DNA of 64,000 nucleotides, from positions 91,151 through 155,150 of the forward strand of contig CAZMHV010000003.1 of assembly GCA_964566225.1 (NCBI GenBank). The letters are read 5' to 3'. Every line of letters starts with the position of its first letter. The first letter of the stretch is position 1. The position numbers and the translations under genes were made by a program. The notes beneath the pieces are model-generated. The model searched no databases, was not told where the DNA came from, and saw nothing but the letters and a program-made list of their open reading frames with translations. Shown here piece by piece: positions 1-64,000 of this stretch. Source of the stretch: an uncultured Gammaproteobacteria bacterium. Lineage in GTDB: Bacteria > Patescibacteriota > Patescibacteriia > Magasanikbacterales > UBA922.

Positions 1-2
1 CT

Positions 3-410
3 ATGCCACAAGGTGGAATGGATTCACTGCTCAATAAAAATCCACTCGACATTGTGGCTCACCAATACGATATTATTGCCAATGGCCTTGAACTTTCTTC
101 TGGTGCGGTGCGCAACAAAGATGCAGACATTATGTACAAAGCCTTTGAAATGGCAGGCTACACCAACGCTGATGTTGATAAAAAATTTGGTCACATGATC
201 AAAGCCTTTGAATATGGCGCACCACCTCACTGTGGTTTTGCGCCTGGTATTGATCGTTTAGTGATGCTCTTCACTGGTGAAAAAAATATTCGCAGTGTGA
301 TTCCATTCCCAAAAAATGGTAAAGCAGAAGAACCAATGGTTGGTTCACCTGCAGAAGTCGATGTGGCACAGCTCAAGGAGCTTTCGATTAAAGTGGATAT
401 CCAAAAATAA
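3..410 (+). CDS. aspS: Class II aminoacyl-tRNA synthetase C-terminal part, most likely aspartate--tRNA ligase. Its 5' end is truncated by the window edge.
   Basis: Motif-3 region [33 protein letters not shown] is typical of class IIb aaRS (AspRS/AsnRS). The ORF runs from the window start. Confidence 0.65.
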
Positions 411-412
411 CT

Positions 413-1102
413 ATGGTTGAACTCAAGCTTCAACAATTTTCCGGTCCACTCGATTTGCTTTTGAATTTGATTGAAGAACAAAAACTTCCGATTACTGAAC
501 TTTCTATTTCTGCGGTTACAGAGCAATATCTTGAATACCTCACTTCGCTTGAACAAGAAAGTCCAGATGAAATTGCAGACTTTCTCGTTGTTGCCAGTCG
601 TATTTTGCTCATGAAAGCCAAGGCAATTTTGCCAATGTTTTTGCCCGAAGAAGAAAGTGGACCATCGCTTGAAGATCAACTGCGCATTTACAAAAAGTTT
701 GTGGAAGCCAGTCGAGTGCTCAACAAAAAATGGCTCGGGCCACTGCGTTCATTTTTTCGTTTGGAACCAGTTCGCAAAGCAGAAGGATTTGTGCCACCAG
801 AAAATGCAACCACCAAATCAATGCACAAGTCCATGCTGAACTTGGTGTCCCGCCTCAAACCACCAAAACCTTTGCCACAAATTGAAATGGATAAAACCGT
901 TTCTGTGAAAGAAGTGATTGAACGCATCAAAGACCTGCTCAAAAATCACAAACAATTTGATTTTCATAAATCTCTCAAAGAACGTGAAAACAAAACAGAA
1001 GTTATCTTGGGATTTCTCGCCTTACTTGAACTCGTGAAACAACAACTCGTCCACCTTGATCAACAATCTCATTTTGGAGATATCATGGTGAGAAAAGTGT
1101 AG
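413..1102 (+). CDS. scpA: Segregation and condensation protein A (kleisin ScpA)
   Basis: N-terminus FSGPLDLLLNLIEEQKLPITELSISAVTEQYLEYL matches the conserved ScpA start. Length is 229 aa. Confidence 0.8.
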   Translation: MVELKLQQFSGPLDLLLNLIEEQKLPITELSISAVTEQYLEYLTSLEQESPDEIADFLVVASRILLMKAKAILPMFLPEEESGPSLEDQLRIYKKFVEASRVLNKKWLGPLRSFFRLEPVRKAEGFVPPENATTKSMHKSMLNLVSRLKPPKPLPQIEMDKTVSVKEVIERIKDLLKNHKQFDFHKSLKERENKTEVILGFLALLELVKQQLVHLDQQSHFGDIMVRKV

Positions 1103-1129
1103 ATATTTATAAAATACAAATTATACTGA

Positions 1130-1302
1130 GTGGGAATACTTTTCTTTTTTCATTTTTTGATATAGGTCACCATATTTGCTTCGCTCGTTCGGAAGAGAAA
1201 ATAAATTTTCTCTTCTCTCACTCGCTTGCAAATCACCACCCTCCGCGAGGGCGGCGGTCGTAGACCCCGTTTCAAAAAATGAAAAAAGAAAAGTATTCCC
1301 AC
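1130..1302. repeat. Nested palindromic element, copy 1. It has 31-bp perfect outer inverted repeats (1130-1160 and 1272-1302) around a ~111-nt core with internal hairpins.
   Basis: Left arm gggaatacttttcttttttcattttttga is the exact reverse complement of the right arm tcaaaaaatgaaaaaagaaaagtattccc. The core contains gaagagaaaat/attttctcttc and ccctc-cgc-gaggg inner inverted repeats. It shares the motif TACTTTTCTTTTTT with the element at 7299-7443. Confidence 0.7.
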
Positions 1303-1318
1303 GATATTTTCCGCACAT

Positions 1319-1870
1319 ATGTCTCTCATTTCAAAAATCGAATCCATCCTCTTTGTCGCCAGCAAACCCCTCAGCATCTCAACCCTCGCCAAATCCCTCG
1401 AAAAAAACGAAGTGGAAGTAGAAGAAGCTGTGGAGACTCTCCGCATGAAATACAATCACGAAGAATCTGGCATTCATCTTTTGCTCGATGGAAAAAATAT
1501 TCAGTTTATCACCAATCCAGAAAACGGAGAACTCATCCGTGGATTTCTCAAGCAAGAAATTGCTGGTGAACTCACCAAAGCACAACTCGAAACCCTTACC
1601 GTTATTGGTTACCGCGGTCCAGTGTCACGCAGTGAAATTGAACAAATTCGTGGCATGAACTGTTCGGTGATTTTGCGTAACCTTATGATGCGTGGTTTGA
1701 TTGAAGAACAGTCTCATGATACACTGGTACCACTGTATACACTCTCTTTTGAAGCACTGAGTCATTTGGGTATTCACTCGGTTGAAGAACTCCCTGAATA
1801 CGAAACTCTGCATGCTCATGAATATATTCAAGCAGCCATTGCTCCGGCTCAAGAGAACGTAGAAAGTTAA
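1319..1870 (+). CDS. scpB: Segregation and condensation protein B (ScpB)
   Basis: IESILFVASKPLSISTLAKSL...LTKAQLETLTVIGYRGPVSRSEIEQIRGMNCSVILRNLMMRGLIEE matches the ScpB winged-helix pattern. Confidence 0.8.
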   Translation: MSLISKIESILFVASKPLSISTLAKSLEKNEVEVEEAVETLRMKYNHEESGIHLLLDGKNIQFITNPENGELIRGFLKQEIAGELTKAQLETLTVIGYRGPVSRSEIEQIRGMNCSVILRNLMMRGLIEEQSHDTLVPLYTLSFEALSHLGIHSVEELPEYETLHAHEYIQAAIAPAQENVES

Positions 1871-1895
1871 AAGTTAAACTTTAGATTTTTTCTCC

Positions 1896-2936
1896 ATGCT
1901 TTTCAACTTCATCACCCCACCAGATCAAGATCCTTCTACCAAGTGGCGCAATCTTTTTGCTGTTGTGGTCGTTGTTTTGGGTGTTGGCTTTACGGTTGGC
2001 CCCAAAATTGGTCTTGATAAACCGGTGCTCGCGGCATCAAATAAAATTTTACCCAAAATTGTTCCTTCGTATAAACCACACAACGTTATTGGTGGAGACA
2101 TTACTGTAGAACCTCCTCGTCCACTTCCGCCACCACCACCGGTGCCGATGCTTGTAGGTGAACTCACCAGTTCCTCGGCTTTTTCGGCCAAAGGAATTTT
2201 TGTTAAAGATCTGGCGAGTAACAAAGTATTGTATGCCAAAAATGAATATGAACCAAGACCTTTGGCAAGTATTACCAAACTCATGAGTACATTGGTTTTA
2301 CTCGAACGTCCCATTGACTGGACCGCTACCAGTACTGCGGTAGAAGGAGATTTGGCAGATAACCATGTATATGCCGGAGAGTCAATGACTCTCGAAGATT
2401 TTTGGAATGCCGCACTGATTGCTTCATCAAATCGTTCTGTAGTCACTTTGGTCAAAGCTACTGGGTGGACCGAAGAACAATTTGTGGAACGCATGAATCA
2501 AAAAGCACTTGAACTTGGCATGACGGGCACACATTTTTTTGAACCTACGGGGCTTGATGAAAGTAATATTTCTACAGCATCGGATGTGGCATTACTTTTG
2601 GATGAAGCTGTGAAAAATGAAAAAATCTCTCGGGCCATGCTTGAAAAAGAATATAATTTGGATCTTATTGGTGTCAAAGCACCTCGTCATATTTGGAGTA
2701 CCAATTGGCTCTTGCTTGGCTGGGTACCACAAAATACATTTACCATTCTCGGTGGCAAAACAGGCTACATTCCAGCGGCTGGTTACAACTTTGCCATGAA
2801 GGTAAAAAATGATGCGGGTCGAGAATTGTCTGTGATTATTCTTGGCGCTGATGTGCACGAAGAACGTTTTACCGAAGCTCGAGATGTGGCTGATTCGGTG
2901 TACAAGGCATATCAATGGCCAGAACAAAATAAATAA
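1896..2936 (+). CDS. D-alanyl-D-alanine carboxypeptidase (serine peptidase S11, PBP5-like) with an N-terminal membrane anchor
   Basis: SxxK motif (LASITKLMS), SxN motif (ASSNRS), and an N-terminal hydrophobic stretch. Confidence 0.75.
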   Translation: MLFNFITPPDQDPSTKWRNLFAVVVVVLGVGFTVGPKIGLDKPVLAASNKILPKIVPSYKPHNVIGGDITVEPPRPLPPPPPVPMLVGELTSSSAFSAKGIFVKDLASNKVLYAKNEYEPRPLASITKLMSTLVLLERPIDWTATSTAVEGDLADNHVYAGESMTLEDFWNAALIASSNRSVVTLVKATGWTEEQFVERMNQKALELGMTGTHFFEPTGLDESNISTASDVALLLDEAVKNEKISRAMLEKEYNLDLIGVKAPRHIWSTNWLLLGWVPQNTFTILGGKTGYIPAAGYNFAMKVKNDAGRELSVIILGADVHEERFTEARDVADSVYKAYQWPEQNK

Positions 2937-2940
2937 AACA

Positions 2941-2971
2941 AAAATCCGACTCAAAAAAGTCGGATTTTTTT
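2941..2971. terminator. Bidirectional rho-independent terminator hairpin
   Basis: aaaatccgac-tcaaaaaa-gtcggattttttt is a GC stem flanked by A-run and T-run. It lies between the carboxypeptidase gene and the antisense tRNA. Confidence 0.6.
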
Positions 2972-2974
2972 ATG

Positions 2975-3058
2975 TGCCGCGAAAGGGGGTCGAACCCTTA
3001 TGACCTTGCGGTCGCAGGATTTTGAGTCCTGTGCGTCTGCCAGTTCCGCCATCGCGGC
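2975..3058 (-). tRNA. tRNA-Leu (anticodon CAA), long variable arm
   Basis: Reverse complement folds as acceptor GCCGCGA/UCGCGGC, anticodon stem CAGGA/UCCUG with loop CUCAAAA, a 15-nt variable arm and T-arm AAGGG-UUCGACC-CCCUU. Discriminator is A. Confidence 0.8.
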
Positions 3059-3146
3059 AAGCGATTTATCGGCTTTATTATAGGTTATATTGCAGATCTT
3101 GTCAATTCCATGGTATAATTGGATATCTTTAGTGTATTCTTTTCAC

Positions 3147-3914
3147 ATGTCCAAAGTTATTTCTGTCGTGAACCAAAAAGGTGGGGTCGGCAAGACCACT
3201 ACCACCATCAATGTTGCTGCCTATTTAGCTGAAATGGGCAAATTTGTGCTGCTTGTAGATATGGATCCACAAGCCAACGCCACCAGTGGTGTCGGGGTGT
3301 CCAAAGATACGTTGGAACATGGTCTCTATGAGGCTCTTTCCAAAGAAAAACGACTCAGTGATATTATCCACAACACCTCTCACCAGGGTCTGCGGGTTGC
3401 GCCTGCTACTGGTAATTTGGCTGGTGCCAGTATTGAACTCGTAGATGTTGATCGTCGTGAACATCAGTTACATGATTTACTTGAAGAAGTAAAACATGCG
3501 TATGATTATATTGTTATTGATTGCCCGCCTTCACTTGGACTCCTCACCATCAATAGTTTGGTGGCGGCTGATGAAATTTTGATTCCAGTACAGGCAGAGT
3601 ATTATGCACTAGAAGGTTTAGGCCAGTTGCTTCAGACTATTGGGCTTATTCAGGAACATCTCAAACCAAGCTTACAAATTTTGGGAGCAGTGATTACCAT
3701 GTTTGATAAACGTACTCGTTTATCCGAAGATGTCCTTCAGGAATTGTATAAATACTTTCCGAATAATATTTTTCGTTCTGTTATTCCTCGTACGGTTCGC
3801 TTGGCTGAAGCACCAAGTTTTGGTAAAACTATTTTGCAATATGAACCTTCTGGAAAAGGAGCAAAATCATACGAGAAGTTGGCTCGAGAAATTTTGGATA
3901 AACATTCACTCTAA
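3147..3914 (+). CDS. parA: Chromosome partitioning ATPase ParA/Soj
   Basis: Deviant Walker A KGGVGKTTTTINVAAYLA. Start chosen at the MSKVISVVNQKGG ATG; the track ORF begins upstream at 3090. Confidence 0.85.
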   Translation: MSKVISVVNQKGGVGKTTTTINVAAYLAEMGKFVLLVDMDPQANATSGVGVSKDTLEHGLYEALSKEKRLSDIIHNTSHQGLRVAPATGNLAGASIELVDVDRREHQLHDLLEEVKHAYDYIVIDCPPSLGLLTINSLVAADEILIPVQAEYYALEGLGQLLQTIGLIQEHLKPSLQILGAVITMFDKRTRLSEDVLQELYKYFPNNIFRSVIPRTVRLAEAPSFGKTILQYEPSGKGAKSYEKLAREILDKHSL

Positions 3915-3923
3915 TTTTCAATT

Positions 3924-4832
3924 ATGGCTCTTGGTAAAGGCTTAGGCTCACTTATTCCAACCAAAAAGGTAGAAACCACCACATCACAAGAAGAAATTTC
4001 TCGTGACTCTGTGAGTGTCCCTGCGGTTTCACCCAAACAAAGTTCAATCAAAAAAGAAGATCAGGTCCTGCATATTCCACTCTCTGAAATTACTCCAAAT
4101 CCAGATCAACCTCGTAAACATTTTTCACATAGTGACTTAGAAGATTTAATTGCTTCTATTAAGCTTCATGGAGTTCTCCAACCAATTTTGGTTTCTGAGA
4201 AATTAACCGGTGGGTATGAACTTATTGCGGGTGAACGACGTTTTCGAGCTTCTGAAATGGCAGGCGTTGCTACTGTTCCTGCACTTATCAAAAAAACCAA
4301 TAATCAAGAACGATTGGAGATTGCTCTGATTGAAAATATTCAGCGTCAAGATTTGAATCCTATTGAAGAAGCTTTTGCGTATCGTCGTCTTACTGAAGAA
4401 TTTGGTTTGAAGCAAGATGAAGTGGCACAGCGTGTGGGCAAAAGTCGTCCTGCGGTAACCAATACTATTCGTTTACTTGATCTGCCAGAAGTTATTCAGC
4501 GTGCTTTGATGGATGGAACACTCAGTACCAGTAAAGCACGTGCTATTTTGAGTTTGCGTTCACAAGATGAACAAATAAAAATGTTTCAAAACATGATGGG
4601 TGGGCATGTAACCGTACGTGATGTTGAAACTGCCGTTGCCCTGCAGGGGAGTCGGTCACGTAAAGGTTCTGTACGTCGTGATCCACAAATTTACGAAGTT
4701 GAAAAACAGTTAGAAGACAGGTTTGGAACCAAAGTAAAAATTACCCAAAAGGGTGAACGAGGGACGGTTGTACTGGAGTATTATTCCAAAGATGAACTCA
4801 AAAAAATGGTTGATGATTTGCTTCAAAGATAA
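3924..4832 (+). CDS. parB: Chromosome partitioning protein ParB/Spo0J
   Basis: ParB box LQPILVS...GGYELIAGERRFRASEMAGVATVPALI, immediately downstream of parA. Confidence 0.85.
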   Translation: MALGKGLGSLIPTKKVETTTSQEEISRDSVSVPAVSPKQSSIKKEDQVLHIPLSEITPNPDQPRKHFSHSDLEDLIASIKLHGVLQPILVSEKLTGGYELIAGERRFRASEMAGVATVPALIKKTNNQERLEIALIENIQRQDLNPIEEAFAYRRLTEEFGLKQDEVAQRVGKSRPAVTNTIRLLDLPEVIQRALMDGTLSTSKARAILSLRSQDEQIKMFQNMMGGHVTVRDVETAVALQGSRSRKGSVRRDPQIYEVEKQLEDRFGTKVKITQKGERGTVVLEYYSKDELKKMVDDLLQR

Positions 4833-4839
4833 AATAGAC

Positions 4840-4873
4840 ACAAAAAAACCACCGAGAAAAGGTGGTTTTTTTA
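4840..4873. terminator. Bidirectional rho-independent terminator between parB (+) and rel (-)
   Basis: aaaaaaaccacc-gagaaaa-ggtggttttttt. Confidence 0.6.
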
Positions 4874-4880
4874 TATGAGT

Positions 4881-6359
4881 TTATTTGGGTAAAACAGATT
4901 TAATCCAGTTGGGAAGTCTGGAAGATTTTTGGGATTGTTTAATATGAGTTTTGGCGGTATGTGTTTTCACAAATTCTGACCAGTCTTGACTCGGGCCTTT
5001 GCGGTTTTTATCAATTATAATTTCTACTACATCACCATTTTTGAGAGTGGTGCCGAGGTTCACCATTTTATCATTTACGAGTGCACCGGTACATTTATTG
5101 CCAATTTCACTGTGAATGTGATATGCAAAATCCACAGGTGTGGCACCTTCGGGGAGATCAATCACATCCCCCTTGGGAGTAAAGACAAAAATTCGTGTTT
5201 GCAAAAAGTCGACTTTGATTTCTTCAAGGTCAGAAAGTTTGTTCAAAATATCTCGTTGAATTTCTGCCAATTCTTTGGCCCATTGAATTTCACGACTTGG
5301 TCTGCGTGATCCATTTTCGTCATAGTGCCAGTGTGCCGCAATACCGTATTCTGCTTCTTCGTGCATGGCCACGGTACGAATTTGAAACTCTACCACCTCA
5401 CCATCGTCACCAAATACTGTGGTGTGGAGTGATTGGTAGCCATTGGGCTTTGGTTGTGAAATATAATCTTTGATACGTCCTTTGAGAGGTTTCCATACTT
5501 TGTGCAAAATCCCAAGACAGGCATAACAATCTGCCACGGTGGGGACCAAAATACGAATGGCAAAAAGGTCATAAATTTTGGTAACTTCGTTTTCTTTGCG
5601 TTTGAGTTTTTGAAAAAAACTATAGAGTCGTTTATTTCTTCCTTGAATAGATGCTACCGGAACTCCAGCTGCTTTGAGTTCCTCGAGGGCTTTGTGTTCG
5701 AGTTTGATAAAGTATTCTTCTTTGCCAGAGAGTTTTTCATCACGCATTTTTTTGATGCGTTGGTATTCGGCTGGGTAGACATATTGAAAGGCCAAATCTT
5801 CGAGTTCTCCTTTCATTTCGTCCATGCCCAAACGACTGGCAATGGGTGCATAAATTTCTAAACTTTCAAGGGCAATGCGGTATTGTTTGGGTGGGGGGAG
5901 TGACCCCAAGGTTTGCAAGTTATGAATGCGGTCAGCAAATTTAATAATCATCACGCGCACATCTTCGGCCATGGCCACAAACATTTTGCGTAGATTTTCA
6001 ATGTAGCGTTCTACACCACGGTATTTGAGTTTCCCAAGTTTGGTAATTCCGCGAACCATGGATTCAATTTCACTGCCAAAATTTTTGCCAATTTCTTCGA
6101 GTGTGACGTCTGTATCCTCAGGAACATCATGGAGCAGTGTTGCTGCCACAATAACCGGATCAATGCGCATGTTGGCCAAAATATGAGCTGCAGCGAGTGG
6201 GTGTACAATGTATGGTTCACCAGATTTACGAAATTGTCCGTTGTGGGCTTTTTCGGCAAAGTCGTAGGCGAGGCGCACCAAATCAAGGTCTGCCTTTTTG
6301 TCATAGGTAGCAATTTGGGTGAGCAATGTCTCGATAGTTTGGTTGGGAGTATTATACAT
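4881..6359 (-). CDS. rel: Short bifunctional (p)ppGpp synthetase/hydrolase (RelA/SpoT homolog). HD, synthetase and TGS domains are present; C-terminal regulatory domains are absent.
   Basis: HD motif (VHPLAAAHILANM...LLHDVPEDT), synthetase region (RIKDYISQPKPNGYQSLHTTV), and a TGS-like C-terminus (IFVFTPKGDVIDLPEGATPVDFAYHIH). Only 492 aa. Confidence 0.85.
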   Translation of the reverse strand: MYNTPNQTIETLLTQIATYDKKADLDLVRLAYDFAEKAHNGQFRKSGEPYIVHPLAAAHILANMRIDPVIVAATLLHDVPEDTDVTLEEIGKNFGSEIESMVRGITKLGKLKYRGVERYIENLRKMFVAMAEDVRVMIIKFADRIHNLQTLGSLPPPKQYRIALESLEIYAPIASRLGMDEMKGELEDLAFQYVYPAEYQRIKKMRDEKLSGKEEYFIKLEHKALEELKAAGVPVASIQGRNKRLYSFFQKLKRKENEVTKIYDLFAIRILVPTVADCYACLGILHKVWKPLKGRIKDYISQPKPNGYQSLHTTVFGDDGEVVEFQIRTVAMHEEAEYGIAAHWHYDENGSRRPSREIQWAKELAEIQRDILNKLSDLEEIKVDFLQTRIFVFTPKGDVIDLPEGATPVDFAYHIHSEIGNKCTGALVNDKMVNLGTTLKNGDVVEIIIDKNRKGPSQDWSEFVKTHTAKTHIKQSQKSSRLPNWIKSVLPK

Positions 6360-6517
6360 ACAGAAAGAAAGTCACCTTCACATTGTAGAGCATTTTAGGA
6401 TTTTTGCAAGTTTTGATTTTTGTGAATTTACAGCAAAACACCTGTGCAAAGTGTATTTGCTCTGTAAAATTATTTACTAATTTAAGCTAATTTTAGCCAA
6501 TTTGTAGAGTTTTTCTG

Positions 6518-6546
6518 TTGACAAAGTTGTCAAAAAGGAGTATAAT
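6518..6546 (+). promoter_or_regulatory. Consensus sigma70-type promoter (TTGACA-N17-TATAAT) with a palindromic -35 region, upstream of the island-A gene
   Basis: ttgacaaagttgtcaaaaaggagtataat. The sequence ttgacaa-ag-ttgtcaa is itself an inverted repeat. Confidence 0.5.
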
Positions 6547-6662
6547 GGCCTATTAAAATTCAAAATAGCCAAAAGAGTCTTGTGAGGAGTTTTTTGGGTG
6601 TTTTGGAGTGTTTAATTGTTTTCACCTTTTTTTCGCGAATGTGTTCGCGATGGAGTACTGAC

Positions 6663-7178
6663 ATGGGTTTTTTTCTCATGGTGCCGTTTTCGCTTTTCGG
6701 CATGGGCGTGGCGGTGGTTCTGGGCCTGGTTCTCTTGGCCTGGATTGGTGAGGCGGTGCTGACCGCCTTGATCTGGGCTTTCTCGATCGGGCTTGGCCTT
6801 GCGGGCTTGGTGTTTCTGTTTCGGTGGATTTACCGGGACAAAACGCCTTGGCATCTGCCGCAGGTCCAGCCTCCACCACCGTCTCCCCCGGAACCGTTTC
6901 CGCGAGTTCCTCGGGGCAGTTCACCCTCAATGGTCATCATCGAGGGGGTGCAGATTGTTGTGCAGTCAGGGGCGAATCTGCACATTCATTTGCATGCCGG
7001 CGGCGGGGAGGATCCACCAAACGTTCGTGTCGTCCCCTCACAGTCTCGTCCGGTTCGCCCGCAGGGTGAACCTGCGAAACCTTCGCCGAAAATCATCCCC
7101 CCACAGAACGGTCGTGGCCCCACCTTTGGGGACTGGAACGACCGCTATGGTGGGGGTGACGACGACGAAGACGACTGA
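6663..7178 (+). CDS. GC-rich hypothetical protein: two predicted TM helices, a Pro-rich middle (QPPPPSPPEPFP) and an acidic tail (GGGDDDEDD). Alternative in-frame starts lie at 6582 (GTG) and 6639.
   Basis: Long ORF with high third-position G/C in an AT-rich genome. A GGAG sits 7 nt before the 6663 ATG. Hydrophobic N-terminus GMGVAVVLGLVLLAWIGEAVLTALIWAFSIGLGLAGLVFLF. Confidence 0.5.
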   Translation: MGFFLMVPFSLFGMGVAVVLGLVLLAWIGEAVLTALIWAFSIGLGLAGLVFLFRWIYRDKTPWHLPQVQPPPPSPPEPFPRVPRGSSPSMVIIEGVQIVVQSGANLHIHLHAGGGEDPPNVRVVPSQSRPVRPQGEPAKPSPKIIPPQNGRGPTFGDWNDRYGGGDDDEDD

Positions 7179-7298
7179 GCTTCAACACCAAACGGCACGG
7201 GCAGCAGAGGTTTACGAAAACTCTTGCAGCTGCCCGTGCCGAGAAAGAAAAATAAACCCCCTCACAGTGGAATACTGGAGGGGATTTTTTATTTCATC

Positions 7299-7443
7299 GA
7301 GGAGAGAATTTGTACTTTTCTTTTTTGTTGGCTGCGGGATCGCTCTCATGAAGGTCCCTTCGCCCTGACGGGACTCGGGGGACCTTCATGTATTCGCTAA
7401 GTCCTCGCTCAACAAAAAAGAAAAGTACAAATTCTCTCCTCTC
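7299..7443. repeat. Nested palindromic element, copy 2. It has 32-bp perfect outer inverted repeats around a ~79-nt G+C-rich core that holds its own 12-bp inverted repeat.
   Basis: Outer arms gaggagagaatttgtacttttcttttttgttg and caacaaaaaagaaaagtacaaattctctcctc. Inner arms catgaaggtccc and gggaccttcatg. Shares TACTTTTCTTTTTT with copy 1. Lies between the convergent island-A gene and topA. Confidence 0.7.
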
Positions 7444-7463
7444 ATCAATTTTTTTAATTAAGT

Positions 7464-9782
7464 TTATTCTTCGTCAGTTTCTTTCCCTTTCTTTCCTTTT
7501 GCCTTGGTAACTTTTTTTCCTCCGCGTTTCCAGCCACCTTTTTTGGTAGGTGCTTCGTCAAGAAGTTTGGTGCAGGTTTCGAGGTCGAGTGAAGTTGGTT
7601 CTGTGTCTTTGGGGATTCGGGCATTTCGTTTGCCGTCGGTAATGTATGGTCCATAGCGACCGATTTTGACAATTACGTCACTGCCAGGAAATGTTTTGAG
7701 AAGTGATGCTGCTTGTTTTTCTTGGGCTTCCAAAATAATTTCTTTGGCGCGTGCAAAGTCAACGGTGTATGGGTCATCATTTTTTATACTGTAGTATTTG
7801 CTTCCTACTTTTACGTATGGACCAAAACGTCCAATGCCCACAATCATGTCATGGCCTTCTTCGTCTTGGCCAACATTTTTGGGAAGTTCCAAAAGTACCA
7901 AAGCTTGTTCGAGTGTAATACTTTCTGCACTCAATGTTTTTGGGATAGAAGCAAACACAGGTTTTTCCTCATCGTCTTTACTTCCTTTTTGCACAAATGG
8001 TCCAAAGCGGCCAATGCGCACAGAGATTGGTTTTTGAGATTTGGGATCAATGCCAAGTTCACGGGCTGATACAACAGATTCTTTGGAGAGTGCTTCACCT
8101 TTTTGTACAATGGATTCGTGAAATGGGTGATAGAAGGTAGCGATAATTGGTTGCCACTGTTCTTTGCCTTCCGCAATATCATCCAAATTTTCTTCCATTT
8201 GTGCTGTGAATGCGTAGTCAACAATGCTGGTGAAATGATCGACCAGTAAATCGTTTACGATAAACGCAATGTCTTTTGGTTTGAAACGTTTGTTGTCGTC
8301 GCGTTCTACATATTTATCTTCAATATTTGCCAGTGTTGGTGCGTATGTAGAAGGACGGCCAATGCCAAATTCTTCCATGGCTTTGACAATGGTAGCATCA
8401 GAGTATCGTGCAGGTGGTTCAGTAAAGTGTTGTTCTGGTTTGAGTTCATGACAATTTACGGTCTGTCCCTCTTTGAGTTCAGGCAACATTTCTTCTTTCA
8501 TGGCTTCTGGATACAGGGCAAGCCAACCTGGGAAAATCATAGATTGTCCTGTGGCGCGGAAGGTATAGTTGTTGTTTGATGTAATATCAAGAGTCGTTTT
8601 GTTGAGACGAGCTTCAGTCATTTGTGTCGCAAGTGTTCGTTTCCAAATGAGTGTATACAGTTTGAGTTGTTTGGGGTCAAGATAATTTTCCAAAGATTCT
8701 GGAGTGCGGGTAGGGTCAGTGGGGCGGATAGCTTCGTGTGCTTCTTGCGCGCCTTTACTTTTGGTTTTGAATTTTCGTGCAGAAGCGAGTTCGTATTCTT
8801 TGCCATAGGTGTCGTGAATAAATTGTTTGGCTTCACCCAAAAATTTATCTGCCAAATTCATGGAGTCAGTACGCATGTAGGTAATAAGACCCACGTGGCC
8901 TGTGCCAATGTTTACACCTTCGTAGAGTTGCTGCGCCAAGACCATGGTTTGTTTGGATGAGTATCCTAGTTTTTGATTGGCACTTTGTTGGAGTGTAGAA
9001 GTGGTAAATGGAGCCGGTGGAGTTCGTTTGGCTTCTTTTTGTTCGATGGATGAAACAGAATAATTTGCACCCTTGAGTGAGTGTAACACTTCATCCATTT
9101 TTTCTTTGGTGCCAAGTTCAAATTTATCAAGTTTTTTTCCATTGTGTGCTTGCAGCATTGCTTTCACTTCGTTTTCATTTTTTTTATTTTCTGAAAACAA
9201 CCCTTCGAGTGTCCAATATTCTTCTGGTTTGAAGGCTTGAATTTCTCGTTCACGATCCACAATGAGGCGCACCGCCACAGATTGCACGCGTCCTGCCGAG
9301 AGTCCCCGGGCTACTTTTTTCCACAAAAATGGGGAGAGTTCGTAACCCACCAGGCGGTCCAAAATACGGCGGGCTTGTTGCGCGTCCACAAGTTTTTGGT
9401 CAATATGTCTGGGGTGTGCCAGGGCCTCTTCAATGGCGTGCTGCGTAATTTCGTGAAAGACAATGCGTTTGGCCTTCTCTGGGTCAACATCAAGAATTTG
9501 GGCCAGGTGCCAAGAAATAGCTTCTCCTTCGCGGTCCTCATCGGTTGCAAATATGACTTCAGTGGCTTTTTTGGCTAAATCTTTGAGTTTCTTTACTTGG
9601 GCGCTTTTGTCTTTACTAATAATATAGTGGGGTTCAAAGGTTCCACCATCAATATCTATGCCCATTTTACTCTTTGGCAGGTCGCGTAGGTGGCCAAAAG
9701 AAGACTCCACGGCATAGGCTTTGCCGAGGAATTTGGAGATAGTTTTGGCTTTGGTAGGGGATTCTACGATGACAAGTTTCAT
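7464..9782 (-). CDS. topA: DNA topoisomerase I
   Basis: Toprim N-terminus MKLVIVESPTKAKTISKFLGK...ATDEDREGEAISWHL. Length 772 aa with a Lys-rich C-terminus. Confidence 0.9.
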   Translation of the reverse strand: MKLVIVESPTKAKTISKFLGKAYAVESSFGHLRDLPKSKMGIDIDGGTFEPHYIISKDKSAQVKKLKDLAKKATEVIFATDEDREGEAISWHLAQILDVDPEKAKRIVFHEITQHAIEEALAHPRHIDQKLVDAQQARRILDRLVGYELSPFLWKKVARGLSAGRVQSVAVRLIVDREREIQAFKPEEYWTLEGLFSENKKNENEVKAMLQAHNGKKLDKFELGTKEKMDEVLHSLKGANYSVSSIEQKEAKRTPPAPFTTSTLQQSANQKLGYSSKQTMVLAQQLYEGVNIGTGHVGLITYMRTDSMNLADKFLGEAKQFIHDTYGKEYELASARKFKTKSKGAQEAHEAIRPTDPTRTPESLENYLDPKQLKLYTLIWKRTLATQMTEARLNKTTLDITSNNNYTFRATGQSMIFPGWLALYPEAMKEEMLPELKEGQTVNCHELKPEQHFTEPPARYSDATIVKAMEEFGIGRPSTYAPTLANIEDKYVERDDNKRFKPKDIAFIVNDLLVDHFTSIVDYAFTAQMEENLDDIAEGKEQWQPIIATFYHPFHESIVQKGEALSKESVVSARELGIDPKSQKPISVRIGRFGPFVQKGSKDDEEKPVFASIPKTLSAESITLEQALVLLELPKNVGQDEEGHDMIVGIGRFGPYVKVGSKYYSIKNDDPYTVDFARAKEIILEAQEKQAASLLKTFPGSDVIVKIGRYGPYITDGKRNARIPKDTEPTSLDLETCTKLLDEAPTKKGGWKRGGKKVTKAKGKKGKETDEE

Positions 9783-9838
9783 ACACGAGGCGTGGAAAAT
9801 AAGTTTTTATAATAACTGAGTTTTGCTCTTCTGTCAAT

Positions 9839-11089
9839 CTAAGGCAAATTTGATCGAAGTTCTCCACTCAAAAATATTGAACCAGTGACCAGTAAAATGT
9901 CACTGGTTTTTGTTTGTTTTTTACTCCAGGCAAAGGCCTCTTGTGGATCTAGAAACAGTTCTATTTTTGCTGTGGGGCAGTGCTTTTTGAAAAAGGTCAT
10001 CAATGTTTTGGGGTGGGCTACTTTGCGAAAAACATTTGCTGTTTGGCGGGTGCAGGCAATGGATTTAGGTTTCATTGTCGCAAGAAGTGTCATCATTGTG
10101 GTGACGTCTTTATCTTCTGAAAATCCAACCACCAAGTGAATATTTTTTTTCATTTCACTTGCACTTTGTACGGTCGTTTTCATTTTGTCTTCGTTGTGTG
10201 CGCCATCGAGAATGATGAAAGGTTTTTGTGAGATTATTTCAAAACGGAGTGGTTGAATTGCATTTTTGATTCCGGTTTCAATCGCTTTGTGTGAAATACT
10301 TAGATGCTCAGCAATTTGAGTGCAGAGAAGAATATTTTTTTCTTTGTGTGACGTGTTTTTTGAATGTGAGAGAAAAAGTTTTGCTTTCTTTTTTTTGCAT
10401 TGTTTTTTGATTACCTCAAGAACATTTTTATTTTCGTCCATGGTAAATACACTGTATGCACCAGTAATAATACCGGCTTTTTCAAAGGCAATTTTTTCTT
10501 TGGTGTTGCCAAGAAGTTCTGTATGATCAAGTCCAATGTTGGTAATTACAGCAACATCCTTGTGTGGAATAACATTGGTTGAATCAAGTCGTCCACCAAG
10601 TCCCACTTCAATTACAGCCCACTCAACTTTTTTTTGTGCAAAGTAAAGAATTGCAATAATCGTGGTGATATCATAAAAAGAAATCATGTCATATGGGCTC
10701 GTGCGTGCATATTCATCGAGTGCTGGTTTTAATTTTTTGACAATCGAAACAAATTCTTGTTCCGTCATGATTTTGTTATTCACTTGCCAGCGTTCGCGCA
10801 GCGTGGTTGGGTGTGGTGAAATAGTGAGGCCAACCTTTTTTTTGCTTGCCTCCAAAATATATGAGAGGTAGGTTGCCACAGATCCTTTGCCACTGGTGCC
10901 AGTGACATGAATGTAGTGGGGGATTTGTTTTTCGGGGTTGCCAATGATATCCAAAAAGAACTGGATGCGGGTGAGGTATTCATTGGTTTTGGCTTTGTCA
11001 TCCATGTATTCTTTGCGTGGCATGTTGCCAAGCGAAAGAAGGTATTGTTCAGCTTGTGTGTAGTCCATAGAAAAAAATCTTCTCCCCAT
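9839..11089 (-). CDS. folC: Folylpolyglutamate synthase / dihydrofolate synthase (Mur-ligase family). The true start is probably at MDYTQAEQYL, ~11068.
   Basis: Mur-ligase P-loop HVTGTSGKGS. The FolC-like N-terminus names it FolC rather than a cell-wall Mur ligase. Confidence 0.75.
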   Translation of the reverse strand: MGRRFFSMDYTQAEQYLLSLGNMPRKEYMDDKAKTNEYLTRIQFFLDIIGNPEKQIPHYIHVTGTSGKGSVATYLSYILEASKKKVGLTISPHPTTLRERWQVNNKIMTEQEFVSIVKKLKPALDEYARTSPYDMISFYDITTIIAILYFAQKKVEWAVIEVGLGGRLDSTNVIPHKDVAVITNIGLDHTELLGNTKEKIAFEKAGIITGAYSVFTMDENKNVLEVIKKQCKKKKAKLFLSHSKNTSHKEKNILLCTQIAEHLSISHKAIETGIKNAIQPLRFEIISQKPFIILDGAHNEDKMKTTVQSASEMKKNIHLVVGFSEDKDVTTMMTLLATMKPKSIACTRQTANVFRKVAHPKTLMTFFKKHCPTAKIELFLDPQEAFAWSKKQTKTSDILLVTGSIFLSGELRSNLP

Positions 11090-11091
11090 GT

Positions 11092-11125
11092 GGCTGGGGA
11101 GAAGAAATAATTTTATTTTGTACTA
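11092..11125 (-). terminator. Rho-independent terminator for the upstream membrane-protein gene, abutting the folC start
   Basis: Minus-strand sense ttctcccca-gccaca-tggggagaa followed by a T-run. Confidence 0.45.
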
Positions 11126-11775
11126 TACTTTGGATTGAGTTGGATAAATGGAAGTGTAAGGTTCCATTTTTTGGAAGCCAAACTGAGAATATAATTGAAT
11201 GCCATGTAGGTGATACAGACTCCAATCGCCATCATCATTCGTTCTTTCCATACAATAGGGATAAGGCCAATCCAGATAGCAGCTTTCATATTGAATGCCC
11301 ATACCCACAGTGCTCCACCAACTGCATGTGCTGTAAATGTTGCACCAAGTGCACGCGCCAGCAAGAATTTATTGTAGAAAAAGTATGCAACCATTGGAAT
11401 GAGCCAGTACAGTGCATAATACCAAGCCTGGCGGCCTTCTGGATGTGCCCAAAATGCAATCATGGCAACTGCTGGAACAAGGAGTGTGTATTTGGATTTT
11501 TTACTAAAGTACAGAACGGCAAAAAGCATTGGAAAGAGTCGAATAATAGTTCCCATGTCTGTGTGAAATCCTTGCACTGCCCAATTGGTAAGTTGCATGG
11601 CAAGTACGGTGAGCATTCCAGGGAGTGAGCCAAGAAATGCACCAGCAATAGGGCCGTAAAAATCAAAGAGAGAAAATTTTACATTGGCTCCCATGAGCTG
11701 TGTAAATGGAACTTGCATTGCTCCAATCCCAAGTGCAATAAAGAGAATTATGAAAAGAATTTTTTTAGTATTCAT
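11113..11775 (-). CDS. Polytopic membrane protein, possibly an ECF-type transporter substrate-binding (S) component. Start taken at MNTKKILFIILF.
   Basis: About 6 hydrophobic helices in ~220 aa with no soluble domain. The ECF S-component assignment is inference from size, topology and its position next to folC. Confidence 0.5.
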   Translation of the reverse strand: MNTKKILFIILFIALGIGAMQVPFTQLMGANVKFSLFDFYGPIAGAFLGSLPGMLTVLAMQLTNWAVQGFHTDMGTIIRLFPMLFAVLYFSKKSKYTLLVPAVAMIAFWAHPEGRQAWYYALYWLIPMVAYFFYNKFLLARALGATFTAHAVGGALWVWAFNMKAAIWIGLIPIVWKERMMMAIGVCITYMAFNYILSLASKKWNLTLPFIQLNPKYSTK

Positions 11776-11845
11776 AGTAAAAAATATGAGTAAAATTTTT
11801 GCGTCGTTTTTGGTCAAAATTTTACAACATAGGTGCGAATTCAAA

Positions 11846-12520
11846 TTATTCTGGTCGCCATCCACCGCTGATTTCGAGGTTGGCACCGTTTATATGAGTA
11901 CTCTCATTTGAGACCAAGAATAACACGCCCCGGGCAATATCGTCAAATGGAATCACAGGCACCTCGGGACCAGGCTTTACACCCGTTGGAAGCACTCCTG
12001 GGGAGATCATATTAATGGTAACACCAGTATTTTTGTGCTCTGCGGCCAAAGATTTGGTGAGCATGAGGAGCGATGTTTTGGCCATGTAGTAGGGGGTCGT
12101 ATTGGGGCGAGCCGTAATTTGGTCACAGCCAACCGAACCAAAGTGAACAATGCGGCCAAACTTTTTTTTGCGCATGTTTGGCAGTACGGTGCTGTCGCAG
12201 TACCATGCTGTCACGAGGTTATTGTGGAGTACGTCAACCAGTTCTTGTGATTTTGTTTTTGAAAGTGGTTTAAAAATAAATCCACCAACCGTGTTGATGA
12301 GAATGTCGATGTGGGGGAGTGTGACAAACATTTTTTTGACTTCAGGTAAATTTGTGAGATCTGCTTGAACGGTTTGCGCATGTAATTTTTTGGCAAGAAG
12401 TTTGGTTTGCTTTTCACTTTTGTAGTAATGCAAAATAACGTTGTATCCTGCTGCATGCAATGTTTGTGCAATGGTTTTGCCAAGTCGTTGACCAGCTCCG
12501 GCAATAAATACGGTTTTCAT
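11846..12520 (-). CDS. Short-chain dehydrogenase/reductase (SDR) family oxidoreductase
   Basis: Rossmann motif IAGAGQRLGK, catalytic YxxxK (YYMAKTSLLMLTKSLA), and PG motif ISPGVLPT. Confidence 0.75.
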   Translation of the reverse strand: MKTVFIAGAGQRLGKTIAQTLHAAGYNVILHYYKSEKQTKLLAKKLHAQTVQADLTNLPEVKKMFVTLPHIDILINTVGGFIFKPLSKTKSQELVDVLHNNLVTAWYCDSTVLPNMRKKKFGRIVHFGSVGCDQITARPNTTPYYMAKTSLLMLTKSLAAEHKNTGVTINMISPGVLPTGVKPGPEVPVIPFDDIARGVLFLVSNESTHINGANLEISGGWRPE

Positions 12521-12524
12521 AGTG

Positions 12525-13625
12525 TTAGGTTCCAAGAATATACATCATACCTCCGATATTTTTTACCTTTCCCTGAATTTCCATGAGTGTGAGTGTACTA
12601 TTTACCACGCGATTTTCCAATTTTGAATTTTTGATTATTTCATCAATGTGAAGTGGTTCTTGTGACAGAATTTCTAAAATCTTTGTTTCTTCATGAGTGT
12701 CTCCAACAATTTTTTTGGTTTCTATCTTTTCTGTGACAATACCAAGTATATCCAAAACATCTTGTGCATTTGTGACCAGGCGTGCCCCCATCTTTAAAAG
12801 GTTGTTTGTCCCAACCGATGTGAGTGAGGTAATGTTTTGTGGCACGGCAAATACTTCTCGATTGGCATCAAGTGCACACTGTGCAGTGATGAGTGATCCT
12901 GAGTCCTGACTGGCTTCAATTACTAAAGTGCCTACGCACATTCCCGCAATGATTCTATTTCGTTTTGGAAAAGAGTAATTCTGGGGCGATGTAAATGGTG
13001 GGTATTCAGAAATAACAGCCCCACCACTTTCAATAATGGCTTCACCAAGTTTTTGGTGAATGTTGGGCGCCACAGAATTTTTATCCACTCCTCCTGCGAG
13101 TACGGCAATGGTATTTCCTTTGGCTTTGATGGTTGCATGGTGGGCAAATCCATCAACTCCGAGTGCCAGGCCACTCACAATAGTAATGCCTGCCTCAGCA
13201 AGACGTGGAATAATCATATCAACCACTTGTTTGCCATAGGGAGATATTTTTCGTGGGCCGACCACTCCGAGCCAAGGTTTGGGCTGCTCGAGTTTTCCCC
13301 GAACAAAAAGACAAAATGGAGGATCATAAATTTGTTTGAGGAGTAGCGGATATTCATCGTCATGTATGGTAATGCAATGAATTCCTTCTTTATCTAATGT
13401 TTTTTGAATTTGTTTTTCATCAATATTTTGTCTCCATTCCACAAATTCGTTGATGAATTCATCTGGCCAGAGAGTTTGCTTGAGCTGCACTGCTGTGGCA
13501 CTCCATGCATTATCAAGAGAAGAAAAGACCTGCAAGAGGTCTTTGTATTTTTTGTAGCTGATTTTAAGAAAGTAAGAGAGAAGAATTTCTTTTTGCATAC
13601 CGGGAATATGGAATACTTTTTTCAA
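12525..13625 (-). CDS. dprA: DNA processing protein DprA (Smf)
   Basis: DprA Rossmann-like core GxDGxAH (SGLALGVDGFAHHATIKA)...VLAGGVD...VISEYPP. Confidence 0.8.
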   Translation of the reverse strand: MKKVFHIPGMQKEILLSYFLKISYKKYKDLLQVFSSLDNAWSATAVQLKQTLWPDEFINEFVEWRQNIDEKQIQKTLDKEGIHCITIHDDEYPLLLKQIYDPPFCLFVRGKLEQPKPWLGVVGPRKISPYGKQVVDMIIPRLAEAGITIVSGLALGVDGFAHHATIKAKGNTIAVLAGGVDKNSVAPNIHQKLGEAIIESGGAVISEYPPFTSPQNYSFPKRNRIIAGMCVGTLVIEASQDSGSLITAQCALDANREVFAVPQNITSLTSVGTNNLLKMGARLVTNAQDVLDILGIVTEKIETKKIVGDTHEETKILEILSQEPLHIDEIIKNSKLENRVVNSTLTLMEIQGKVKNIGGMMYILGT

Positions 13626-13631
13626 AAGGTA

Positions 13632-13898
13632 TTATCTGAACAAAATTGCTGTCACAAAAGTAATAATTCCAAAGATGATTGCAGGGATGTTGCATATTAC
13701 AATAGGCCAATCTTTTTTTTCTTTCATGAGTCCATACAGTACCCAGATGAGCCCATTGAGAGCAGTTATAAACGGAAGAATCAGAGATCCTGATTGTCCT
13801 GCAATATTCAAACGAATTTGATCTATATACGAAAAGTACATGAGAATTGCGATCGTAGATCCTGTCCAACCTAAAATAGTCACTTTTTTTTCACTCAT
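13632..13898 (-). CDS. SemiSWEET / PQ-loop (MtN3-type) sugar transporter half-unit, 88 aa
   Basis: Three TM helices in ~88 aa, typical of bacterial SemiSWEETs. Confidence 0.65.
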   Translation of the reverse strand: MSEKKVTILGWTGSTIAILMYFSYIDQIRLNIAGQSGSLILPFITALNGLIWVLYGLMKEKKDWPIVICNIPAIIFGIITFVTAILFR

Positions 13899-14437
13899 AC
13901 AAGTTTCAAAATTTCATCAACACTTTTTTGAATCACATCTTTCACTTTGCCGCGTTCAAGCAGTCCAAATTTACCAAGCACAAACGATGCCGTATCTTCC
14001 ATTTTTTTGGCATTGTCACTGGCTACCCCTACTCGCACCCGAAGAAAATTTTGGGTTCCGAGGTGTTCAATAATAGAACGAACGCCATTGTGTCCGGCAT
14101 GACTGCGGTCGGTTTGTACTCGTACATCACCCAATTTCAAATCTTTGTCGTCGTTGACGACAATCAGGTCAGAAGGAGGTATTTTATAAAAATGCCCAAT
14201 CTGTGAAACCGATACACCCGATTCATTCATAAAGGTTTGAGGCTTTACCAAAATTATTTTTTTGCCATGCATGGTGACTCCACAAATTTCGGCATTAAAC
14301 TTTTTGTTCATTTCCCATTTGGAAATGCCTTCCTGTTCAAGTTTCTTGTGGAGTTCGTCAAGAATCATAAAGCCCACGTTGTGACGTGTTTTTTCATATT
14401 TTCTGCCTGGGTTTCCGAGTCCAACAATAAGTTTCAT
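13895..14437 (-). CDS. pth: Peptidyl-tRNA hydrolase
   Basis: MKLIVGLGNPGRKYEKTRHNVGF...HNG signature. Confidence 0.9.
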   Translation of the reverse strand: MKLIVGLGNPGRKYEKTRHNVGFMILDELHKKLEQEGISKWEMNKKFNAEICGVTMHGKKIILVKPQTFMNESGVSVSQIGHFYKIPPSDLIVVNDDKDLKLGDVRVQTDRSHAGHNGVRSIIEHLGTQNFLRVRVGVASDNAKKMEDTASFVLGKFGLLERGKVKDVIQKSVDEILKLV

Positions 14438-14438
14438 A

Positions 14439-15074
14439 CTATTCTTCTATATAAACACTAATTCTGTTTTCCAAATAGCGCAGTCGTGCTCTATAGTATT
14501 TCAATTTTGATTTGATGTCAAAATTGGCCAAACCACTTTGATTATTTTTTATAGCATAAACCATGGAACTTATTTCATCAAGTTCACGAAATATGGTGGT
14601 TCGAACATGAAGATGTCTTTCTGATATGAGTTCTGATTTTGATTTCAGTGAAGCAAGTTGTTTTTCGATGGCTTCAATTTGTGCATTTCTTTCTTCAAGA
14701 GATTTTTCTCTTTTGGTAGATTGGTGTGTGGCCAAATCACTCAGATAATGTTCGTTGTTCAAGTGTGATTTGAAAAATTTTTGTTCGCCATGTAGGTAGG
14801 CAAGACATTCGACTTTGCATTGTATCATTTCTTCCTCATATTCACTTTCATGAAAATAAATTTGTGGAGGTGATTGAGGAATTTTTTTTGTACCGGTGTA
14901 ATACTCCAAGAGTGACTGTTCAAGAAGAACTTTGGCTTCACTTTCTTTGAAGCTTTTTGTATTCATGCGCTTCAAAAAGAGTTGCCATTCATAGGCGACT
15001 ACTGCAAGTGGAAGAGCATCAATTATTTCATCAAGAGGAGGAATTCTTTCACGAAAGATTTCGTGTTCACTCAT
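14439..15074 (-). CDS. Hypothetical protein, coiled-coil rich, 211 aa
   Basis: Tightly packed between pth and der on the same strand. No recognisable domain. Confidence 0.5.
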   Translation of the reverse strand: MSEHEIFRERIPPLDEIIDALPLAVVAYEWQLFLKRMNTKSFKESEAKVLLEQSLLEYYTGTKKIPQSPPQIYFHESEYEEEMIQCKVECLAYLHGEQKFFKSHLNNEHYLSDLATHQSTKREKSLEERNAQIEAIEKQLASLKSKSELISERHLHVRTTIFRELDEISSMVYAIKNNQSGLANFDIKSKLKYYRARLRYLENRISVYIEE

Positions 15075-15075
15075 A

Positions 15076-16479
15076 CTATTTTTTCATTTTGGTGAGTTTA
15101 ATCACCACTGGAGTTGCATAAAAATCCATTTCTTCACGCAAACGATTTTCAACGAACTGAATATATGATCGATGAATAGAAGTTTTGTTTTTGATAAACA
15201 TTTCAAATACAGGTGGATTGGTATTGATTTGGCGGAAGCCACGAATTTCGGGGTGTCGGGTTCCTTTGCCACGAGCCGGGCGGTGTTCGAGTACTACTTT
15301 TTCAATAAAGCGTTCCAGATGTCTATTGGCATAGTCTTGGTGACGAGCCTTCCACGCGCGCATAATATGTGGAAAAATATCATGTACACGGTAGCCAGTT
15401 TTACCACTAATAAACAAAATTGGTGCAAAATCCAAGTGTGGAAAGTGTGAATATACCATTTTTTTCACTTCATTGCGTGCATGGTCAGAATTATCTGTGG
15501 CCAAGTCCCATTTGTTGATAAGGATGAGTACTGATTTGGAGTGTCGTTCCATGAGACCTCCGAGTTGCATGTCTTGCTGTGTGATTGGTTCAGAACCGTC
15601 AAGAACAAATAAAATAATATTTGATTCTTGCAAAGCATTTAAACTTCGTGTAATACCTTGTCGTTCCAGTCCTCCTTCTACCTTAGATTTGCGACGAATA
15701 CCAGCAGTATCAATAAAGTTAATTTTTTGAGTTACTTCTTTGTCACCTTCGAGATGTTTGTATACAACCAAAGTATCATGTGGTTCTCGGGTTGTGTGTG
15801 CCATTGGACTCACAATCACTTTTTCTTCACCAATGAGTTTATTGAAAAGCGAAGATTTACCCACATTTGGTTTACCAATAATACTAATTTGGATAATTTC
15901 TTTTTCGTCTGTAACATCTTTTATAACTTTTGGACGTTTGTGAGCTTTTTGGAGCAGGTGATACATGGCATCAAGCAGCTCTCCTACGTTTCTTCCGTTG
16001 TTGGCTGAAACAGGAAAGGCTTCTCCCAAACCAAATTTTCGCCATTCTGGTGAATGAATATTGGCATCAATAGAAGCCTTGTCTACTTTGTTGGCTACCA
16101 ATAAGATAGGAGCCTTGGTACCCTTGCGCAACCGTTTTACCAATTCGTATTCTTGAGGGAGAATTCCATTTTGAGCGTCAGTAACGAGTACAATAACCTC
16201 TGCTTCTTTTATAGCACGAGCAGACTGTTCAATAATTTCGGTCTCAAGGGGTACTGTTTCGTCAAAGGTAAGACCTCCTGTATCAACCAGGCGGAAATTT
16301 TTGCCACGCCACAAAACTATACCTTCGTTATTGGTGCGGGTGGTTCCAGCAATAGGGGAGACCATGGCCTTGTGAGATTCAATAAGGCGATTAAAAAGAG
16401 TCGATTTTCCAACATTAACTCGACCAACGAGTACAACGGTAGGAAGATTTTGATCGAGTAGCGTGATAGGTGTGGCCAT
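15076..16479 (-). CDS. der: Ribosome-associated GTPase Der (EngA), two GTPase domains
   Basis: Two G1 P-loops (GRVNVGKST, GKPNVGKSS) plus a C-terminal KH-like domain. Confidence 0.9.
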   Translation of the reverse strand: MATPITLLDQNLPTVVLVGRVNVGKSTLFNRLIESHKAMVSPIAGTTRTNNEGIVLWRGKNFRLVDTGGLTFDETVPLETEIIEQSARAIKEAEVIVLVTDAQNGILPQEYELVKRLRKGTKAPILLVANKVDKASIDANIHSPEWRKFGLGEAFPVSANNGRNVGELLDAMYHLLQKAHKRPKVIKDVTDEKEIIQISIIGKPNVGKSSLFNKLIGEEKVIVSPMAHTTREPHDTLVVYKHLEGDKEVTQKINFIDTAGIRRKSKVEGGLERQGITRSLNALQESNIILFVLDGSEPITQQDMQLGGLMERHSKSVLILINKWDLATDNSDHARNEVKKMVYSHFPHLDFAPILFISGKTGYRVHDIFPHIMRAWKARHQDYANRHLERFIEKVVLEHRPARGKGTRHPEIRGFRQINTNPPVFEMFIKNKTSIHRSYIQFVENRLREEMDFYATPVVIKLTKMKK

Positions 16480-16490
16480 AGAGATACAGT

Positions 16491-18014
16491 TTATTGTTTG
16501 AAATCTTCACCCAAAATGACTAAAATATCTGTAGATGAAGCAGTGTTTTCTCCAGAAGGACCACTTATGACAGGCAGATGAAGTTCGGTTTTTAATACTT
16601 GCACGGTATCAGAAAGAGGCGTATTTGTCAATATATAGATGCCACTTTTGGATCTGGGGCGTTGGACTGTATTGCCAAGACTGGTTACCGTGAGGTTTCT
16701 TTCTTCGAGTTGGCTTTTTACACGTGCGGCCAAACCTTCTCTCCAAGTACCATTTTTGACTTCGATTTTCATAAATTGTGGCAAAACTGGTGTCGATGTG
16801 GCAAGGGTTTTTTGGGTATGATCTTGAATTTCCTCAGGTTTTGGTAGGGTAGTAGGAGCCACTTGGTTTTTCATGGCAAGAGGAGTCGTTGTTGCGGTAA
16901 AGACATTGTCAATTGCTGTTTGAATTTGATTAAAATTACCAGTTTTTGGTTCCAAAATAAAGGCTCCATCAGCAGAGTATCCTTGTTTTAGAAATCCTGT
17001 AGGACTATCGTCAAGAGTCAGTGAAATAATATTTTCTGTATCAAGTTCACGTCCAAGTTTCATAAAAGCAATAATATCCGAAAATTGTAAGTTGGTAGTA
17101 ATATGTGTTTGAAGTGAATTTAATATTTCATTGATACGCAGTGGGTTAAAGAGTGTCCCAGCAGAAAGGACTTTTTGTTTCATGGCCAAAATAACTTTTT
17201 GTTGTCGTTTACTTCTGGCATAGTCAGATCCTTCACCATTATTTCCATGGCGAGAACGAGTAAATTCAAGTGCTTTTGTTCCATCCATATGTTGGAGTCC
17301 GGTCTTGAAGCTGAGTACTTTGTAACGGTTTGACTCTGGAAGTACATCTTCTTTTCCTGGAATAGGGTATTGATAGTCTGTAAATGCTTTTTCAACAGTA
17401 ATGTCTACTCCACCTACCGCATCTACCAATGCTTCGGCTGCGGTAAAATCAACCAGTATATAATACGGTATATTGATATCAAATGTTTGTTGGATTACAT
17501 TTGTCGCAAGGGCAGGACCAAGTCCTCGTTGTTTTACCTCTCCAACTGAGTTTGCGTTATTGATTTTTCGATATCCAAGTCCTGGAATCTGTACCATGAG
17601 ATCTCTCGGAATAGAGATAAAAGCAACTTTTTTAGTTTTGGTATCAATACTTGCCAAAATAATGGTATCTGTTAAGTAAGGACCATCATGTCCAGGGCCG
17701 CCTTGTCCAAGCAAAAGTACGTTGATGCGGTCTTCGTTTTCTCCTCCTAACACTTGTTTTGGTGGTGAAACTAAATTTTTAATTTTATGAAAAAACCCTT
17801 GGGGTTTTTTGGGTTGAAGCGTAATTGGGTCATAGGCATTTACATCGTCACCTGTTTGGTCGTTAAATATTGCTCGAGTGAGCAGAGCTCCTCCAAAGAA
17901 AAAAAGAAGGCAGATAAGAAGAATAAAAAAAACAGAGCGTTTTTTCGTTGGTTGCGAAGGCTCTGAATACTGTTCTTCTTCTAAATTGTTAGGATTTTCT
18001 GGTTCGTGGAGCAT
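16491..18014 (-). CDS. LytR-CpsA-Psr (LCP) family cell-envelope phosphotransferase with a LytR_C-like C-terminal domain
   Basis: LCP core INVLLLGQGGPG...TDTIILASID...ISIPRDL, with an N-terminal TM anchor. Confidence 0.8.
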   Translation of the reverse strand: MLHEPENPNNLEEEQYSEPSQPTKKRSVFFILLICLLFFFGGALLTRAIFNDQTGDDVNAYDPITLQPKKPQGFFHKIKNLVSPPKQVLGGENEDRINVLLLGQGGPGHDGPYLTDTIILASIDTKTKKVAFISIPRDLMVQIPGLGYRKINNANSVGEVKQRGLGPALATNVIQQTFDINIPYYILVDFTAAEALVDAVGGVDITVEKAFTDYQYPIPGKEDVLPESNRYKVLSFKTGLQHMDGTKALEFTRSRHGNNGEGSDYARSKRQQKVILAMKQKVLSAGTLFNPLRINEILNSLQTHITTNLQFSDIIAFMKLGRELDTENIISLTLDDSPTGFLKQGYSADGAFILEPKTGNFNQIQTAIDNVFTATTTPLAMKNQVAPTTLPKPEEIQDHTQKTLATSTPVLPQFMKIEVKNGTWREGLAARVKSQLEERNLTVTSLGNTVQRPRSKSGIYILTNTPLSDTVQVLKTELHLPVISGPSGENTASSTDILVILGEDFKQ

Positions 18015-18151
18015 AGGTAAGATGCTTGAAAGTAACTGTTAGTATACAAAAAAAAATGAATTTTGGCAATTGCTTATTTGCACACATGTTTTTTTGTTTT
18101 TTTTTCGTAAAAGTGTTATACTCTAAATAAGATTTATTTTTTTCTTTTTTT

Positions 18152-18655
18152 GTGTCAGAAATTATTCAAGAAAATACAATCTTGGGAAATCCACTCCACG
18201 AGTGGACAATTCAAGAATACGAACAGTATGAACGAGGTAACCGTTGGTACATGGTCATGGGCTTTATTGGTGTTGTCACACTTTTGTATGCTTTGATCAG
18301 TGGAAACTTTTTGTTCGCGTTGGTCATTGTTTTATTTGGAATTATTCTTTTTTTGCAATCTCACCAAACTCCACCACAACTTCCGTTTGTTATTACAGAT
18401 CTTGGTATTATTATTGGGAGAAAGTTTCATCCATTTAGTGATCTCAAATCATTTTATATCGTATATCGACCACCAGAGGTAAAAATGTTGTTTTTTCAAT
18501 CCAAGAGTGCTTTGGAACCTATGGTACGTATTCCACTTCTTGATACTGATCCTGTGGAAGTTCGTTTTTCTCTACTTCAATACTTACCCGAAGATTCAGA
18601 AAAAGAAGATGAGCCTATCAGTGATCAGCTCGCAAGAAATTTACGGTTACAATAA
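18152..18655 (+). CDS. Hypothetical membrane protein (2 TM), 167 aa, GTG start
   Basis: A terminator lies immediately downstream. No recognisable domain. Confidence 0.5.
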   Translation: MSEIIQENTILGNPLHEWTIQEYEQYERGNRWYMVMGFIGVVTLLYALISGNFLFALVIVLFGIILFLQSHQTPPQLPFVITDLGIIIGRKFHPFSDLKSFYIVYRPPEVKMLFFQSKSALEPMVRIPLLDTDPVEVRFSLLQYLPEDSEKEDEPISDQLARNLRLQ

Positions 18656-18675
18656 ATCCAAGTATAAAACAAAAA

Positions 18676-18700
18676 ACTCCCTTTTGAGGGAGTTTTTCTT
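18676..18700. terminator. Rho-independent terminator
   Basis: aactccc-ttttga-gggagtt followed by a T-run. Confidence 0.6.
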
Positions 18701-18701
18701 T

Positions 18702-18776
18702 TGGTGCACTCGCTAAGAATCGAACTTAGATTGCCAGTTCCGCAAACTGGCGTCCTATCCATTGAACGACGAGTGC
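18702..18776 (-). tRNA. tRNA, probably tRNA-Arg with anticodon GCG. CCA is encoded.
   Basis: Reverse complement folds as acceptor GCACUCG/CGAGUGC, D-stem GUUC/GGAC (one G-U pair), anticodon stem CCAGU/ACUGG with loop UUGCGGA, T-arm CUAAG-UUCGAUU-CUUAG, and 3' ACCA. The anticodon call was parsed by hand. Confidence 0.6.
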
Positions 18777-18877
18777 CTCTAAAACGAGGTTGAGTATAGC
18801 AAAGAAATTGTAAGAAGTCAAGTCAGTGTTTTGCCCGTATGGTGTTTTGTTTGGATTTTTTTGCTACAATAGGGGAT

Positions 18878-21109
18878 ATGAATCTCTTGACTCCAATTCA
18901 GGACCTCAACAGAGTAGGGAAGGTACTCTCTGGTCGTCTCCACCTCCTCGGCATTGAAACTGTCCAAGATTTGTTGTATTACTTTCCATTCCGCTACGAA
19001 GATTTTAGTAAAACCTTTATTATTGATGAGCTTCAAGAAGGCCAGCAGGTTACGATCAAAGGAACCATTGAAACCATTGCGAGCAAGCGCAGTCCTCGCA
19101 AGCGTATGATCATCACCGAAGCCATTGTGGCGGACGAAAGTGGGCGTTTGCGGGTCACCTGGTTTGGTCAGCCTTTTATTTCCAAGGTTTTGAAAGCAGG
19201 GGATGTGGTGTATTTGTCTGGCAAAATAACGGGCAATGCATTTGGGCTCCAAATGGTTGGACCAAGTTATGAAAAAAGCAAAGAGACAGCACACACTCCC
19301 AAAGATATTTTTGATACGGACGAAACCGAAAATGTTGATGCCCTGACATCTTCTCCAACCACCACACATACGGCACGCATTGTGCCCATTTATCCACTTA
19401 CCGCAGGCATCACCGAAAAACAAATGCGTTTTCTCATGGCGCAAATTATTCCGATGGCTAAAGAAGTACCTGAATGGCTCCCTGACCAGATTCAAAATGC
19501 TGCACAGGTGATTTCACTTGGGCAGGCTTTGCAGCACATTCACTTTCCAGAAAATTTTGACCATGTAAAAGCGGCAGAAAAACGTTTAAAATTTGATGAA
19601 GTGTTTTTGCTGCAGCTGCGCGCCGAAATGATGCGACAAGAAATGAAGCGATCACGTGCACCACAAATTTCATTTCAAGAAAAATTGATCAAACAATTTG
19701 TTGGGTCGCTTCCATTTGAACTGACCAAAGATCAAAAAATTGCTGCCTGGGAAATTTTGCAGGACCTTGAAAAAACTGAACCCATGAATCGGCTGATTGA
19801 AGGAGATGTGGGGTCTGGCAAAACTGTGGTGGCAGCCATGTGTATGTACAACGCAGCATTGTGTGGATTTCAAAGTGTCATTTTGGTGCCCACAGAAGTT
19901 TTGGCATTTCAGCACTTTGAATCTTTGCAGAAAATTTTTGAAAAGTTTGATGTGAAGATTGGTATTTTGACCAGAAGTCGGGCTGAAACAAATGTTCTTC
20001 ATGATTTAAAAAATATTGAAACATCTTCAAAAACAAAAAATAAAAAAGTGTCATTTGCCGAACAAAAAAGAAATGTTCTGCAAAAAATGAAAAGTGGGGA
20101 AGTGCAGATTATGGTAGGAACCCATGCATTGCTTTCGGATGATGTTACATTTCAAAAACTTGGGCTGGTGGTAGTGGATGAACAGCACCGTTTTGGTGTG
20201 GAGCAACGCAAACAGATTCGTGAAAAGTCTGGAAACAAAAAGTTGACACCACACTTTTTGAGTATGACCGCCACGCCCATTCCTCGCACTTTTGCGCTCA
20301 CGCTCTATGGAGACTTGGATTTGTCAATTATTAAAACCAAACCCGCTGGACGCAAACCTATTATGACTCGTGTGGTAGAACCTCACAATCGTCAAAAGGC
20401 ATATGAATTTATTGAAAAGCAGGTGAAAGAGGGTAGACAAGTGTTTGTTATTTGTCCACTCATTGAACAAAAAGAAGAGACCGAAGAAGAAAAAACAAAA
20501 AATAAAAAACCAGAAGCATTTGCTTCTCCAACAGATGAAAAAAAATCAGTCATGGAGGAATATGAAAAATTATCCAAGGTTGTTTTTCCACATTTGAAAG
20601 TAGCTTTTTTGCATGGCAAAATGAAATCCCAAGAAAAAGATCTCGTGATGTCTGCCTTTGCACGAGGGGAAACAGATATTTTGGTTTCAACTTCTGTGGT
20701 GGAAGTAGGTGTGAATATTCCGAATGCAACGGTAATGATGATTGAAGGTGCTGAACGTTTTGGTTTGGCACAGCTGCATCAGTTTCGTGGACGTGTGGGG
20801 CGCAGTGATCACCAATCATATTGTTTTTTGTTTACGGATTCATTTTCAGACGCAGTTGCAGAACGTCTCAAATTTTTTGAAGAAACCCTTGATGGCTTTG
20901 CACTTGCTGAATATGATTTGCAAACTCGTGGACCAGGTGAAGTGTATGGCAAAACGCAAAGTGGTCTCATGAGTATGCGCTTGGCAACCATGCATGACAC
21001 TGATATAATACGCATGGCTCGCGATGTTGCTCGAGATATTGATTTTGCAGCCTTTCCAGTGCTTCGACAAAAAGTTGAAGCCTGGGAAAAACATATTCAC
21101 CTTGAATAA
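18878..21109 (+). CDS. recG: ATP-dependent DNA helicase RecG
   Basis: Wedge/OB N-terminus, helicase motif I GDVGSGKTVVA and motif II VVVDEQHRFGVEQR. Start chosen at MNLLTPIQDL. Confidence 0.85.
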   Translation: MNLLTPIQDLNRVGKVLSGRLHLLGIETVQDLLYYFPFRYEDFSKTFIIDELQEGQQVTIKGTIETIASKRSPRKRMIITEAIVADESGRLRVTWFGQPFISKVLKAGDVVYLSGKITGNAFGLQMVGPSYEKSKETAHTPKDIFDTDETENVDALTSSPTTTHTARIVPIYPLTAGITEKQMRFLMAQIIPMAKEVPEWLPDQIQNAAQVISLGQALQHIHFPENFDHVKAAEKRLKFDEVFLLQLRAEMMRQEMKRSRAPQISFQEKLIKQFVGSLPFELTKDQKIAAWEILQDLEKTEPMNRLIEGDVGSGKTVVAAMCMYNAALCGFQSVILVPTEVLAFQHFESLQKIFEKFDVKIGILTRSRAETNVLHDLKNIETSSKTKNKKVSFAEQKRNVLQKMKSGEVQIMVGTHALLSDDVTFQKLGLVVVDEQHRFGVEQRKQIREKSGNKKLTPHFLSMTATPIPRTFALTLYGDLDLSIIKTKPAGRKPIMTRVVEPHNRQKAYEFIEKQVKEGRQVFVICPLIEQKEETEEEKTKNKKPEAFASPTDEKKSVMEEYEKLSKVVFPHLKVAFLHGKMKSQEKDLVMSAFARGETDILVSTSVVEVGVNIPNATVMMIEGAERFGLAQLHQFRGRVGRSDHQSYCFLFTDSFSDAVAERLKFFEETLDGFALAEYDLQTRGPGEVYGKTQSGLMSMRLATMHDTDIIRMARDVARDIDFAAFPVLRQKVEAWEKHIHLE

Positions 21110-21110
21110 T

Positions 21111-23504
21111 ATGAGAGAAAACATGGAAATGCGGGGAACTCCTGAAAGTAAGGAGAACCATCGTGTGGTGCGCGCGTTCATGGTGCAATCCAAATCCATT
21201 GAACGCCTTAAAGAAGAATATAAACAGATTCAGTTTGAACCCCAACAACAGAATCCGGTGCGAGATATCCGTGATTTGTTTTTGACCAAAGTTGTTTTGG
21301 CTGAAAAAAGTGAAAAGAGTGAAAAAAATCCTGGGCAAGTAATGCCAACAGGTGGTCACGTTGCTTCAAACGAAAAAGATTTGGTGCGTGCCATGCTTCG
21401 AAAAATTTTGGAAGAAACGCATTTGCGGCCAGTGAGTTTGCGTCCAATGGAAACAAATTTGAAATACACCCTTGATACGAGTCAAGGTGGTATTGATATT
21501 GATCAAAAATTTTTTATTGCCAAAATTCTTCCTTCGGATTATGCGTATCCACTTGATCCAGAAGAAGATAAAATTGCTTCTTTTCATGGACTTGATTTGG
21601 GTCAGCTTGGAAATTTGTATGCCACTGGACATATTGAAAATGAAGCTCGGTCATTGTCACTGCTGGGGAGTATGCGTTTGCCTCTTGAAGAAGTTGCAAG
21701 TGACCCCATGGTAAAGCTCAAAGATGAGTATCAAGATGTTCCCATGGAATTGTTTGGTGAGCTCACTGAAAAACTTGGTGCTGAGGAAATAAAAAAACGT
21801 GAGCAGGTACGAAAAATTTTTTTTGAAACATCGAACTTACCAAACGATGAAAAACAATTTTGGAATCGTACATTTCAAGCTGTACAAGATCGATCGTTTT
21901 TTGATTATCAAAATGTGTGGAAAGATTGTTTGCTTGCACTTCAAAAGCATCCTGATTTTGAAAAACATTTTTTTGCAGCAGTTGATGTTTCGAATTTTGA
22001 AGAAGAAATTACAGGAAGTGATTCACAGCATCTGGCAAAAGAAAGTAAAGTGGAGTCTGTCATGCGTTTTATTTATACGCTCCTCAACACGCATTATGAC
22101 TTTGATGAATATTTTGATGTAGCAGAAAAAAATGACGAACTTCGAGATTTTGTACAAAAAATAAAAAAGTTTTTGAATGGAGTATCTTCCGAAGAAGCAG
22201 GCGAAGCCTCTTTGTCCCAGTCACTTTCTGAAAAAGCCAAGTACTTGCAAAATATTGACGAAGATCTTTTGGCAGATGAGTTTTGTTCTACCTTTCATTT
22301 GAATGTTCACGATGTTGGGGTTCGTCTTGCTCGTATCAATAAATTTATTACTGGTGTGGTAGAACAGGGAATTACCCCTCAAGTGGGAATGCTGTATCAT
22401 CAAAATAAAATTTCTCCGTACTCTGAGGTGAGTGGTTCTCAGCTTGGGCAACTTATTAAATATGCTTTTAGTGTCGATGATCCTTCTTGGAGTGAAAATG
22501 CCGAATTTGTTGAGAGTAAAAAATCACAAAAAATGTCAGAGAAACAAAAAAAGTTGAAATCGTTGAATATTAAAAAACGATTGGTTTTTGAAGCTCGTAG
22601 AAATATTGCACTTTTGGTTCTTTTCAAAAAAGTTGATGATTATTATTATGATGTAATGAATCAGGGAATGCAACCCTTTGAAAAAATAAAGCAAGGATAT
22701 GTAACGTTTCCACAAATTGATGTAAATTTAGTATCTGTTCAAGATGAAAATGGACATCTTCAAGACGTTCTTGTTTTTGATGGAGAACAAAAAGAATTGC
22801 CTCAGGGTGTAATTCAACAAACAACACTTCGTTCTTTTAAAAGAGAAAATTCTGGTTCTTTGATACGCAGGCCAAAACCTGGATTTTTGGTTGGGAATGA
22901 AATTCGAACCAAGCAAATGGATTCGGTGTATCGAAAAATAATTGTGCGTGGTTTTGATGACCCGAAAGATATTCAAGATATTTATGGCCGTTCGCTTTTA
23001 ATTGTTCCGGAAATTGATGATTCTGCTTCTGAAAAATATGTGTATACTCGAGAAGAAAGAGTTTTGCAGGTTGATGGTGAGTGGAAATCTGTGAATGATT
23101 TTGCTCCGATCCTTGATATTATTGAGTATTATACCAAGCAACCGGGAATAAAAGTTTTTGACTACAAGCCAACTCCAGAATTTGGACAAAAAACAAAAAG
23201 TAGTGGGGTGGGCGGAGGAGAAATTCGCGTATCAAAATTTTATCTTGAGCATACCGACAGTAACGGGATAAAACGATACGAAGAAGTACAAGTATTTTGT
23301 CCTTCGGAAGATGGCAAAACCGCATTGTATTGGGAAAAGAAAAAGAAAGAAGATGATAAAAGATACTTTTTGGATCGTATGCTTGAAACCAAGGGACTTC
23401 GTTCTTTTTTGGAACTTATGTTTCCGACTACTATATATGGAGAACCCATGTATGCTATGAAAAAAAATCAAAAAGAACGGAAAAGGAAAAAAAGTAAATC
23501 CTAA
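21111..23504 (+). CDS. Large hypothetical protein (~798 aa). The ATG lies 1 nt after the recG stop. The N-terminus is weakly Nudix-box-like; the remainder is unknown.
   Basis: Uninterrupted ORF coupled to recG. GHVASNEKDLVRAMLRKILEE loosely fits GX5EX7REUXEE. The Lys-rich C-terminus carries GVGGGEIRVSKFY. Confidence 0.55.
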   Translation: MRENMEMRGTPESKENHRVVRAFMVQSKSIERLKEEYKQIQFEPQQQNPVRDIRDLFLTKVVLAEKSEKSEKNPGQVMPTGGHVASNEKDLVRAMLRKILEETHLRPVSLRPMETNLKYTLDTSQGGIDIDQKFFIAKILPSDYAYPLDPEEDKIASFHGLDLGQLGNLYATGHIENEARSLSLLGSMRLPLEEVASDPMVKLKDEYQDVPMELFGELTEKLGAEEIKKREQVRKIFFETSNLPNDEKQFWNRTFQAVQDRSFFDYQNVWKDCLLALQKHPDFEKHFFAAVDVSNFEEEITGSDSQHLAKESKVESVMRFIYTLLNTHYDFDEYFDVAEKNDELRDFVQKIKKFLNGVSSEEAGEASLSQSLSEKAKYLQNIDEDLLADEFCSTFHLNVHDVGVRLARINKFITGVVEQGITPQVGMLYHQNKISPYSEVSGSQLGQLIKYAFSVDDPSWSENAEFVESKKSQKMSEKQKKLKSLNIKKRLVFEARRNIALLVLFKKVDDYYYDVMNQGMQPFEKIKQGYVTFPQIDVNLVSVQDENGHLQDVLVFDGEQKELPQGVIQQTTLRSFKRENSGSLIRRPKPGFLVGNEIRTKQMDSVYRKIIVRGFDDPKDIQDIYGRSLLIVPEIDDSASEKYVYTREERVLQVDGEWKSVNDFAPILDIIEYYTKQPGIKVFDYKPTPEFGQKTKSSGVGGGEIRVSKFYLEHTDSNGIKRYEEVQVFCPSEDGKTALYWEKKKKEDDKRYFLDRMLETKGLRSFLELMFPTTIYGEPMYAMKKNQKERKRKKSKS

Positions 23505-23513
23505 ATTTTTTGT

Positions 23514-24941
23514 ATGAAAGCTCTATCCCTCGCACTCACGTATGACGATGTCCTTCTCGTTCCTCGTCGTACCCCTCTCAAATCTCGTAGTGAAGCCAAT
23601 CTCAAAACATTGTTTACCAAAAACATTGCCCTCAGTGTTCCCTTTGTGAGTTCCAACATGGCAACGGTCACAGAGCACAAAATGGCCATTGCCATGGCTC
23701 GTGAAGGTGGACTTGGTGTGATTCATCAGTTTCTCACTATTGAAGAGCAGGTCGTCGAAGTGCGACGGGTGAAAAAGAGTACGAGTTATGTGATTGATCA
23801 TCCCATTGCAGTCACACCACGTCTTACCATTCGAGAAGCCAAAGAAGTGATGGCGCGTGAAGGAGTAACAAGTTTATTGGTGATGAATGGGGAAGATTTA
23901 GTAGGAATTTTTACACTGCGTGATTATTTGTTTGAAAACAACTTAGAAAAACCAGTGCGTGAAGTAATGACTCCCAAAGAACGTTTGGTGACGGCTGAAT
24001 ATGGCATTAGCCTCGAGACTGCCAAAGAAATTTTGCATTTTCACAGGGTTGAAAAGTTGCCTTTGCTGCAAAACGGACTGGTACGAGGACTCGTGACCAC
24101 ACAAGATATTGAAAAATTGGAACGTTGGCCCGATGCTTCGCGAGATAAAAAAGGAAGGTTGATGGTGGGTGCGGCGGTGGGTGTGAAAGATACTCTCGAA
24201 AGAGGAGAGGCCCTCGTCAATGCAGGTGTAGACGTTTTGATTCTCGACGTGGCTCACGCTCATTCAGATTTTGTCATTGAGCGGCTCAAAGAATTAAAAG
24301 CAAATTTTGGTGTGGATGTGATGGTGGGGAATATTGCCACAGGTGAAGCGGCGAGAGACCTGATTGAAGCAGGTGCAGATGGAGTGAAAGTAGGCATTGG
24401 TCCCTCGGCTGTATGCACTACACGTATTATGAGTGGTTCGGGCATGCCACAGCTTACGGCTGTGATGAATGCAGTGGAAGTTGCCAAAACCTACGGCGTG
24501 CCGGTGACTGCCGACGGGGGAATGCGCTACCCAGGTGACGTTGCCAAAGCCATTGCTGCTGGAGCATCAAGTATTTACTCTGGTTCATTTTTTGCTGGTA
24601 CAGATGAAGCTCCAGGAATGATAATTATGAAAAGTGGCAAGCGATACAAAAAATACGCTGGCAGTGCATCGTACGAAAGTAATCATTTGCGCAAAGAACA
24701 TTTGGAAGGCAAAGAAGTAAAAGAAAAGATTGATGTGTTTGTAGAAGGTGTGTCGACGCTTGTTGATTACAAAGGAACGGTCCAAGATGTGGTGAAGGGA
24801 CTCAAAAAAGGTTTGCAGAGTGCAATTTCGTATTGTGGTGCTCGAAACATTGCCGAAATGCAAGAGCATGCTGAGTTTGTGCAAATTACTGGGAGTGGTT
24901 GGGAAGAAAGTAAGGCGCGTGGGATGCTCGTGTCGGAGTAG
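23514..24941 (+). CDS. guaB: IMP dehydrogenase
   Basis: Catalytic loop [20 protein letters not shown] and internal CBS pair. Length 475 aa. Confidence 0.9.
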
Positions 24942-24967
24942 AAAAAATCGAGGAGATACATTTTCTT

Positions 24968-25048
24968 TGTAAACAAAAACCGCATCAGGATTCCTCCATT
25001 CTTGCAGAGTGAACAAATTCACTTTACAAGAATGGGCTGATGCGGTTT
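24968..25048. terminator. Long imperfect nested hairpin (~80 nt) at the guaB 3' end and the island-B boundary
   Basis: Outer 13-bp arms aaaaccgcatcag / ctgatgcggtttt. Inner near-perfect inverted repeat cattcttgcagagtgaa / ttcactttacaagaatg. Confidence 0.5.
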
Positions 25049-25129
25049 TTGAATACGCGCATGCCCGGCGTAGCAGCAGCGGGAATCTCCCGCCGCGCCG
25101 TGGGTGGTCGCCTGAGGCGACCGGTTGGC

Positions 25130-25399
25130 TCAGGCGGCCTTCGCGGCGATGGTGAGCGTCGGCTTCTGGGGCTTCGCGTACAGGCGCGTGCCCGCGTTGT
25201 TCGTGATGATCACGTTCAGGTTGTGATCCTTCGCGAACTCGGCCAGGCGAGTCCCCCCGTCGTGCGTGAGGGCCGTGTAGTGGTTGTCCCAGTTCGCCGG
25301 CTTGGGCAGCCCGATCCACTCATAGTCGAACACCAGGGCCGCGAGCTGTCGAGCATCCGGTCCGTTCACAATCACCGGGATCTTGCATGCAATGTTCAT
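25130..25399 (-). CDS. GC-rich small hypothetical protein (90 aa), possibly a gene fragment
   Basis: MNIACKIPVIVNGPDARQLAALVFDYEWIGLPKPANWDNHYTALTHDGGTRLAEF... A minus-strand promoter-like TTGATT-N16-TATACT lies ~60 nt upstream. Confidence 0.4.
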   Translation of the reverse strand: MNIACKIPVIVNGPDARQLAALVFDYEWIGLPKPANWDNHYTALTHDGGTRLAEFAKDHNLNVIITNNAGTRLYAKPQKPTLTIAAKAA

Positions 25400-25518
25400 T
25401 TTGTTCGCAGATCTTTCACTTACTTGGTTGACTTCACACGCATCTTGGATGCGCGCCGCTAGTATACTCTTTTCCCACAAAAAATCAAGGTTATTTGGCT
25501 TATTTATCCACAAAACAA

Positions 25519-25548
25519 AAAACACCCCGTTTAGGGGGTGTTTTTTGA
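25519..25548. terminator. Bidirectional terminator at the radA 3' end
   Basis: aaaaaacacccc-gttta-ggggtgtttttt. Confidence 0.55.
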
Positions 25549-25574
25549 TATATTTTATGCGAATTACGGATTCT

Positions 25575-26927
25575 CTATGTATGTTTAATAAGCTCAGCAA
25601 TATTTTGTACATTCACCACTTTCAACTTGGTGTCTTGTTTCAAGGCCCCTTTTACTGTGGTCAAAACTCGTTTCATCCCCAGTTGTTCACATTCTTTCAC
25701 TCGTTTTTCCAAAAATCTCACTGACCGAATTTCTCCTCCAAGTCCTACTTCACCAAAAACTGCGAGGTCATTGCCGAGGGCCTTGTCTTTGTATGCACTC
25801 GCCACAGCCAAGGCCACGGCCAAGTCCGCACCAGGTTCATCGGCCACAATTCCACCCACCACATTCACATGCACATCGTATTGTGATAAATTCAAATTGG
25901 CTCGCTTTTGCAAAACGGCAATGAGTACATGCAAACGATTCAAATCAAAACCACTGGCTTTTCGTACAGGGTAACCAAACACCGTTTTATTTACGAGTGC
26001 CTGAATTTCAACCAGCAGGGGACGTGAACCCTCAAGTAAGCAAGTAACCACACTCCCTGGCATGCTCTCACCACGTTCAGAGAGCAATCGTTCGGACGGA
26101 TTGATCACCTCGGCCAAGCCTTCACTATTCATTTCAAACATGCCAATTTCATCAGTCGATCCAAAACGATTTTTCACTGCACGCAAAATGCGAATGTCAT
26201 GGTAGCGATCTCCTTCAAGATACAAAACTGTATCGACCAAATGTTCGAGTGTTCTTGGCCCAGCCACAGATCCTTCTTTGGTCACATGTCCAATCAAAAT
26301 AATCGCAGTACCAGAAGATTTAGCCACTTCGAGGAGTTTTACCGCACAGGCACGAACCTGTGACACATTGCCTGCTTCACCTTCAATTTCATCAGAAAAA
26401 ATAGTTTGAATCGAGTCAATAATAGCAAGAGCGGGTTTGTGTTCAATGAGTGTGGCAATAATCGTTTCTACATTAGTTTCATTGGCAAGTTGAAGTGTAG
26501 GTTTTTGTACAGGCATCCGATCAGCACGGAGTTTAATTTGTTCTACCGACTCTTCACCAGAAATATACAAAGTTTTTTCAATGGCAGTGGCAATCTGCAA
26601 ACTCAAAGTTGATTTACCAATTCCTGGTTCACCACCAAGCAAAAGAAAACTCCCTGGCACAATGCCACCCCCGAGTACGCGGTCAAGTTCATGGTTTCCG
26701 GTCAAGATTCTTTTTACATCACCAGGCTGAATATCTGACAAAGAAACTATTTTCGCAGAGGCATGTTTGGCTCCACTGGCAGATGTGCCTGTTGCAACTT
26801 TGGCGTCTTTTTGCACAGCCTCCTGAGGAATGGTGCCCCATTTTCCACATTCCAAACATCGCCCAGCCCATTTTTGGTACTGTGCGCCACAATTGGTGCA
26901 TTCAAATATTTGTTGTATTTTGGCCAT
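25575..26927 (-). CDS. radA: DNA repair protein RadA (Sms)
   Basis: N-terminal zinc finger CTNCGAQYQKWAGRCLECGKWGT, RecA-like Walker A GEPGIGKST, and a Lon-like C-terminal domain. Confidence 0.9.
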   Translation of the reverse strand: MAKIQQIFECTNCGAQYQKWAGRCLECGKWGTIPQEAVQKDAKVATGTSASGAKHASAKIVSLSDIQPGDVKRILTGNHELDRVLGGGIVPGSFLLLGGEPGIGKSTLSLQIATAIEKTLYISGEESVEQIKLRADRMPVQKPTLQLANETNVETIIATLIEHKPALAIIDSIQTIFSDEIEGEAGNVSQVRACAVKLLEVAKSSGTAIILIGHVTKEGSVAGPRTLEHLVDTVLYLEGDRYHDIRILRAVKNRFGSTDEIGMFEMNSEGLAEVINPSERLLSERGESMPGSVVTCLLEGSRPLLVEIQALVNKTVFGYPVRKASGFDLNRLHVLIAVLQKRANLNLSQYDVHVNVVGGIVADEPGADLAVALAVASAYKDKALGNDLAVFGEVGLGGEIRSVRFLEKRVKECEQLGMKRVLTTVKGALKQDTKLKVVNVQNIAELIKHT

Positions 26928-26985
26928 AGTACTCTCTACTGTAGTGCAAAAAAAATCCCTGGTCAAGTGTCAGGGATTTTTTACG

Positions 26986-28419
26986 TTAATTTTTGTCTAC
27001 ATATACGACTACCAGTAGGTTCCGCACCACCTGTTCAAGGCTCATAGTTCGTATTCGTTCATTTGCATTTCTTCCTGGGTCATTTACATTGAGAAAAATT
27101 TTGTCATCAGAAAGTGTTCCGAGTGTATTTGCTGGATTTTGTGAGTTGAGTCCAGTAAGTACCACATAATGTCCTCGGTATTCTCGTGCTACTTGACCAC
27201 TTTTGTTAAATCCTTGGCATGGTGCACAATTGTATACCAAAGGTTTTCCACTCGACATGAGGCTGAGTATTTTACTTCGTAATTTTTCTGGGCCTGTTCG
27301 TTTACTAAAAATTTCAGCTTTCATCCCTGGCCATTTTTCTTTGAGTCCCAGCTGCTCAGCATAAATGGTTGGGTACGATTGCCAGCCTCCATTACAACCA
27401 AGACCCCAGGCTGATGTTTCAAGTGGTGTTGTTTTCCAACCATAAAATGCGAGTACCATTGCTAAACTGGTGGTGCCGCAACCTCGTTGGTGAATAGTAG
27501 CACAGTCAGTACCAGTGCCTTTATATGGCCAACCAGGGGATCCAGGTTTACTTTTGGCCCAAGGACCTTCATATTGTGCAAAGTAGGGGACATTATTGTT
27601 ACTGGCGTCACCTGGTGTGGCTACTGAGGGTCCCATTTCACTTGCTGGTTCATCTGCAGGACTCACAATAACTGGAACAGGTTCAATATACTGAACTTTT
27701 AGGTTATCAAATTTGGTAAGATTAGGATTTATGAAGTATAAAATAGTATACGATGCCACGGATACAATAAGACCAATGACTGCCTTTTCAATTGCAGATT
27801 TTTGTGCGGTAATAACTTCAGCACTTCCTGCTGAACGTACCCATAAAAATCCTGCATTTATAATTATAACTACTGCTATAATGCCTGCGGCAGCAATACC
27901 ATATCGGTATGCCGCTTTAATATACTCTCCTAAAATAGGAATAGATAAATAATTGCCACCATTTTCATTGATAACTTTGGGTTTAGAAAAAGTAAGTCCT
28001 GGAATTTTTATTTTTAATTCAGGAACTGATGTGAGTTTTTTAATTTCGTCTGCACCAAGAGTTGAGTCAGTCAAAAAGTCCCAATTAGAGGTTCCCTTTG
28101 TTCCACCTTGAGGGAAAAATGTTCGTAAATTACTTCGGCAGTAGTCAAGCCCAAGAGTTCCATCACCACCATTGACACAGGCCCATTCTTCACCTGCCTG
28201 ACGTCCATACTGTTGTTCACAATCAGATGCAAATGAACAATCACAATATGCTTTATTATCTTTGGCATTTTCACAGTCATTTGAGGCACATTGAGACTTA
28301 TTGGAACATTGAAGACCAAATTTTAGTTTGTCGTCTACTGCGAGTACTGTATAGGGAAATACAAAAAATTCAAATACAAAACAGATCAGTACTCCGAAAA
28401 AAAGAAAGTGTTTTTTCAT
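26986..28419 (-). CDS. Secreted/membrane-anchored protein: signal peptide, Cys-rich region, one TM helix, and a C-terminal papain-like (C39-like) cysteine peptidase domain
   Basis: Signal peptide MKKHFLFFGVLICFVFEFFVF. Cys-rich CSNKSQCASNDCENAKDNKAYCDC. Catalytic Cys context GCGTTSLAMVLAFYG and His context YRGHYVVLTG. Confidence 0.55.
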   Translation of the reverse strand: MKKHFLFFGVLICFVFEFFVFPYTVLAVDDKLKFGLQCSNKSQCASNDCENAKDNKAYCDCSFASDCEQQYGRQAGEEWACVNGGDGTLGLDYCRSNLRTFFPQGGTKGTSNWDFLTDSTLGADEIKKLTSVPELKIKIPGLTFSKPKVINENGGNYLSIPILGEYIKAAYRYGIAAAGIIAVVIIINAGFLWVRSAGSAEVITAQKSAIEKAVIGLIVSVASYTILYFINPNLTKFDNLKVQYIEPVPVIVSPADEPASEMGPSVATPGDASNNNVPYFAQYEGPWAKSKPGSPGWPYKGTGTDCATIHQRGCGTTSLAMVLAFYGWKTTPLETSAWGLGCNGGWQSYPTIYAEQLGLKEKWPGMKAEIFSKRTGPEKLRSKILSLMSSGKPLVYNCAPCQGFNKSGQVAREYRGHYVVLTGLNSQNPANTLGTLSDDKIFLNVNDPGRNANERIRTMSLEQVVRNLLVVVYVDKN

Positions 28420-28424
28420 ATAAA

Positions 28425-29078
28425 TTACAATGAGAGTAGAGCTTTCCATCCATCAACACTGGTTGGAGGATTGATTTGTGTATTGTTGAAAAAAATTGTT
28501 GGAACAGTTTGAATACTCAGAGCTTCAGCCAGTTGTTCAATTTTTTTCATATAGGAGGTCGTGTCTGGTGCGCTTAAACAGGATGTGAGTGTTTTGGCAT
28601 TGAGTCCGATTTGTTCTGCAAGGGCAGGTAAGTTTTCTTCAGAAAGTGCCGTACTGTTGGCAAATGCAATTTCTGACCACTCAGAAAATTTATTTTGTTT
28701 TGATGCACAAAATCCATATTGTACGGCAAGTGTCGTGTCAATAGGAACTTTTTCAACAGACAGGCCTTTCCAAATAATTTTTAGTTTACCTGGATTTTGT
28801 AGCATCAGCTCTTGGAGAAGTGTAAATTCTTCTTTGCACGATTCACAACCAAAATCTCCAAAAACGATCAATGTTTTGCTTGCATTTTTGGGTCCTAAAA
28901 TTGGGTCTTCTGGAAAGAGTGGTATAACTCCCTTAGCATTGCTTTTATCTATATCTGGGAGTGTATTGGATACAGGGGTTGGGTTGAGCGGATGGTATTG
29001 GATCACTCGAATAAAAAAGAATATGCTCAGGAGTAAAAGAGCGGGAAGAAATATAAATAAAAGGTGTTTGATACTCAT
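28425..29078 (-). CDS. DsbA-like thioredoxin-fold disulfide oxidoreductase with an N-terminal anchor
   Basis: CxxC active site FGDFGCESCKEE in a thioredoxin-like context. Confidence 0.7.
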   Translation of the reverse strand: MSIKHLLFIFLPALLLLSIFFFIRVIQYHPLNPTPVSNTLPDIDKSNAKGVIPLFPEDPILGPKNASKTLIVFGDFGCESCKEEFTLLQELMLQNPGKLKIIWKGLSVEKVPIDTTLAVQYGFCASKQNKFSEWSEIAFANSTALSEENLPALAEQIGLNAKTLTSCLSAPDTTSYMKKIEQLAEALSIQTVPTIFFNNTQINPPTSVDGWKALLSL

Positions 29079-29095
29079 AGGGATACAAATGTGGT

Positions 29096-30319
29096 TTATA
29101 GTGGTACTTTAAAAAGTCCAGGTTTTCGTTTGTCTGTAAAATACATTGTCTTGCCATCATCACCCAAAAACATTTTTTCTACAACATATCCATCACTTTG
29201 CATTGGTACTACTTCTTTATTGCCGGTTTTTACATCAATACGATAGATTTGGTCGGGTGTATTATCTGAGACACTTGGTGCAATACCCGCACCTGTTTCC
29301 ATTTCTTCGGGTACGCCACAGTAAATATATTGAGCGTTTGCAAAAGAACATTTTTCTGGCCAGGTATTTACATTGAGAAGTTTTCTTTCGTTTCCAATAG
29401 AACTTGGTTCAGCATCAACAACCCACAGTTGTGGTTTGAAGTCACTTTGTGAACTGTAAACGCTATAGATAAGCTTGTCTCCACTTGGAGACCAACTACT
29501 TTTAAATCCACGACCTTCTACTACCATAGATTTAAAGTTTTCTTTGTTTTGTCCTACAAATAAAATTTCTTGTCTATCTTGATCCATTGCCTCTCCGGTT
29601 CTTGATGTTGCTAAAATTTGTTGATTTGGAGACCAACTCACATCAACTTTACTGGCATTTTCACCCATGGGTTCAATGAGTTTCAAATTATTTCCATCTG
29701 GGTTTGCAGTAATGAGCCAACGATTTTCTGGTGAGTATCCCAAACTTTTGGCAGCAATAGCAGATCCGTCTTTGTCAAAACTAAACTGTTCCCAATGTTT
29801 TGGCAAAGAGACTTGTTTTTTTTCATTAAAGTCATAAAAAATATTTGATCCATCTGGGTATTCAATAATTGATTTGGTATCCTTGGGTGACCAGGTAACA
29901 TTTTGAACATTATAAAAAACTTCATTTGAGAGGAGTTCCATTTCACCATTTGAATTTATTTTGTAAAAATGTCCATCTTGTTTGTTATAAAATCGAACTG
30001 AACCATTGGCATCAACCGATGGCTCTAATATATTTTCTGTCACCACTTGTTGTACTTGCAGTTGTCTATTTAAAATAGCTTGTTCTCGGTCACTTGGCCG
30101 ATTAGTACTGGGGAGTGATGTGGACCCTGGTGGTCTTGAAGAAATTTCTCTGTCACCTGAAGTAGGAAGTTGTCCTTTTTGTCCAGGACTGGTGATAGGT
30201 GTGGTCCCTCTCGGAGGAGCTGTTACTGATTTTTTGAAAAAAACAAAATAGAGCAGTGTACCAAGTGCCAAACACACTACCAAAAAAATGATAATGAGTA
30301 CGAGACGTTTTTTATCCAT
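29096..30319 (-). CDS. TolB-like periplasmic beta-propeller protein (PD40/WD40-like repeats) with an N-terminal TM anchor
   Basis: Repeated ...SWSP..(DG)..LI(Y)... units, e.g. VTWSPKD, VSWSPNQQ, SWSPSGDKLIY. Confidence 0.6.
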   Translation of the reverse strand: MDKKRLVLIIIFLVVCLALGTLLYFVFFKKSVTAPPRGTTPITSPGQKGQLPTSGDREISSRPPGSTSLPSTNRPSDREQAILNRQLQVQQVVTENILEPSVDANGSVRFYNKQDGHFYKINSNGEMELLSNEVFYNVQNVTWSPKDTKSIIEYPDGSNIFYDFNEKKQVSLPKHWEQFSFDKDGSAIAAKSLGYSPENRWLITANPDGNNLKLIEPMGENASKVDVSWSPNQQILATSRTGEAMDQDRQEILFVGQNKENFKSMVVEGRGFKSSWSPSGDKLIYSVYSSQSDFKPQLWVVDAEPSSIGNERKLLNVNTWPEKCSFANAQYIYCGVPEEMETGAGIAPSVSDNTPDQIYRIDVKTGNKEVVPMQSDGYVVEKMFLGDDGKTMYFTDKRKPGLFKVPL

Positions 30320-30343
30320 ACAAAAAAGATAAGACTAGTATTG

Positions 30344-31918
30344 TTATGAATTTTGTTGTTGATTTTGTGGGTTACCCTGAGATATTCCTCGGTTGATAAG
30401 TTTGTGTCTTTTTTTGCCGAGTTCTCCAATTTCTTTCCATTTTTTTTGAATAGGAAGAGTCAAATCAGATCGCTTTTTGCGCAGTGGTTTCATGTCCATT
30501 TTTATTTTTTTTCGTTCTGCTATATTTTTTCCAATACTTATAACTATTTGAACCATGTGGGCTAAAATTATCATACCGACACCGACTACCAGCAGTACGA
30601 GTCCAAGCAGTGTTGCTGCGAGCGCATAGACTACTTTACTAAAAATTATGGTATCAAGTTTCGTTATTTCTCTGTCCATCTTGCCGAGTTCTTTATCAAC
30701 TTCTCGGACTTTGGGTTCATAATTTTTTTTGATATCTTCTTTGATAGCGTCCATCTGTTGCTCGAGTTTTTTGATATCTGCTGCAAAACGCATTTGGTTC
30801 ATCATTTGTACGGCACGACTTTGTTCTTTGGGATTTTTTTCTTCTGGTCCATAGGGTTCGTCGTTGGGTTCACCTTGACCTTCTTGTTGATTTTCTCCAG
30901 GTTGTCCGTTGTTTTGTTCTGCTTCATCTGGATTTTCTCCTGGAGAACGTTGTTTGTTTCCATCCTGTTGCTCTGTGGTTGGTTCTTGATCTTGATTATG
31001 TTGTGGATTTTTTGCATTTTCTTGTTCTTTTGGAGGTTGGGTATCTCCTGCAGGTTGGTTTTCTTGTTGTCCTGTCTCTGCACCATTTTGTGGATCTACT
31101 CCACTTGGACCGTCTGGGTTTTGAGCCTGTGCAGTACTTTGGTCAAGAGCATCAAGGTTTCTTTTTTTTGCGTCGTCAATGTCATTTTGCGTGATATCAT
31201 CGTGAGGTTTATCGTTTCCCTGTGCAAGAGCTTGGTCAGCGCGGTTTGCTCTATCTTCTTTTTGTTTTTGTTCAATATCATCAAGAGCTTTTTTCTGTGC
31301 ATTGTCAATATCATTTTGGGTAATATCATCGTGAGGCTGATCATTTCCTTGTGCCAGAGCCTGGTCAGCACGGTTGGCTCTGTCCTCATTTTGTTTTTGT
31401 TCGATATCATCTGCAGATCTTTTTTGGGCATCATCAAGGTCATTTTGACTCATGTCCTGCTCTGGCTGATTACTTCCATTTTGAATAGCTCTGTCAGCAC
31501 GGTTGGCTCTGTCTTCATTTTGTTGTTGATCAGTTTCACCAAAATTTTCAAGTGTCTGTTGTGCATGTTCTACAGGATTTGCGCCTTGTTTTTGTGCACG
31601 TTTTGCAGCAAGCTCATCAATAGGTGCATCCTTTTCAGGTGAAATTTCTGTGTCATCATTTTCTGGTCGAATTGTTTGATCATTAAGACCAATAAGTGGC
31701 ATCATTGCTGACTCTTCGTTTACATTTCGAAGTGCCTTGTCAGCTTGCTCCGCTTCAAGGGCTTCAGCCATCATTTCTTTGGCCATTTCTTTAATAGGTT
31801 CCAAGTCCATGTTGACCACATGCAGTTTCACGCCATTTTCTCCACTATTTTCAATAGCATCGGTGAGGGCACCTTCAATATCAAACTCACTGTCATCAAT
31901 TTTTTCAGCAGCAGACAT
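30344..31918 (-). CDS. Acidic low-complexity, repeat-containing protein with a C-terminal TM segment (524 aa)
   Basis: Three tandem ~41-aa repeats (QNEDRANRADQALAQGNDQPHDDITQNDIDNAQKKALDDIEQK) and a hydrophobic stretch VVYALAATLLGLVLLVVGVGMIILAHMVQIV. Confidence 0.6.
   Translation of the reverse strand: MSAAEKIDDSEFDIEGALTDAIENSGENGVKLHVVNMDLEPIKEMAKEMMAEALEAEQADKALRNVNEESAMMPLIGLNDQTIRPENDDTEISPEKDAPIDELAAKRAQKQGANPVEHAQQTLENFGETDQQQNEDRANRADRAIQNGSNQPEQDMSQNDLDDAQKRSADDIEQKQNEDRANRADQALAQGNDQPHDDITQNDIDNAQKKALDDIEQKQKEDRANRADQALAQGNDKPHDDITQNDIDDAKKRNLDALDQSTAQAQNPDGPSGVDPQNGAETGQQENQPAGDTQPPKEQENAKNPQHNQDQEPTTEQQDGNKQRSPGENPDEAEQNNGQPGENQQEGQGEPNDEPYGPEEKNPKEQSRAVQMMNQMRFAADIKKLEQQMDAIKEDIKKNYEPKVREVDKELGKMDREITKLDTIIFSKVVYALAATLLGLVLLVVGVGMIILAHMVQIVISIGKNIAERKKIKMDMKPLRKKRSDLTLPIQKKWKEIGELGKKRHKLINRGISQGNPQNQQQNS
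31150..31525. repeat. Three diverged tandem copies of a ~123-bp unit inside the CDS 30344-31918
   Basis: Repeated DNA blocks ...tcattttgggtaatatcatcgtgaggctgatcatttccttgtgccagagcctggtcagcacggttggctctgtc... Boundaries are approximate. Confidence 0.6.
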
Positions 31919-31921
31919 ACG

Positions 31922-32248
31922 TTAAAAAAATATTTGGAATGAGTTTTTGAGTTGGAAGCATTCTTTATAATACTCAGTCACAATTTTATTCATTTTTTCT
32001 GTGTCAAAATTTTTTTGAGCTTTTTCAAGTTCAAGCGTACATAACTCTGCTCGTACACGAATAATTTTTTTCAAAAATTTTTTAATGGCTTCTGTATCAT
32101 GTGCTGAAACTGACTGCGCAAGTACAAGTTTATAGTGAGCAAGTTTTTCTCGGCTAAGATTTTCACGTGATTCTAATGATGAAGTAGCACTGTGTACATT
32201 TTTTTGTCTTGCTTTTTGCAGACGGATTGCTGTTTGAGTGCTGTCCAT
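31922..32248 (-). CDS. Hypothetical protein, 108 aa
   Basis: Co-directional ORF packed between clpC and the repeat-protein gene. No domain recognised. Confidence 0.45.
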   Translation of the reverse strand: MDSTQTAIRLQKARQKNVHSATSSLESRENLSREKLAHYKLVLAQSVSAHDTEAIKKFLKKIIRVRAELCTLELEKAQKNFDTEKMNKIVTEYYKECFQLKNSFQIFF

Positions 32249-32258
32249 AGGTGAACAT

Positions 32259-34811
32259 TTATCCTAAAATAACCTTGCCTTCTTTTTCTTGTAATAAAAA
32301 TTTATTTTTATGGTTTTTTTGTTCCAAGACTTCAATAGCCAAGGTATTAATCGTTTCATCGACTACTTTTTCGGTCAGTCGGGCGCCTTCATCTGCCTGA
32401 AAAGCTGACTGTGCTAATTTTTGGAGTGCTGATTTTTCGGGTGTAATAGAAAAATTGTAATTTTTTTGAAAGTTTTGACTGAGTATATCAATTCGTTTTT
32501 GTACAATCATTTCAATTTCTGTAAGTCCGAGTGATTCAAAATTAATTACAGCACTCATTCGTCCGAGGAGGGCAGAATCAAGTGAGCTGCGGAGGCGTGC
32601 TTCTACTGCTTTACTTAAATTTTTGGTATATTCTTTTTTTTCTGAATCAGAATTCAGCCGTTGGCTGCTGTGACCAAACCCAATGCCGGTTGATTTGTAG
32701 AGTTCTGATCCCAGATTGGTCGTCAGTACAATAATTGCATTTTTGAAATTAATTTTTTTGCCACTGCTATCGGTGAGTTCTCCTTCATCAAGAATTTGCA
32801 AGAGAAGTCGAATTACATCTGGGTGAGCCTTGTCAATTTCATCAAAGAGCACGACAGAAAATGGTCTTCGTTTCATTTTGTCAGTAAATTGGTTGCGTTC
32901 TTTGTACCCAATGTAGCCAGCAGGGGAGCCAAGAAGTTTGGAAATACCATGTTGTTCGGCAAATTCACTCATATCCAGCTTGAGGAGAGCTTGGTCACTG
33001 TGATAGAGTTTCTCTGCTACAAGTTTGGCCAGTGCTGTTTTACCTACTCCCGAAGGTCCTGCAAACAAAAATGAAGCGAGTGGTTTTTTTCGGCTATTGT
33101 TGAGGTAGGCACGTTTCAGTGTGGAGACCACGGTGTCAATAGCTAGGTCTTGTCCAACCAGAGTTTCTTTGAGGGCTTTGCCAAGTGTGGCAAGTTCATT
33201 CCATTCATTGGACAGTAAAACGCTTTCATCAATATGAAGTTTGTGATGCAATACACGGGCAATATCTGTTTTTTGTACAGGGGGTCTTTTTTTGGAAGAT
33301 CCTTTGGTAGCATTTTTTTTCTTATTGAGGTCAGTTAACTTTTTGTCTATTTTTTCAATTTTTTCTTTACATTTATTAGCCTCAGTAAATTTTTCATTTA
33401 CAATTGCCTCTTGTTTTTCTTTTTCCAAATTTTCTTTTTGTGCAACCAGATCAAAAATTTCTTTTTGGAGTGGAGTGGTTTTTTGTCGTACTTTTACCGA
33501 AGCAGAGCCTTCGTCAATAAGATCAATTGCTTTGTCTGGAAGAAAATTATCATGAATATATTTGATACTCATATCAACGGCTGCAACCACAGCTTCGTCA
33601 GTAATTTGGACATGATGATATTCTTCGTAATTTTTTTTGAGTCCGTGAAGAATTTTTATAGTATCATCTCTGGTTGGTTCTTCTACTACAATAGACTGAA
33701 ACCGACGTTCGAGTGCTGGATCAGAGGAAATATATTTTTTAAATTCATCGAGTGTTGTGGCCCCAATACAACGCAGTTGGCCACGAGCCAAGGCCGGTTT
33801 AAGAATGTTGGCTGCATCCATGGTTCCTTGGTTGGAACCCGCTCCAATAATATTGTGGAGTTCATCGACAAACAAAATAGTATCTTCTTTTTTGGTGAGT
33901 TCTTCAATAGTTTGTTTGAGACGGGCTTCAAATTCTCCACGGTAAATTGTTCCTGAAACAAGTAATGCCAAATCGAGTGAAAGAATTTTTTTATTGCGTA
34001 AAATATCGGGTACATTGCCCTCTGCAATACGTTTGGCAAGACCCTCTACAATAGCGGTTTTGCCCACCCCTGGTTCACCTACGAGCACTGGATTATTTTT
34101 GGTTCGTCTACAAAGAATATCGATCATTCGCTCAATTTCAAGCTCTCTGCCTATAACAGGATCGATATTTTTTTGAGCCTCTTTGGCCGTGAGATTGGTA
34201 GTGAAAACATCAAGCGCTGTGACTGGTTTTTTGGGCAGGTGTTGTTTTGAGTGAGAACCATCTGGTGAAGGTGAATTTTCTTGGTTTTCTACAATTTCTT
34301 GAATTTCTTCAATAGCTGCCGTCACATCTTCGACTTGTGGAAATTTACTGGTGCTTGAAAGTACACTGTTGAGTTCTGTATCAATTTCTTTTTTGGAAAT
34401 ACCAATATCTTTGATAAGATTATGCAAGTCTTTATCTGTGCCTACCAGTAATCCAAAGAGTAAGTGTTCAGTGCCAACATATTTGTGTTGGTACTCATAT
34501 GCTAGGAGCATAGCCTTTTCAAGTGCTGTTCGCGCAGCTTTATTGAGTTCAGGAAGTGTTTTTAGGAGAGCTGGTGGTTTTTCGTCAAATGGAAGATGTG
34601 AAATACGGTGTTCGATTTCTTCTTTGGGAATACGCAACTTTTGAATTACTTCAGCGCCAAGACATCCACTTTCATCACTCATGGCAAGCAGAAGATGGAG
34701 TGGAGAAACCTCAAAATTATGCATATTCGCTGCATATTCAATAGCTTTGGCGACGGTGTTTTTGAGGTGAGTAGAGAGGTTACTCAAAATATCTTTCGGC
34801 TGCATGGTCAA
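32259..34811 (-). CDS. clpC: Clp/Hsp100 AAA+ chaperone, ClpC-like (Clp_N domain, two AAA+ modules, short middle domain)
   Basis: Walker A GEPGVGKTA and GPSGVGKTA, ClpA/B signature regions, N-terminal Clp_N repeat. Length 850 aa. Confidence 0.85.
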   Translation of the reverse strand: MTMQPKDILSNLSTHLKNTVAKAIEYAANMHNFEVSPLHLLLAMSDESGCLGAEVIQKLRIPKEEIEHRISHLPFDEKPPALLKTLPELNKAARTALEKAMLLAYEYQHKYVGTEHLLFGLLVGTDKDLHNLIKDIGISKKEIDTELNSVLSSTSKFPQVEDVTAAIEEIQEIVENQENSPSPDGSHSKQHLPKKPVTALDVFTTNLTAKEAQKNIDPVIGRELEIERMIDILCRRTKNNPVLVGEPGVGKTAIVEGLAKRIAEGNVPDILRNKKILSLDLALLVSGTIYRGEFEARLKQTIEELTKKEDTILFVDELHNIIGAGSNQGTMDAANILKPALARGQLRCIGATTLDEFKKYISSDPALERRFQSIVVEEPTRDDTIKILHGLKKNYEEYHHVQITDEAVVAAVDMSIKYIHDNFLPDKAIDLIDEGSASVKVRQKTTPLQKEIFDLVAQKENLEKEKQEAIVNEKFTEANKCKEKIEKIDKKLTDLNKKKNATKGSSKKRPPVQKTDIARVLHHKLHIDESVLLSNEWNELATLGKALKETLVGQDLAIDTVVSTLKRAYLNNSRKKPLASFLFAGPSGVGKTALAKLVAEKLYHSDQALLKLDMSEFAEQHGISKLLGSPAGYIGYKERNQFTDKMKRRPFSVVLFDEIDKAHPDVIRLLLQILDEGELTDSSGKKINFKNAIIVLTTNLGSELYKSTGIGFGHSSQRLNSDSEKKEYTKNLSKAVEARLRSSLDSALLGRMSAVINFESLGLTEIEMIVQKRIDILSQNFQKNYNFSITPEKSALQKLAQSAFQADEGARLTEKVVDETINTLAIEVLEQKNHKNKFLLQEKEGKVILG

Positions 34812-34911
34812 AAAAATTATACATAAAAAATCGTTGCTCTGTGCACACTAGCATTTCAAACGCTTTTATTATATACTAATTTTGCCTTTTTCGCAAAGTA
34901 AATTTACTCCT

Positions 34912-36288
34912 ATGAATTTTAAAGACTCCATATTTAAAGCGTATGATATTCGCGGTCTCGTGACTGGTGAACTTTCTCCTGAATTAGCCTATCGAGTGGG
35001 TCGGGCGTTTGTGCAGGTGCTCCGCGCTGAAAGTGTTGTATTTGAAGGTAAAAAGTTGGTAGTAGGGTATGACATGCGTCCCACCAGTCTGCCTTTCAAA
35101 GAGCAAGTTATTCGAGGATTTCAAGACGAAGGAGTTGACGTGGTAGATATTGGTATGGCTTCCACCCCACTGTTTAACTTTGCCTGTGCGCATTTTGATG
35201 AATATGTGGGAGGAATTATGGTGACGGCGAGTCACAATCCTGCCGAGTACAATGGGTTCAAGCTTACCCGTGCCGATGGGTTGCCTGTAGGTAAGGGGAC
35301 TGGCATGGAAATGATTCGTGAGTTGGTACAGACTGCTGAGTTTGCAGATGCTGCGGCTCGTGGCAGTGTTTCGGTTCGAGATGTTCGTGAAGATTATTTT
35401 GCTAAGTTATTTTCTTTGGTGCCACAAGGAGAGATGTACCCTTTGAAAGTGGTGATCGACGGGGGCAATGGTATGGGAAGTGTGACTTTTTTTGAATTAC
35501 TCAAAAAATTACCGATTGATGTAGAATATTTATACATGGAACCAGATGGAACCTTTCCCAACCATGAGGCAAATCCGTTGAAAGTGGAAACACTTCGTGA
35601 TTTGCAAGCCAAAGTGCTTGAAACTGGTGCCGATTTTGGATTTGCGCTTGATGGCGATGCCGACCGTATTGGACTCGTAGATGAACAGGGGAATGTAGTG
35701 GATGCTTCGTTTGTGGGAGCACTCCTCGGCCTTGAATCACTCAAAAATAATCCTGGTATGCTGATGCTGTACGATTTACGTTCCAGTCAGATAGGCAAAG
35801 AATTGTGGGAAGCCCAAGGCGCTCGCACCCAAATGTCTATGGTAGGGCATGCGCTTATCAAAAACATGATGAAACAAACCGGAGCCAAGTTTGCGAGTGA
35901 ACTTTCACTGCATATTTTTCATGGATCTTTATACAATTTGGAGTCCAGTGATTTGTGCTTTTTGTATGTGGTGCAAATGCTTTCCCGTGAACAAAAATCA
36001 CTGAGTAGCCTGGTGGCGCCACTTCAAAAATATGCACATTCAGGTGAAATAAACTTTGAAGTAGAAAAAAAAGATGAGGCCATGCAAAAGATTGAAGAAA
36101 CTTTTTTGGGTGAAGCACAAGAAATTTCTCACCTTGATGGACTCTGGATGCGCTTTGACTGGGGATTTTTTTCTGTACGAAAATCCAATACTGAGCCAGT
36201 GCTTCGCTTGAATGTGGAGTCTCTCAGTAAAGAGATCACGGACGAAAAAGTTGGTGAAGTAAAAGGAATTATTGAAAGTTTTGCCTAA
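34912..36288 (+). CDS. Phosphomannomutase/phosphoglucomutase (alpha-D-phosphohexomutase family)
   Basis: Active-site Ser motif TASHNPAEYNGFK and the metal-binding loop FALDGDADR. Confidence 0.8.
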   Translation: MNFKDSIFKAYDIRGLVTGELSPELAYRVGRAFVQVLRAESVVFEGKKLVVGYDMRPTSLPFKEQVIRGFQDEGVDVVDIGMASTPLFNFACAHFDEYVGGIMVTASHNPAEYNGFKLTRADGLPVGKGTGMEMIRELVQTAEFADAAARGSVSVRDVREDYFAKLFSLVPQGEMYPLKVVIDGGNGMGSVTFFELLKKLPIDVEYLYMEPDGTFPNHEANPLKVETLRDLQAKVLETGADFGFALDGDADRIGLVDEQGNVVDASFVGALLGLESLKNNPGMLMLYDLRSSQIGKELWEAQGARTQMSMVGHALIKNMMKQTGAKFASELSLHIFHGSLYNLESSDLCFLYVVQMLSREQKSLSSLVAPLQKYAHSGEINFEVEKKDEAMQKIEETFLGEAQEISHLDGLWMRFDWGFFSVRKSNTEPVLRLNVESLSKEITDEKVGEVKGIIESFA

Positions 36289-36298
36289 ACAGTTTTTT

Positions 36299-36340
36299 AT
36301 AAAAATAAAAAGCTACCTGCACAAACAGATAGCTTTTTTG
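36299..36340. terminator. Bidirectional terminator-like hairpin
   Basis: aaaagctacctg-cacaaa-cagatagctttttt, with one mismatch in the stem. Confidence 0.45.
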
Positions 36341-36351
36341 TAATAATGTTA

Positions 36352-37122
36352 TTATTTCATCATGGATCGAATGATGCGCACGACCACTTTTCGTGGTGCC
36401 AGTCTCACCGCAAATGCAAAGAGTTTATTGCTGAGTCCTGGAATAATGACGGTTTTGTTTTTTTGCAAACCAGTATAGGCTACCTGCGCCACGGTTTGTA
36501 CATCCATATATCTCCACGACGGTTGAAGCTTTGAAGTAAAGGCTCGGTCTTGAAATCCTGTTGCGGTTGGTCCGGGGCAGAGCACACTCACATGCACATT
36601 GGTGCCACGCACTTCTTCAGCCAAAGCTTCAGAGAGTGAAAGTACATAGGCTTTGGTGGCAAAGTACACTGCCATAAATGGTCCTGGTTGAAATGCTGCA
36701 GTCGATGCCACGTTCAAAATTTTTCCATTGCCACGAGCCACCATTTCTTTTACAAAGAGTTTGGATAAAAGAGTGAGCGAAGTGATGTTGAGCTGAATCA
36801 TGTCAAATTCTTCTTGGAGAGCCGTTTCGGCAAATGCACCAATGTTGCCAAAGCCTGCATTGTTGACGAGCACATCAACCTGCATGTTTTTTTCTTTCAC
36901 TTTGGTAAATAATTCTTTTGCTTCCTTTGGACTCGATAAGTCACAATTAAAAATCTCTACGGTGATTTTGTAGGTTGCTTCAAATTCTTTTTTTATTTGC
37001 TCGAGTTTGTCAGTGCTTCGCGCTACCAGTACAAGGTTCGCTCCATCTTTGGCAAAAAGTTCTGCCAATGCTTTGCCAATGCCACCGGATGCTCCGGTAA
37101 TCAGTACCGTCTGTGCTGTCAT
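36352..37122 (-). CDS. SDR family oxidoreductase
   Basis: TGASGGIGKA Rossmann motif, NNAG, and catalytic YFATKAY...K. Confidence 0.75.
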   Translation of the reverse strand: MTAQTVLITGASGGIGKALAELFAKDGANLVLVARSTDKLEQIKKEFEATYKITVEIFNCDLSSPKEAKELFTKVKEKNMQVDVLVNNAGFGNIGAFAETALQEEFDMIQLNITSLTLLSKLFVKEMVARGNGKILNVASTAAFQPGPFMAVYFATKAYVLSLSEALAEEVRGTNVHVSVLCPGPTATGFQDRAFTSKLQPSWRYMDVQTVAQVAYTGLQKNKTVIIPGLSNKLFAFAVRLAPRKVVVRIIRSMMK

Positions 37123-37472
37123 AAGGGTTTCTCAAAAAATGAATAATCAGTAACAGGGTTTCCACCAAGTAAATGCTCAGTAATAATTCGTTCCAGTTTT
37201 GCTGTGTTTAATTCGTAATACAGTGTTCCTTCGGGATACACCAGTGCAATTGGACCTGCCCCACAAATACGCAAACAATCAACTTTGGATCGCATCACCG
37301 TGGCTTCGGCAGAGTCAGGTTCGAGTTCACGTAAACGATTTTTTAAGTATTCCCAGAGTTGGACACTTTGTTCTGTGGGGGCACATTTGCCACCGGTACA
37401 CAAAAAGATATGCCGTTTTTTGGTAGCATATCCTTTGAGAGTTGCAATGGTATTAAGCTCTGTTTGGTCCAT
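37119..37472 (-). CDS. Thioredoxin-like [2Fe-2S] ferredoxin family protein
   Basis: Cys pattern CTGGKC...C(LRI)CGAGP, typical of NuoE-like/Trx-like ferredoxins. The track ORF extends to 37508; the MDQTEL start was chosen. Confidence 0.55.
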   Translation of the reverse strand: MDQTELNTIATLKGYATKKRHIFLCTGGKCAPTEQSVQLWEYLKNRLRELEPDSAEATVMRSKVDCLRICGAGPIALVYPEGTLYYELNTAKLERIITEHLLGGNPVTDYSFFEKPL

Positions 37473-37473
37473 G

Positions 37474-37698
37474 TTAAGCAGCTTGTTTGAGCGTATCTTC
37501 ACTATCAAGTGTCACTCGTAAACCAGGTGGAATCTCGGCTGCTGCATTGTTGGTGTAGTAGGTTACACTTTTGGTTCCAAAGTCAATTTCAATAACTCTG
37601 GCAGCATTGGAAGCTTCTTGAACATTTGACTCAATTCTTTTCCATCCCATTTGTTCCATGAGAGTTTCTGGATTTGTTTCTTGTGATTCTGTCATCAT
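37474..37698 (-). CDS. Small hypothetical protein (74 aa)
   Basis: Co-directional ORF abutting the ferredoxin-like gene. No domain recognised. Confidence 0.3.
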   Translation of the reverse strand: MMTESQETNPETLMEQMGWKRIESNVQEASNAARVIEIDFGTKSVTYYTNNAAAEIPPGLRVTLDSEDTLKQAA

Positions 37699-37721
37699 AT
37701 TAAGTAGAAAAAATACATAAA

Positions 37722-38600
37722 TTACGCCATGCCACGGAGTTTGTTAATTCTCTCTTGAATAGGAGGATGTGTAGAAAAAAGATTTGAGAATGATTTTCCT
37801 TTGAGTGGATTGGAAATAAACAAATGTGCTGTGGCAGAATTTGCGGTTGAAAGTGGAATATTTGATCCACTGATTTTTTCAAGTGCACGTGCAAGCCCTT
37901 CGGGGTAACGTGTCAAAAGCGCTCCTGAGGCGTCAGCCAAATATTCACGTTTACGTGAAACAGCAAGTTTGATAAGTTCTGCCACGATTGGAGAAATAAT
38001 AAGGGCAACAATACCAATAACCATAAGTATAGGATGTCCTCCTTTGCGTTCGCCATCTCCACCGAGACCCAAAAGTCGGCCACGAAAAAAGAAGTCAGCC
38101 AAAAGTCCAATGGCACCAACAAGAACAACCACTATGGTCATGACACGAATATCATAATTTTTTACATGAGAAAGTTCGTGAGCAATCACGCCCTCAAGTT
38201 CTTCGTTTTCGAGTGCTTCAATAATGCCAGTGGTCAGTGCTATTGAGGCATGTTCAGGATCTCGTCCTGTGGCAAATGCATTGAGAGCAGGGGATTGAAT
38301 GATATGAACTTTGGGAACAGGAATTCCTGCGGTAATGCAGAGATTTTCTACCATGCGGTACACATAAGGATTTTCTTGTGCTGTGATTTGTTTGGCACCG
38401 CTACTGGCAAGTGCAATTTTGTCACTGGCATAGTAACTAAACAGAGACATGAGACCTGAGATAATTGCTGCCATAACAACGGCTTCATATCCATACCCAT
38501 AGAACTGATTCAAAAAAACACCAATACCAATAATGAGAGCAAGAAATACTCCAATGAGTACGGCTGTCTTTCGTTTGTTTGAATCTATTTGACTATACAT
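37722..38600 (-). CDS. htpX: Membrane zinc metalloprotease HtpX (peptidase M48)
   Basis: HExxH motif GVIAHELSHV, TM helices, and lemA adjacency. Confidence 0.85.
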   Translation of the reverse strand: MYSQIDSNKRKTAVLIGVFLALIIGIGVFLNQFYGYGYEAVVMAAIISGLMSLFSYYASDKIALASSGAKQITAQENPYVYRMVENLCITAGIPVPKVHIIQSPALNAFATGRDPEHASIALTTGIIEALENEELEGVIAHELSHVKNYDIRVMTIVVVLVGAIGLLADFFFRGRLLGLGGDGERKGGHPILMVIGIVALIISPIVAELIKLAVSRKREYLADASGALLTRYPEGLARALEKISGSNIPLSTANSATAHLFISNPLKGKSFSNLFSTHPPIQERINKLRGMA

Positions 38601-38602
38601 AT

Positions 38603-39166
38603 TTAGAATTGTACTTTTACATTTTGTCTTTCAGCAGCGTCTTCAATTTCAAAGAAGTTGTATTTTTCAAATTTCAACATTCCAGCGATCATATTATTTG
38701 GAAAAGTTTCAATTTTGGTGTTGAAATCGCGTACCATACCATTGTAAAATCGGCGTGAAGCTTGGATTTTGTTTTCTGTATCAGAAAGTTCATCCATGAG
38801 CTGTGCCATGTTTTGGTTGGCTTTCAAATCTGGGTAGGCTTCTACCGCTACACGTAGACCTCCGAGCAAGTTGCCGAGCATTCCTTCTTGTTTGGCAAGT
38901 TCAGCTGTGTTGCCAGATGATTGTGCTGCCATGGCTGCAGAACGAGCTTTGGTAATATTTTCAAGAAGTCCTTGTTCGTGTTTCATGTATCCTTTCACAC
39001 TTTCAATAAGGTTTGGAATCAGATCATGACGACGTTTGAGTTGAACATCAATATCACTCCAGGCTTCTTTGGTACGGTTGCGAAGTGTAATAAGACCATT
39101 ATAAAGGGCAATAACCCAAACAATTAAAACGCCAACGACGATGAGCACTATAATAAGTGGTGACAT
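38603..39166 (-). CDS. lemA: LemA family membrane protein
   Basis: N-terminal TM helix plus the conserved LemA core NGLITLRNRTKEAWSDIDVQLKRRHDLIPNL. Confidence 0.85.
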   Translation of the reverse strand: MSPLIIVLIVVGVLIVWVIALYNGLITLRNRTKEAWSDIDVQLKRRHDLIPNLIESVKGYMKHEQGLLENITKARSAAMAAQSSGNTAELAKQEGMLGNLLGGLRVAVEAYPDLKANQNMAQLMDELSDTENKIQASRRFYNGMVRDFNTKIETFPNNMIAGMLKFEKYNFFEIEDAAERQNVKVQF

Positions 39167-39289
39167 ATTGTAAATTAAAATTAAATATAATTAAAAACGG
39201 GATAAAATACGTATAGCCTTGAAATATTACTTTATCTATGGAATAATACTTTTATCTATTATATCACTCACTGTCCACCCGTCAACCCT

Positions 39290-40486
39290 ATGATGACCAT
39301 AATTCTCTTTATTATCGTACTCTCTTTGCTTGTTTTTGTCCATGAATTTGGACATTTTTTGGCTGCACGAAGCTTCAAAATGCGTGTTTATGAGTTTGCG
39401 CTTGGGTTTCCACCCTTGGCTATTGGTGTGTATAAAGACCCAAAAACAGGAAAATTTGTCTTTGTAAAGGGAAAAAAGAAGATTGGACGGGATGTTATCA
39501 ATGCTGGTGGTGGCAAAGAAACTACTGAGCATGCTGAATATCCTGCTACCTTATATAGTTTAAATTGGCTTCCACTTGGTGGTTTTTGTAAAATTAAGGG
39601 AGAAAATGGCGAAGAAAAAAAAGATACTGATAGTTTTGGTGGTCAAGTTTGGTGGAAACGAGTCATTGTGCTTGTAGCAGGGGTGACTATGAATTTTTTG
39701 CTCGCTGGTATACTTTTGGGGGTAGGATACATGATTGGATTGCCTACTGATATCACTGGAGGGATTGATCCCAAGGCGACTTTGGTTCACGAACCTCAGG
39801 TAATTATCCAGCAAGTTGAAAAAGGAACACCTGCTGATAGTGCTGGCATGCAATTTGGCGATATCATTCTTTCTGCAAACAATGAACCAATAAAAACTTC
39901 TGAAGAACTGAGAAACTTTATTCAGTCACGTGCCAGTCAGCTTATTGAAATAAAAGTACAAAGAAATATTGACGGCACCAAACAAGAAAAAGTTCTTTCT
40001 GTGACTCCCAAAGTTTTGGATGGCACAGACAAGACTCCACGACTTGGTGTTATTTTGGCAGATGCTGCTATTATTCGTTATCCTTGGTATTTGGCAGTTG
40101 CCAAAGGCTTTACGGGTGCTTTTTATGGACTTATCAATATTTTTGTGAGTTTTTATCTTTTGCTCAAAGGGCTTTTGTTTGGACAAGGTCTTGCCATGGA
40201 AGTTTCTGGCCCTGTTGGTATTGCCTCGGTGATTGGTCAAAGTGCCAAACTTGGTATTCAGTACCTCATCAATGTTACCGCCATGATTTCTCTGTCACTT
40301 GCAGCCATGAACATTTTGCCAATTCCCGCACTTGATGGTGGACGTGTCCTGTTTGTGCTCATTGAAAAAATTATGCGCAAACCAGTTCCCATGAAATATG
40401 AACAAATCGCACATACACTTGGATTTGTATTGTTGCTTGGTTTGATTGTTGTGGTGACGGCTCGTGATGTTATTGGATTGTTTTAA
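39290..40486 (+). CDS. rseP: RIP metalloprotease RseP (site-2 protease, M50) with a PDZ domain
   Basis: HEFGHFLAAR motif near the N-terminus, a PDZ region, and a C-terminal LDG-type motif (ALDGGR). Confidence 0.85.
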   Translation: MMTIILFIIVLSLLVFVHEFGHFLAARSFKMRVYEFALGFPPLAIGVYKDPKTGKFVFVKGKKKIGRDVINAGGGKETTEHAEYPATLYSLNWLPLGGFCKIKGENGEEKKDTDSFGGQVWWKRVIVLVAGVTMNFLLAGILLGVGYMIGLPTDITGGIDPKATLVHEPQVIIQQVEKGTPADSAGMQFGDIILSANNEPIKTSEELRNFIQSRASQLIEIKVQRNIDGTKQEKVLSVTPKVLDGTDKTPRLGVILADAAIIRYPWYLAVAKGFTGAFYGLINIFVSFYLLLKGLLFGQGLAMEVSGPVGIASVIGQSAKLGIQYLINVTAMISLSLAAMNILPIPALDGGRVLFVLIEKIMRKPVPMKYEQIAHTLGFVLLLGLIVVVTARDVIGLF

Positions 40487-40491
40487 ATTGT

Positions 40492-40842
40492 ATGAGTGAT
40501 AGTGTTGTTGTTCATGCTGAAGAAGCTTTTGAAAGAAGACGTCGTCAACATGAAATTGATAAAATGGCCCGGTTTTATCTTGTTTTTCATGCACAATTAG
40601 AAAGTTATTTGGTTCTTGCCAGATGTTCATATGAAGAAAGACTCAAATTTCATCGTAATTGTAAAATGATTTATGATAAAATAGTTCGTCAAATAGTTGA
40701 GCAAAATAAAAGTCCCTATGAAACAGATTTTGCTGAATTTTTGGAATTATTTAAGTCAGAAATAACAATAAATCCTGTATTTACGAGTATTGTTTCAACT
40801 GAAATTGTGGAACTTCTTCAACATTCACACGATTCGCTTTAA
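40492..40842 (+). CDS. Hypothetical protein (116 aa)
   Basis: Tightly packed between rseP and pheS. No domain recognised. Confidence 0.45.
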   Translation: MSDSVVVHAEEAFERRRRQHEIDKMARFYLVFHAQLESYLVLARCSYEERLKFHRNCKMIYDKIVRQIVEQNKSPYETDFAEFLELFKSEITINPVFTSIVSTEIVELLQHSHDSL

Positions 40843-40876
40843 AAAATGTTCTCCTTTAGTGTATAAGTGTACTTTT

Positions 40877-41908
40877 ATGAAAGACCAACTCGAAAAAATA
40901 AAAAAACAATTTGAAAAAGAATTAAACGATGTGAAAGATTTTTTGAAGCTTGATGAATTGGATCAGAAATTTTTTTCACGTAAGTCCGGTAAATTTACTT
41001 CCCTCATGAAAGATCTTGGGGCTGTTGCCGAAGATAAAAGAAAAGAACTTGGGCGTTTGATCAATGAAACCAAAGCAGAAGTAGAAGCCTTGTTTACCAG
41101 TAAAAAACAAGAACTTGAACAAGCAAAAATGGCACAACTTGCAAGTGAAGAATGGATCGATGTGACACAGCCTGCACTTGGTGAAGTGGCTCGTGGACAT
41201 TTGCACCCAAATACACAAATTCAATACCAACTCGAAGATTTATTTCGCTCCATGGGTTTTATGGTACAAGACGGACCTGAACTCGAGAGTGATTTTTATA
41301 ATTTCACGGCTCTCAATATTCCAAGTGATCACCCAGCGCGTGACATGCAAGATACTTTGTATATCAAAGGTCACAGTGACTGGCTCATGCGCACACAAAC
41401 TTCACCAATGCAAATTCGTGCCATGAAAAAATTTGGTGTGCCACTTCGTTTGGTGGTGCCAGGTCGTGTGTTTCGTAATGAATCCACAGATCCACGTCAC
41501 GAACATACGTTTTACCAAGTAGAAGGTGTGGTGATTGATAAAGAAATTACTTTTAGTCACATGAAAGGCGTGCTTGAAGCCGTGGCCAAATTTTTGTATG
41601 GACCCGAAACCGAAGTACGCATGCGTCCTAAGTTTTATCCATTTGTGGAGCCAGGTGTCAACGGAGAAGTGACTTGCTTTTTGTGCAAGGGCGCTGGCTG
41701 CCGTGTGTGCAAGCAAACTGGTTGGCTCGAAGTTTTTGGCGCTGGCATGATTCACAAAAATGTCTTAAAAGAAGGTGGTGTGGATAGTGAACAATACCAA
41801 GGCTTTGCGTTTGGACTTGGACTTTCACGACTCGTGATGCTTAAATATGGCATTGAAGATGTGCGTCATTTTCAAAGTGGAGATTTACGCTTTTTGAATC
41901 AATTCTAA
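40877..41908 (+). CDS. pheS: Phenylalanine--tRNA ligase alpha subunit
   Basis: Class II core NIPSDHPARDMQDTLYI and FRNE...GAG motifs. Start chosen at MKDQLEKIKKQ. Confidence 0.9.
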   Translation: MKDQLEKIKKQFEKELNDVKDFLKLDELDQKFFSRKSGKFTSLMKDLGAVAEDKRKELGRLINETKAEVEALFTSKKQELEQAKMAQLASEEWIDVTQPALGEVARGHLHPNTQIQYQLEDLFRSMGFMVQDGPELESDFYNFTALNIPSDHPARDMQDTLYIKGHSDWLMRTQTSPMQIRAMKKFGVPLRLVVPGRVFRNESTDPRHEHTFYQVEGVVIDKEITFSHMKGVLEAVAKFLYGPETEVRMRPKFYPFVEPGVNGEVTCFLCKGAGCRVCKQTGWLEVFGAGMIHKNVLKEGGVDSEQYQGFAFGLGLSRLVMLKYGIEDVRHFQSGDLRFLNQF

Positions 41909-41909
41909 T

Positions 41910-42596
41910 ATGCAGTCGAGCCAAACAGTTTGGATGGGACTGGGCATATTTGAACGACTCTATGCTGAGTCAAAGATTGAAAATTACTTTGAATCATTAA
42001 ATGATTTGCCAAATAAAAAAATTTTTATTTTGGCAGATGAAATTACTGGTTGTAACAATTTTGTATTAAGTTCAAAAAAATTTGATTTAGTAAATGACAA
42101 AAAAATTCTTGAAAACCAAATTGAAAAATCACATCAAAAATTTGTACCTAAATATAATTTTATTAACGGATTGATAAAAGAATCAGGATATCAAAAGAAA
42201 TGGAAAGTTGAATACTGGAGTATTCTCAGTAAAGACAAAGAATTTCAAAAACTTTATAGAGATATAAAAGATGCAATTGAAAGATTTGAAAATTATTACT
42301 TAAAAAAAGAAGTAATTCGTGTGACTATTTTTGGATTTGGAGCACGCTTACGAAAAAATTTTACTGAGAGTTTTGTAAATTTCGTTTTTGATAAAAATTT
42401 TTATCGATACCTCGAAACATTATCGGAGTATACTCTTGCAGAAGTTGTTGCAACATTACATTTAGCAAAAAAAGGTTATATAAAAGCAGGGCATGAAGAA
42501 GAAAAACCATTTGATGAACTTTCTACACTGTGTTATGAAAGATTTAAAAAGGAGTTTTTTCAAGATATGAATGCTCCTGAATATTATTATATTTAG
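41910..42596 (+). CDS. Hypothetical protein (228 aa), encoded on very AT-rich DNA inserted between pheS and pheT
   Basis: Uninterrupted ORF with a Lys/Glu/Phe/Tyr-rich composition. No domain recognised. Confidence 0.5.
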   Translation: MQSSQTVWMGLGIFERLYAESKIENYFESLNDLPNKKIFILADEITGCNNFVLSSKKFDLVNDKKILENQIEKSHQKFVPKYNFINGLIKESGYQKKWKVEYWSILSKDKEFQKLYRDIKDAIERFENYYLKKEVIRVTIFGFGARLRKNFTESFVNFVFDKNFYRYLETLSEYTLAEVVATLHLAKKGYIKAGHEEEKPFDELSTLCYERFKKEFFQDMNAPEYYYI

Positions 42597-42612
42597 GTAG
42601 AGTAGAGATTGT

Positions 42613-43137
42613 ATGAATGTAGCTTATATTGATGGAGCAAACTTACATCGAGGAATATTAGAACTAGGCTGGAAACTTGACTATGAACGTTTTCGTACTT
42701 TTTTGAGAGATAAATATAAGGTTGAAAAGGCGTATATTTTTATTGGTTTAGTAGGGACGCAATCAAACCTTTATACAAAATTACAAAATGGAGGATATGT
42801 AATTATATTTAAACCAACTGTTTTTGATGGAAATGGTAAAGTCAAAGGAAATTGTGACGCAGAATTAGTACTTCAAATGGTTCAAGAATTTTATGAAGAA
42901 AAGTGTGATGTTCCTGTATTAGTTTCTGGTGATGGAGATTTTTCTTGTGTTGTGAGATTTTTATCAGAAAAAGGTAAAAAGCCAATAATTTTATCTCCAA
43001 GTAGAAAACGATGTTCAATACTTTTAAAAAGATCTGATTGTCCCATTACTTTTTTAGAAGAATTAGAGAATAAAATTTCTGGGCAAAATAAAAAAGCCCC
43101 CAATAAGGACGGAACCTTACCAGGGTCTTTTTCGTAG
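42613..43137 (+). CDS. NYN-domain (LabA/YacP-Rae1-like, PIN-fold) putative ribonuclease, 174 aa
   Basis: N-terminal VAYIDGANLHRG and the acidic motif VLVSGDGDF match the NYN pattern IDGxN...SGDxDF. Confidence 0.65.
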   Translation: MNVAYIDGANLHRGILELGWKLDYERFRTFLRDKYKVEKAYIFIGLVGTQSNLYTKLQNGGYVIIFKPTVFDGNGKVKGNCDAELVLQMVQEFYEEKCDVPVLVSGDGDFSCVVRFLSEKGKKPIILSPSRKRCSILLKRSDCPITFLEELENKISGQNKKAPNKDGTLPGSFS

Positions 43138-43192
43138 TTATACCTATAATATATACTAATTTTGATTGAAAGTCAATATTCACTATCCCCAT

Positions 43193-45643
43193 ATGAAACT
43201 CAGTAAAAAATGGCTCCAAGATTTTGTTTTTTTGCCTGATTCACTTTCTGCTCTTGAGCTCGGTCGTGAACTTTCTTTGCGTACGGTAGAAGTTGAAGGT
43301 GTTGAAAATCAAGCCGCTGCTTTTGAAAATATTGTGGTCGGTGAAATCGTGTCGGTTGAAAAACATCCCAATGCTGACAAACTCAAAGTGTGTCAGGTAA
43401 GTGTGGGAAGTGAAACCGTGCAGATTGTGTGCGGTGGAAGCAACGTTGCCGAAAAGATGAAAGTGATTGTGGCCAAAGTTGGTGCCAAAGTACGTTGGCA
43501 TGGTGAAGGTGAACTCATTGAACTTGGCAATGCAACACTCCGTGGAGTCGACTCTGCCGGCATGATTTGTGCTTCAGATGAAGTTGGCCTTGCAGATGTA
43601 TATCCAAAAAAAGATGAAAAAGAAATTGTGGACTTGAGTGGCACCAAAGCCAAGGTAGGCATGAGTCTTGCTGAATTTTTGCACCTTGATGATGTGGTAC
43701 TTGAAGTAGACAACAAATCTTTGTCCAATCGTCCAGATTTGTGGGGACACTATGGCATGGCGCGTGAAATTTCTGCGCTGTACCGAAAAAAGCTCACTCC
43801 CTATGTGGTTCCAGAAATCAAAGGCAGTAGTGAAATGCATATTGATGTGAAAGTTGAAGACAGTGACCTGTGTCCACGCTACATGGCTGTGGCAATTTCT
43901 GGTATTACCATTGCACCGTCACCACAAAAAATTCAGCAGCGTCTTGAGGCCGTAGGTATTCGCCCAATCAATAACATTGTGGATATTACCAACTATGTCA
44001 TGATGGAAATTGGTCAGCCGACCCATGCGTTTGATGCTGCACGTCTTGGCAAAAAATCTATTGTGGTTCGCCGTGCCAAAGAAGGTGAAAAGTTTACGAC
44101 TCTTGATGAAAAAGAACATACCCTCAGTTCAAACATGCTCATGATTACTGATGGTGACAAGAGCTTGGCCCTGGCTGGTGTGATGGGTGGGCAAGAAAGT
44201 GGCATTAGTGATTCCACAACAACGGTTATTTTTGAATCTGCCAACTTTCAAGCGTCTTCTATTCGCAAAACTTCCACAGCTCTTGGACTTCGTACCGATT
44301 CATCTGCTCGATTTGAAAAAGGACTTGATCCTGCGAATGCTGAAATTGCTTTGAAACGTCTTGTTCAACTGACACTTGAAGTTTGTCCTACTGCCAAAGT
44401 AGTGAGTGGCGTGACAGATGTGTCAGCAGTAAAAGCAGAAACTCGTGTGATTGAAATTTCCGATGATCTTGTGAATAAAAAACTTGGTTGCACTGTGGAA
44501 CAAAAACAAGTCATTCAAATTTTGGAAAATCTTGGATTTGCTGTTGCTAAACAAAAAAAGAATTTGCTCGTGACCGTGCCAAGTTTCCGTTACAAAGATG
44601 TGGCTATCAAAGAAGATGTGGTCGAAGAAATTGCTCGTGTGTATGGCTATGAAAAAATTCCTTCAGCCATGCCAGTATTTCGTATTACTCCACCACTTGA
44701 AAACAAACTCAAAAGTTTGGAACGAAAATTAAAAGAAACATTGGCCTTTGAATGTGGATATACTGAAAGTTATAACTATTCATTTGAGTCACCCGAATGG
44801 TTGAAGCGCCTTGGCCTCGACACCTCCATGCATTTGGAATTGGAAAATCCTGTGGCCAAAGACAGACCGTACATTCGTAGAAGTCTTATTCCAAATTTGC
44901 TTGAAAATGTTGAGTCCAACAGTCATCGCTACGACGAAGTAAAAATGTTTGAAAGTGGTCGTGTGTACCGTGTAGAAAAAGCAGGGGACAGAAGTGAACC
45001 CCATGGTGCAGGCTTACTCCCACGACAAGATTTGTACTTGGGTGTGGTGTATGCCAAAAAAGGCGAAGCCGTACCATTTTTTGCTTTAAGTGGTGTGGTG
45101 CAGCAACTCTTTGCGCGCCTCAACGTCAACTACGAACTGCGAAACTCTGAACCAGAATTTGAAAAAACGGAACACACCTTTTTGCATCCAGGCCGCCATG
45201 CGTTTGTGTATGTGAATGGTGCGTGGGTTGGCACGATTGGTGAAGTGCATCCACAGGTGCAGGGGAGTGCGGGCATTGATGAACGCGTGGCAGTGCTGCA
45301 TGTAAATTTAAATCTTTTGTGTGAAAATTTGGTAGAGCAAGTTCGCTACGAACCACTCACCGTTTTCCCTGCAGTGAAACGTGATATTGCATTTGTGTTG
45401 CCTCGCACCGTGATGCACGCCTCTGTGGTGGCCGCATTGCAGGCCGTTGATCCACTCATCCGATCTGTGGAACTCTTTGACATTTACGAAGGTGAAAAAC
45501 TCGGCGCAGGCAAAAAGAGCATGGCCTACCACATTACCTATGCTTCGAGTGATCATACACTGACTGCCGAAGAGGTAGAGAAGGTGCATGGGGCAGTGCT
45601 CAAGGTTTTGGAAAAAGAATTTGAAGCGGAACTACGAAAATAA
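43193..45643 (+). CDS. pheT: Phenylalanine--tRNA ligase beta subunit
   Basis: N-terminal MKLSKKWLQDF, tRNA-binding OB, B3/4 and B5 domains, and C-terminal FDIYEG. About 817 aa. Confidence 0.9.
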   Translation: MKLSKKWLQDFVFLPDSLSALELGRELSLRTVEVEGVENQAAAFENIVVGEIVSVEKHPNADKLKVCQVSVGSETVQIVCGGSNVAEKMKVIVAKVGAKVRWHGEGELIELGNATLRGVDSAGMICASDEVGLADVYPKKDEKEIVDLSGTKAKVGMSLAEFLHLDDVVLEVDNKSLSNRPDLWGHYGMAREISALYRKKLTPYVVPEIKGSSEMHIDVKVEDSDLCPRYMAVAISGITIAPSPQKIQQRLEAVGIRPINNIVDITNYVMMEIGQPTHAFDAARLGKKSIVVRRAKEGEKFTTLDEKEHTLSSNMLMITDGDKSLALAGVMGGQESGISDSTTTVIFESANFQASSIRKTSTALGLRTDSSARFEKGLDPANAEIALKRLVQLTLEVCPTAKVVSGVTDVSAVKAETRVIEISDDLVNKKLGCTVEQKQVIQILENLGFAVAKQKKNLLVTVPSFRYKDVAIKEDVVEEIARVYGYEKIPSAMPVFRITPPLENKLKSLERKLKETLAFECGYTESYNYSFESPEWLKRLGLDTSMHLELENPVAKDRPYIRRSLIPNLLENVESNSHRYDEVKMFESGRVYRVEKAGDRSEPHGAGLLPRQDLYLGVVYAKKGEAVPFFALSGVVQQLFARLNVNYELRNSEPEFEKTEHTFLHPGRHAFVYVNGAWVGTIGEVHPQVQGSAGIDERVAVLHVNLNLLCENLVEQVRYEPLTVFPAVKRDIAFVLPRTVMHASVVAALQAVDPLIRSVELFDIYEGEKLGAGKKSMAYHITYASSDHTLTAEEVEKVHGAVLKVLEKEFEAELRK

Positions 45644-45724
45644 TTTGAAGAAGTGCAATGTGAGGGAACTCGGTTGCACTTTTTTTTACTCGGTAGAGTA
45701 GAGAATATAATTTTGAATTATACT

Positions 45725-46210
45725 ATGATAAAAATTAGTAAATTTACGGGTGATAAAAAAATGTTGATAAATCTCATGGAAGAATTGCAAGATTATTTAG
45801 TTCAAATTGATCCATTACAGTTACGAATTCGCTCATCAAAATTTGGAAAAGTATATACAGAAAATCTCTTTAAAAAAATTAACAAACACAATGGTATAAT
45901 TTATGTTGCAAAAGATAAAAAAAGTATCGTTGGTATGGTTGCTGGAATTATTGAAGAATTTACAAAAAATGATGAAGTAGAAATTGTTCAATTAAAATTT
46001 GCTCGGGTTGAAGAACTTATTGTGAACGAAAAATATCGGGGTAAAAAGATTGGTTCATTACTGATGGATAAAATTGAAAAATATTTTAAAAGTCAAAAAT
46101 GTAATTACATATACGTCAAAGTATTTGAACCCAATAAAAGAACACATAAGCTTTATGAAAAATTAGGATATCAAGATAGAATGGTAGATATGATGAAAAA
46201 AATTTTATAG
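45725..46210 (+). CDS. GNAT family N-acetyltransferase
   Basis: Acetyl-CoA binding motif IVNEKYRGKKIGSLLM. Confidence 0.7.
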   Translation: MIKISKFTGDKKMLINLMEELQDYLVQIDPLQLRIRSSKFGKVYTENLFKKINKHNGIIYVAKDKKSIVGMVAGIIEEFTKNDEVEIVQLKFARVEELIVNEKYRGKKIGSLLMDKIEKYFKSQKCNYIYVKVFEPNKRTHKLYEKLGYQDRMVDMMKKIL

Positions 46211-46235
46211 AGTTATAAAATATTTTAAATTTTCT

Positions 46236-46631
46236 ATGTCCCGTCAACGCGTCTGCGCAATCATCCTCGATAACAAAAAAATTTTCCTGGTCCGTGATTA
46301 CAAGGCAGATTTTTTTAGTATGCCTGGTGGGTCACTGGAAGAGAGTGAAGATCATACTGCGGCCATGGCGCGAGAACTCCAAGAGGAGATTGCTGTGGCA
46401 CTCACAGATATGAAATATTATTTTTCTTTTGATTTGCACAATCAAACATACAATGTGCCACAGACTGATCATGCTTACATTGTTAGCCTTGAAGGGACGC
46501 CTATTTGTTCAAGTGAAATTCGTGAGCTGGGGTGGTTTACTAAAGAAGATATTGTGTCACAAAAGGTAAAAGTGCCTGAGGCATTTTATTCAAAATTATT
46601 TCCGAAGCTTGTTGAAGAAAATTATTTATAA
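46236..46631 (+). CDS. NUDIX hydrolase
   Basis: Nudix box GGSLEESEDHTAAMARELQEEIAV. Confidence 0.75.
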   Translation: MSRQRVCAIILDNKKIFLVRDYKADFFSMPGGSLEESEDHTAAMARELQEEIAVALTDMKYYFSFDLHNQTYNVPQTDHAYIVSLEGTPICSSEIRELGWFTKEDIVSQKVKVPEAFYSKLFPKLVEENYL

Positions 46632-46639
46632 AAAATAAA

Positions 46640-46670
46640 AAACATCCACAACAAATGGATGTTTTTTCAA
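46640..46670. terminator. Bidirectional rho-independent terminator
   Basis: aaaaaacatccac-aacaa-atggatgtttttt. Confidence 0.6.
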
Positions 46671-46783
46671 CTCACCAGAAAAAGTATTTGTCTTGTAAGC
46701 TGACGGGACGTGGGGCAGCACGTCGCGAGTTGAAAGAACGAATTTCCCCTTTTCTGCCCAGGGGACGATGTGGTAGCCAGCCC

Positions 46784-47350
46784 TCAGCTGCCGATGATGT
46801 GCTCGCCGGGGTTGTCCCACCCCAGCCACACCAGGTCCCGCGCACTCGACAGGTCGCCACTGCTGAGCTCGCCGGCGTCCTGTCCCGGGTACATGGTCTG
46901 GATTTCGAAGACCCAGTGGCTTGTGTACCTCATCCTCAGCACCATGGTCATGAGGCTCGTCTTGGGGGCGAGCCGTCGACCGATGGGGAGGAAGAACGCG
47001 GTGGTCCGCTTGTTGAGCGGCTTGTACTCTCCGGCGTCGATGTCCTCCGCCGTGAGCTCGTACAGGGGGATGGTCGACGACCACCCTATGGCAGGGGGGC
47101 CGCCGAAGTCGAGCTGCAGTCGCACCGGCTTGTTGACGCTCGGCACGTTGACCAGCTTCTGGAGCTCCGCCACCAGCACCTGAGCCACCTCGGGGTCGCG
47201 AACGAAGTCGTCGAAGCAGCTCCACTCGGCGAAGTTCCCTGCCAGGGCCAACTTGCGACCGCGGAAGCAGGTTTCGGTGAGCCGCCTGCCCTGTTCGGCC
47301 GGCATGACCACCTCTACCTTCGATTTGTCCTCGAGTTCGAAAAACGGCAT
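46784..47350 (-). CDS. GC-rich hypothetical protein (188 aa)
   Basis: The minus-strand ORF has balanced amino-acid composition and G/C-ending codons. An AAAGGA RBS sits before the ATG. The opposite-strand ORF is Arg/Pro/Gly-rich antisense shadow. Confidence 0.5.
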   Translation of the reverse strand: MPFFELEDKSKVEVVMPAEQGRRLTETCFRGRKLALAGNFAEWSCFDDFVRDPEVAQVLVAELQKLVNVPSVNKPVRLQLDFGGPPAIGWSSTIPLYELTAEDIDAGEYKPLNKRTTAFFLPIGRRLAPKTSLMTMVLRMRYTSHWVFEIQTMYPGQDAGELSSGDLSSARDLVWLGWDNPGEHIIGS

Positions 47351-47472
47351 GTGCCGTCCTTTCTTCAGTGCCGGGACCGTTCCCGGTTTTTTTCTCCATT
47401 ATAGAGAGAGAAAAATCGGGAATGGTTACTACGGCAAAAAGATATCATCTTATATTATGTTTATGTATTTTT

Positions 47473-47507
47473 GTCAAGTGTTATATATTGTGGTATACTC
47501 TACTTGC
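47473..47507 (+). promoter_or_regulatory. Putative promoter TTGTCA-N17-TATACT (extended -10 TGg) for the gene at 47536
   Basis: ttgtcaagtgttatatattgtggtatact. Confidence 0.4.
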
Positions 47508-47535
47508 CTGTAACTTTTAACTCACGCGCATTGGC

Positions 47536-47886
47536 ATGCGTTTGAGAAATTCTATGGTTCTTTCAACCCCCCAAGACTTACTGTATATAGTCTTAGCCGT
47601 GTGCGCCATTTGGCTCACCATATTTTTGTGTTGGCTTTTGTATCAAGCTATTCGCATGCTCAAAAATGCGAATTCAATTATTGAAACCGTTACCAATAAA
47701 CTTGAACTCATCAATGATGCGGTACAGTTTATGCGAGAAAAAATGGATGGTGTTTCTCGCCAAATGAGTTCAGTCAGTGGAATGCTCGGGGGACTTATTG
47801 AAAAATTTGTTCTTGCCAAGCTTTCGAGTAAACTGGAAGAAAAAATGAGTGAAAAAAAAGAAACCAGTCGAAGGCGAAAAGCGTAG
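47536..47886 (+). CDS. Hypothetical small membrane protein (about 110 aa)
   Basis: One or two TM helices and a charged C-terminus. A terminator lies downstream. Confidence 0.45.
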   Translation: MRLRNSMVLSTPQDLLYIVLAVCAIWLTIFLCWLLYQAIRMLKNANSIIETVTNKLELINDAVQFMREKMDGVSRQMSSVSGMLGGLIEKFVLAKLSSKLEEKMSEKKETSRRRKA

Positions 47887-47927
47887 TTCAAATTGATTGT
47901 ATTGGATTTTCGAAAATTTTTATAAAA

Positions 47928-47958
47928 CAAAAAAGAGCCTTCGGTGGCTCTTTTTGAA
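47928..47958. terminator. Bidirectional terminator
   Basis: aaaagagcc-ttcggt-ggctcttttt. Confidence 0.55.
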
Positions 47959-47959
47959 T

Positions 47960-48802
47960 TTAAGATCGAAATAAGCTACGTAAGAGTGATACCAGTAAAA
48001 GATGGAGTAAAGAAATAAAAATGGCATAGAGAAAAATAGCAATAATAAGTGTTATGAGTGCATAACTTTTTTGGAGATAATTGTTTACTGGAATACCCAA
48101 AAATACTGGCAGTGCATTTACTAAAATAAGAAGAATAATCATCCAGACAAAACCACCCCACATGTTTTTGAGATCTTGGTCACTTGGCGCAATGTGTGAA
48201 GCAACACAAAAAGAAAGGTAGAGAAAAGCATAAAAAATACTCGTTTGTAAATTTGAGAGAGCAAAAAGATGTTGTAAAAATTGTAACAGCGAAGAAAAAA
48301 GAATTGGAAGGGTGTATTCTTCGTGTGAAATATATGAAAATATTTCTTTGGCATTGGGTACAAAATAGTAGAGCATCGCAACCAGTACTCCACTTCCAAA
48401 TATCATGGGGGCGGCTCCAATAAAAAAATTTCCGACACGTTGATAAAGACTATATGTTTGAAATTCGTGTTCTACATGGCCAAGACCTCCGGTATTTGCA
48501 TTTGGTTCAAATAATCCAATGTAGGTAACTTTGTGTCTAAAAATTTTTGCAAATACTACATGGCCAATTTCGTGAATGGGTGTCCCAAACCAGGCAGTGA
48601 GTAAAATTCCTTTCCAACCAATGGAGCGAGCATATTGATTGTTGGTCCATTTTTGCAGTTTGAGTAATATAAAACCAAGAACAAAAAAGATTCCAAAGAG
48701 ACTAAATATTTGAATGCCAACGGTTTTGAAAAGATTGAGGAGAAACTCTTGCACATGAAAAAAATAAAAGGTCACACAAACTGTGTGACCATAGTATATC
48801 AT
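47960..48802 (-). CDS. Polytopic membrane protein with an intramembrane HExxH motif (putative zinc metalloprotease, M50/DUF3267-like)
   Basis: GTPIHEIGHVVFAKIF within a hydrophobic context, and several TM helices. Confidence 0.5.
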   Translation of the reverse strand: MIYYGHTVCVTFYFFHVQEFLLNLFKTVGIQIFSLFGIFFVLGFILLKLQKWTNNQYARSIGWKGILLTAWFGTPIHEIGHVVFAKIFRHKVTYIGLFEPNANTGGLGHVEHEFQTYSLYQRVGNFFIGAAPMIFGSGVLVAMLYYFVPNAKEIFSYISHEEYTLPILFSSLLQFLQHLFALSNLQTSIFYAFLYLSFCVASHIAPSDQDLKNMWGGFVWMIILLILVNALPVFLGIPVNNYLQKSYALITLIIAIFLYAIFISLLHLLLVSLLRSLFRS

Positions 48803-48836
48803 TTTTTGCAGGGACCGGGGAGGCAGAGCTTACGCA

Positions 48837-49025
48837 TCACTTTTTTGGGGGTGTGCTCTTGGCGCTGTCTCCTCGGGGGGCTCCTTCTCGTGTGAAGAGG
48901 GCGATGACGACGATAAAGGCACCCAGGCACATGGCCGGGGCGTACTCCTTGATGTTGGGGGCAAAAATGGCTGGTCCGACAGTGGACACGAGCCCAATGA
49001 GAGCGAGAACCACGGAGTTATTCAT
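48837..49025 (-). CDS. GC-rich small two-TM protein (62 aa)
   Basis: MNNSVVLALIGLVSTVGPAIFAPNIKEYAPAMCLGAFIVVIALF..., on a ~220-bp G+C-rich patch. Confidence 0.35.
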   Translation of the reverse strand: MNNSVVLALIGLVSTVGPAIFAPNIKEYAPAMCLGAFIVVIALFTREGAPRGDSAKSTPPKK

Positions 49026-49082
49026 GAGACCTCTTTTCTGTGAGTCTTCTTTGTATATCTTGTTTTGTCGTTTTTGTCAATA

Positions 49083-49113
49083 CAAAAACGACCTTAAAGA
49101 CTAAGGTCGTTTT
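49083..49113. terminator. Bidirectional terminator at the rpmA 3' end
   Basis: aaacgacctta-aagac-taaggtcgtttt. Confidence 0.5.
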
Positions 49114-49126
49114 GAATATTGAAATA

Positions 49127-49408
49127 TTACGCTACGGGCAAAATACTCACGTATTTACTCATTTTGAGCTGACCGTCAAAACGGGTACGCTTTTTTTGAG
49201 TAAATTTCACTTTTCCAGGGATCATTGAGAACAGAGTGTCGTCTGTACCTTTTTGAACATTTTTCCCTGGGTGAATGCGAGTACCACGTTGGCGAACCAA
49301 CACTTGGCCTGCATTAACCATTTCTCCGTCGCCCACTTTCGTTCCCAAATACTGTGGATTTGAGTCACGCCCTAACCGGGTGGAACCACCGGCTTTTTTG
49401 TGTGCCAT
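49127..49408 (-). CDS. rpmA: 50S ribosomal protein L27
   Basis: [24 protein letters not shown]...[11 protein letters not shown]. Confidence 0.85.
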
Positions 49409-49542
49409 ACTTCAATGAGTAGTGGAACATCCCTATATATCCGCTTTCGCCCTTTTGGGGCTACTGCGAACGAGGGAAACCGCCCGATCCTGCCTCCCTG
49501 CAGTACCGTCGTTAACCATGTCGTAAAATTAAAAGTGGCCTT

Positions 49543-49593
49543 ATTATAGGGCAAAAGGGTTCGTTTGTCAAGGGGGCAAAATTGGGGTATACT
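49543..49593. promoter_or_regulatory. Face-to-face overlapping divergent promoters. The minus-strand one is TTGACA-N17-TATAAT for rpmA. The plus-strand one is TTGTCA-N17-TATACT for the gene at 49600.
   Basis: Plus strand ttgtcaagggggcaaaattggggtatact; minus strand ttgacaaacgaacccttttgccctataat. The two -35 hexamers are reverse complements of the same site. Confidence 0.5.
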
Positions 49594-49599
49594 AAGCAT

Positions 49600-49950
49600 A
49601 TGTATCCAATAAAATTGTACTTCAAACGACCTGGAAATTTTGTCCCACTGATTATTTCGGGGCTACTCAATCTCTTTACTTGGGGTTGGCTTTTGTTTTA
49701 TATACGCAAACAAGAAGATCCCGTATTTTTGCACTATACAGTTATTTTTGGGGTAGATTATACTGGTGACTGGAAACAAGTGTTTTTAGTACCACTTGGC
49801 GGGCTATTTATTTTGCTCCTCAATATGATGCTCGGGTGGTTATTGTTTCACAAAGATGACTTTGCAGGGTATGTACTCAATGCTGTAGCGCTTATTATCC
49901 AAATTATTCTGTTGGTTACCTCGGTGCTTTTGGTGTTGCTCAATGTATAA
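49600..49950 (+). CDS. Hypothetical small membrane protein (3 TM), probably leaderless
   Basis: The ATG lies ~7 nt after the TATACT -10. The track ORF starts at 49582 on a TTG. Confidence 0.45.
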   Translation: MYPIKLYFKRPGNFVPLIISGLLNLFTWGWLLFYIRKQEDPVFLHYTVIFGVDYTGDWKQVFLVPLGGLFILLLNMMLGWLLFHKDDFAGYVLNAVALIIQIILLVTSVLLVLLNV

Positions 49951-49953
49951 ATT

Positions 49954-51063
49954 ATGCGTGGGACTTCTTCTCATACACCGGATTATACACTTTTGACTCT
50001 GTTTGGAGTTCTTCTTGTTTTTGGGTTAATAATGCTTATTTCTGCAAGTTCTCCTGTAGGGTATGATCGTTTTCAAGATCATTATTTTTTTGTGAAACGT
50101 CAGTTGCTTTTGGGTTTTTTACCAGGTTTTTTGGGTTTTTTGTTTTTTTCCAAACTTTCTTTTCCCTCACTCAAAAAAGTTGGTCTTGGAATTTTTTATG
50201 TGAGTATTTTGATGCTTATTGCTGTTTTGATTCCAGGGCTCGGTTCAGAAAATGGGACTTTTGCACGAAGTTGGATTCATATCGCAGGCTTTTCTTTTCA
50301 ACCAGCCGAAATTATGAAGCTTGGTTTTATATTTTTTTTCGCCGCACATCTTGCCAAAGTAGGCGATACGTTGCAAGATTTTAAACAAGGATTTTTGCCT
50401 GCCTTGGCAGTCGCTATGGTTCCCATAGGCCTGCTTATTTTGCAGCCAGATATCGGGACTGCAGCCATTATGTTTGCTATTATTATGGGCATGCTTTTTT
50501 TGGCCAAGGCAGATATTTGGCATATTAATGCACTTGGGCTTTTGGCCATACTTGGGTTTGCCGTTATGATTGCCATAGCTCCGTATCGTGCTGCACGTTT
50601 TACTACTTTTTTGCATCCAGAACTTGATCCTCAGGGAATTGGGTACCATATCAACCAGGCTTCTTTGGCTATTGGGTCAGGTGGGTTCATGGGGCTTGGA
50701 TATGGACATTCACGTCAAAAGTTTCAATACCTTCCAGAAGTGCATGCTGATAGTATATTTGCCGTCATTGCAGAAGAAATGGGATTTTTTATTTCGGTAG
50801 CATTTATTCTGCTTATTATGTTTATTTGTTTGCGTGGTTTCAAAATGGCCAAATCTATCCCAGATGACTTTGGAAAGTATGTTATTTCTGGAATTTTGGT
50901 ATGGTTTTTGGTCCAGTCATTTTTTAATATCGCTGCCATGTTGGGGCTTATGCCTATTACGGGGGTGCCGTTGCCATTTGTGAGTCATGGTGGTACTGCT
51001 TTGGCGATTTCACTCTCTGCGGTTGGCGTGATCATGAATATCAGTAAACAAAGAAAAATATGA
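49954..51063 (+). CDS. ftsW: SEDS family peptidoglycan polymerase FtsW/RodA (likely FtsW, given murG adjacency)
   Basis: Ten-TM SEDS pattern with conserved segments PAEIMKLGFIFF and HGGTALAIS. Confidence 0.85.
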   Translation: MRGTSSHTPDYTLLTLFGVLLVFGLIMLISASSPVGYDRFQDHYFFVKRQLLLGFLPGFLGFLFFSKLSFPSLKKVGLGIFYVSILMLIAVLIPGLGSENGTFARSWIHIAGFSFQPAEIMKLGFIFFFAAHLAKVGDTLQDFKQGFLPALAVAMVPIGLLILQPDIGTAAIMFAIIMGMLFLAKADIWHINALGLLAILGFAVMIAIAPYRAARFTTFLHPELDPQGIGYHINQASLAIGSGGFMGLGYGHSRQKFQYLPEVHADSIFAVIAEEMGFFISVAFILLIMFICLRGFKMAKSIPDDFGKYVISGILVWFLVQSFFNIAAMLGLMPITGVPLPFVSHGGTALAISLSAVGVIMNISKQRKI

Positions 51064-52163
51064 GAGAAAGATCGATTCTGCGACTTCAAGATGCGTCATC
51101 AGCTGAAATTGAGAGAGATATTGTTTCGGCAGATTTTATTTCGGCCGAAAAAGTACGAGCCTATGCTCGTCAAATTGCACAGCAGATTCAATCTCTTAGC
51201 CAATGGAGTGACTCTGCCACATATGTTATTGACGCACTGAGTGTATCCAAAATTGCAGAGCTCGTTGGCTTGGTGTCGTCAACTGACGATGGGGAAGTTG
51301 TTCGTGATGAACAAATCAAAGAAGTGTTGGAACCCATAAGAAAAAGAGTTCTTGCTGAGTTAGCGCACTATCTCGATCCTGATCAGTATTTTCTTATCAA
51401 AGAAAAAATCGCACAAACAAATAGAAATATGATTCATGTTGTTGAAGGTCATCCTCGACAACAACCAAAAATTTTACGTGAAGTTGTGTCTCCTGAGCAA
51501 ATAAATCACAATATTGAGATCGATGTTGAAGCCTTACAACGCTTTGAACAACTCGACAAACACCCCGCATTTGTGGATATCTCGCTCTATGATCCACGAC
51601 TTGGAAAAATGGTATGCGAAAAATTAGACCTTATTACGCTTGAAGAAATTTTTGATCAAAAAGAGTTAATGCATAAGTATTCTTTTGAAGAACTCTTGGG
51701 TATACTCCTCCATCTTATGGATGGGGCACTTTTTTTGGCAAAAAATAATCTCATGATGGAAGATATTTCTTTGAAGAACAGTGGTATTGATCAAAAAACA
51801 CAAAAAGGTATATTTTTTGATATAGAAGGTCTTGCGGTACTTGGAAAAAAATCACGTTTTCGTAAGCACGAACAATTTTGGCTCCCACCTGAATTGAATT
51901 CCGAAATACAAAGTGTTGCACGAACTGAAAAAGAGATGGTATTTCAATTTGGCGTACTGCTTGAAGATATTTGGGCTCGAAAATCTCTGGGTTTTCCTGA
52001 TTTATACATTGATGCGTTGCAAGATATTATGACTCAAATGACACAAAAAAATCCGGCGAATCGTTTGACGTTACAATCTGCATATAATAGGTTGCAAAAA
52101 ATGAAAAAAGATTTAAAAAGAGAAAAAGAACAAATATCAAAAGCACCAAAGAGACTGTTCTAA
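51060..52163 (+). CDS. Hypothetical protein with a protein-kinase-like fold, inserted between ftsW and murG
   Basis: Catalytic-loop-like LMMEDISLKNSG (D...N spacing as in HRDxxxxN) and a DFG-like FFDIEG about 14 aa later. Its ATG overlaps the ftsW stop (ATGA). Confidence 0.5.
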   Translation: MRERSILRLQDASSAEIERDIVSADFISAEKVRAYARQIAQQIQSLSQWSDSATYVIDALSVSKIAELVGLVSSTDDGEVVRDEQIKEVLEPIRKRVLAELAHYLDPDQYFLIKEKIAQTNRNMIHVVEGHPRQQPKILREVVSPEQINHNIEIDVEALQRFEQLDKHPAFVDISLYDPRLGKMVCEKLDLITLEEIFDQKELMHKYSFEELLGILLHLMDGALFLAKNNLMMEDISLKNSGIDQKTQKGIFFDIEGLAVLGKKSRFRKHEQFWLPPELNSEIQSVARTEKEMVFQFGVLLEDIWARKSLGFPDLYIDALQDIMTQMTQKNPANRLTLQSAYNRLQKMKKDLKREKEQISKAPKRLF

Positions 52164-52187
52164 AATTTTTTGTTGAATGTAAAAACT

Positions 52188-53261
52188 ATGAAAATAATTT
52201 TTTCGGGTGGTGGTACCTTGGGGCCTGTTACGCCACTTCTGGCTATGAAAGAAATAATTGAACAAGTGTATCCCAATGCTGAATTTTTTTGGATTGGTAC
52301 TGTAAATGGACCAGAAAAAGAATTGGTTCAAAAAGAGGGGATACAATTTTTTGCCATTTCTTCGGGGAAACTGAGGCGCTATATTTCTATTTGGAATGTA
52401 GTTGATATTTTTCGTTTGGTAGCCGGATTTTTTCAATCTCTTAAAATTATTTGGAAACACAATCCTGATGTGTGTATCTCGGCTGGTGGCTTTGTGTCTG
52501 TACCAGTACATTTTGCAGCTTCGTTCTTGGTGGTCCCGACTTGGATCCACCAACAAGATATTCAAGTGGGACTGGCCAATCGTCTCATGAGTCCGTTGGC
52601 GCACATTATTACTGTGGCTACCAAACAGCAGCTTTCGTTTTTTTCACGCACCAAAACATTTTTGCTTGGAAATCCAATTCGCAGAGCTGTCTTTACTGGA
52701 GTGAAACAAAGTGCAAAAAAACTTTTTGGAATTGAGTCAGATCTGCCCGTGGTATTTGTTACTGGTGGGGGAACTGGGTCACTCAAGGTCAATCAAATGA
52801 TTGTTGAGGCATTGCCACAATTGCAGGGGGTTTGTGAAGTGATACATCTTTCTGGGAAAGAACGACCACATGAATTGACTGAACGTGCTGCCAAACATTC
52901 CAAATTTTATCATACCTATGAATTTTTTACTTCAGAAATGAAAGAAGCCTATGCACTGGCAGATATTGTCGTCTCTCGTGGTGGTTTTGGAACACTCACT
53001 GAAATTGCGGCACTTCACAAAGCCGCGATTCTTATTCCCAAACCTGGTCATCAAGAACAAAATGTAGCATTTTTACGAAATGCCAATGCAGCTCTGATGC
53101 TTGATGAACGGAATGACAATGGACTTATTCTTGCTGGTAAAATAAAAGAGTTACTGCATGATCATAAAATGCGAGATGATCTATCGGATCGTTTACAGAG
53201 TTTGCTTTCACCTGCAAAAAGTGAAAAGGTAATAGAAATTTTGAAAAAAATTGTTGGATAA
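52188..53261 (+). CDS. murG: Undecaprenyldiphospho-muramoylpentapeptide beta-N-acetylglucosaminyltransferase MurG
   Basis: N-terminal MKIIFSGGGTLG, GT-B fold, and C-terminal SRGGFGTLTE. Confidence 0.85.
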   Translation: MKIIFSGGGTLGPVTPLLAMKEIIEQVYPNAEFFWIGTVNGPEKELVQKEGIQFFAISSGKLRRYISIWNVVDIFRLVAGFFQSLKIIWKHNPDVCISAGGFVSVPVHFAASFLVVPTWIHQQDIQVGLANRLMSPLAHIITVATKQQLSFFSRTKTFLLGNPIRRAVFTGVKQSAKKLFGIESDLPVVFVTGGGTGSLKVNQMIVEALPQLQGVCEVIHLSGKERPHELTERAAKHSKFYHTYEFFTSEMKEAYALADIVVSRGGFGTLTEIAALHKAAILIPKPGHQEQNVAFLRNANAALMLDERNDNGLILAGKIKELLHDHKMRDDLSDRLQSLLSPAKSEKVIEILKKIVG

Positions 53262-53358
53262 TAAACACTGTGCAAAAATATTTGGTATCATACACATCAA
53301 TTTCTGTTCATAATTTGTAAACAGTGGTATAATAGGAACACTTCAGTTTCAAACATAT

Positions 53359-55170
53359 ATGCCTGCACACTATCTCAAACACGAGAATAGTCCCAAAAAT
53401 CCAATTGACGAAGATATTTGTCTCTTTGCTCAAACGCATTACCGCAATCAAATGCGTCGTTTTGGTATTAAACTTGATGATCGTAGACGTCACATGTATT
53501 TGGTGGGCAAAACCGGTATGGGAAAGTCTACGCTCATGGAAAACATGATGCTTCAAGATATTCAAAAAGGTTTTGGCATTGGGCTTGTGGATCCACATGG
53601 AGACTTAGCCGAAAAAATTATTGATTTTATTCCTGCAAATCGTATTAATGATGTTGTATACTTTAATCCAGCCGATACTGACTACCCAATTGGTTTTAAT
53701 ATTTTGGAAGTAAAGAACGAAGAACAAAAGCATCTGGTAGCCGCTGGTCTCATGGGCGTATTCAAAAAGATCTGGCCAGATGTGTGGAGTGCTCGTATGG
53801 AATATATTTTGAATAATACACTTTTAGCTTTACTCGAATATCCAGGTTCCACATTGCTCGGTATCAATCGTCTGTTATCAGACAAAAAATACCGCAACCG
53901 TGTGGTGCGTCAAGTAAAAGATCCTGTCATCAAATCATTTTGGCAAATTGAATTTGCCAGTTATAACGAACGGTATGCCCAAGAAGCGGTAGCCTCTATC
54001 CAAAATAAAATTGGACAATTTTTGTCTGCCAATGTGATTCGTAACATGGTGGCGCAGGTAAAATCTACGGTGGATGTGCGCAAAATCATGGATGAAGGAA
54101 AAATTCTTATCATGAACCTCAGTAAAGGAAGAATTGGTGAAGACAATAGTCGTCTGCTCGGTGGTATGCTTATCACCAAAATCCAGCTGGCAGCTATGGA
54201 ACGTGTGGATACTCCCGAAAAAGATCGTCGTGATTTCTTTTTGTATGTAGATGAATTTCAAAACTTTGCCACACCTTCTTTTGCTAACATTCTCTCAGAA
54301 GCGCGTAAGTATCGCCTGAGTCTTATTATGGCGCACCAATATATTGCCCAGCTTGACGAAGTTGTAGGGGATGCTGTATTTGGAAATGTGGGAACTATTG
54401 TGGCTTTTCGTGTTGGTGGAGCAGACTCAGAGATTTTGGCCAAAGAATTTGCCCCAATATTTCTCGAAGAAGACATTGTAAATTTGGCGAAATTCAACAT
54501 CATGCTCAAACTCATGATCAATGGTGTTGCCTCACAGCCATTTAGTGCTTTTTCTATGGGGCCGCTTGGATCACCGACTGGGAGTACAGAAAAAGTGATT
54601 CGTGTTTCTCGTGAACGATATGCCAAAAAACGCGAGATCATTGAAGAAAAAATTACTCGTTGGAGTGGACTCGGGCTTGGGGAAGATGATGGGGAAGGTG
54701 ATGATGATTTTGATGATGATGTTAATGATGCGCCTCCTACTTCGGCTGTGGCAACCAAATCTGCGGTTGTGGTTGCCAAGACACCTGTGCCTGTAAAATT
54801 GGGAGCACTTCCTACTCGTGATCATTTGGTTCGTAGTGGCAGTGGACAAAAATTAGATCCAAAGCCATTGTCAGAAATAAGTTTTGATACAGAACCTGAA
54901 AGCAAAGAACCCGATCAGACAGCTGTGGAGTCTCAACCAAATGAGCTACCATCAGTGGCTGTACCTTCAAATACTTTGAGGAGCGAACCTGGAACGGAAA
55001 AAAAGAAGAGAAAACGCAAACGCAAGAGAAAAAACAAAGGTGGCGGAGGTGGACAAGAGAGTATTGTGTCAGCAGCTTCTCTCCGTGCGGCTCAAGAAGA
55101 CCCCATTGAAATCAGTCCACCAGATGTGATAAGCTTTGATGATGATCCAGATCCACTTGAACTGATGTAA
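53359..55170 (+). CDS. P-loop ATPase of the HerA/FtsK/VirD4 (TraD-like coupling protein, DUF87/AAA_10-like) superfamily, with an acidic and Lys-rich C-terminal tail
   Basis: Walker A LVGKTGMGKST and Walker B FLYVDEFQNF. A long low-complexity tail ends EDDGEGDDDFDDD...KKKRKRKRKRKNKGGGGG. Confidence 0.6.
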   Translation: MPAHYLKHENSPKNPIDEDICLFAQTHYRNQMRRFGIKLDDRRRHMYLVGKTGMGKSTLMENMMLQDIQKGFGIGLVDPHGDLAEKIIDFIPANRINDVVYFNPADTDYPIGFNILEVKNEEQKHLVAAGLMGVFKKIWPDVWSARMEYILNNTLLALLEYPGSTLLGINRLLSDKKYRNRVVRQVKDPVIKSFWQIEFASYNERYAQEAVASIQNKIGQFLSANVIRNMVAQVKSTVDVRKIMDEGKILIMNLSKGRIGEDNSRLLGGMLITKIQLAAMERVDTPEKDRRDFFLYVDEFQNFATPSFANILSEARKYRLSLIMAHQYIAQLDEVVGDAVFGNVGTIVAFRVGGADSEILAKEFAPIFLEEDIVNLAKFNIMLKLMINGVASQPFSAFSMGPLGSPTGSTEKVIRVSRERYAKKREIIEEKITRWSGLGLGEDDGEGDDDFDDDVNDAPPTSAVATKSAVVVAKTPVPVKLGALPTRDHLVRSGSGQKLDPKPLSEISFDTEPESKEPDQTAVESQPNELPSVAVPSNTLRSEPGTEKKKRKRKRKRKNKGGGGGQESIVSAASLRAAQEDPIEISPPDVISFDDDPDPLELM

Positions 55171-55178
55171 TTTTTTGT

Positions 55179-57500
55179 GTGATTTTTCACCACAAACCCG
55201 CACAATTTATCCGGAGCATGCTGTTTGTTGTTTTGGGTGGGGGGACATTGTTCTTCCCACTTTTTGTGTTTCCCAAAACATTTGAAGTAGTGAACTTACC
55301 CAAGACATTTTTTTTGTTTCTGGTAGTTGGAGTACTCGTTCTTTTGTGGAGTATTGGTGCCATGCTTGAAAAAAAGTTATTGGTACGACGGAGCATGCTT
55401 GATATTCCTTTTGTACTTTTTGGAGTAGCCGTGCTTATCAGTAGTCTTTTTTCGGTATCAGTACCGGTGAGTTTTCTCGGGACTACCGATAACTTTACAC
55501 TGACTGCATTTACTATCTTTCCAGCAGTTCTTTTTGCATATCTCATTATTCAACTCATCAAAAACCGTACTTCGTTTGTCAACTTTATACAGATTTTCTT
55601 TTTGTCACATATTGTTGCTGAACTTTTGTTTTATGTCTTTCAAATTCCGTTTATAAGAAATCATGGACTTACTGATTGGTTTGGGCACAATTTTTTTAAC
55701 ACGGTAAGCACTGGCAATAGTATCTTTGGTATTTGGGTCGCTGCTTTGGGAGTACTCAGTTTTGGTACATTACTTTTGAAAGGAAGAAAAAAAATATATT
55801 ATATTTTGCCTGCAATTTCTGCGGTACTGTCACTTATTACGTTGTTTCGTCTTGGCTTTACTGTCTCGTTTGTGGTATTTGGTATTGGTCTTGGCATGCT
55901 GCTTATTTTGCCATTTTTATTTGCTCGGTCAACTTCGGTAAAGGTTTCTTTGGCACTTTTTTCAGTGTTTGTGCTCACACTGCTTTGTATTGGTTTTGGC
56001 ACTCCACAGTCATTCAAAATGCATGTCCCGGTAGAAATTGCTTTGGGAGCACAGAGTTCATTTGATTTTGTCAAAGCTGCACTTGGTGCTGATGTGAAGC
56101 AATTTTTGGTTGGAAGTGGTCCAGGAACTTTTTTGTATGATTTTTCTTTGCATCGCACTCCTGCTTTCAATACCAATGCGATTGTTTTTAATACTCGGTT
56201 TCATGCACCGTTTAGTACTTTTTTGGCCCTTCTTGTTGAGGTAGGGTTACTTGGTTCTGTCTTTTTTATTTTACTTATTCTTATTGGACTTGGCGCCATG
56301 CTCTCTACTTGGACAGAACTTCGATCTTCTTGGAAAGGATTGATTCAAGAACGAGTTGCTCCCACGCTTCATGCACAGGGATTTTCTTCCTTTGCTGAAA
56401 TTTTTGATGTGTTTGTGGTTGGTGCAGCCTGGATAGCTTTGACAGTGGGGCTCTTGGTGAGTTTTGTAGATATTGTGTCGTGGTGGACATGGTGGTGTTT
56501 TTTGGCGCTTATTATTGTAGGTATTGGTTTTGTAAACAAAAAATTTGTAGTTGAAAAAGATATTAGTTTGGTGGTTTCACCACAGTATTCATTGGCACTT
56601 TCGTTTGGTATTATTTTATTTTTTACACTTATTATTCTCTCGACTGCTTTTGGTGTACGCATGTACTTGGCCGAGTATTCTTGGGTCAAAGCATCACAGG
56701 TTTCTTCACTTGACGAGGCAGAAGCATATTTGCAGCGTTCTATTGAGTACCGTCGCAGTTATGCACCGTACCAAGTTTCATTGGCTCGTGTGTATTTGCA
56801 AAAAGCCAAAGTAGCATATGAAAAGAATAACCAAAATACTCCAGAGGTGGCCAGCTTAGTTGCGAGTGCTGCCAATGTCGCCAAAATTGCCACAGAACTT
56901 GAACCCAACAACGTAGAAAATTATGAAACTTTGGCACTCATGTATTTGAATGCACATTCGTTCGCTCCCGAGGCCAATACTTGGGCTAAAGATGCTTTGT
57001 TATCTGCGTTGCTGCTTGAACCAAGTAATGTTGTGAATCATACCCGGTTAGCACAGGTGTATATACAAGAAAACAAGTTGTCTGAAGCAGAAAAAGAATT
57101 GCAAAAAGCTATTGAACTTAAATTTGACTATGTACCTGCCTATGAAGCCTTGATTGTGCTGTATCGTGATGCCGGCAAATACAATGAAGCACTTGGGTTT
57201 TATGAAGCTTTGCTCAAAATTACTGACCCTACGGGTAATTTGCTGTTTAACTATGGGGTGCTCTTTTTCAACAGACACGAAAAAGGAGATGATGACCGCG
57301 CACAAAAATTGTGGGAGCAAGCTCTGAGGTTGGATGCAGAGAAAAAACAACCTACCAATCCAAATATTTTATATAGTCTGGGGCTGCTTTTTGAACGAAA
57401 AGGGGACAAGAGTACTGCTTTGTCGTATTATCAAAAAGTACGTGAATTGGTGCCACAAAATGATGATGTGAAGAAGAAGATACAGAGTATGTTGCGGTAG
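55179..57500 (+). CDS. O-antigen ligase (Wzy_C/WaaL-like) family polytopic membrane protein fused to C-terminal TPR repeats
   Basis: About 12 TM helices with a large loop, then a C-terminal repeated TPR-like region (AYLQRSIEYRRSYAPYQVSLARVYL..., ALGFYEALLKI..., ALSYYQKVREL). Confidence 0.65.
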   Translation: MIFHHKPAQFIRSMLFVVLGGGTLFFPLFVFPKTFEVVNLPKTFFLFLVVGVLVLLWSIGAMLEKKLLVRRSMLDIPFVLFGVAVLISSLFSVSVPVSFLGTTDNFTLTAFTIFPAVLFAYLIIQLIKNRTSFVNFIQIFFLSHIVAELLFYVFQIPFIRNHGLTDWFGHNFFNTVSTGNSIFGIWVAALGVLSFGTLLLKGRKKIYYILPAISAVLSLITLFRLGFTVSFVVFGIGLGMLLILPFLFARSTSVKVSLALFSVFVLTLLCIGFGTPQSFKMHVPVEIALGAQSSFDFVKAALGADVKQFLVGSGPGTFLYDFSLHRTPAFNTNAIVFNTRFHAPFSTFLALLVEVGLLGSVFFILLILIGLGAMLSTWTELRSSWKGLIQERVAPTLHAQGFSSFAEIFDVFVVGAAWIALTVGLLVSFVDIVSWWTWWCFLALIIVGIGFVNKKFVVEKDISLVVSPQYSLALSFGIILFFTLIILSTAFGVRMYLAEYSWVKASQVSSLDEAEAYLQRSIEYRRSYAPYQVSLARVYLQKAKVAYEKNNQNTPEVASLVASAANVAKIATELEPNNVENYETLALMYLNAHSFAPEANTWAKDALLSALLLEPSNVVNHTRLAQVYIQENKLSEAEKELQKAIELKFDYVPAYEALIVLYRDAGKYNEALGFYEALLKITDPTGNLLFNYGVLFFNRHEKGDDDRAQKLWEQALRLDAEKKQPTNPNILYSLGLLFERKGDKSTALSYYQKVRELVPQNDDVKKKIQSMLR

Positions 57501-57547
57501 GGAGTGAAAAAATAAACATGATGAAAATAATTTTGGTAAAAATAAAA

Positions 57548-57582
57548 TACCGACTGTACAAAACAATCGGTATTTTTTTCGC
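57548..57582. terminator. Rho-independent terminator
   Basis: ataccga-ctgtacaaaacaa-tcggtattttttt. Confidence 0.55.
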
Positions 57583-57710
57583 CCAAATAAAGATTCCTTC
57601 ACAAAGAAATATTTATTTGGACGGCCGGGGCGAGTGCACTGCAACGAAAGTTGCTGCGCACCCGCCCGGAGGGGTGAGTGAAGAATGGTGGCGGGGCGCC
57701 GGTGGGACGC

Positions 57711-58346
57711 TCAGCTCGGGAGGTCGATCTTGCCAACACCGAGCATTTCGTCTGTGAGGTGCTGCATGTGGAGCACCTGCCAAGTGTTCTGGACCATGGT
57801 CAGCTCCATGATGTGGCCGGGCAGGAGTGGATCCGGGGCGCTGTAGTTGGGAGTCAGATCCTGCAGCAGGGCATCGATGCGACCCGGGTGGGTGTAGACC
57901 ATGATGGTGACGCCGGGCCTGAATTGGCCCAGGTGAGCACGGACGGCTTGGGCTGACCTCATTCCAAATTCCCATACATCATGTCGATAGTATGCCTTCC
58001 TCGCGATCATGTAGACTTCGGGAGTGACTCCCTCGGCTTGCGCTTGAATCTCATCGATGTTCATCCCCGCCGGAGGTGGGCACAGGTTGAAATTCGTGAG
58101 TTCTTGGGCCGTGATCAGCTTTGCTTGACTGCCTCCAATTTCGTTGTACACCATGATTGCCTGCGCAACCATTTTGGGATCTTGCGAGCACAGGATGCTG
58201 TTGATCTGAATCCCCGCGTTGCGCAGGGCGGCGGCTCGTTCCATGAGCCGTCGCTTTTCTGTGATGTCGGGCTTACGATCGTGCCCGCACACGAAGAAAA
58301 AGCGCGACTGGGAAGAGGGGAAGAAAGGGCAGAGTTTGAGAGGCAT
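57711..58346 (-). CDS. GC-rich hypothetical protein (211 aa), start taken at MPLKLCPFF
   Basis: Strong RBS AGGAGA plus a 7-nt spacer before the ATG. N-terminal segment RFFFVCGHDRKPD. High third-position G/C. No confident domain call. Confidence 0.5.
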   Translation of the reverse strand: MPLKLCPFFPSSQSRFFFVCGHDRKPDITEKRRLMERAAALRNAGIQINSILCSQDPKMVAQAIMVYNEIGGSQAKLITAQELTNFNLCPPPAGMNIDEIQAQAEGVTPEVYMIARKAYYRHDVWEFGMRSAQAVRAHLGQFRPGVTIMVYTHPGRIDALLQDLTPNYSAPDPLLPGHIMELTMVQNTWQVLHMQHLTDEMLGVGKIDLPS

Positions 58347-58399
58347 TTGTTTTCTCCTGGTCGGTAGAGTAAGACAGAACGGCACCATTGCCGGCTCCT

Positions 58400-58460
58400 C
58401 CTCGTATAGGTAGGTAGCTTTCTACCATGGAATACTCCATTGTACAAAGCTACCCACCTG
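58400..58460. promoter_or_regulatory. Operator-like nested palindrome upstream of the island-D gene
   Basis: gtagctttctac-catggaatactccattg-gtacaaagctac has 12-bp arms with one mismatch, plus an inner catgga/tccat(t/g) inverted repeat. Coordinates are +/-1. Confidence 0.35.
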
Positions 58461-58658
58461 GCCATTCATTCTTTTTGAATTGTAAAAAACTCACTCGTAT
58501 GGTCAATAAAAAACGCTGTATAGAGCATTTTTTATTATTTTTTTCCATAATGCCGAAGTATAGCAGAAATTTGGGATTTGTCAAGGTATTGAAAATGTGA
58601 GAAGAATAGTATACGATAGGTTTAAATTTGGCTAATTACAGAAAAAATCTTAGCTACT

Positions 58659-60206
58659 GTGAAAAATAATTTCATAACTATGGAACCAAAATACTTTCAA
58701 GATGAAGATGCCTGGATGCTCGGTGAAGATATCCCAAATGCTGATTTATTTTTTTCCAATATTTGGCTGAATGGTTTTGTGAGTTTTTTTGATAAAAATG
58801 TTGGCAAGGCGTACAAAAAGATTTTGTGTAAGTATGAAGGGTATCACTTGTGGTTTTATTTTGGTGAAAAAGATTCTTTTGAAGTAGCCGAATATATTGC
58901 CGAGCGAATTGTTCATGAAGCAGGCTATGCGGCTGAGGTGAATAAAAATATTATGCTTGAAGCAGACAAGCTTCGAAATTTTAGTGAAACGATTCCTCAA
59001 ACCAATCTTGACTCTCTCCCCAATGAAGAATTGTGGAGAATTTATGAAACACACAATACTATTCATAGTGAGTACTATACTTGGTGTTGGATTCCTGTGG
59101 CAGTGGACATGTTTCACAACAACTTAACCAAAAGAGTAAAAGAATACTTGCTTTCCCTCGGTGTTTCAGCAGAAAATCTCAATGAATATTTTATTACACT
59201 CACTCAACCCACAGAAAAATCTCTTATTTTTATTGAGCAAGAAGATTTACTCAAAATTGTGCAGGAGGTCCAAAAAGATGTTGAGGCAGTTGAATTGTTC
59301 AAAACAGAATCTCTACAAAATATTTTTGAGAGGCTTTCTTTACCTTTACAAAACCTCATTACTGAACATTGGAAAAAGTATTATTACACCAAGCATTTAT
59401 GGGTGAGTGGAGAGTATACCGTTGAAGAGTATTTGCATCAAATCAAAGATGTTCTCCTGAGTGCAGAGTCTGCTACTATAATTTTGGCAAAACAATATCA
59501 AGAACTCGAAAAAGCGAAACAAAAGAGACTCGCACTTATTGAACAGTTACACATTGAAGGCCAATGGCGAACGGTTCTCGATGAATTCGGGGCATTTATG
59601 GTGACCAAAATTTATCGTCGCTATGCACAGCTTTTGGCTGTTCATCACATGTCACCAATTTTGAAAGAAATAGCGAGACGAAAATTTTTGACCGAAAAAC
59701 AAGTTCGTTTTTTGCGAGTTCCTGAAGTGAAAGAATTATTGCTGAATGATAACTACAGTGAGCAAGAGTTACTCGAGCGTACCAAAATGTGTGTGTACTA
59801 TGCAGAAAAGAATTTTGAACATGTAATGATTCGTGAAGAGGCAAGTGAATATATGAAATCTGTAGAAAAAGAAATTGATACCAGCATTACCGAGCTTCGT
59901 GGTGAAAGTGCATGTATTGGTTATGCCAAGGGCGTGGTGAAAATTATTATTCGTGCCGAAGATATGCAAAAAATGAACGAGGGAGATATTCTTGTTTCTA
60001 TTGCCACTGACCCAGATATTGTTCCTGCCATGAAAAAGGCTGCTGGAATTGTAACTGAGCAAGGTGGTGTCACTTCCCATGCTGCGATTGTTTCACGCGA
60101 GTTAGGGATTCCTTGTGTGATTGGTACTAAAATTGCAACAAAAATTTTAAAGGATGGGGATGTTGTGGAAGTGGATGCAACGAAAGGTATTATTAAAAAA
60201 ATATAA
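58659..60206 (+). CDS. Protein with a large unknown N-terminal domain and a C-terminal PEP-utilizing-enzyme mobile (phosphohistidine swivel) domain
   Basis: C-terminal GDILVSIATDPDIVPAMKKAAGIVTEQGGVTSHAAIVSRELGIPCVIGTK matches the swivel-His consensus of PPDK, PEP synthase and rifampin phosphotransferase. GTG start. Confidence 0.7.
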   Translation: MKNNFITMEPKYFQDEDAWMLGEDIPNADLFFSNIWLNGFVSFFDKNVGKAYKKILCKYEGYHLWFYFGEKDSFEVAEYIAERIVHEAGYAAEVNKNIMLEADKLRNFSETIPQTNLDSLPNEELWRIYETHNTIHSEYYTWCWIPVAVDMFHNNLTKRVKEYLLSLGVSAENLNEYFITLTQPTEKSLIFIEQEDLLKIVQEVQKDVEAVELFKTESLQNIFERLSLPLQNLITEHWKKYYYTKHLWVSGEYTVEEYLHQIKDVLLSAESATIILAKQYQELEKAKQKRLALIEQLHIEGQWRTVLDEFGAFMVTKIYRRYAQLLAVHHMSPILKEIARRKFLTEKQVRFLRVPEVKELLLNDNYSEQELLERTKMCVYYAEKNFEHVMIREEASEYMKSVEKEIDTSITELRGESACIGYAKGVVKIIIRAEDMQKMNEGDILVSIATDPDIVPAMKKAAGIVTEQGGVTSHAAIVSRELGIPCVIGTKIATKILKDGDVVEVDATKGIIKKI

Positions 60207-60233
60207 TTATACTTACAATATACGTATTTCTGT

Positions 60234-61304
60234 ATGACAAAAAAATACGACACGCACCGACGTGAATATACTATCCTTGGTATCACGGCTGTCATCGAAG
60301 CCATGGTGAGTGATATTACACACAAAGTTTATCAGGGTACCTTTCCTGAATTGTTTTCTCTTGTCGTTGATGGTGTGTATTATCACTCTCTGCCTGTGAC
60401 CGGTCGAGAACAGGCAAGTCGGTTGGTGGTGAAGAGTTTTCAAGAGAAGTCCATTGACTTGTCTGCCATGTATGAAATTTTTGATGCAGAAGTGACCAAG
60501 TATGAACAGCTTATCGATCTTCCCGAAGAACAGTTTTCCTTACAGACCATTTTAGACTTTTTTTCTTTTTATAAAGAATTATTTCCGACCGCGTATGTAG
60601 GAATGGATCCAATTGATTTCACTGATACTTTATCTCCGCAAGAAAAAGAAGAATTTTTTGACTGGGCTACCAAAATTCGTCATCGTGGTGAAGTTATTTA
60701 CAAAAGAGGAGAAATGGAATTTATTCCACGCTATTTGGCTTGGTTTGCCAAACATCACGCTTCTCTGTATCGTGTAGATCACTTACTCTACTTAGTGTGT
60801 ACTGAAATGGAAAATTTTGTGCAGAAAAATGCACCACTTCCAACACCTGAGGAACTTGAACAAAGAAAAAAAGTGTTGTATGTCCATCAATATCCACCTG
60901 GTAAGATTGAATTTTATTTTGGTGAGCAAGCTCAAAAAATGATTGATCAAAAAGAATTTTTTAAAAAAGAAGTTGACCACACCGTAAATGAAGTAAAAGG
61001 TCAAGTTGGTTACCGAGGAATTGTCACTGGAAAAGTATGTATTGTCACCAGTCGTGCTGACATGAATAAATTTCAAGACGGTGATATTATTGTTTCCGAA
61101 ATGACTGATCCGAGTTATTTGCCAATTATGAAACGAGCGCTTGCGTTTGTGACTGACGAAGGTGGAATGCTCTGTCATGCTGCCATTGTGGCTCGCGAGT
61201 TGCAAAAGCCTTGTGTGATTGGAACCAAACATGCTACAAAGGTTTTTCATGATGGTGACATGATCGAAGTGAATGCAGAGCAGGGGACGGTGAAAAAAAT
61301 ATAA
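60234..61304 (+). CDS. Paralog of the preceding gene: a shorter unknown N-terminal domain plus a C-terminal PEP-utilizing-enzyme mobile (phosphohistidine) domain
   Basis: C-terminal GDIIVSEMTDPSYLPIMKRALAFVTDEGGMLCHAAIVARELQKPCVIGTK. Confidence 0.7.
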   Translation: MTKKYDTHRREYTILGITAVIEAMVSDITHKVYQGTFPELFSLVVDGVYYHSLPVTGREQASRLVVKSFQEKSIDLSAMYEIFDAEVTKYEQLIDLPEEQFSLQTILDFFSFYKELFPTAYVGMDPIDFTDTLSPQEKEEFFDWATKIRHRGEVIYKRGEMEFIPRYLAWFAKHHASLYRVDHLLYLVCTEMENFVQKNAPLPTPEELEQRKKVLYVHQYPPGKIEFYFGEQAQKMIDQKEFFKKEVDHTVNEVKGQVGYRGIVTGKVCIVTSRADMNKFQDGDIIVSEMTDPSYLPIMKRALAFVTDEGGMLCHAAIVARELQKPCVIGTKHATKVFHDGDMIEVNAEQGTVKKI

Positions 61305-61459
61305 ATAAAAAGAATCCCAGTGATATGGGATTCTTTTTCCAAATGAAGATTCTTGTTTGAAAAATATTCATGTGGCGGAACCGACGGGCATACACATGAC
61401 TTGGAAGTCACGGCATGCGCGTCGGCGACGCGGTTCGTTCGGCTTGGCCGAGAGAGGGC

Positions 61460-62071
61460 TCAGTTGCTCGAGGTCACCGAGCCGTCGGCCGGGTTGAAAA
61501 CCTGGTAGGACAGCTCCTGCATGTCCGACACCACGAGTGCGCCGGAGGGCAGGTCATCCATGTAGTCTTCTTTGAGTACGAGGAAATCGTTGAGCCCGGG
61601 CTCGATGCTGCCCCCGTGGAAGACTACCAAGAGCAGTTCGGTGAGTTCGTCCGTGTCGCGCTCATCGAGCACCTTCGTGACCCGTCGAGCCACTGAGTCG
61701 AAGGGCTCGACACCCTCGGGCAGGGCGGACTGGTCTGCCCACCACTTGATGAACCCCTGGCCGTAGGGCGGAATGCCCTTCTCGGCGTCGCCCTTGGCGA
61801 TGGCGCCGACCCCGCCAGCCGGGTTGAGGCGGGCGTCGGGGTCGTGGACGTTGACCGTGAGGCCCCCCTCCACCAAGATGGCCTGGTATCGGGCGCCGCT
61901 CTCGATCGCCCGGGGCTCCTTGCTGGTCACCAGGTTGATGGTCCTGATGTCCTCGGATCGGCACCGCTTGAGCAGCCAGCGGGCGCTGACGTCGACCTCC
62001 TCCTTGCCGAGAGGGGTGAGCACGTTGTCCTTGTGGGCGCCGTGGCGCGCGGTGGCGACGAAGTTTCCCAT
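61460..62071 (-). CDS. GC-rich histidine phosphatase superfamily protein (phosphoglycerate-mutase-like branch)
   Basis: N-terminal RHG catalytic motif MGNFVATARHGAHKDNVLTPLGKEE. Strong RBS AGGAGA-N7-ATG. High third-position G/C. Confidence 0.6.
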   Translation of the reverse strand: MGNFVATARHGAHKDNVLTPLGKEEVDVSARWLLKRCRSEDIRTINLVTSKEPRAIESGARYQAILVEGGLTVNVHDPDARLNPAGGVGAIAKGDAEKGIPPYGQGFIKWWADQSALPEGVEPFDSVARRVTKVLDERDTDELTELLLVVFHGGSIEPGLNDFLVLKEDYMDDLPSGALVVSDMQELSYQVFNPADGSVTSSN

Positions 62072-62362
62072 GATGGGATCTCCTTGGCAAGGGACGGAGT
62101 AGTTGATTGGCCCGTCCACGATTGCTCACCAGGTAAAATTATTTTTACAGGGTGAGCAACTGTGGACCAGGCTTTTCTCTCAGGTTAATAAGCCAAATTG
62201 TAACGAACCGCAGTATGGTTATTTATAAAAAATCGCTAAAATAAGCAATTTTTATACAACTTTTACCATAACGGTAGAGTGTATCAAAAAATGTTGCTTT
62301 TGTCAATGTATTTGCTGTATACTAAGCCATATAACTGACTGAACTTTTTAATCATTCTGACT

Positions 62363-63346
62363 ATGCCACACCTCAAATTTTTCAAAGAAATCAACAAAGA
62401 CGACGTTGCTATTGCCGGTGGCAAAGGCGCGTCTCTTGGTGAAATGTCTCAAGCCGGAATTCCCGTCCCACCTGGCTGTGTTGTTTTGGCCAATGCCTTT
62501 GATCGGTTCATTGAAGAAACAGAACTCAAAGAAGAAATTGCCGCGCGTATCAAAGAGGTGAATCCTGAAGATACTGCGACCATTGATCGTGCGAGTAAAA
62601 TCCTTCGTGATGTTATCAACGACACTCCGATGCCAGAAGACCTCACCCAAGAAATCCTAGCCGCCTTCGACGAACTGAGCGCCGACCACGTCGCCGTTCG
62701 CTCCAGTGCTACTGCCGAAGATTCATCGATTGCCAGTTGGGCAGGAGAACTTGAAACCTACTTGAACACAACTCGTGACAATGTCATTGAACGCGTCAAA
62801 CACTGTTGGTCATCGCTCTTCACTCCACGTGCGATTTTTTATCGCTATGAAAAAAATTTGCACGACAGTTATGTGTCAGTAGCAGTAGTGATTCAAAAAA
62901 TGGTTCAGTCCGAAATTTCTGGTGTGGCATTTACGGTTCACCCCGTGACCGAAGACCCCAATCAAATGATTCTGGAAGCTGGTTATGGACTCGGAGAGGC
63001 GATTGTGAGTGGGCAAGTGACGCCAGATAGTTACATTATTAGTAAAACAGATATGATGATCATGGATATTCACATTGGTCATCAGAATAAAAAGTTAGTG
63101 CGTGCGCATGCTGAAGCCGAAAAGCAGGGGACACCAGACGAAGAGAACACGAAAAATATGTGGATTGACCTGCATCAAGAAGAAGGGGAAAAACAAAAAC
63201 TTACTGGCAGACAAATTATTGAGCTGGCCACCCTCTGCAAACGTATTGAGGATCACTATGGATTTCCTTGTGATATTGAATGGGCTTTTGAACAAGGCAA
63301 ATTTTACATTACGCAAAGTCGACCTATCACTACCCTCAAAAAATAA
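62363..63346 (+). CDS. Stand-alone PEP/pyruvate-binding ATP-grasp domain protein (PPDK_N, as in the N-terminal ATP-binding domain of PEP synthase and rifampin phosphotransferase)
   Basis: N-terminal VAIAGGKGASLGEMSQAGIPVPPGCVVLANAF and later VAVRSSATAEDSSIASWAGE. No swivel or TIM-barrel domains are attached. Confidence 0.75.
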   Translation: MPHLKFFKEINKDDVAIAGGKGASLGEMSQAGIPVPPGCVVLANAFDRFIEETELKEEIAARIKEVNPEDTATIDRASKILRDVINDTPMPEDLTQEILAAFDELSADHVAVRSSATAEDSSIASWAGELETYLNTTRDNVIERVKHCWSSLFTPRAIFYRYEKNLHDSYVSVAVVIQKMVQSEISGVAFTVHPVTEDPNQMILEAGYGLGEAIVSGQVTPDSYIISKTDMMIMDIHIGHQNKKLVRAHAEAEKQGTPDEENTKNMWIDLHQEEGEKQKLTGRQIIELATLCKRIEDHYGFPCDIEWAFEQGKFYITQSRPITTLKK

Positions 63347-63398
63347 CTCAAAAACACGGCCAAAACCTCTCTTTATACACATATTTTCCATTTTTCCT

Positions 63399-63427
63399 TG
63401 ACACCCTTTTTGAAACCCTATACACTA
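63399..63427 (+). promoter_or_regulatory. Putative ftsZ promoter TTGACA-N17-TACACT
   Basis: ttgacaccctttttgaaaccctatacact. Confidence 0.4.
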
Positions 63428-63442
63428 TAGGGGACTGTATTT

Positions 63443-63486
63443 ATTGAACAAAAAAACGCTGAATATCGAATAATTTTTTTGTTCAA
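63443..63486 (+). promoter_or_regulatory. 13-bp perfect inverted repeat (A/U-only stem) in the ftsZ 5' leader
   Basis: ttgaacaaaaaaa-cgctgaatatcgaataa-tttttttgttcaa, ending ~17 nt before the ftsZ ATG. Confidence 0.45.
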
Positions 63487-63502
63487 TCACAATTTCTCCT
63501 CT

Positions 63503-64000
63503 ATGCCTGAAGTAAAACCTCAAATTGAAACCTTTGCCAAAATTAAAGTAGTCGGTGTTGGTGGTTCTGGTGGATCTGCTGTTGACCGCATGGTAAAGAA
63601 TGGTATTCGTGGTGTTGATTTTATTGCCATGAATACGGATGTTCAGGCATTGCATCACAATAGTGCTCCACACAAACTTCATATTGGTAAGGCTGTGACT
63701 CGTGGACTTGGTGCTGGTATGGATCCAGAAGTAGGTAAGCGCGCTGCCGAAGAATCACAAAACGAAATTCGTGAAATGCTCAAAGACGCAGATATGGTTT
63801 TTGTTACCTGTGGACTTGGTGGTGGTACTGGTTCAGGTGCGAGTCCAGTGATTGCCGAAATTGCCAAAGACTTGGGGGCGCTTACTGTGGCTGTGGTTAC
63901 CAAACCATTTTCATTTGAAGGACCTCAACGCAAAAAAGTGGGTGAAAAAGCCTACAATGATTTGGCCAAACATGTTGATACTATTATTACGATTCCCAAT
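63503..64000 (+). CDS. ftsZ: Cell division GTPase FtsZ (N-terminal part; the 3' end lies beyond the window)
   Basis: [30 protein letters not shown]...[23 protein letters not shown] matches the tubulin signature GGGTGSG. Confidence 0.9.

Follow-up and report, generated by a model that had tools for sequence, protein, structure and literature searches.

The six G+C-rich patches of the window (the whole stretch of DNA analyzed, 64,000 nucleotides) are tentatively interpreted, at somewhat less than an even chance, as resident expression units of Candidatus Magasanikbacteria (CPR) that are kept G+C-rich via GC-biased gene conversion (gBGC). The comparative data comprise two islands, F and D, with three genomes each, and island E is tied in by its leader; they indicate that F and D, and probably E, are resident and hypervariable, with a local G/C-favoring force keeping their G+C content high; this force would be biased gene conversion, if the loci are hot spots of allele exchange, or else selection acting on the transcript. 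For islands A, B and C, the same account would be an extrapolation from the common anatomy of the units.

The maximal-segment scan revealed six G+C-rich segments (59–68% G+C) against a backbone of 39.8%, namely, A (6698–7241, 61.2%), B (25056–25379, 67.6%), C (46699–47386, 64.0%), D (48808–49015, 61.1%), E (57619–58404, 58.7%) and F (61374–62133, 65.1%). Five segments had log-odds scores of 48–96 and the small segment D scored 18.7, whereas the rest of the window did not exceed 12.2. Strong 3-base periodicity was found in one frame only per segment, and thus one real CDS was identified in each patch. The GC3 of these genes, from A to F, was 0.65, 0.88, 0.88, 0.67, 0.71 and 0.89 (z = 5–9), whereas 49 backbone ORFs had 0.323 ± 0.063 and reached 0.44 at most; a TGA stop was present in 6/6 island genes and in 3/49 backbone ORFs. 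GC3 was displaced much more than GC1 and GC2, A and T were depleted symmetrically, G was approximately equal to or below C, and enrichment in the island proteins was mild (GARP 0.28–0.37). The high G+C content spanned both the CDS and the 3′ UTR, with the tract running 63–92 nt past the stop codon. All six units had their own native promoter, a G+C-rich CDS and a TGA stop, and in five of them a G+C-rich 3′ hairpin was followed by a native T-run terminator; the 3′ hairpins of A, B, E and F were stable in comparison with shuffles (z = −3 to −7). The segments of the scan agree closely in coordinates with the preliminary description, which had read from the letters an A+T-rich backbone with six patches, each with essentially one ORF with G/C-ending codons and surrounded by native-type ribosome-binding sites and terminators and, in A and B, promoters; these flanking signals were confirmed.

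The same description had kept assembly chimerism or contamination as its alternative, and abrupt changes of composition, as well as the ends of one Logan contig inside island B and of two at the edge of A, might be taken in its favor. However, Logan contigs of runs SRR16481186 and SRR16481187 were 100% identical to the window, and islands B–F were covered by the two fetched ends of a 59-kb contig (L001, L004) together with L002, L003 and L005. The junctions of F were seen again in two unrelated samples, and on a public NCBI contig of 187,920 bp genes are annotated in islands A, C, E and F. Island A was joined on its left side; L006 and L001 ended at window positions 7328 and 7412, where each 31-nt arm of a perfect inverted repeat has its inner end, and these breaks are presumably due to the assembler k-mer length. 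The repeat forms a giant hairpin apart from the island genes (7299–7444, no strand assigned; −88.5 kcal/mol, z = −14.2), for which no Rfam family was matched. Its G+C-rich core (7330–7384) had been counted as the right-hand part of patch A but lies outside the ORF, in this separate 145-nt hairpin. Since independent assemblies are identical, the patches are, as far as assembled sequences can show, not chimeras, and the probability left to an artifact is negligible.

The most detailed comparison was obtained for island F (CDS 61460–62071, minus strand, 203 aa, GC3 0.89, TGA stop), the product of which belongs to branch 1 of the histidine phosphatases (PF00300, 34.4 bits versus a cut-off of 21.7), in agreement with the PGAM-type phosphatase previously named among the island products. 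No solved structure was found for it by sequence search, and only two relatives were found in a word-indexed search of 5.8 billion proteins. In the three F alleles, the RHG and downstream His-Gly-Gly motifs, the catalytic residues and 95 of 196 gap-free alignment columns were invariant. Two further Magasanikbacteria-like contigs carry an F orthologue at the corresponding position: L007, where F adjoins PPDK_N-FtsZ-NrdR, and L008, where it adjoins a PEP-utilizer gene; the phospho-histidine (PEP-utilizer) domains next to F suggest a possible regulatory link. The GC3 of the orthologues was 0.90 in L007 and 0.93 in L008, with backbones of about 0.30. Between the window and L008, the PEP-utilizer gene was 94.9% identical at the DNA level (dS 0.205, dN 0.018) and the F 3′ UTR with the intergenic region was 97.4% identical, whereas the F CDS had an identity of 74.1% (protein 65%, dS 0.49, dN 0.26), and the hypervariable block 61479–62127 had an identity of 63–80% versus 92–100% in the flanks. 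Four-fold sites differed in 30% of cases in F versus 15% in the neighbor gene (p = 0.024), and codons for the same amino acid differed in 26% versus 11% (p = 0.0005). Relative to L007, the backbone four-fold sites were saturated (38–44% identical, dS >1); those of F were 51% identical, with 25 of the 35 differences being C<->G and A/T rare, and parsimony assigned 61 of 88 third-position changes in F to C<->G. The dN of F was 0.26, 0.33 and 0.37, with a backbone dN of 0.018 in one case and 0.14–0.22 in another; judging by these rates, the divergence of F does not scale with that of the backbone.

The elements that bracket the F coding block were conserved. The promoter and a leader of ~200 nt (62072–62306, minus strand; TTGACA-17-TACACT at 62278–62306, minus strand) contain two long predicted hairpins and a CUCC/GGAG pairing that masks the Shine-Dalgarno sequence; the leader is nearly all base-paired, its first hairpin begins a few nt past the −10 box, and 2 of its 62 predicted pairs are compensatory. 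This A+T-rich leader was 84% identical to that of L007, compared with 38–50% for control intergenic regions, and no Rfam family was found for it. Downstream are a conserved G+C-rich 3′ UTR hairpin (61374–61459, minus strand, z = −5.65) and a native T-run terminator (61307–61338). The sequences AACGAACCGC in the 3′ UTR and GCGGUUCGUU in the leader complement each other, and 8 of 300 shuffles attained such a 10-nt complementarity.

Island D (CDS 48837–49025, minus strand, GC3 0.67, TGA stop) encodes a 62-aa two-helix membrane protein, is located 34 nt upstream of a 280-aa membrane protein gene, and has a promoter-like site TTGACA-N17-TATACA (49052–49080, read from the sequence). Homologues of D at the syntenic position were found in L016 (alignment z = 9.7 versus shuffles) and L013 (z = 5.5); their amino acid identity was 23–24%, whereas that of the neighboring genes was 62–89%; GC3 in the three genomes was 0.67, 0.49 and 0.71 versus backbones of 0.32, 0.30 and 0.39, and a TGA stop was found in all three copies. 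The aligned sequences show that the coding blocks of F and D evolve many times faster than their neighbors. The same site, fast evolution and high G+C content in all genomes compared imply a maintained, locus-specific steady state, so the G+C-richness of F and D would not be that of unameliorated foreign DNA.

Island E (CDS 57711–58346, minus strand, 211 aa, GC3 0.71, TGA stop; AGGAGA 6 nt upstream of the ATG) is linked to F by its promoter and structured A+T-rich leader (58347–58584, minus strand; TTGACA-16-TATACT at 58557–58584, minus strand), which is homologous to that of F: positions 58456–58584 were matched (E = 1.4e-7) by an nhmmer model trained on F leaders alone, and the inner hairpin is common to both. 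No similarity between the E and F proteins was detectable; the full-length His_Phos_1 match of E was weak and sub-threshold (Pfam E = 0.24), and its AlphaFold2 single-sequence model (pLDDT 47) was unusable. The E unit ends with a G+C-rich 3′ UTR that includes a long hairpin (57619–57710, minus strand, z = −3.9) and a native T-run terminator (57544–57576).

It had been proposed that gene-sized fragments from one G+C-rich donor or several, such as a high-GC host, were repeatedly taken up, wired to local promoters and left with their inherited composition. The patches are indeed single-gene units, and the absence of C and E from the syntenic slots of relatives, where the neighboring 280-aa protein is 70–77% identical, is consistent with lineage-specific gain or loss. 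Moreover, the codon-position profile and TGA stops resemble genes from a ~65% G+C genome, G+C-rich stems without a T-run directly follow the stop and precede the native terminator, and the tract continues past the stop like a transferred fragment. Recent import from a G+C-rich donor was not borne out: F and D, checked in relatives, were present at the same site in diverged A+T-rich genomes with similarly anomalous composition, the synonymous turnover of F was near saturation yet still G/C, and its flanking leader was native and conserved, so that for these two islands the donor model is contradicted and would need old transfers re-imported repeatedly. The broad homologue search covered C and F among the six islands. 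No donor-like homologue of C was found in the 5.8-billion or 1.84-billion protein collections, no F homologue from a G+C-rich organism in the word-indexed 5.8-billion collection, and none of B, C or E in the plasmid collection; the actinobacterial donor suggested earlier thus found no counterpart there. The GARP of the island proteins was only mildly raised, and no integrase, flanking tRNA or repeats common to the islands were found in the window. Import from a donor is therefore considered improbable as an explanation of the six patches.

Islands A, B and C had the same anatomy. Island A (CDS 6663–7178, plus strand, 171 aa, GC3 0.65, TGA stop; the same gene call was repeated on Logan contig L006) has a promoter-like site TTGACA-N17-TATAAT (6518–6546, plus strand, read from the sequence) and encodes two predicted N-terminal membrane helices followed by a Pro-rich acidic tail, for which family searches gave no match; a G+C-rich 3′ hairpin whose 13-bp stem is perfectly paired (7193–7241, plus strand; fold of 7176–7295, −51.8 kcal/mol, z = −7.0) is followed by a native T-run terminator (~7258–7293). 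Island B (CDS 25130–25399, minus strand, 89 aa, GC3 0.88, TGA stop), for the product of which no significant family or structure match was found, has a promoter-like TTGATT-N16-TATACT (25461–25488, read from the sequence), a G+C-rich 3′ UTR with hairpins (25056–25129, minus strand, 76% G+C, z = −3.05) and a shared bidirectional native terminator (~24968–25052). Island C (CDS 46784–47350, minus strand, 188 aa, GC3 0.88, TGA stop) encodes a well-folded protein of an uncharacterized family; its G+C-rich 3′ UTR (46699–46783, minus strand) folded no better than shuffles (z = −0.5) and precedes a native T-run terminator (46637–46667). The best homologues of C were at most 41% identical, and the one with readable context was an ordinary gene (GC3 0.36) in a contig of 39% G+C; the family mean GARP of 0.26 corresponds to the amino acid composition of organisms with low to intermediate G+C content, which also speaks against a G+C-rich donor. 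Since no relatives carrying A, B or C were found in the comparative searches, these three may derive from ancient transfer.

Under gBGC, the conserved untranslated flanks would provide the homology through which recombination or transformation often exchanges alleles, and G/C-favoring repair of mismatched heteroduplexes would push freely varying sites to G or C, which would yield high GC3, TGA stops and faster amino acid change together. DprA and RadA-like genes, which are tied to competence and are weak evidence here, were found in the window. Against conversion, the rise of GC3 from 0.3 to 0.9 far exceeds the gBGC effects reported in bacteria, and conversion does not explain the conserved 3′ hairpin, which is G+C-rich without polymorphic sites for it to act on. 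In F, invariant residues were encoded by G/C-ending codons more often than variable ones (Mantel–Haenszel OR 3.05, p = 5e-4, a pseudo-replicated test because the three alleles are related); this enrichment, together with only mildly raised GC1 and GC2 at variable residues (0.62 and 0.39), would favor selection on synonymous sites rather than a bias of conversion that acts blindly.

Selection for a transcript that is rich in G+C and resists nucleases could be added to conversion or act in its place. As a full alternative, which we consider rather unlikely, it holds that these mRNAs are built for stability or controlled translation with G/C held at synonymous sites: the leader hairpin would block 5′ attack, the 3′ hairpin would block 3′ exonucleases, and the G+C-rich body would lack A/U-rich single-stranded endoribonuclease sites, while fast protein change would arise separately from diversifying or relaxed selection and allele exchange. 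Hairpins at the 5′ and 3′ ends stabilize Gram-positive mRNAs, and the nearly fully paired leader with its hairpin close after the −10 box, the stable 3′ hairpins, the extension of high G+C beyond codons, the enrichment at invariant residues and the displacement of GC3 far beyond GC1 and GC2 are in line with this. However, purifying selection should cut synonymous divergence, which in F is 2–3 times that of the neighbor gene; the 3′ region of C shows no excess stability, and no reason is known for these particular genes to need such mRNAs. A programmed diversification system other than a DGR, which would hypermutate the coding block with a G/C bias and be steered by the leader and 3′ hairpin, would fit the coincidence of the divergent and G+C-rich blocks between conserved structured elements, the rise of both dS and dN, and the shared leader of E and F with unrecognizably different coding sequences. 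It is very improbable, as neither a reverse transcriptase nor a template repeat nor another copy was found in the 64 kb, A and T were lost symmetrically, unlike in adenine-specific DGR mutagenesis, and nearly half of the gap-free F columns (95/196) and the catalytic residues are invariant. To our knowledge, no bacterial mechanism has an AT→GC bias confined to a single gene.

Among known systems, gBGC hot spots are similar to the islands in that a local gain of G+C is coupled to faster synonymous and non-synonymous change, reaches adjacent non-coding sequence and mimics selection. In human genes, gBGC yields fast-evolving, G+C-enriched exons with clustered AT→GC substitutions and excess amino acid replacement (PMC2631073, Berglund et al. 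2009), and in most bacteria it has been proposed to account for within-genome heterogeneity (PMC4450053, Lassalle et al. 2015). The islands differ in that GC3 goes from 0.3 to 0.9 in single genes, persistently across diverged genomes, a size, confinement and persistence for which, as far as found, the literature searched holds no description in bacteria, and in that conserved residues show the stronger codon bias, a pattern not expected under plain gBGC. In the hypervariable Borrelia vls locus, where gene conversion is the known mechanism, G+C content is ~20 points above the genome (49.1% vs. 28.6%) and strains differ strongly in sequence yet retain composition (PMC11499132). However, vls has a coding-strand GC skew of 0.52 with G-runs, silent cassette arrays and a surface lipoprotein product, whereas in the islands G is roughly at or below the level of C, a phosphatase of cytosolic type is among the products, and no silent copies of island genes were found in the 64 kb. 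Genomic islands of horizontal transfer share atypical G+C, GC3 and stop usage, the position of single accessory genes between housekeeping genes, and the absence of C and E from relatives; they differ from F and D, the composition of which is common to same-site orthologues across saturated synonymous divergence, and neither a donor nor mobility genes were seen. In the histidine phosphatase superfamily branch 1 (PF00300; PGAM, CobC, SixA-like), only F scores above the curated cut-off, and it is set apart from that superfamily by its small circle of relatives.

A maximal-segment scan of the window (mean G+C content 40.9%) set six segments apart from a backbone of 39.8% G+C, namely, island A at 6698–7241 (61% G+C), B at 25056–25379 (68%), C at 46699–47386 (64%), D at 48808–49015 (61%), E at 57619–58404 (59%), and F at 61374–62133 (65%); these coordinates agreed with the six G+C-rich patches in an AT-rich backbone named in the preliminary description. 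The weakest segment, D, had a log-odds score of 18.7, whereas background segments reached at most 12.2. Amid many stop-free frames, three-base periodicity was pronounced in a single frame per segment, which picks out one real gene per island and bears out the earlier view of one ORF with G/C-ending codons in each patch. The coding sequence of island A lies on the plus strand (6663–7178, 171 aa, GC3, i.e., G+C at the third codon position, 0.65), and those of B (25130–25399, 89 aa, GC3 0.88), C (46784–47350, 188 aa, 0.88), D (48837–49025, 62 aa, 0.67), E (57711–58346, 211 aa, 0.71), and F (61460–62071, 203 aa, 0.89) lie on the minus strand. In 49 backbone ORFs, GC3 was 0.323 ± 0.063 with a maximum of 0.44, placing the islands at z = 5–9. 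All six island genes ended in TGA versus 3 of the 49 backbone ORFs. Third positions were depleted in A and T alike, so the bias is not strand-specific, and the Gly/Ala/Arg/Pro (GARP) share of the island proteins was only mildly enriched (0.28–0.37 versus 0.22 in the backbone).

Structured RNA genes were ruled out as a source of the G+C peaks by the one-frame codon periodicity and by the Rfam search, in which two tRNAs were the only entries of the window to reach the gathering score. Other frames and strands of the patches also contain long ORFs (e.g., 46626–47399, 46655–47404, and 61662–62129); these were dismissed as products of the scarcity of stop codons, since G+C is distributed over their codon positions as in out-of-frame or antisense reading. 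It should be noted that gene callers mis-frame such G+C-rich genes: on the public NCBI contig (187,920 bp), genes are annotated in islands A, C, E, and F, and in the public calls (this contig and Logan) the wrong-frame minus-strand ORFs 46626–47399 (257 aa) and 61662–62129 (155 aa) replace the true C and F genes. Consequently, the true C and F proteins are absent from protein databases, and their homologues are hidden.

Every unit had its own sigma-70-like promoter and ribosome-binding site. In five of the six units (all except D), a G+C-rich 3' UTR of 63–92 nt directly followed the TGA; for A, B, E, and F, folding of this UTR gave a stable hairpin (z = −3 to −7), and a native A+T-rich T-run terminator lay downstream of it. 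The backbone-like character of the flanking signals, also claimed earlier, was thus upheld. In the opposite orientation to island C, a plus-strand terminator-like hairpin with a T-run (47370–47387) lies within its 5' UTR and may stop antisense transcription through C. Between the island A terminator and the topA stop lies a 145-nt near-perfect hairpin (7299–7444; −88.5 kcal/mol, z = −14) with perfect, A+T-rich outer arms of 31 nt and a G+C-rich inner stem; it matched no Rfam family, and no credible match at E ≤ 1 was obtained around 7170–7470. The imperfect palindrome after each ORF led us to consider integron cassettes with attC sites or IS200/IS605-like ends; inspection by eye found no RYYYAAC/GTTRRRY cores, arrays, or nearby integrase or transposase genes, and this origin was rejected. 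The combination of a UGA stop and a downstream hairpin in every island also prompted us to consider selenocysteine insertion with a SECIS element; this reading was discarded because the F alleles from different genomes end at nearly the same alignment position (that of contig L007 is four residues shorter), and in the F 3' UTR 19 of 28 in-frame third positions are G or C by manual count, close to its overall 66% G+C and without excess.

Chimerism or contamination, raised in the preliminary description, does not account for the islands. Logan contigs from runs SRR16481186 and SRR16481187, retrieved by exact-protein look-ups, were 100% identical to the window. Islands B–F were covered by a 59-kb contig (both ends fetched, L001 and L004) and by the shorter contigs L002, L003, and L005, and island A was joined to its left neighbour on a separate contig. 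Contigs L006 and L001 stop at window positions 7328 and 7412, where the 31-nt arms of the perfect inverted repeat have their inner ends, and these breaks are presumably due to the k-mer length of the assembler.

The relatives of the backbone proteins belonged to Candidatus Magasanikbacteria (CPR/Patescibacteria): MurG was 54–58% identical to MurG of named MAGs, and a 280-aa membrane protein had a graded series of homologues in this group. A genome scan with MurG gave three loci (54–58% identity), and a metagenome scan with the PEP-utilizer protein gave one distant locus, all without comparable islands. Contig L011, retrieved as a Magasanikbacteria-like relative, has 37% G+C and contains, between ligA-like and gatC-like genes, a 54% G+C stretch (781–1255) without a credible ORF or an Rfam match, which may be a structured RNA of no known family. 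Compositional outliers of the opposite kind were also present in the window, at 41972–43095, 45704–46237, and 40573–40976 (24–27% G+C), overlapping an NYN-domain gene, an acetyltransferase gene, and unnamed ORFs. The tRNA-Arg gene at 18702–18776 has the anticodon GCG, not the usual ACG.

Repeated import of single genes from a G+C-rich donor had been proposed for the islands, and their composition and codon usage are indeed atypical. Homologues in G+C-rich organisms of the donor type were, however, not found for C and F in large protein collections, nor was amelioration seen in diverged relatives, in which the F and D orthologues at the same site keep high GC3. Mobility signatures were lacking in the window: the two tRNA genes (2974–3058 and 18702–18776) adjoin no island, the neighbours of the islands are housekeeping genes, and the islands share no repeats, only local hairpins being present. 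A plasmid collection yielded no tblastn match for B, C, and E. A defence or phage origin was rejected as well: the six island proteins had no PADLOC match and no significant PHROG match (the sole one, for A, had E = 0.08), and viral contigs scanned with E and F yielded no relevant match (the phage contig L017, uniformly of 51% G+C, matched partially at 34%).

For C, a word-indexed search of a large protein collection gave no match, and the best match in an exhaustive search had 41% identity. The one homologue of C whose context was read has an ordinary GC3 (0.36) and lies on a contig of 39% G+C, and the mean GARP share of the family (0.26) is unlike that of G+C-rich organisms. Presence in relatives, proposed earlier as a check, differed between islands: C and E were missing from the syntenic slots of L014, L013, and L016; F was present at the same site and G+C-rich in L007 and L008, and D was present at the same site with raised GC3 in L016 and L013. 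For F and D, donor import is contradicted by these orthologues of similar composition in related A+T-rich genomes, the very outcome by which the preliminary description had proposed to judge it, and the expected best matches in high-GC taxa did not appear for the islands searched. The donor model may still apply to A, B, and C.

The product of island F belongs to branch 1 of the histidine phosphatases, scoring 34.4 bits with PF00300 (curated cut-off 21.7, E = 2.2 × 10−8), in keeping with the PGAM-type phosphatase noted earlier among the island genes. A word-indexed search of 5.8 billion proteins gave only two relatives, with 65% and 55% identity, both on A+T-rich Magasanikbacteria-like contigs and at the same chromosomal site: F adjoins PPDK_N-FtsZ-NrdR in L007, as in the window, and a PEP-utilizer gene in L008. 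These copies have 68% G+C and GC3 of 0.90 and 0.93, respectively (0.89 in the window), next to neighbours with GC3 of about 0.30. R9, H10, and G11 (RHG) and H152, G153, and G154 (HGG) are invariant in the three alleles, as are 95 of 196 gap-free alignment columns, and dN/dS is below 1; by these usual signs, the protein probably remains functional. In the region 57711–63346, two PEP-utilizer genes, with phospho-histidine domains, are flanked by E and F, which also precede a PPDK_N gene; this arrangement hints that these split proteins, similar to pyruvate phosphate dikinase, are substrates of the F phosphatase. In the comparison of the window with the distant relative L007, FtsZ is 82% identical at the protein level, backbone dS exceeds 1, and backbone four-fold sites are 38–44% identical. 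Four-fold sites of F are 51% identical, with 25 of 35 differences being C↔G and A/T staying rare, and by parsimony 61 of 88 third-position changes in F are C↔G. This turnover argues that the G+C-richness of F is a steady state, not a residue awaiting amelioration.

The same pattern was observed for island D. Between the genes of L27 and of the 280-aa membrane protein, the window, L016, and L013 each encode a small membrane protein with two helices (alignment scores 5.5–11 sd above shuffles), with GC3 of 0.67, 0.49, and 0.71 versus 0.32, 0.30, and 0.39 in the respective backbones and a TGA stop in all three copies. The D protein of the window is only 23–24% identical to those of L016 and L013, whereas neighbouring proteins are 62–89% identical. 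The comparison of three genomes each for F and D shows that there are resident genes under native regulation that evolve rapidly and in which a high G+C content appears to be actively maintained.

Measured from the −35 box through the second hairpin, the F leaders of the window and L007 are 84% identical, whereas control intergenic regions of these two genomes are 38–50% identical. The leader folds into two long hairpins and a CUCC/GGAG pairing that covers the Shine–Dalgarno sequence, with two compensatory pairs, and Rfam gave no credible match around F at E ≤ 1. When only the three F leaders were used to build a profile, it matched the region upstream of E (E = 1.4 × 10−7); the promoter and the inner hairpin, AAAAA(U/A)UGCU-N6-AGCG(A/U)UUUUU, are common to both. 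These structured A+T-rich leaders lie on the minus strand at 62072–62306 (F) and 58347–58584 (E) of the window, with counterparts at 3728–3900 of L007 and 2–177 of L008, and are kept across diverged genomes. The E and F proteins have no detectable similarity (hhalign probability 0.1 for E against the F alignment), so the two units share only a type of leader, which is a candidate new cis-regulatory RNA of CPR bacteria. Protein paralogy of E and F was not demonstrable, the E structure model also being too poor for use, and the profile match of E to the branch-1 histidine phosphatases stayed below the curated threshold (PF00300, 11.5 bits against 21.7, E = 0.24). In each of the three genomes, ten nucleotides of the F leader, GCGGTTCGTT, have their complement in the 3' UTR (pair GCGGUUCGUU / AACGAACCGC, minus strand, window 62200–62215 and 61374–61459) and could represent RNA 5'–3' pairing or a DNA inverted repeat around the coding sequence. 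C has an 11-nt 5'/3' pair whose upstream copy lies inside the neighbouring gene. Such repeats were found in none of A, B, D, and E, and a role as inversion sites was considered but not adopted.

The window and L008 are closer relatives, and their comparison delimits the divergent part of the unit. The adjacent PEP-utilizer gene is 94.9% identical in DNA (dS 0.205, dN 0.018), the 3' UTR with the intergenic region 97.4%, and the F leader upstream of the divergent block 92–98% per 60-nt window, while the F coding block is 74.1% identical in DNA and 65% in protein (dS 0.49, dN 0.26). Differences at four-fold sites amount to 30% in F versus 15% in the neighbour (p = 0.024), and codons for the same amino acid differ in 26% versus 11% (p = 0.0005). 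The divergent block, 61479–62127, is the G+C-rich block of F minus the conserved 3' hairpin. The three alleles are almost equidistant (dN 0.26–0.37), with backbone distances differing about ten-fold, which is suggestive of recombination at the locus, although mosaic alleles cannot be recognized from three sequences. F combines a local rise in G+C with a substitution rate above that of its neighbour, as expected of a hot spot of GC-biased gene conversion (gBGC). As to the maintaining force, we infer, ranking this first, that a G/C-favouring fixation bias of the gBGC type, tied to allele exchange, would keep the islands G+C-rich: no other explanation links the G+C enrichment to the increase in both dS and dN, and it accounts for the coincidence of the G+C-rich and divergent blocks. 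Such conversion is proposed to act across bacteria (PMC4450053), and in humans it gives rise to exons with accelerated evolution and enriched G+C (PMC2631073); the vls gene-conversion loci of Borrelia, described below, are a further precedent.

Selection on the transcript ranks closely behind. In F, codons ending in G or C are more frequent at invariant residues (OR 3.05, p = 5 × 10−4, with pseudo-replicated counts), GC1 and GC2 at its variable residues are only mildly raised, and the 3' hairpin, which does not vary, is likewise G+C-rich; moreover, the layout, with hairpins at the 5' and 3' ends of a G+C-rich body, resembles that of stable Gram-positive mRNAs. However, synonymous divergence is raised, not lowered, which speaks against such selection. 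Targeted hypermutation of the coding block is very improbable, and no machinery for it was seen: with regard to diversity-generating retroelements (DGRs), no second copy of any island was found in the window or the fetched loci, and no reverse transcriptase appeared among the Pfam names of the window genes (all but about 10 kb scanned). It is conceivable, though we consider it unlikely, that these units are cis-defined expression cassettes of CPR bacteria (conserved structured leader, hypervariable coding block, and conserved 3' hairpin), with a dedicated process diversifying the coding block and raising its GC3 to about 0.9. This process would be a bacterial gBGC hot spot of exceptional strength or, alternatively, a non-DGR system for the programmed diversification of whole genes. 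Likewise conceivable but unlikely is that the high-G+C-type codon usage of the islands serves expression in, or in step with, a G+C-rich host.

Atypical G+C content is routinely taken as a sign of recent horizontal transfer, a reading that fails its own test here: the anomaly is inherited, stable in its site, and kept across saturated synonymous divergence. If confirmed, the islands would offer a clean natural experiment, in which the same gene is compared with its own flanks in several genomes, on whether gBGC or selection underlies the G+C push against universal AT-biased mutation. The leader common to E and F may, in turn, be a new regulatory element of CPR bacteria.

The islands differ from DGR targets in that DGR variation is adenine-specific, whereas the depletion of A and T in the islands is symmetric. 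The vls gene-conversion loci of Borrelia, held at 49% G+C in genomes of 28.6% (PMC11499132), have a strong coding-strand GC skew with G-runs, whereas on the sense strand of islands B, D, E, and F C is at least as frequent as G; vls also has an array of silent donor cassettes, unlike the islands, of which no partial copies were found in the window or the fetched loci. Meanwhile, vls and islands F and D are alike in that a G+C content high relative to the genome is kept across divergent strains or genomes.

Follow-up and report, generated by a model that had tools for sequence, protein, structure and literature searches.

A nested, strain-specific palindromic insertion separating scpA from scpB in an uncultured member of the Patescibacteria

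Two palindromic elements among housekeeping genes

A 173-bp nested palindrome, here called E1, lies between scpA and scpB on the chromosome of an uncultured member of the Patescibacteria (CPR), which ScpB homologues put near Magasanikbacteria. The stretch of DNA analysed is 64 kb long and is referred to below as the window; the ORFs in it with Pfam assignments are housekeeping genes, including aspS, scpAB, dacA, parAB, relA, topA, murein ligases, pheST, ftsW, murG, and ftsZ. Only E1 and a second element next to topA, E2, are long perfect inverted repeats (spanning less than 400 nt) within these 64 kb. The scpA-scpB region is laid out as follows.

413-1102, plus strand: scpA, upstream of E1 (Pfam SMC_ScpA, E = 5e-22)
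1103-1129: left spacer, 27 nt, not present where relatives have an empty site, with 85% identity to the spacer of L029, a related strain
1130-1160: left arm of E1, GTGGGAATACTTTTCTTTTTTCATTTTTTGA, complementary to 1272-1302 at 31/31 positions, with the 14-mer TACTTTTCTTTTTT at 1137-1150
1161-1232: inner module, 72 nt, strain-specific by comparison with L029, an imperfect hairpin
1192-1202 and 1205-1215: perfect 11-bp stem within the inner module, GAAGAGAAAAT/ATTTTCTCTTC
1233-1271: GC-rich conserved core, 39 nt, TCACCACCCTCCGCGAGGGCGGCGGTCGTAGACCCCGTT, identical to L029 at 39/39 positions
1239-1243 and 1247-1251: core hairpin, CCCTC-CGC-GAGGG
1272-1302: right arm of E1, TCAAAAAATGAAAAAAGAAAAGTATTCCCAC, perfect complement of the left arm
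1303-1318: right spacer, 16 nt, up to the scpB ATG
1319-1870, plus strand: scpB, downstream of E1 (Pfam SMC_ScpB, E = 2.6e-38)

The original prediction had described a perfect, AT-rich, 31-bp inverted repeat around 111 nt, with two further hairpins inside it (the 11-bp stem and CCCTC-CGC-GAGGG at 1239-1251), in a gap of about 216 nt between the two genes. Coordinates and sequences were as claimed, and with Pfam-identified genes on both sides the gap (1103-1318) is indeed 216 nt. E1 has no target-site duplication: its flanks have just GA in common. There is no visible Shine-Dalgarno-like motif in the 16-nt spacer ahead of scpB. The hexamer TCACCA is present twice, at 1167-1172 and 1233-1238.

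E2, 143 bp in size, sits between the topA stop codon and a terminator-like hairpin that is shared with L040, a relative in which the E2 site is empty.

6582-7178, plus strand: hypothetical gene
7258-7294: hairpin, CCCCTC / 14-nt loop / GAGGGG followed by ATTTTTTATTT, between the hypothetical gene and topA
7294-7298: TCATC, left copy of a 5-bp direct repeat
7299-7330: left arm of E2, GAGGAGAGAATTTGTACTTTTCTTTTTTGTTG, complementary to 7410-7441 at 32/32 positions, with the 14-mer at 7313-7326
7331-7409: core of E2, 79 nt, GC-rich, with a perfect 12-bp inner stem, CATGAAGGTCCC/GGGACCTTCATG
7410-7441: right arm of E2
7442-7446: TCATC, right copy of the direct repeat
7464-9782, minus strand: topA, stop codon at 7464-7466

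A second, differently cored element with the 14-mer in its arms had been proposed for 7299-7443; it is present as described, except that it ends at 7441. The empty site comes from the same sample as L038, one of the relatives lacking an insertion between scpA and scpB. It reads ttttCATCagaataatTTA, with TCATC present once: after the topA stop codon comes ...ttattctgatgaaaataaaaaat (GGGGattttttattttCATCagaataatTTA in the orientation of the window), and then the hairpin. In the window the junctions are tttCATC[E2]TCATCaat, i.e., GGGGGattttttatttCATC[E2]TCATCaatttttttaattaagtTTA. Transposition would be expected to leave such a pattern, with a 5-bp repeat on both sides of the element and one copy where the site is empty. 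The idea that the gene between relA and topA lies in an inversion bounded by E2 was rejected, since L040 has the same gene orientation without E2. The loop of the 7258-7294 hairpin contains AGTGGAATACT, resembling the outer end of the E1 arm; AGTGG(G)AATACT has only two occurrences in the window (0.03 expected), one at the outer end of the E1 left arm and the other in the loop of this hairpin, 23 nt upstream of E2.

Both elements are real and were not created by assembly. L001, an independent Logan assembly (SRR16481187), is interrupted precisely within the right arm of E1 and the left arm of E2, where a graph built with k = 31 is expected to break on perfect inverted repeats of 31 bp, and the contig of the related strain L029 runs uninterrupted through its own version of E1. 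Perfect repeats of this length may therefore fragment other assemblies of these genomes.

The elements are small and non-coding, with only spurious and overlapping ORFs inside them. Predicted folding energies are -78.1 kcal/mol (plus strand) vs. -91.9 kcal/mol (minus strand) for E1 and -86 to -89 kcal/mol for E2. A folding check had been proposed, and it sets the two intergenic regions apart as folding outliers (z about -11 to -18), with other spacers mostly between 0 and -5. Arm pairs in the window are exclusively Watson-Crick (62/62, with no G.T). On the minus strand, the hairpin stem of the E1 core is predicted to lengthen to a continuous 10 bp with two G.U pairs. Rfam at the gathering threshold found only two tRNAs in the window and nothing at E1 or E2, and relaxed searches gave only far-below-threshold long-hairpin artefacts, such as plant miRNA precursor models; ARAGORN reported nothing at either element, and no convincing promoters were seen inside them.

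One possibility is that the elements are nothing more than transcription terminators or attenuators, perhaps working in both directions. E2 does lie between convergent genes, and both hairpins are followed by short T runs on the plus strand, but a terminator scan of 900-1500 and 7100-7600 returned no terminator-like site in either region, and the T and A tracts of both elements are part of the stem instead of coming after it. (The scan allows loops of 3-8 nt; the hairpin at 7258-7294, with its 14-nt loop, was unflagged.) E2 moreover adjoins this conserved hairpin, itself a putative bidirectional terminator with a direct T run, which is present at the empty site too, and a terminator at E1 would cut off scpB, a gene kept 9-15 nt from scpA in relatives. 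A terminator or attenuator role is very improbable.

The scpA-scpB spacer in related genomes

The original prediction held that scpA and scpB are usually adjacent and called for a comparison of their spacing. The locus was compared in nine relatives, listed here with ScpB identity relative to the window.

Window: ScpB 100%, gap 216 nt, E1
L029: ScpB 98%, gap 146 nt, E1-like
L041: ScpB 90%, gap 113 nt, another palindrome, an imperfect AT-rich inverted repeat with the scpA stop region in its left arm
L042: ScpB 88%, gap 13 nt, empty
L038: ScpB 86%, gap 9 nt, empty
L030: ScpB 80%, gap 138 nt, an unrelated GC-rich nested palindrome
L036: ScpB 79%, gap 15 nt, empty
L031: ScpB 79%, gap 9 nt, empty
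L037: ScpB 76%, gap 10 nt, empty
L039: ScpB 76%, contig beginning within the gap, the same GC-rich palindrome as in L030

Adjacency is borne out by the five relatives with an empty junction of 9-15 nt (L031, L036, L037, L038, and L042), and the 216-nt gap can be called an insertion because of them; on this comparison of spacings, the ancestral junction is 9-15 nt. Three of the nine (L041, L030, and L039) carry different palindromes, and one, L029, an orthologue of E1. A tenth contig (JGI), outside the nine-locus set, has a scpA-scpB gap of 130 nt. Placed on a ScpB tree, these states require at least three independent events in the spacer, whether gains or gains plus losses.

The palindrome in L030 belongs to a multi-copy GC-rich family with at least four copies in four spacers within 14 kb: aspS-scpA, scpA-scpB, and between the hairpin and the topA stop codon, with a variant upstream of relA. 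Two of these sites are the same two spacers that E1 and E2 occupy in the window, so that two orthologous spacers carry different, genome-specific palindromes in two lineages. Patescibacteria genomes are small and gene-dense. The few intergenic spacers that they have evidently turn over quickly, with at least three different palindromes entering one 10-15 nt spacer within one narrow clade.

The orthologue in L029, which supplies the conservation in a related genome that had been asked about, matches E1 of the window in both position and register. It lacks 72 nt corresponding to window positions 1161-1232, a self-contained hairpin. At the level of aligned sequence, one nesting step is thus directly visible between the two strains, and the nested-palindrome description is upheld; the module may have been gained in the window strain or lost in L029.

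Arms and core have diverged very differently. Between the window and L029, 10 of 31 arm positions differ, nine of them changed on both arms and one a change from A-T to G.T, which leaves the window with 31/31 paired positions and L029 with 30/31 and a single wobble (100% of cells paired). In slid controls, 52-63% were paired, with 1 double change only. Four-fold degenerate sites in the flanking scpA and scpB differ at 46/177 (26%), and the 32% divergence of the stem is indistinguishable from this (p = 0.51). The 39-nt core has 0/39 substitutions and one 1-nt loop insertion, in a single pairwise comparison, giving p = 5e-5 against the four-fold sites and p = 0.0125 against the spacer flanks. 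From these rates, which come from that one pair, the stem appears to be neutral in sequence, with its pairing constrained or corrected, and the core conserved. Five successive stem positions, 20-24, have changed together, from TTCAT to AAGTA. All six stem transversions (6/6) are base-pair flips. The two signals of strand disagree: the minus strand gives the better core hairpin, and the single wobble in the L029 stem reads as G.U on the plus strand. Core orientation is the same in both strains.

Relationship of E1 and E2, and searches for further copies

The original prediction treated the two elements as a small family on the strength of the 14-mer in their arms. This sequence occurs four times in the window, once in each arm of E1 and E2, against 0.19 expected, and none of 100 shuffles reached four. 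The arms share these 14 contiguous T-rich bases, or about 21 positions if a 4-nt indel is allowed; read from the sequence, the extended alignment sets GTGGGAA-TAC... against GAGAGAAtttgTAC... The cores of the two elements show no similarity to each other.

Could the shared 14-mer be chance similarity between low-complexity sequences, as had been raised from the outset? Mononucleotide shuffles of one arm gave a 14-base match in 0/20,000 cases. Among real 42-nt windows from the same 64 kb, however, 9/3025 match the E1 arm equally well, all of them A/T-rich coding stretches, which puts the probability of the E1-E2 link arising by chance at about 0.003. Given the low-complexity, T-rich nature of the match on one side and the identical architecture and arm length on the other, the arms of E1 and E2 are probably related. 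The proposed family stands as far as two elements sharing a 14-mer; it has two members with unrelated cores, and no further true copies were found.

Larger collections were scanned for an exact pair of 14-mers separated by 76-136 nt, and no true additional copies appeared: genome, metagenome, and viral collections gave unrelated sequences only. The genome collection yielded one Bacteroidetes site without an extended inverted repeat, the viral collection one gut-phage locus in nine contigs, and the metagenome collection the same gut-phage locus, one eukaryotic MITE (with U1 snRNA on the same contig), and L028, in which the inverted repeat extends to the contig end. Any long inverted repeat containing the 14-mer once fits the pair pattern, so these are chance-level matches, and all were rejected as relatives of E1 and E2. 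The core sequences of the two elements had no match in viral contigs or in plasmid or phage records. Within the window, a 17-mer match at 52095-52111 was dismissed as a third copy, being a chance match inside a lysine-rich coding region, as was a nested hairpin at 24969-25056, which has the opposite layout (A tract first, T tract last) and no motif in common. The window accordingly holds two elements with 14 to about 21 nt of arm in common, and not several copies sharing a whole body. Among its 59 ORFs of at least 90 aa, there were no Pfam matches to a transposase, Y1/RAYT protein, recombinase, or reverse transcriptase.

Two perfect-repeat loci with a common motif and different enclosed segments are also the layout of an invertase regulon, raising the possibility that E1 and E2 are invertons, in which a recombinase recognising the arm motif flips the cores and so switches expression of neighbouring genes. 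Recombination within the repeats would keep them perfect. Against this, no recombinase was found in the 64 kb, the cores are short GC-rich hairpins containing no promoter-like site, core orientation is identical in the window and L029, and close strains have diverged in their arms, so that a recognition site there would be lost. The chance that these are invertons is accordingly rated as slight in the extreme.

Origin, maintenance, and possible roles

The insertion of palindromic DNA into short spacers, with later nesting, is well supported, and has parallels in MITE-like elements of other bacteria (PMC10969869, PMC2229807). E1 is a strain-specific nested palindromic insertion and a member of no named family. 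The more specific proposal preferred here, that E1 and E2 are non-coding MITE/REP-like palindromic insertions in short transcribed spacers, is given roughly even chances. The comparison with L029 shows that an element with AT-rich arms of about 31 bp and a GC-rich hairpin core entered the scpA-scpB junction before the window and L029 lineages split; under the proposal, the arms of E1 and E2 would derive from a common source, by transposition or by copying between loci. Counting against it are the low number of copies (two in 64 kb, and no true further ones in the collections scanned), the unrelated cores, the T-rich, low-complexity 14-mer, the lack of a duplication at E1, and the absence of a transposase among the 59 ORFs. 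The literature searched contained no account of MITE/REP-like elements in Patescibacteria.

Template switching between the arms during replication (quasipalindrome correction) would copy a change from one arm to the other, and is proposed as the reason that the stem drifts at the neutral rate yet stays paired. It is known to homogenise inverted repeats and to give multi-base compensatory changes in one step (PMC8794818, PMC8604942, PMC7202029). Near-exclusive Watson-Crick pairs, neutral drift, and the joint five-base change all fit such a mechanism, although stem pairing may instead be kept by selection. A 31-bp stem that has remained paired through neutral-level divergence offers a natural case for weighing RNA-structure selection against template-switch homogenisation.

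Template switching could also be responsible for the elements themselves: the hairpins may have formed in place, never having been mobile, through repeated template-switch/inverted-duplication events in AT-rich spacers, with the 14-mer a convergent low-complexity sequence like the terminator tails of the clade. Perfect stems can be made in this way in a single event (PMC8794818). The inverted repeat in the L041 spacer, whose left arm takes in the scpA stop-codon region, suggests such an origin, and terminator-like palindromes in relatives end in TAC plus a T tract, the same form as the 14-mer:

L031, 6968-7025: terminator-like palindrome with TAC and T tract
L036, 7754-7792: the same form
L030, 8313-8364: the same form
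L039, 2252-2309: the same form

AGTGG(G)AATACT, too, is common to the E1 arm end and the hairpin loop beside E2. Derivation of the arms from their own flanks (the scpA 3' end, the topA 3' end, or the adjacent hairpin) was nevertheless rejected, the likeness staying within background, with equally high scores in 54% and 35% of random windows. The clean 5-bp duplication flanking E2, as judged by the empty site, the GC-rich cores, which have no local source, and the rarity of the 14-mer match among real windows (0.3%) also argue against formation in place, which on balance is judged distinctly unlikely. As a separate observation, the arms resemble halves of the clade's terminator-like palindromes in swapped order, with the 3' half (stem, TAC, T tract) preceding the 5' half (A tract, GTA, stem).

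Assuming the spacers are transcribed, E1 would lie inside the scpAB mRNA and E2 in the topA 3' UTR, upstream of the shared hairpin. Each transcript would then contain a perfect duplex no shorter than 31 bp (-78 to -92 kcal/mol), a type of substrate for RNase III, an enzyme that cuts the transcripts of Correia elements at their terminal inverted repeats (PMC2649163, PMC10969869). Cleavage here would uncouple expression of scpA from that of scpB, or leave a 3' end that is protected.

What the insertion account chiefly leaves unexplained is the invariant core. Its conservation suggests selection on these 39 nt, for example as a binding or processing determinant; drifting arms around an invariant core, the opposite of what is seen in classical MITEs and REPINs, point to function rather than junk. 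In one rival account, E1 is primarily a functional structured RNA, working in cis in the scpAB mRNA or as a small antisense RNA: a conserved GC-rich module would sit at the apex of a long stem of free sequence, and selection for RNA folding would keep that stem paired. It draws on the absence of substitutions in the core against 26% neutral divergence, the nine compensated stem pairs plus one G.U, the E1 folding score (z about -11), and the continuous 10-bp core stem with two G.U pairs, seen on the minus strand only. On the other hand, E1 is missing from most close relatives, including L042 and L038 (strains with ScpB identity put at 88-94%), and is therefore dispensable; there is no Rfam match; and the strand signals conflict, the stem wobble favouring plus and the core minus. 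G.U is essentially missing from 94 arm pairs, which selection at the RNA level would not ordinarily produce by itself; the loop accommodates a 72-nt insertion, the E2 core is unrelated, and the core conservation comes from one pairwise comparison. A primarily functional RNA, or a binding site, is a possibility, if an unlikely one.

A related but more speculative suggestion, and a doubtful one to about the degree that formation in place is or slightly more so, is that E1 is a lineage-restricted hairpin device, with a conserved apical module and a stem of free sequence whose pairing is actively kept, that sets the ratio of scpA to scpB or yields an antisense RNA; the repeated colonisation of the same two spacers by different palindromes in sister lineages would then represent recurrent recruitment, not mere tolerance of insertions. 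scpA and scpB are chromosome-condensin genes, and the core, if it has a function, would represent a new cis-element for condensin subunit expression. The list of readings initially offered (MITE-like, REP-like, structured RNA, protein-binding site) has been narrowed, with more than one of them still standing.

Returning to the preferred proposal, of MITE/REP-like insertions, the elements can be compared with several known systems. Correia elements (CREE/NEMIS) of Neisseria are similar in being non-coding, about 100-160 bp long, with long terminal inverted repeats, and in occupying intergenic and intra-operon spacers with variable presence between strains. They have TA target duplications; the flanks here are GA/GA (E1) and the 5-bp TCATC/TCATC (E2), and Correia elements are set apart from E1 and E2 by description only. 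They are co-transcribed, form long hairpins, and are cut by RNase III at their terminal inverted repeats (PMC2649163, PMC10969869), and their many copies are conserved in both repeat and core sequences (PMC2649163), whereas the window has two copies with unrelated cores, and arms that differ by about 30% between strains with 98% ScpB identity.

Other prokaryotic MITEs (ERIC, RUP, and the terminator-like SPRITE of pneumococcus) are likewise small and non-coding, with terminal inverted repeats, and E1 and E2 resemble them further in the flanking duplication (E2), presence/absence polymorphism, nesting, and strong predicted RNA structure (features compared from PMC10969869, PMC2229807, and PMC3049150). 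Polymorphism of this kind is seen in the five relatives empty at scpA-scpB and in L040, empty at the E2 site. They differ in that neither a multi-copy family with a common body nor a parent insertion sequence was found, and in that classical MITEs and REPINs conserve their arms, while E1 has a conserved core and drifting arms. Hairpins made by template switching share the perfect stems, multi-base compensatory changes, and homogenised arms (PMC8794818, PMC8604942, PMC7202029), but template switching is a mutational mechanism and not an element family, and does not explain the E2 duplication, the GC-rich cores, or the conservation of the E1 core.

REP, BIME, and REPIN sequences are also extragenic palindromes that form hairpins in single-stranded DNA or mRNA, and REP sites mostly follow genes, between co-directional or convergent neighbours (PMC3116915, PMC3733652). 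A REPIN has two short REP hairpins in inverted orientation, an unpaired GTAG/CGTC tag, many near-identical copies, and a RAYT gene; in REP sequences the unpaired tag, GTAG or CGTC, stands at one end (PMC3733652). A REP unit is an imperfect palindrome of 20-40 bp, whereas in E1 and E2 an arm pairs only with its opposite arm and forms no internal hairpin; the arms begin with GTGG (window E1), GTAG (L029), and GAGG (E2), all paired in the stem, unlike a REP tag. A GTAG in the E1 core was considered as a tag and rejected, being 3' of the hairpin and not at its 5' end, with the wrong polarity and pairing. As regards copy number and a RAYT gene, the 64 kb yielded two copies and no Y1_Tnp match. The GC-rich family of L030 looks closer to REPINs than E1 and E2 do: each half of its palindrome is a small hairpin, and there are at least four copies in 14 kb.

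Palindromes in the scpA-scpB region of relatives

Two of the relatives whose scpA-scpB loci were compared with the window, L030 and L039, carry a family of GC-rich nested palindromes:

L030:5784-5878, GC-rich nested palindrome
L030:6594-6698, GC-rich nested palindrome
L030:12598-12690, GC-rich nested palindrome
L030:12099-12167, variant of the palindrome
L039:1-50, GC-rich nested palindrome

Each half of the palindrome is a small hairpin (for example, CCCTCTCC-TTGT-AGGAGAGGG), and the copies, of which at least four lie within 14 kb of L030, differ from one another by compensatory changes. In appearance this family is closer to a REPIN than are E1 and E2, the palindromic elements of the window in the scpA-scpB spacer and near topA, respectively; two of the L030 copies sit in the same spacers as these elements. 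The same operon contains further strain-specific palindromes in two other relatives, L037 and L041:

L037:758-869, nested palindrome in the aspS-scpA spacer
L037:2177-2281, AT-rich inverted repeat of 51 nt in the scpB-dacA spacer
L041:1579-1705, inverted repeat in the scpA-scpB spacer, taking in the scpA stop codon

Inclusion of the stop codon in the repeat suggests a local inverted duplication in L041.

Short matches to the E1 and E2 arms

Across the 64 kb, the motif AGTGG(G)AATACT has just two occurrences, where 0.03 would be expected:

window 1129-1140, in the E1 left arm, at its outer end
window 7266-7276, in the loop of a hairpin just upstream of E2

The pair may be a trace of common origin, or it may be a post-hoc coincidence.

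A single locus in large gut-phage contigs (approximately 70-135 kb) is present in more than 20 phage and metagenome contigs (L003-L012, L014-L017, L019, L020, L023, L024, L026 and L027; for example, L003:6544-6657). Its 16-nt arms, CTACTTTTCTTTTTTG, flank an 80-nt core with a hairpin of its own, and it has a 15-mer in common with the E2 arm; this was taken as a chance match.

Inverted repeats and assembly breaks

Two perfect inverted repeats run to contig ends, and are likely to be assembly fold-back artefacts:

L030:1-160, 71-nt repeat
L028:1-267, 88-nt repeat, in a metagenome match to the 14-mer pair of the E1 and E2 arms

Assemblies built at k=31 break where an inverted repeat is perfect over at least 31 bp. 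The whole of an independent Logan contig (L001, from SRR16481187) corresponds to window 1272-7330, its two ends falling exactly at the E1 right arm and the E2 left arm, and elements similar to E1 and E2 may partly account for the large number of short contigs in close relatives.

Other segments of the window

Downstream of guaB is a nested hairpin (24969-25056), preceded by an A tract and followed by a T tract, with outer arms of 20 nt at 90% and inner arms of 18 nt at 89%; its spacer has a folding z of approximately -10, and an unusually GC-rich stretch (~25040-25620) comes next. Judged by eye from the sequence, several short segments and small ORFs are markedly GC-richer than the genome (~40% GC), some of them adjoined by strongly structured spacers:

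6582-7178
25130-25612
~48850-49025
~57620-58388
61360-62119

None of the three GC-rich ORFs searched against Pfam (6582-7178, 25130-25612, 57711-58388) had a match there; 61460-62119 matches His_Phos_1. About 1 kb (20003-21023) lacks any ORF of at least 90 aa, has no Rfam match within it, and folds unremarkably.

A pyruvate phosphate dikinase-like gene (58659-63346) is apparently in pieces:

58659-60206, ORF ending in a PEP-utilizers domain
60234-61304, consecutive ORF, also ending in a PEP-utilizers domain
62363-63346, separate PPDK_N ORF

A histidine-phosphatase gene in opposite orientation separates the PPDK_N ORF from the other two.

What the first reader, a model, noticed from the sequence alone, without database searches (positions are those of the whole stretch)
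6518..7443. Island A: a GC-rich 2-TM/Pro-rich/acidic-tail protein behind a textbook palindromic promoter and ending in a nested palindrome
A perfect TTGACA-N17-TATAAT promoter has a -35 region that is itself an inverted repeat (ttgacaa-ag-ttgtcaa). It precedes an ORF whose first ~80 nt are backbone-like and whose remainder is G+C-rich. The protein has two TM helices, a PPPPSPPEP proline tract and a GGGDDDEDD tail. The G+C-rich stretch continues into the core of the nested palindrome at 7299-7443. No homolog is recognisable by eye. A small membrane protein with disordered Pro-rich and acidic tails could be an envelope or host-interaction factor.
Basis: partly seen in the sequence, partly recalled or inferred. 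Interest (0 to 1): 0.5.

Follow-up and report, generated by a model that had tools for sequence, protein, structure and literature searches.

The report
Orphan membrane-protein gene in foreign islet
A small, fast-evolving gene with no detectable relatives and a foreign (G+C-rich) composition sits behind a very strong promoter in an uncultivated ultra-small (CPR) bacterium and encodes a membrane-anchored, mostly disordered protein. The large hairpin next to it is a separate repeat element, so the finding is real but of an ordinary kind.

Summary
The window is a Candidatus Magasanikbacteria (Patescibacteria/CPR) genome. A perfect TTGACA-N17-TATAAT promoter (6518-6546) drives a 116-nt structured leader. 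The real ORF starts at ATG 6663, not GTG 6582, and encodes 171 aa.

The ORF is coding. Against a sister strain, substitutions by codon position are 17/11/35, dN/dS is 0.26, and both indels preserve the frame. The junctions recur in two independent assemblies, so it is not a chimera.

It is a true orphan. Only its own allele (82% identity) was found among about 15 billion proteins, and nothing in Pfam, NCBIfam, PHROGs, PADLOC, PDB, phage, plasmid or viral collections. Its GC3 is 0.65 against a host mean of 0.33. It is absent from the same topA-relA spacer in about 50 relatives, many of which carry two small conserved RNA units there instead.

The protein has a roughly 55-residue hydrophobic helical hairpin and a disordered Pro-rich tail with a conserved HxHxH motif and an acidic end. 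Its function remains inferred.

The nested palindrome (7299-7441) is not part of the gene. It lies beyond a bidirectional terminator, in the topA 3' UTR, and is flanked by a TCATC duplication. It belongs with a second palindrome at 1130-1302, and I read it as a MITE-like foldback element.

Interest is moderate.

The parts
6518..6546 (+). Consensus sigma-70-type promoter (TTGACA-N17-TATAAT) of orfX.
   Evidence: It matches 12/12. The window has 3 such sites against 0.05 expected, and the other two precede tRNA-Leu and rpmA. It differs at 1 of 29 positions in the sister strain.
6518..6533 (.). Operator-like 16-bp palindrome TTGACAA-AG-TTGTCAA overlapping the -35 hexamer and spacer.
   Evidence: It is a single perfect occurrence in the window. 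In strain L001 the arms are kept and only the central AG changes to AA. No usable -10 lies on the minus strand (read), so it is not a face-to-face promoter. Repressor binding is inferred.
6547..6662 (+). AT-rich structured 5' leader, with hairpin 6559-6607, hairpin 6633-6650 (TCGCGAA/TTCGCGA) and a GGAG ribosome-binding site at 6652-6655.
   Evidence: RNA fold energy is -37.8 kcal/mol, z = -4.2. All 6 substitutions against L001 fall outside the stems. No Rfam family matches.
6663..7178 (+). orfX, a 171-aa orphan protein: two hydrophobic helices (about residues 3-28 and 31-56), a Pro-rich linker, a short beta-hairpin with HIHLH, a second Pro-rich stretch, and the tail GDWNDRYGGGDDDEDD.
   Evidence: Substitutions by codon position are 17/11/35, dN/dS is 0.26, and the two indels are 3 nt each. 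GC3 is 0.65 against a host mean of 0.33, sd 0.05. AlphaFold2 gives a helix over residues 6-60 at pLDDT 82-95, and the rest is below 65. The only homolog is allele P0002.
7193..7241 (+). H1, a GC-rich 13-bp perfect hairpin in the 3' UTR. It marks the end of the GC-rich segment.
   Evidence: It is inverted repeat I11 and appears in the fold. It is 100% identical in both other assemblies.
7242..7294 (.). H2, a bidirectional intrinsic terminator: an A-tract, the stem CCCCTC...GAGGGG with an inner CAGUG/UACUG stem, then a T-tract. It serves orfX (+) and topA (-).
   Evidence: Both strands fold into the hairpin followed by a U-rich tail. It has no substitution and one single-base length change in the T run against the sister strain.
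7294..7298 (.). TCATC, the left copy of a 5-bp direct repeat flanking the palindrome (candidate target-site duplication).
   Evidence: Read directly. The right copy is at 7442-7446.
7299..7441 (.). A 143-bp nested palindrome (foldback, MITE-like element) with AT-rich 32-nt perfect arms and a GC-rich core. It lies between terminator H2 and the topA stop codon (7464), that is, in the topA 3' UTR.
   Evidence: The arms are 100% complementary. The left arm and the start of the core are present in two independent assemblies, whose contigs break there. It shares the 14-mer TACTTTTCTTTTTT with the palindrome at 1130-1302. The 11-mer CTTTTCTTTTT within that core occurs nowhere else in the window.
7442..7446 (.). 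TCATC, the right copy of the flanking direct repeat.
   Evidence: Read directly.
1130..1302 (.). The second member of the palindrome family: 173 bp with 31-nt perfect arms, inserted between scpA (413-1102) and scpB (1319-).
   Evidence: In about 29 of 40 relatives this gap is roughly -8 to 17 nt (mostly 4-12). About 11 lineages carry their own non-homologous palindromes at the same junction.

Best explanation
Shown:
- orfX (6663-7178) is a genuine, lineage-restricted protein-coding gene of foreign composition.
- It lies in the topA-relA spacer of a Candidatus Magasanikbacteria genome.
- It forms a self-contained transcription unit. The parts are a consensus promoter of the class this genome uses for tRNA-Leu and rpmA, a 116-nt structured leader with a GGAG ribosome-binding site, the ORF, a GC-rich 3' hairpin (H1), and a bidirectional intrinsic terminator (H2) shared with the convergent topA.
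- The protein evolves about 28 times faster than neighbouring RelA at non-synonymous sites, but it is still under purifying selection.

Inferred:
- The GC-rich segment (about 6663-7241) was acquired horizontally from an unsampled donor of higher GC. It now sits behind a strong promoter at the position where many relatives carry a small-RNA gene.
- The 16-bp palindrome over the -35 hexamer is a repressor operator, so expression would be strong but switchable.
- The protein inserts as a two-helix hairpin, N-in and C-in by the positive-inside rule. That would leave a roughly 115-residue proline-rich, intrinsically disordered tail in the cytoplasm.
- The tail's conserved elements are the HxHxH strand and the aromatic-acidic C-terminal peptide DWNDRYGGGDDDEDD. 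I propose these bind a partner or cations at the membrane, making the protein a tethering or sequestering accessory factor of strain-specific use. I put this mechanism at roughly 30%.

The 143-bp nested palindrome is not part of the gene. It is a foldback, MITE-like element inserted, with a TCATC duplication, between terminator H2 and the topA stop codon. It would therefore be transcribed only as part of the topA 3' UTR.
For: Coding:
- Substitutions by codon position are 17/11/35, dN/dS is 0.26 (0.17 outside the transmembrane part), and both indels are 3 nt.
- Gene calls on two independent contigs use ATG 6663.

Not a chimera:
- The same relA-orfX-palindrome junctions occur in assemblies from two different SRA runs.

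Foreign and lineage-restricted:
- GC3 is 0.65 against a host mean of 0.33, sd 0.05, max 0.45.
- None of 80 related loci has a homolog, although topA-relA synteny is kept in about 50 of them. Their spacers are mostly 20-450 nt and low in GC.
- No homolog beyond its own allele was found among 5.8 billion clusters or 1.84 billion representatives.

Promoter class:
-.

Leader and terminator structures:
- The 3' UTR shows 0 substitutions in 119 nt, against about 5 expected at the relA synonymous rate.

Protein:
- Hydropathy is 1.7-2.4 over residues 1-55.
- AlphaFold2 predicts a helix over 6-60 at high pLDDT, and the rest is low-confidence.
- HIH[LV]H and the C-terminal peptide are identical in the 82%-identical allele.

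Palindrome is separate:
- On the minus strand the order is topA stop, then palindrome, then the H2 hairpin with its U-tail.
- Removing the 143-bp element plus one TCATC copy leaves H2 about 26 nt from the topA stop. In the relatives the terminator also sits directly beside the topA stop.
- It has a family relation to the element at 1130-1302.
- Lineage-specific palindromes recur at the same intergenic junctions in relatives.

General pattern:
- Five other GC-rich single-gene islets occur in the window.
- Island E shows the same behaviour, with conserved UTRs and a fast-evolving ORF (65% aa identity between sister strains, omega 0.53).
- Horizontal transfer and genomic islands are documented in Patescibacteria (PMC12455944).
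Against: - No donor, homolog or mobility gene was found, so horizontal acquisition rests on composition and absence from relatives only.
- orfX has dS 0.32 against 0.046 for adjacent relA. One acquisition evolving at the backbone rate does not explain this. It needs allele exchange, an older divergence or a locally raised mutation rate.
- The topology and disorder calls rest on hydropathy, charge distribution and a 2-sequence AlphaFold model (pTM 0.29). No dedicated TM or signal-peptide predictor was available.
- The operator idea rests on a single palindrome conserved in only two strains.
- Only one of the two palindromes shows a target-site duplication, and no transposase or further copies could be examined.
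- The proposed molecular function has no direct evidence.
Confidence: 0.65

Rival explanations
1. orfX is a surface or host-interface factor. The hydrophobic N-terminus would export or anchor the protein with the Pro-rich and acidic tail outside the cell, where it would contact the envelope or the host of this episymbiont.
For: - The gene is strain-variable and fast-evolving (omega 0.26, dS above the backbone), as is common for interface proteins.
- Pro-rich extended linkers are typical of envelope-spanning proteins (own knowledge).
- Membrane-related transferred genes have been reported in ultrasmall prokaryotes (cited in PMC12455944).
Against: - There is no positively charged n-region, no cleavage-site-like motif, no Cys (so no lipobox) and no sortase motif (sequence).
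- The basic residues cluster after helix 2 and an acidic residue sits in the inter-helix turn. The positive-inside rule therefore predicts a cytoplasmic tail.
- The soluble part is the conserved part (omega 0.17), not the variable part.
Confidence: 0.15
2. orfX is a remnant of a phage or other mobile element, such as a holin-like, lysis or superinfection-exclusion membrane protein (a 'moron') expressed from its own strong promoter.
For: - It has two closely spaced TM helices and a highly charged C-terminal tail.
- It has an autonomous promoter-terminator unit and a foreign composition.
- There is a weak PHROG hit to a moron-class membrane protein (E = 0.08, TM region only).
Against: - No phage or mobile-element genes are adjacent (relA and topA).
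- There is no match in PHROGs at significance, or in the INPHARED phage, IMG/VR or plasmid collections.
- At 171 aa with a 115-residue tail, it is well outside the usual holin size. The tail is acidic, not basic.
Confidence: 0.1
3. The locus acts mainly at the RNA level. In relatives the spacer holds small-RNA genes. Here the conserved leader and 3' hairpins would be the functional parts, and the ORF would be a weakly constrained passenger (a dual-function transcript).
For: - Many relatives carry two promoter-RNA-terminator units at this site, about 20 with Unit 1 and about 30 with Unit 2.
- The UTRs are more conserved than the ORF. The 3' UTR has 0 substitutions in 119 nt and the leader stems are untouched. 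Island E shows the same pattern.
Against: - The ORF shows clear purifying selection and third-position bias.
- Covariance models of both relatives' RNAs find nothing in the window spacer.
- No Rfam family matches.
Confidence: 0.08
4. The palindrome is functionally tied to the gene or is a DNA switch. Either it is a second terminator or stabiliser of orfX, or it is an invertible segment (inverton) whose 32-nt inverted repeats are recombinase sites shared with the 1130-1302 element.
For: - The perfect arms and the 14-nt core shared by two elements would suit a common recombinase.
- Both Logan contigs break at the arms.
Against: - A complete terminator (H2) precedes it on the orfX strand.
- The cores are themselves quasi-palindromic, so inversion would change little.
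- Relatives carry near-complete hairpins with tiny loops at the same junctions, which cannot be invertons.
- Contig breaks are expected for any inverted repeat of 31 nt or more in a k=31 assembly (the k value is my own understanding of how Logan contigs are built, not a tool result).
Confidence: 0.15
5. The ORF is spurious, that is, an open frame arising by chance in GC-rich non-coding DNA, or the GC-rich segment is an assembly chimera.
For: GC-rich DNA carries overlapping open frames on both strands here, for example 6793-7368 (+) and 6676-6930 (-).
Against: - Substitutions show codon periodicity (17/11/35), dN/dS is 0.26, and the indels preserve the frame.
- A ribosome-binding site, promoter and terminator are present.
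- The same junctions occur in two independent assemblies, one of them a diverged strain.
Confidence: 0.02

Closest known systems
Horizontally acquired genomic islets and orphan accessory genes in Patescibacteria (for example PMC12455944)
   Same: - The composition is atypical relative to the host.
- The gene is absent from syntenic sites in relatives.
- It is a strain-variable accessory gene of unknown function.
- Several such islets occur in one small genome.
   Different: - These are single-gene islets with no integrase, tRNA target or flanking repeats.
- No donor or homolog exists in about 15 billion proteins.
- The ORFs are hyper-divergent between sister strains while their UTRs stay conserved.
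Bacterial MITE-like palindromic intergenic repeats (Neisseria Correia elements, enterobacterial ERIC, pneumococcal RUP; own knowledge)
   Same: - The size is about 100-200 bp with long terminal inverted repeats.
- The location is intergenic or in a 3' UTR.
- The element folds into a long RNA hairpin when co-transcribed.
- A short target duplication (TCATC) flanks it, and more than one related copy occurs in the genome.
   Different: - Only two copies are seen, and they share just a 14-nt core and purine-rich termini.
- The second copy lacks a clear duplication.
- The arms are perfectly complementary.
- No cognate transposase is known.
- Relatives carry unrelated palindromes at the very same junctions.
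Class II holins and small phage membrane proteins
   Same: There are two adjacent TM helices with a tight turn, a predicted N-in/C-in topology, and a strongly charged hydrophilic C-terminus.
   Different: - The tail is far longer (115 residues), acidic and Pro-rich.
- There is no endolysin or phage context.
- There is no sequence or profile similarity.
Membrane-anchored proteins with Pro-rich spacers (TonB, ZipA; own knowledge)
   Same: An N-terminal membrane anchor is followed by an extended Pro-rich, charge-patterned linker.
   Different: - There is no folded C-terminal domain, only a short conserved peptide.
- There are two TM helices rather than one.
- There is no homology.
Integron gene cassettes with attC sites
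   Same: A small orphan ORF is followed by an imperfect palindromic element, and several such units occur in one genome.
   Different: - The units are dispersed rather than in an array, and each has its own promoter.
- The palindrome lacks the R''/R' (RYYYAAC...GTTRRRY) arrangement at its ends.
- No integrase was seen next to it.

Membership tests
Protein-coding gene | Substitutions concentrated at third codon positions, dN/dS below 1, and indels in multiples of three between alleles. | tested here: met
   Substitutions are 17/11/35 by codon position. dN/dS is 0.26. There are two 3-nt indels.
Sigma-70-type promoter | -35 TTGACA and -10 TATAAT hexamers spaced 17 nt apart, with the motif used by housekeeping genes of the same genome. 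| tested here: met
   The match is 12/12. The other two perfect sites precede tRNA-Leu and rpmA.
Sigma-70-type promoter | A mapped transcription start site. | not testable with these tools
   This needs RNA-seq or 5' RACE.
Intrinsic (bidirectional) terminator | A GC-rich stem-loop followed by a U-tract, here on both strands. | tested here: met
   H2 (7242-7294) folds on both strands with U-rich tails. The simple scanner missed it because it reads the 14-nt interval between the outer stem arms as a loop.
Horizontally acquired genomic islet | Composition and codon usage atypical for the host. | tested here: met
   GC is 0.60 and GC3 is 0.65, against a host GC3 of 0.33 +/- 0.05.
Horizontally acquired genomic islet | Absent from the syntenic site in related genomes. 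| tested here: met
   None of the 80 related loci has it. The topA-relA spacer is mostly 20-450 nt.
Horizontally acquired genomic islet | An identifiable donor lineage or homologs elsewhere. | tested here: not met
   Only its own allele was found.
Horizontally acquired genomic islet | Mobility genes or att-type repeats at the borders. | tested here: not met
   The neighbours are relA and topA. No direct repeats bracket the GC-rich segment.
Two-TM helical-hairpin membrane protein | Two hydrophobic segments of about 20 or more residues that are predicted helical. | tested here: met
   Kyte-Doolittle hydropathy is 1.7-2.4 over residues 1-55. AlphaFold2 predicts a helix over 6-60 at pLDDT 82-95.
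Two-TM helical-hairpin membrane protein | Membrane topology (N-in/C-in). | tested here: inconclusive
   Only the positive-inside rule applied to the sequence (E30 in the turn; R54, R58, K60 after helix 2). No TM or signal-peptide predictor or experiment was available.
Class II holin | Small size (about 65-95 aa), two TM helices, and a gene next to an endolysin in a phage lysis cassette. | tested here: not met
   The protein is 171 aa. The neighbours are relA and topA. There is no significant PHROG hit and no phage or viral match.
MITE-like foldback element (the palindrome) | A short non-coding element bounded by terminal inverted repeats. | tested here: met
   The element is 143 bp with 32-nt perfect arms.
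MITE-like foldback element (the palindrome) | A target-site duplication flanking the element. | tested here: inconclusive
   TCATC lies on both sides of 7299-7441. Only GA flanks the element at 1130-1302.
MITE-like foldback element (the palindrome) | Multiple related copies in the genome. | tested here: inconclusive
   Two copies in 64 kb share a 14-nt core. The 11-mer CTTTTCTTTTT within that core occurs nowhere else in the window. The rest of the genome is not available.
MITE-like foldback element (the palindrome) | A cognate autonomous element or transposase with the same ends. | not testable with these tools
   This needs the complete genome or metagenome.
Inverton (invertible DNA switch) | Both orientations present in sequencing reads, and an invertase. 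| not testable with these tools
   No read data were available. The contigs merely break at the arms.
Integron cassette / attC | R'' (RYYYAAC) at the 5' end and R' (GTTRRRY) at the 3' end of the palindrome, in an array next to intI. | tested here: not met
   GTTG/CAAC lie at the inner ends of the arms, in the reverse of the attC order. The islets are dispersed.
DGR (diversity-generating retroelement) target | Variation confined to a short 3' variable region, at adenine positions of a template repeat. | tested here: not met
   All 12 substitution types occur and are spread along the whole ORF. No template-like direct repeat was found.

The most novel reading that the evidence does not exclude
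The GC-rich single-gene islets of this genome are A (orfX), B to E, and the small 2-TM ORF at 48837-49025. They might form a dedicated, rapidly diversifying repertoire of orphan effector or immunity proteins. In this reading each ORF is embedded in a conserved expression module: a strong promoter with a structured leader, plus 3' hairpins. Those conserved flanks would serve as homology arms, allowing divergent ORF alleles to be swapped between strains. That would amount to a cassette-exchange system in CPR bacteria.

The system would use recurrent permissive sites such as the small-RNA locus between topA and relA. A related genome (L005) has captured a different GC-rich ORF at that same site.
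Probability: 0.12. Interest if true: 0.65.

Novelty: new member of a known kind. Interest (0 to 1): 0.4.

Why it matters
orfX adds a protein family with no relatives among about 15 billion sequences. It is strongly expressed by inference and strain-variable, and it comes from a lineage (Magasanikbacteria, CPR) whose accessory biology and host dependence are essentially unknown.

The same window shows that this is not a one-off. Several GC-rich orphan genes share the same behaviour, with conserved structured UTRs and hyper-divergent ORFs. Such genes are plausible candidates for strain-specific interactions with hosts, phages or competitors.

The work also clarifies two points for annotation:
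- The big palindrome belongs to a family of foldback repeats that recurrently occupy the same intergenic junctions in this clade.
- The topA-relA spacer normally houses two conserved small RNAs that match no Rfam family.

None of this overturns current understanding. It supplies concrete targets for transcriptomics and population genomics.

Tried and rejected
Homology and structure searches for orfX:
1. Pfam, PHROGs, NCBIfam and PADLOC gave nothing. The only hit was a TM-only PHROG match at E = 0.08.
2. The word-indexed search of 5.8 billion clusters and the exhaustive HMMER search of 1.84 billion representatives returned only its own allele.
3. PDB gave one chance-level hit at E = 0.45. The phage, plasmid and IMG/VR collections gave nothing.
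4. The structure model has pTM 0.29 and most of the chain below pLDDT 65. I did not run a fold search because matches to such a model would be meaningless.

RNA searches:
5. Rfam, at gathering and at permissive thresholds, gave nothing credible for the leader, 3' UTR or palindrome.
6. I tested whether the leader or the palindrome core derive from the two small RNAs that relatives carry at this site. nhmmer and two covariance models found nothing in the window spacer. The resemblance to the Unit 1 promoter is probably just the clade's generic TTGACAAA promoter.

Palindrome searches:
7. A metagenome scan for inverted repeats carrying the 14-nt arm core returned 17 loci. All were unrelated low-GC elements, from human-gut and poorly coding contigs, and none came from this organism.

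Alternative readings considered and rejected:
8. An integron attC reading fails because the core sites are in the wrong order and place.
9. A DGR reading fails because the substitutions are neither adenine-specific nor localised.
10. A face-to-face promoter does not explain the palindromic -35, because no -10 lies on the minus strand.

Other islets:
11. The proteins of islands C, D and E gave no functional lead. C has no homolog at all. D and E are not similar to each other. E is a weak His_Phos_1 member.
Full report
**Context**

RelA- and TopA-based searches place the window in Candidatus Magasanikbacteria (Patescibacteria/CPR). The best RelA matches are 79% identical MAGs. The finding lies in the spacer between relA (4881-6359, minus strand) and topA (7464-9782, minus strand). 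Window GC is 0.41, and 6650-7249 is at 0.54-0.65.

**Observation check**

- **Promoter.** TTGACA-N17-TATAAT at 6518-6546 is a 12/12 match. Only three such sites occur in 64 kb, against 0.05 expected. The other two sit directly upstream of tRNA-Leu and of rpmA (L27). This organism therefore uses the canonical promoter for its most highly expressed genes, and orfX has one of that class.
- **Palindromic -35.** TTGACAA-AG-TTGTCAA is a perfect and unique 16-mer.
- **Nested palindrome.** The outer arms are 7299-7330 and 7410-7441 (32 nt, 100%). The inner arms are 7347-7358 and 7379-7390 (12 nt, 100%).
- **First correction.** The ORF starts at ATG 6663, with a GGAG 8 nt upstream, not at GTG 6582. Gene calls on two independent contigs use the ATG. 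The 'backbone-like first 80 nt' are therefore 5' leader.
- **Second correction.** The GC-rich tract ends at about 7241. It is separated from the GC-rich palindrome core by an A-tract, a terminator and the AT-rich arms.

**The gene is real and not an artefact**

Two Logan assemblies from different runs carry the locus. L002 is identical to the window. L001 is a sister strain whose relA part is 98.9% identical.

Between the window and L001 the ORF has 63 substitutions. By codon position they fall 17/11/35. The two indels are 3 nt each. NG86 gives dN 0.085, dS 0.32 and omega 0.26, or 0.17 outside the transmembrane part. The substitutions are of all twelve types and are spread along the whole ORF, so this is not DGR-type mutagenesis.

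**Orphan status and foreign composition**

- Pfam, NCBIfam, PHROGs and PADLOC give nothing.
- A search of 5.8 billion protein clusters finds only the gene itself and the 82% allele.
- An exhaustive HMMER scan of 1.84 billion representatives finds only that allele.
- PDB, the phage and plasmid collections and IMG/VR are all negative.
- GC3 is 0.65, against 0.33 +/- 0.05 (max 0.45) for 33 long host ORFs.

**Comparison of the locus across relatives**

topA-relA synteny holds in about 50 of 80 related loci. None has an orfX homolog. The spacer is mostly 20-450 nt and low in GC.

Many relatives carry two short promoter-RNA-terminator units on the orfX strand.
- Unit 1 is detectable in about 20 loci and Unit 2 in about 30.
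- Unit 2 shows compensatory base-pair changes.
- Neither unit matches Rfam.
- Neither unit is detectable in the window spacer by nhmmer or by covariance models.

One relative, L005, has a different GC-rich 337-aa ORF at the same spacer in the same orientation. It has its own TTGACA promoter and terminator and lies beside intact Units 1 and 2. The site is therefore permissive for insertions.

**Anatomy of the transcription unit**

- **Promoter and leader.** Downstream of the promoter is a 116-nt AT-rich leader that folds into two hairpins (z = -4.2). All six differences from L001 fall outside the stems.
- **H1.** After the stop codon comes H1, a 13-bp perfect GC-rich hairpin (7193-7241).
- **H2.** Next comes H2 (7242-7294), an A-tract, stem and T-tract structure. 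It folds as a terminator on both strands.
- **Conservation.** The 119 nt from the stop codon to the palindrome show no substitution against L001. About 5 would be expected at the relA synonymous rate.

**The protein**

Residues 3-56 are strongly hydrophobic. AlphaFold2 predicts them as helix at pLDDT 82-95. The rest is low-confidence, apart from a short beta-hairpin at residues 90-99.

A Gly-Glu turn at residues 29-30 splits the hydrophobic block into two transmembrane-length segments. The N-terminus has no charged residue, and R54, R58 and K60 follow helix 2. By the positive-inside rule this predicts an N-in/C-in hairpin with the 115-residue tail in the cytoplasm. This is an inference.

The tail is 21% proline. 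It carries an HIH[LV]H motif and the terminal peptide GDWNDRYGGGDD, and both are conserved in the two alleles. The variable part is helix 1.

**The palindrome is a separate element**

On the topA strand the order is stop codon, then the 143-nt hairpin, then H2 with its U-tail. The element therefore sits inside the topA 3' UTR and beyond the orfX terminator.

It is flanked by TCATC on both sides. Removing the element and one TCATC copy leaves H2 about 26 nt from the topA stop. In the relatives the terminator also sits directly beside the topA stop.

A second palindrome lies at 1130-1302 (173 bp, 31-nt perfect arms). It shares the 14-mer TACTTTTCTTTTTT in its arms. The 11-mer CTTTTCTTTTT within that core occurs nowhere else in the window. 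This second element splits scpA from scpB, which in about 29 of 40 relatives are separated by roughly -8 to 17 nt (mostly 4-12).

About 11 other lineages carry their own unrelated 86-222-nt palindromes at that same junction. Several relatives also carry unrelated nested palindromes next to the topA stop. I read these as lineage-specific foldback, MITE-like repeats.

The evidence for transposition is incomplete. One of the two elements has a clear target-site duplication, and no transposase has been seen. An inverton reading cannot be excluded without reads.

**A wider pattern**

The window has at least five more GC-rich single-gene islets.

| Islet | Coordinates (strand) | GC3 |
|---|---|---|
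| B | 25130-25399 (-) | 0.88 |
| C | 46784-47350 (-) | 0.88 |
| D | 57711-58388 (-) | 0.69 |
| E | 61460-62071 (-) | 0.89 |
| 62-aa two-TM ORF | 48837-49025 (-) | 0.67 |

- Island C has no homolog at all.
- Island E is a weak His_Phos_1 protein. It has only two homologs, both GC-rich ORFs embedded in AT-rich Magasanikbacteria-like contigs at the same position.
- Against the sister strain, island E repeats the orfX pattern. The leader and 3' UTR are 94-98% identical, but the protein is 65% identical. Its dS is 0.49 and omega 0.53, against dS 0.205 and omega 0.087 for the adjacent gene.

These islet ORFs are therefore fast-evolving accessory genes inside conserved expression modules. Horizontal transfer and genomic islands are already documented in Patescibacteria (PMC12455944).

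**Interpretation**

The best-supported reading is a horizontally acquired, strain-variable orphan gene for a membrane-anchored, intrinsically disordered protein. It would be expressed from a strong promoter that is probably repressor-controlled.

The specific mechanism is inference, at about 30%. It proposes a cytoplasmic tail that tethers or sequesters a partner or cations through the HxHxH strand and the acidic C-terminal peptide.

Rivals are:
- a tail-out host-interface factor;
- a phage-derived holin- or exclusion-type protein;
- an RNA-level function.

The spurious-ORF and chimera readings are effectively refuted.

One point remains unexplained. orfX has dS 0.32 against 0.046 for adjacent relA, and the divergence stops sharply at the stop codon. 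This points to allele exchange or an older allelic divergence rather than simple vertical descent.

**Verdict**

This is a new protein family of a known kind (an orphan accessory gene in a foreign islet), next to a new member of the MITE-like palindromic repeats. Interest is moderate at 0.4. The broader pattern of islets with conserved UTRs and hyper-divergent ORFs is the part most worth following up.

Noticed in passing
L003:9557-9854 (also L005, L010, L015, L020, L034, L039, L049, L058 and others); absent from window 6360-7463: In related Magasanikbacteria the topA-relA spacer carries two conserved small RNA genes. Each has its own TTGACA promoter and intrinsic terminator. Unit 1 is about 75 nt and Unit 2 about 60 nt plus terminator. 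Unit 2 has a closing stem that shows compensatory changes. Neither matches any Rfam family.
   Followed up: partly
window 24951-25450, 46651-47450, 57551-58400, 61351-62200, 48837-49025: Five more GC-rich single-gene islets occur in a genome whose host GC3 is 0.33; theirs is 0.67-0.89. Island C has no homolog anywhere. Island E is a weak His_Phos_1 protein. The ORF at 48837-49025 encodes another small two-TM protein with a Pro-rich and charged tail and its own TTGACA promoter.
   Followed up: partly
window 61290-62330 versus L101 (sister strain) and L100: Island E's ORF is only 65% identical in protein between sister strains (dS 0.49, omega 0.53). Its promoter, leader and 3' UTR hairpins are 94-98% identical, and the neighbouring gene is 96% identical in protein. 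This is the same 'conserved flanks, hyper-divergent ORF' pattern as orfX.
   Followed up: yes
L005:8390-9980 (CAZTEU010000005.1): A relative (RelA 78% identical) carries a different GC-rich ORF (0.50-0.65 GC, 337 aa, internally duplicated). It lies at the same topA-relA spacer in the same orientation, with its own promoter and terminator.
   Followed up: partly
scpA-scpB junction: window 1103-1318; L010, L020, L029, L031, L034, L057, L058, L062, L069: About a quarter of related lineages have independently different palindromic hairpin elements of 86-222 nt at exactly this junction, which is otherwise separated by only about 4-12 nt. This suggests either an insertion hotspot or rapid turnover of a structure-conserved element.
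   Followed up: partly
window 58478-58590 versus 62196-62312, and 57590-57627 versus 61339-61376: Islands D and E encode unrelated proteins. They nevertheless share about 120 nt of promoter and leader sequence (70% identity, E = 8e-10) and a similar 38-nt AT-rich imperfect palindrome just 3' of the GC-rich segment.
   Followed up: partly
window 49410-49571 (minus strand): A third perfect consensus promoter drives a leader of about 130 nt, GC-rich and apparently structured, ahead of rpmA (L27). No Rfam family matched it at gathering threshold.
   Followed up: no
window 6477-6517: The 41 nt immediately upstream of the orfX -35 hexamer differ at 13 positions (32%) between the two strains. The promoter itself differs at 1 of 29 and the relA side at about 1-2%.
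   Followed up: no
L084, L089, L092, L093, L096 (JGI metagenome contigs): These contigs carry low-GC foldback elements with arms GGAGAGGAGGG-CT-TACTTTTCTTTTTT. The arms superficially resemble the window palindrome arms. The contigs have low coding density under genetic codes 11 and 4, so they are probably unrelated.
   Followed up: partly
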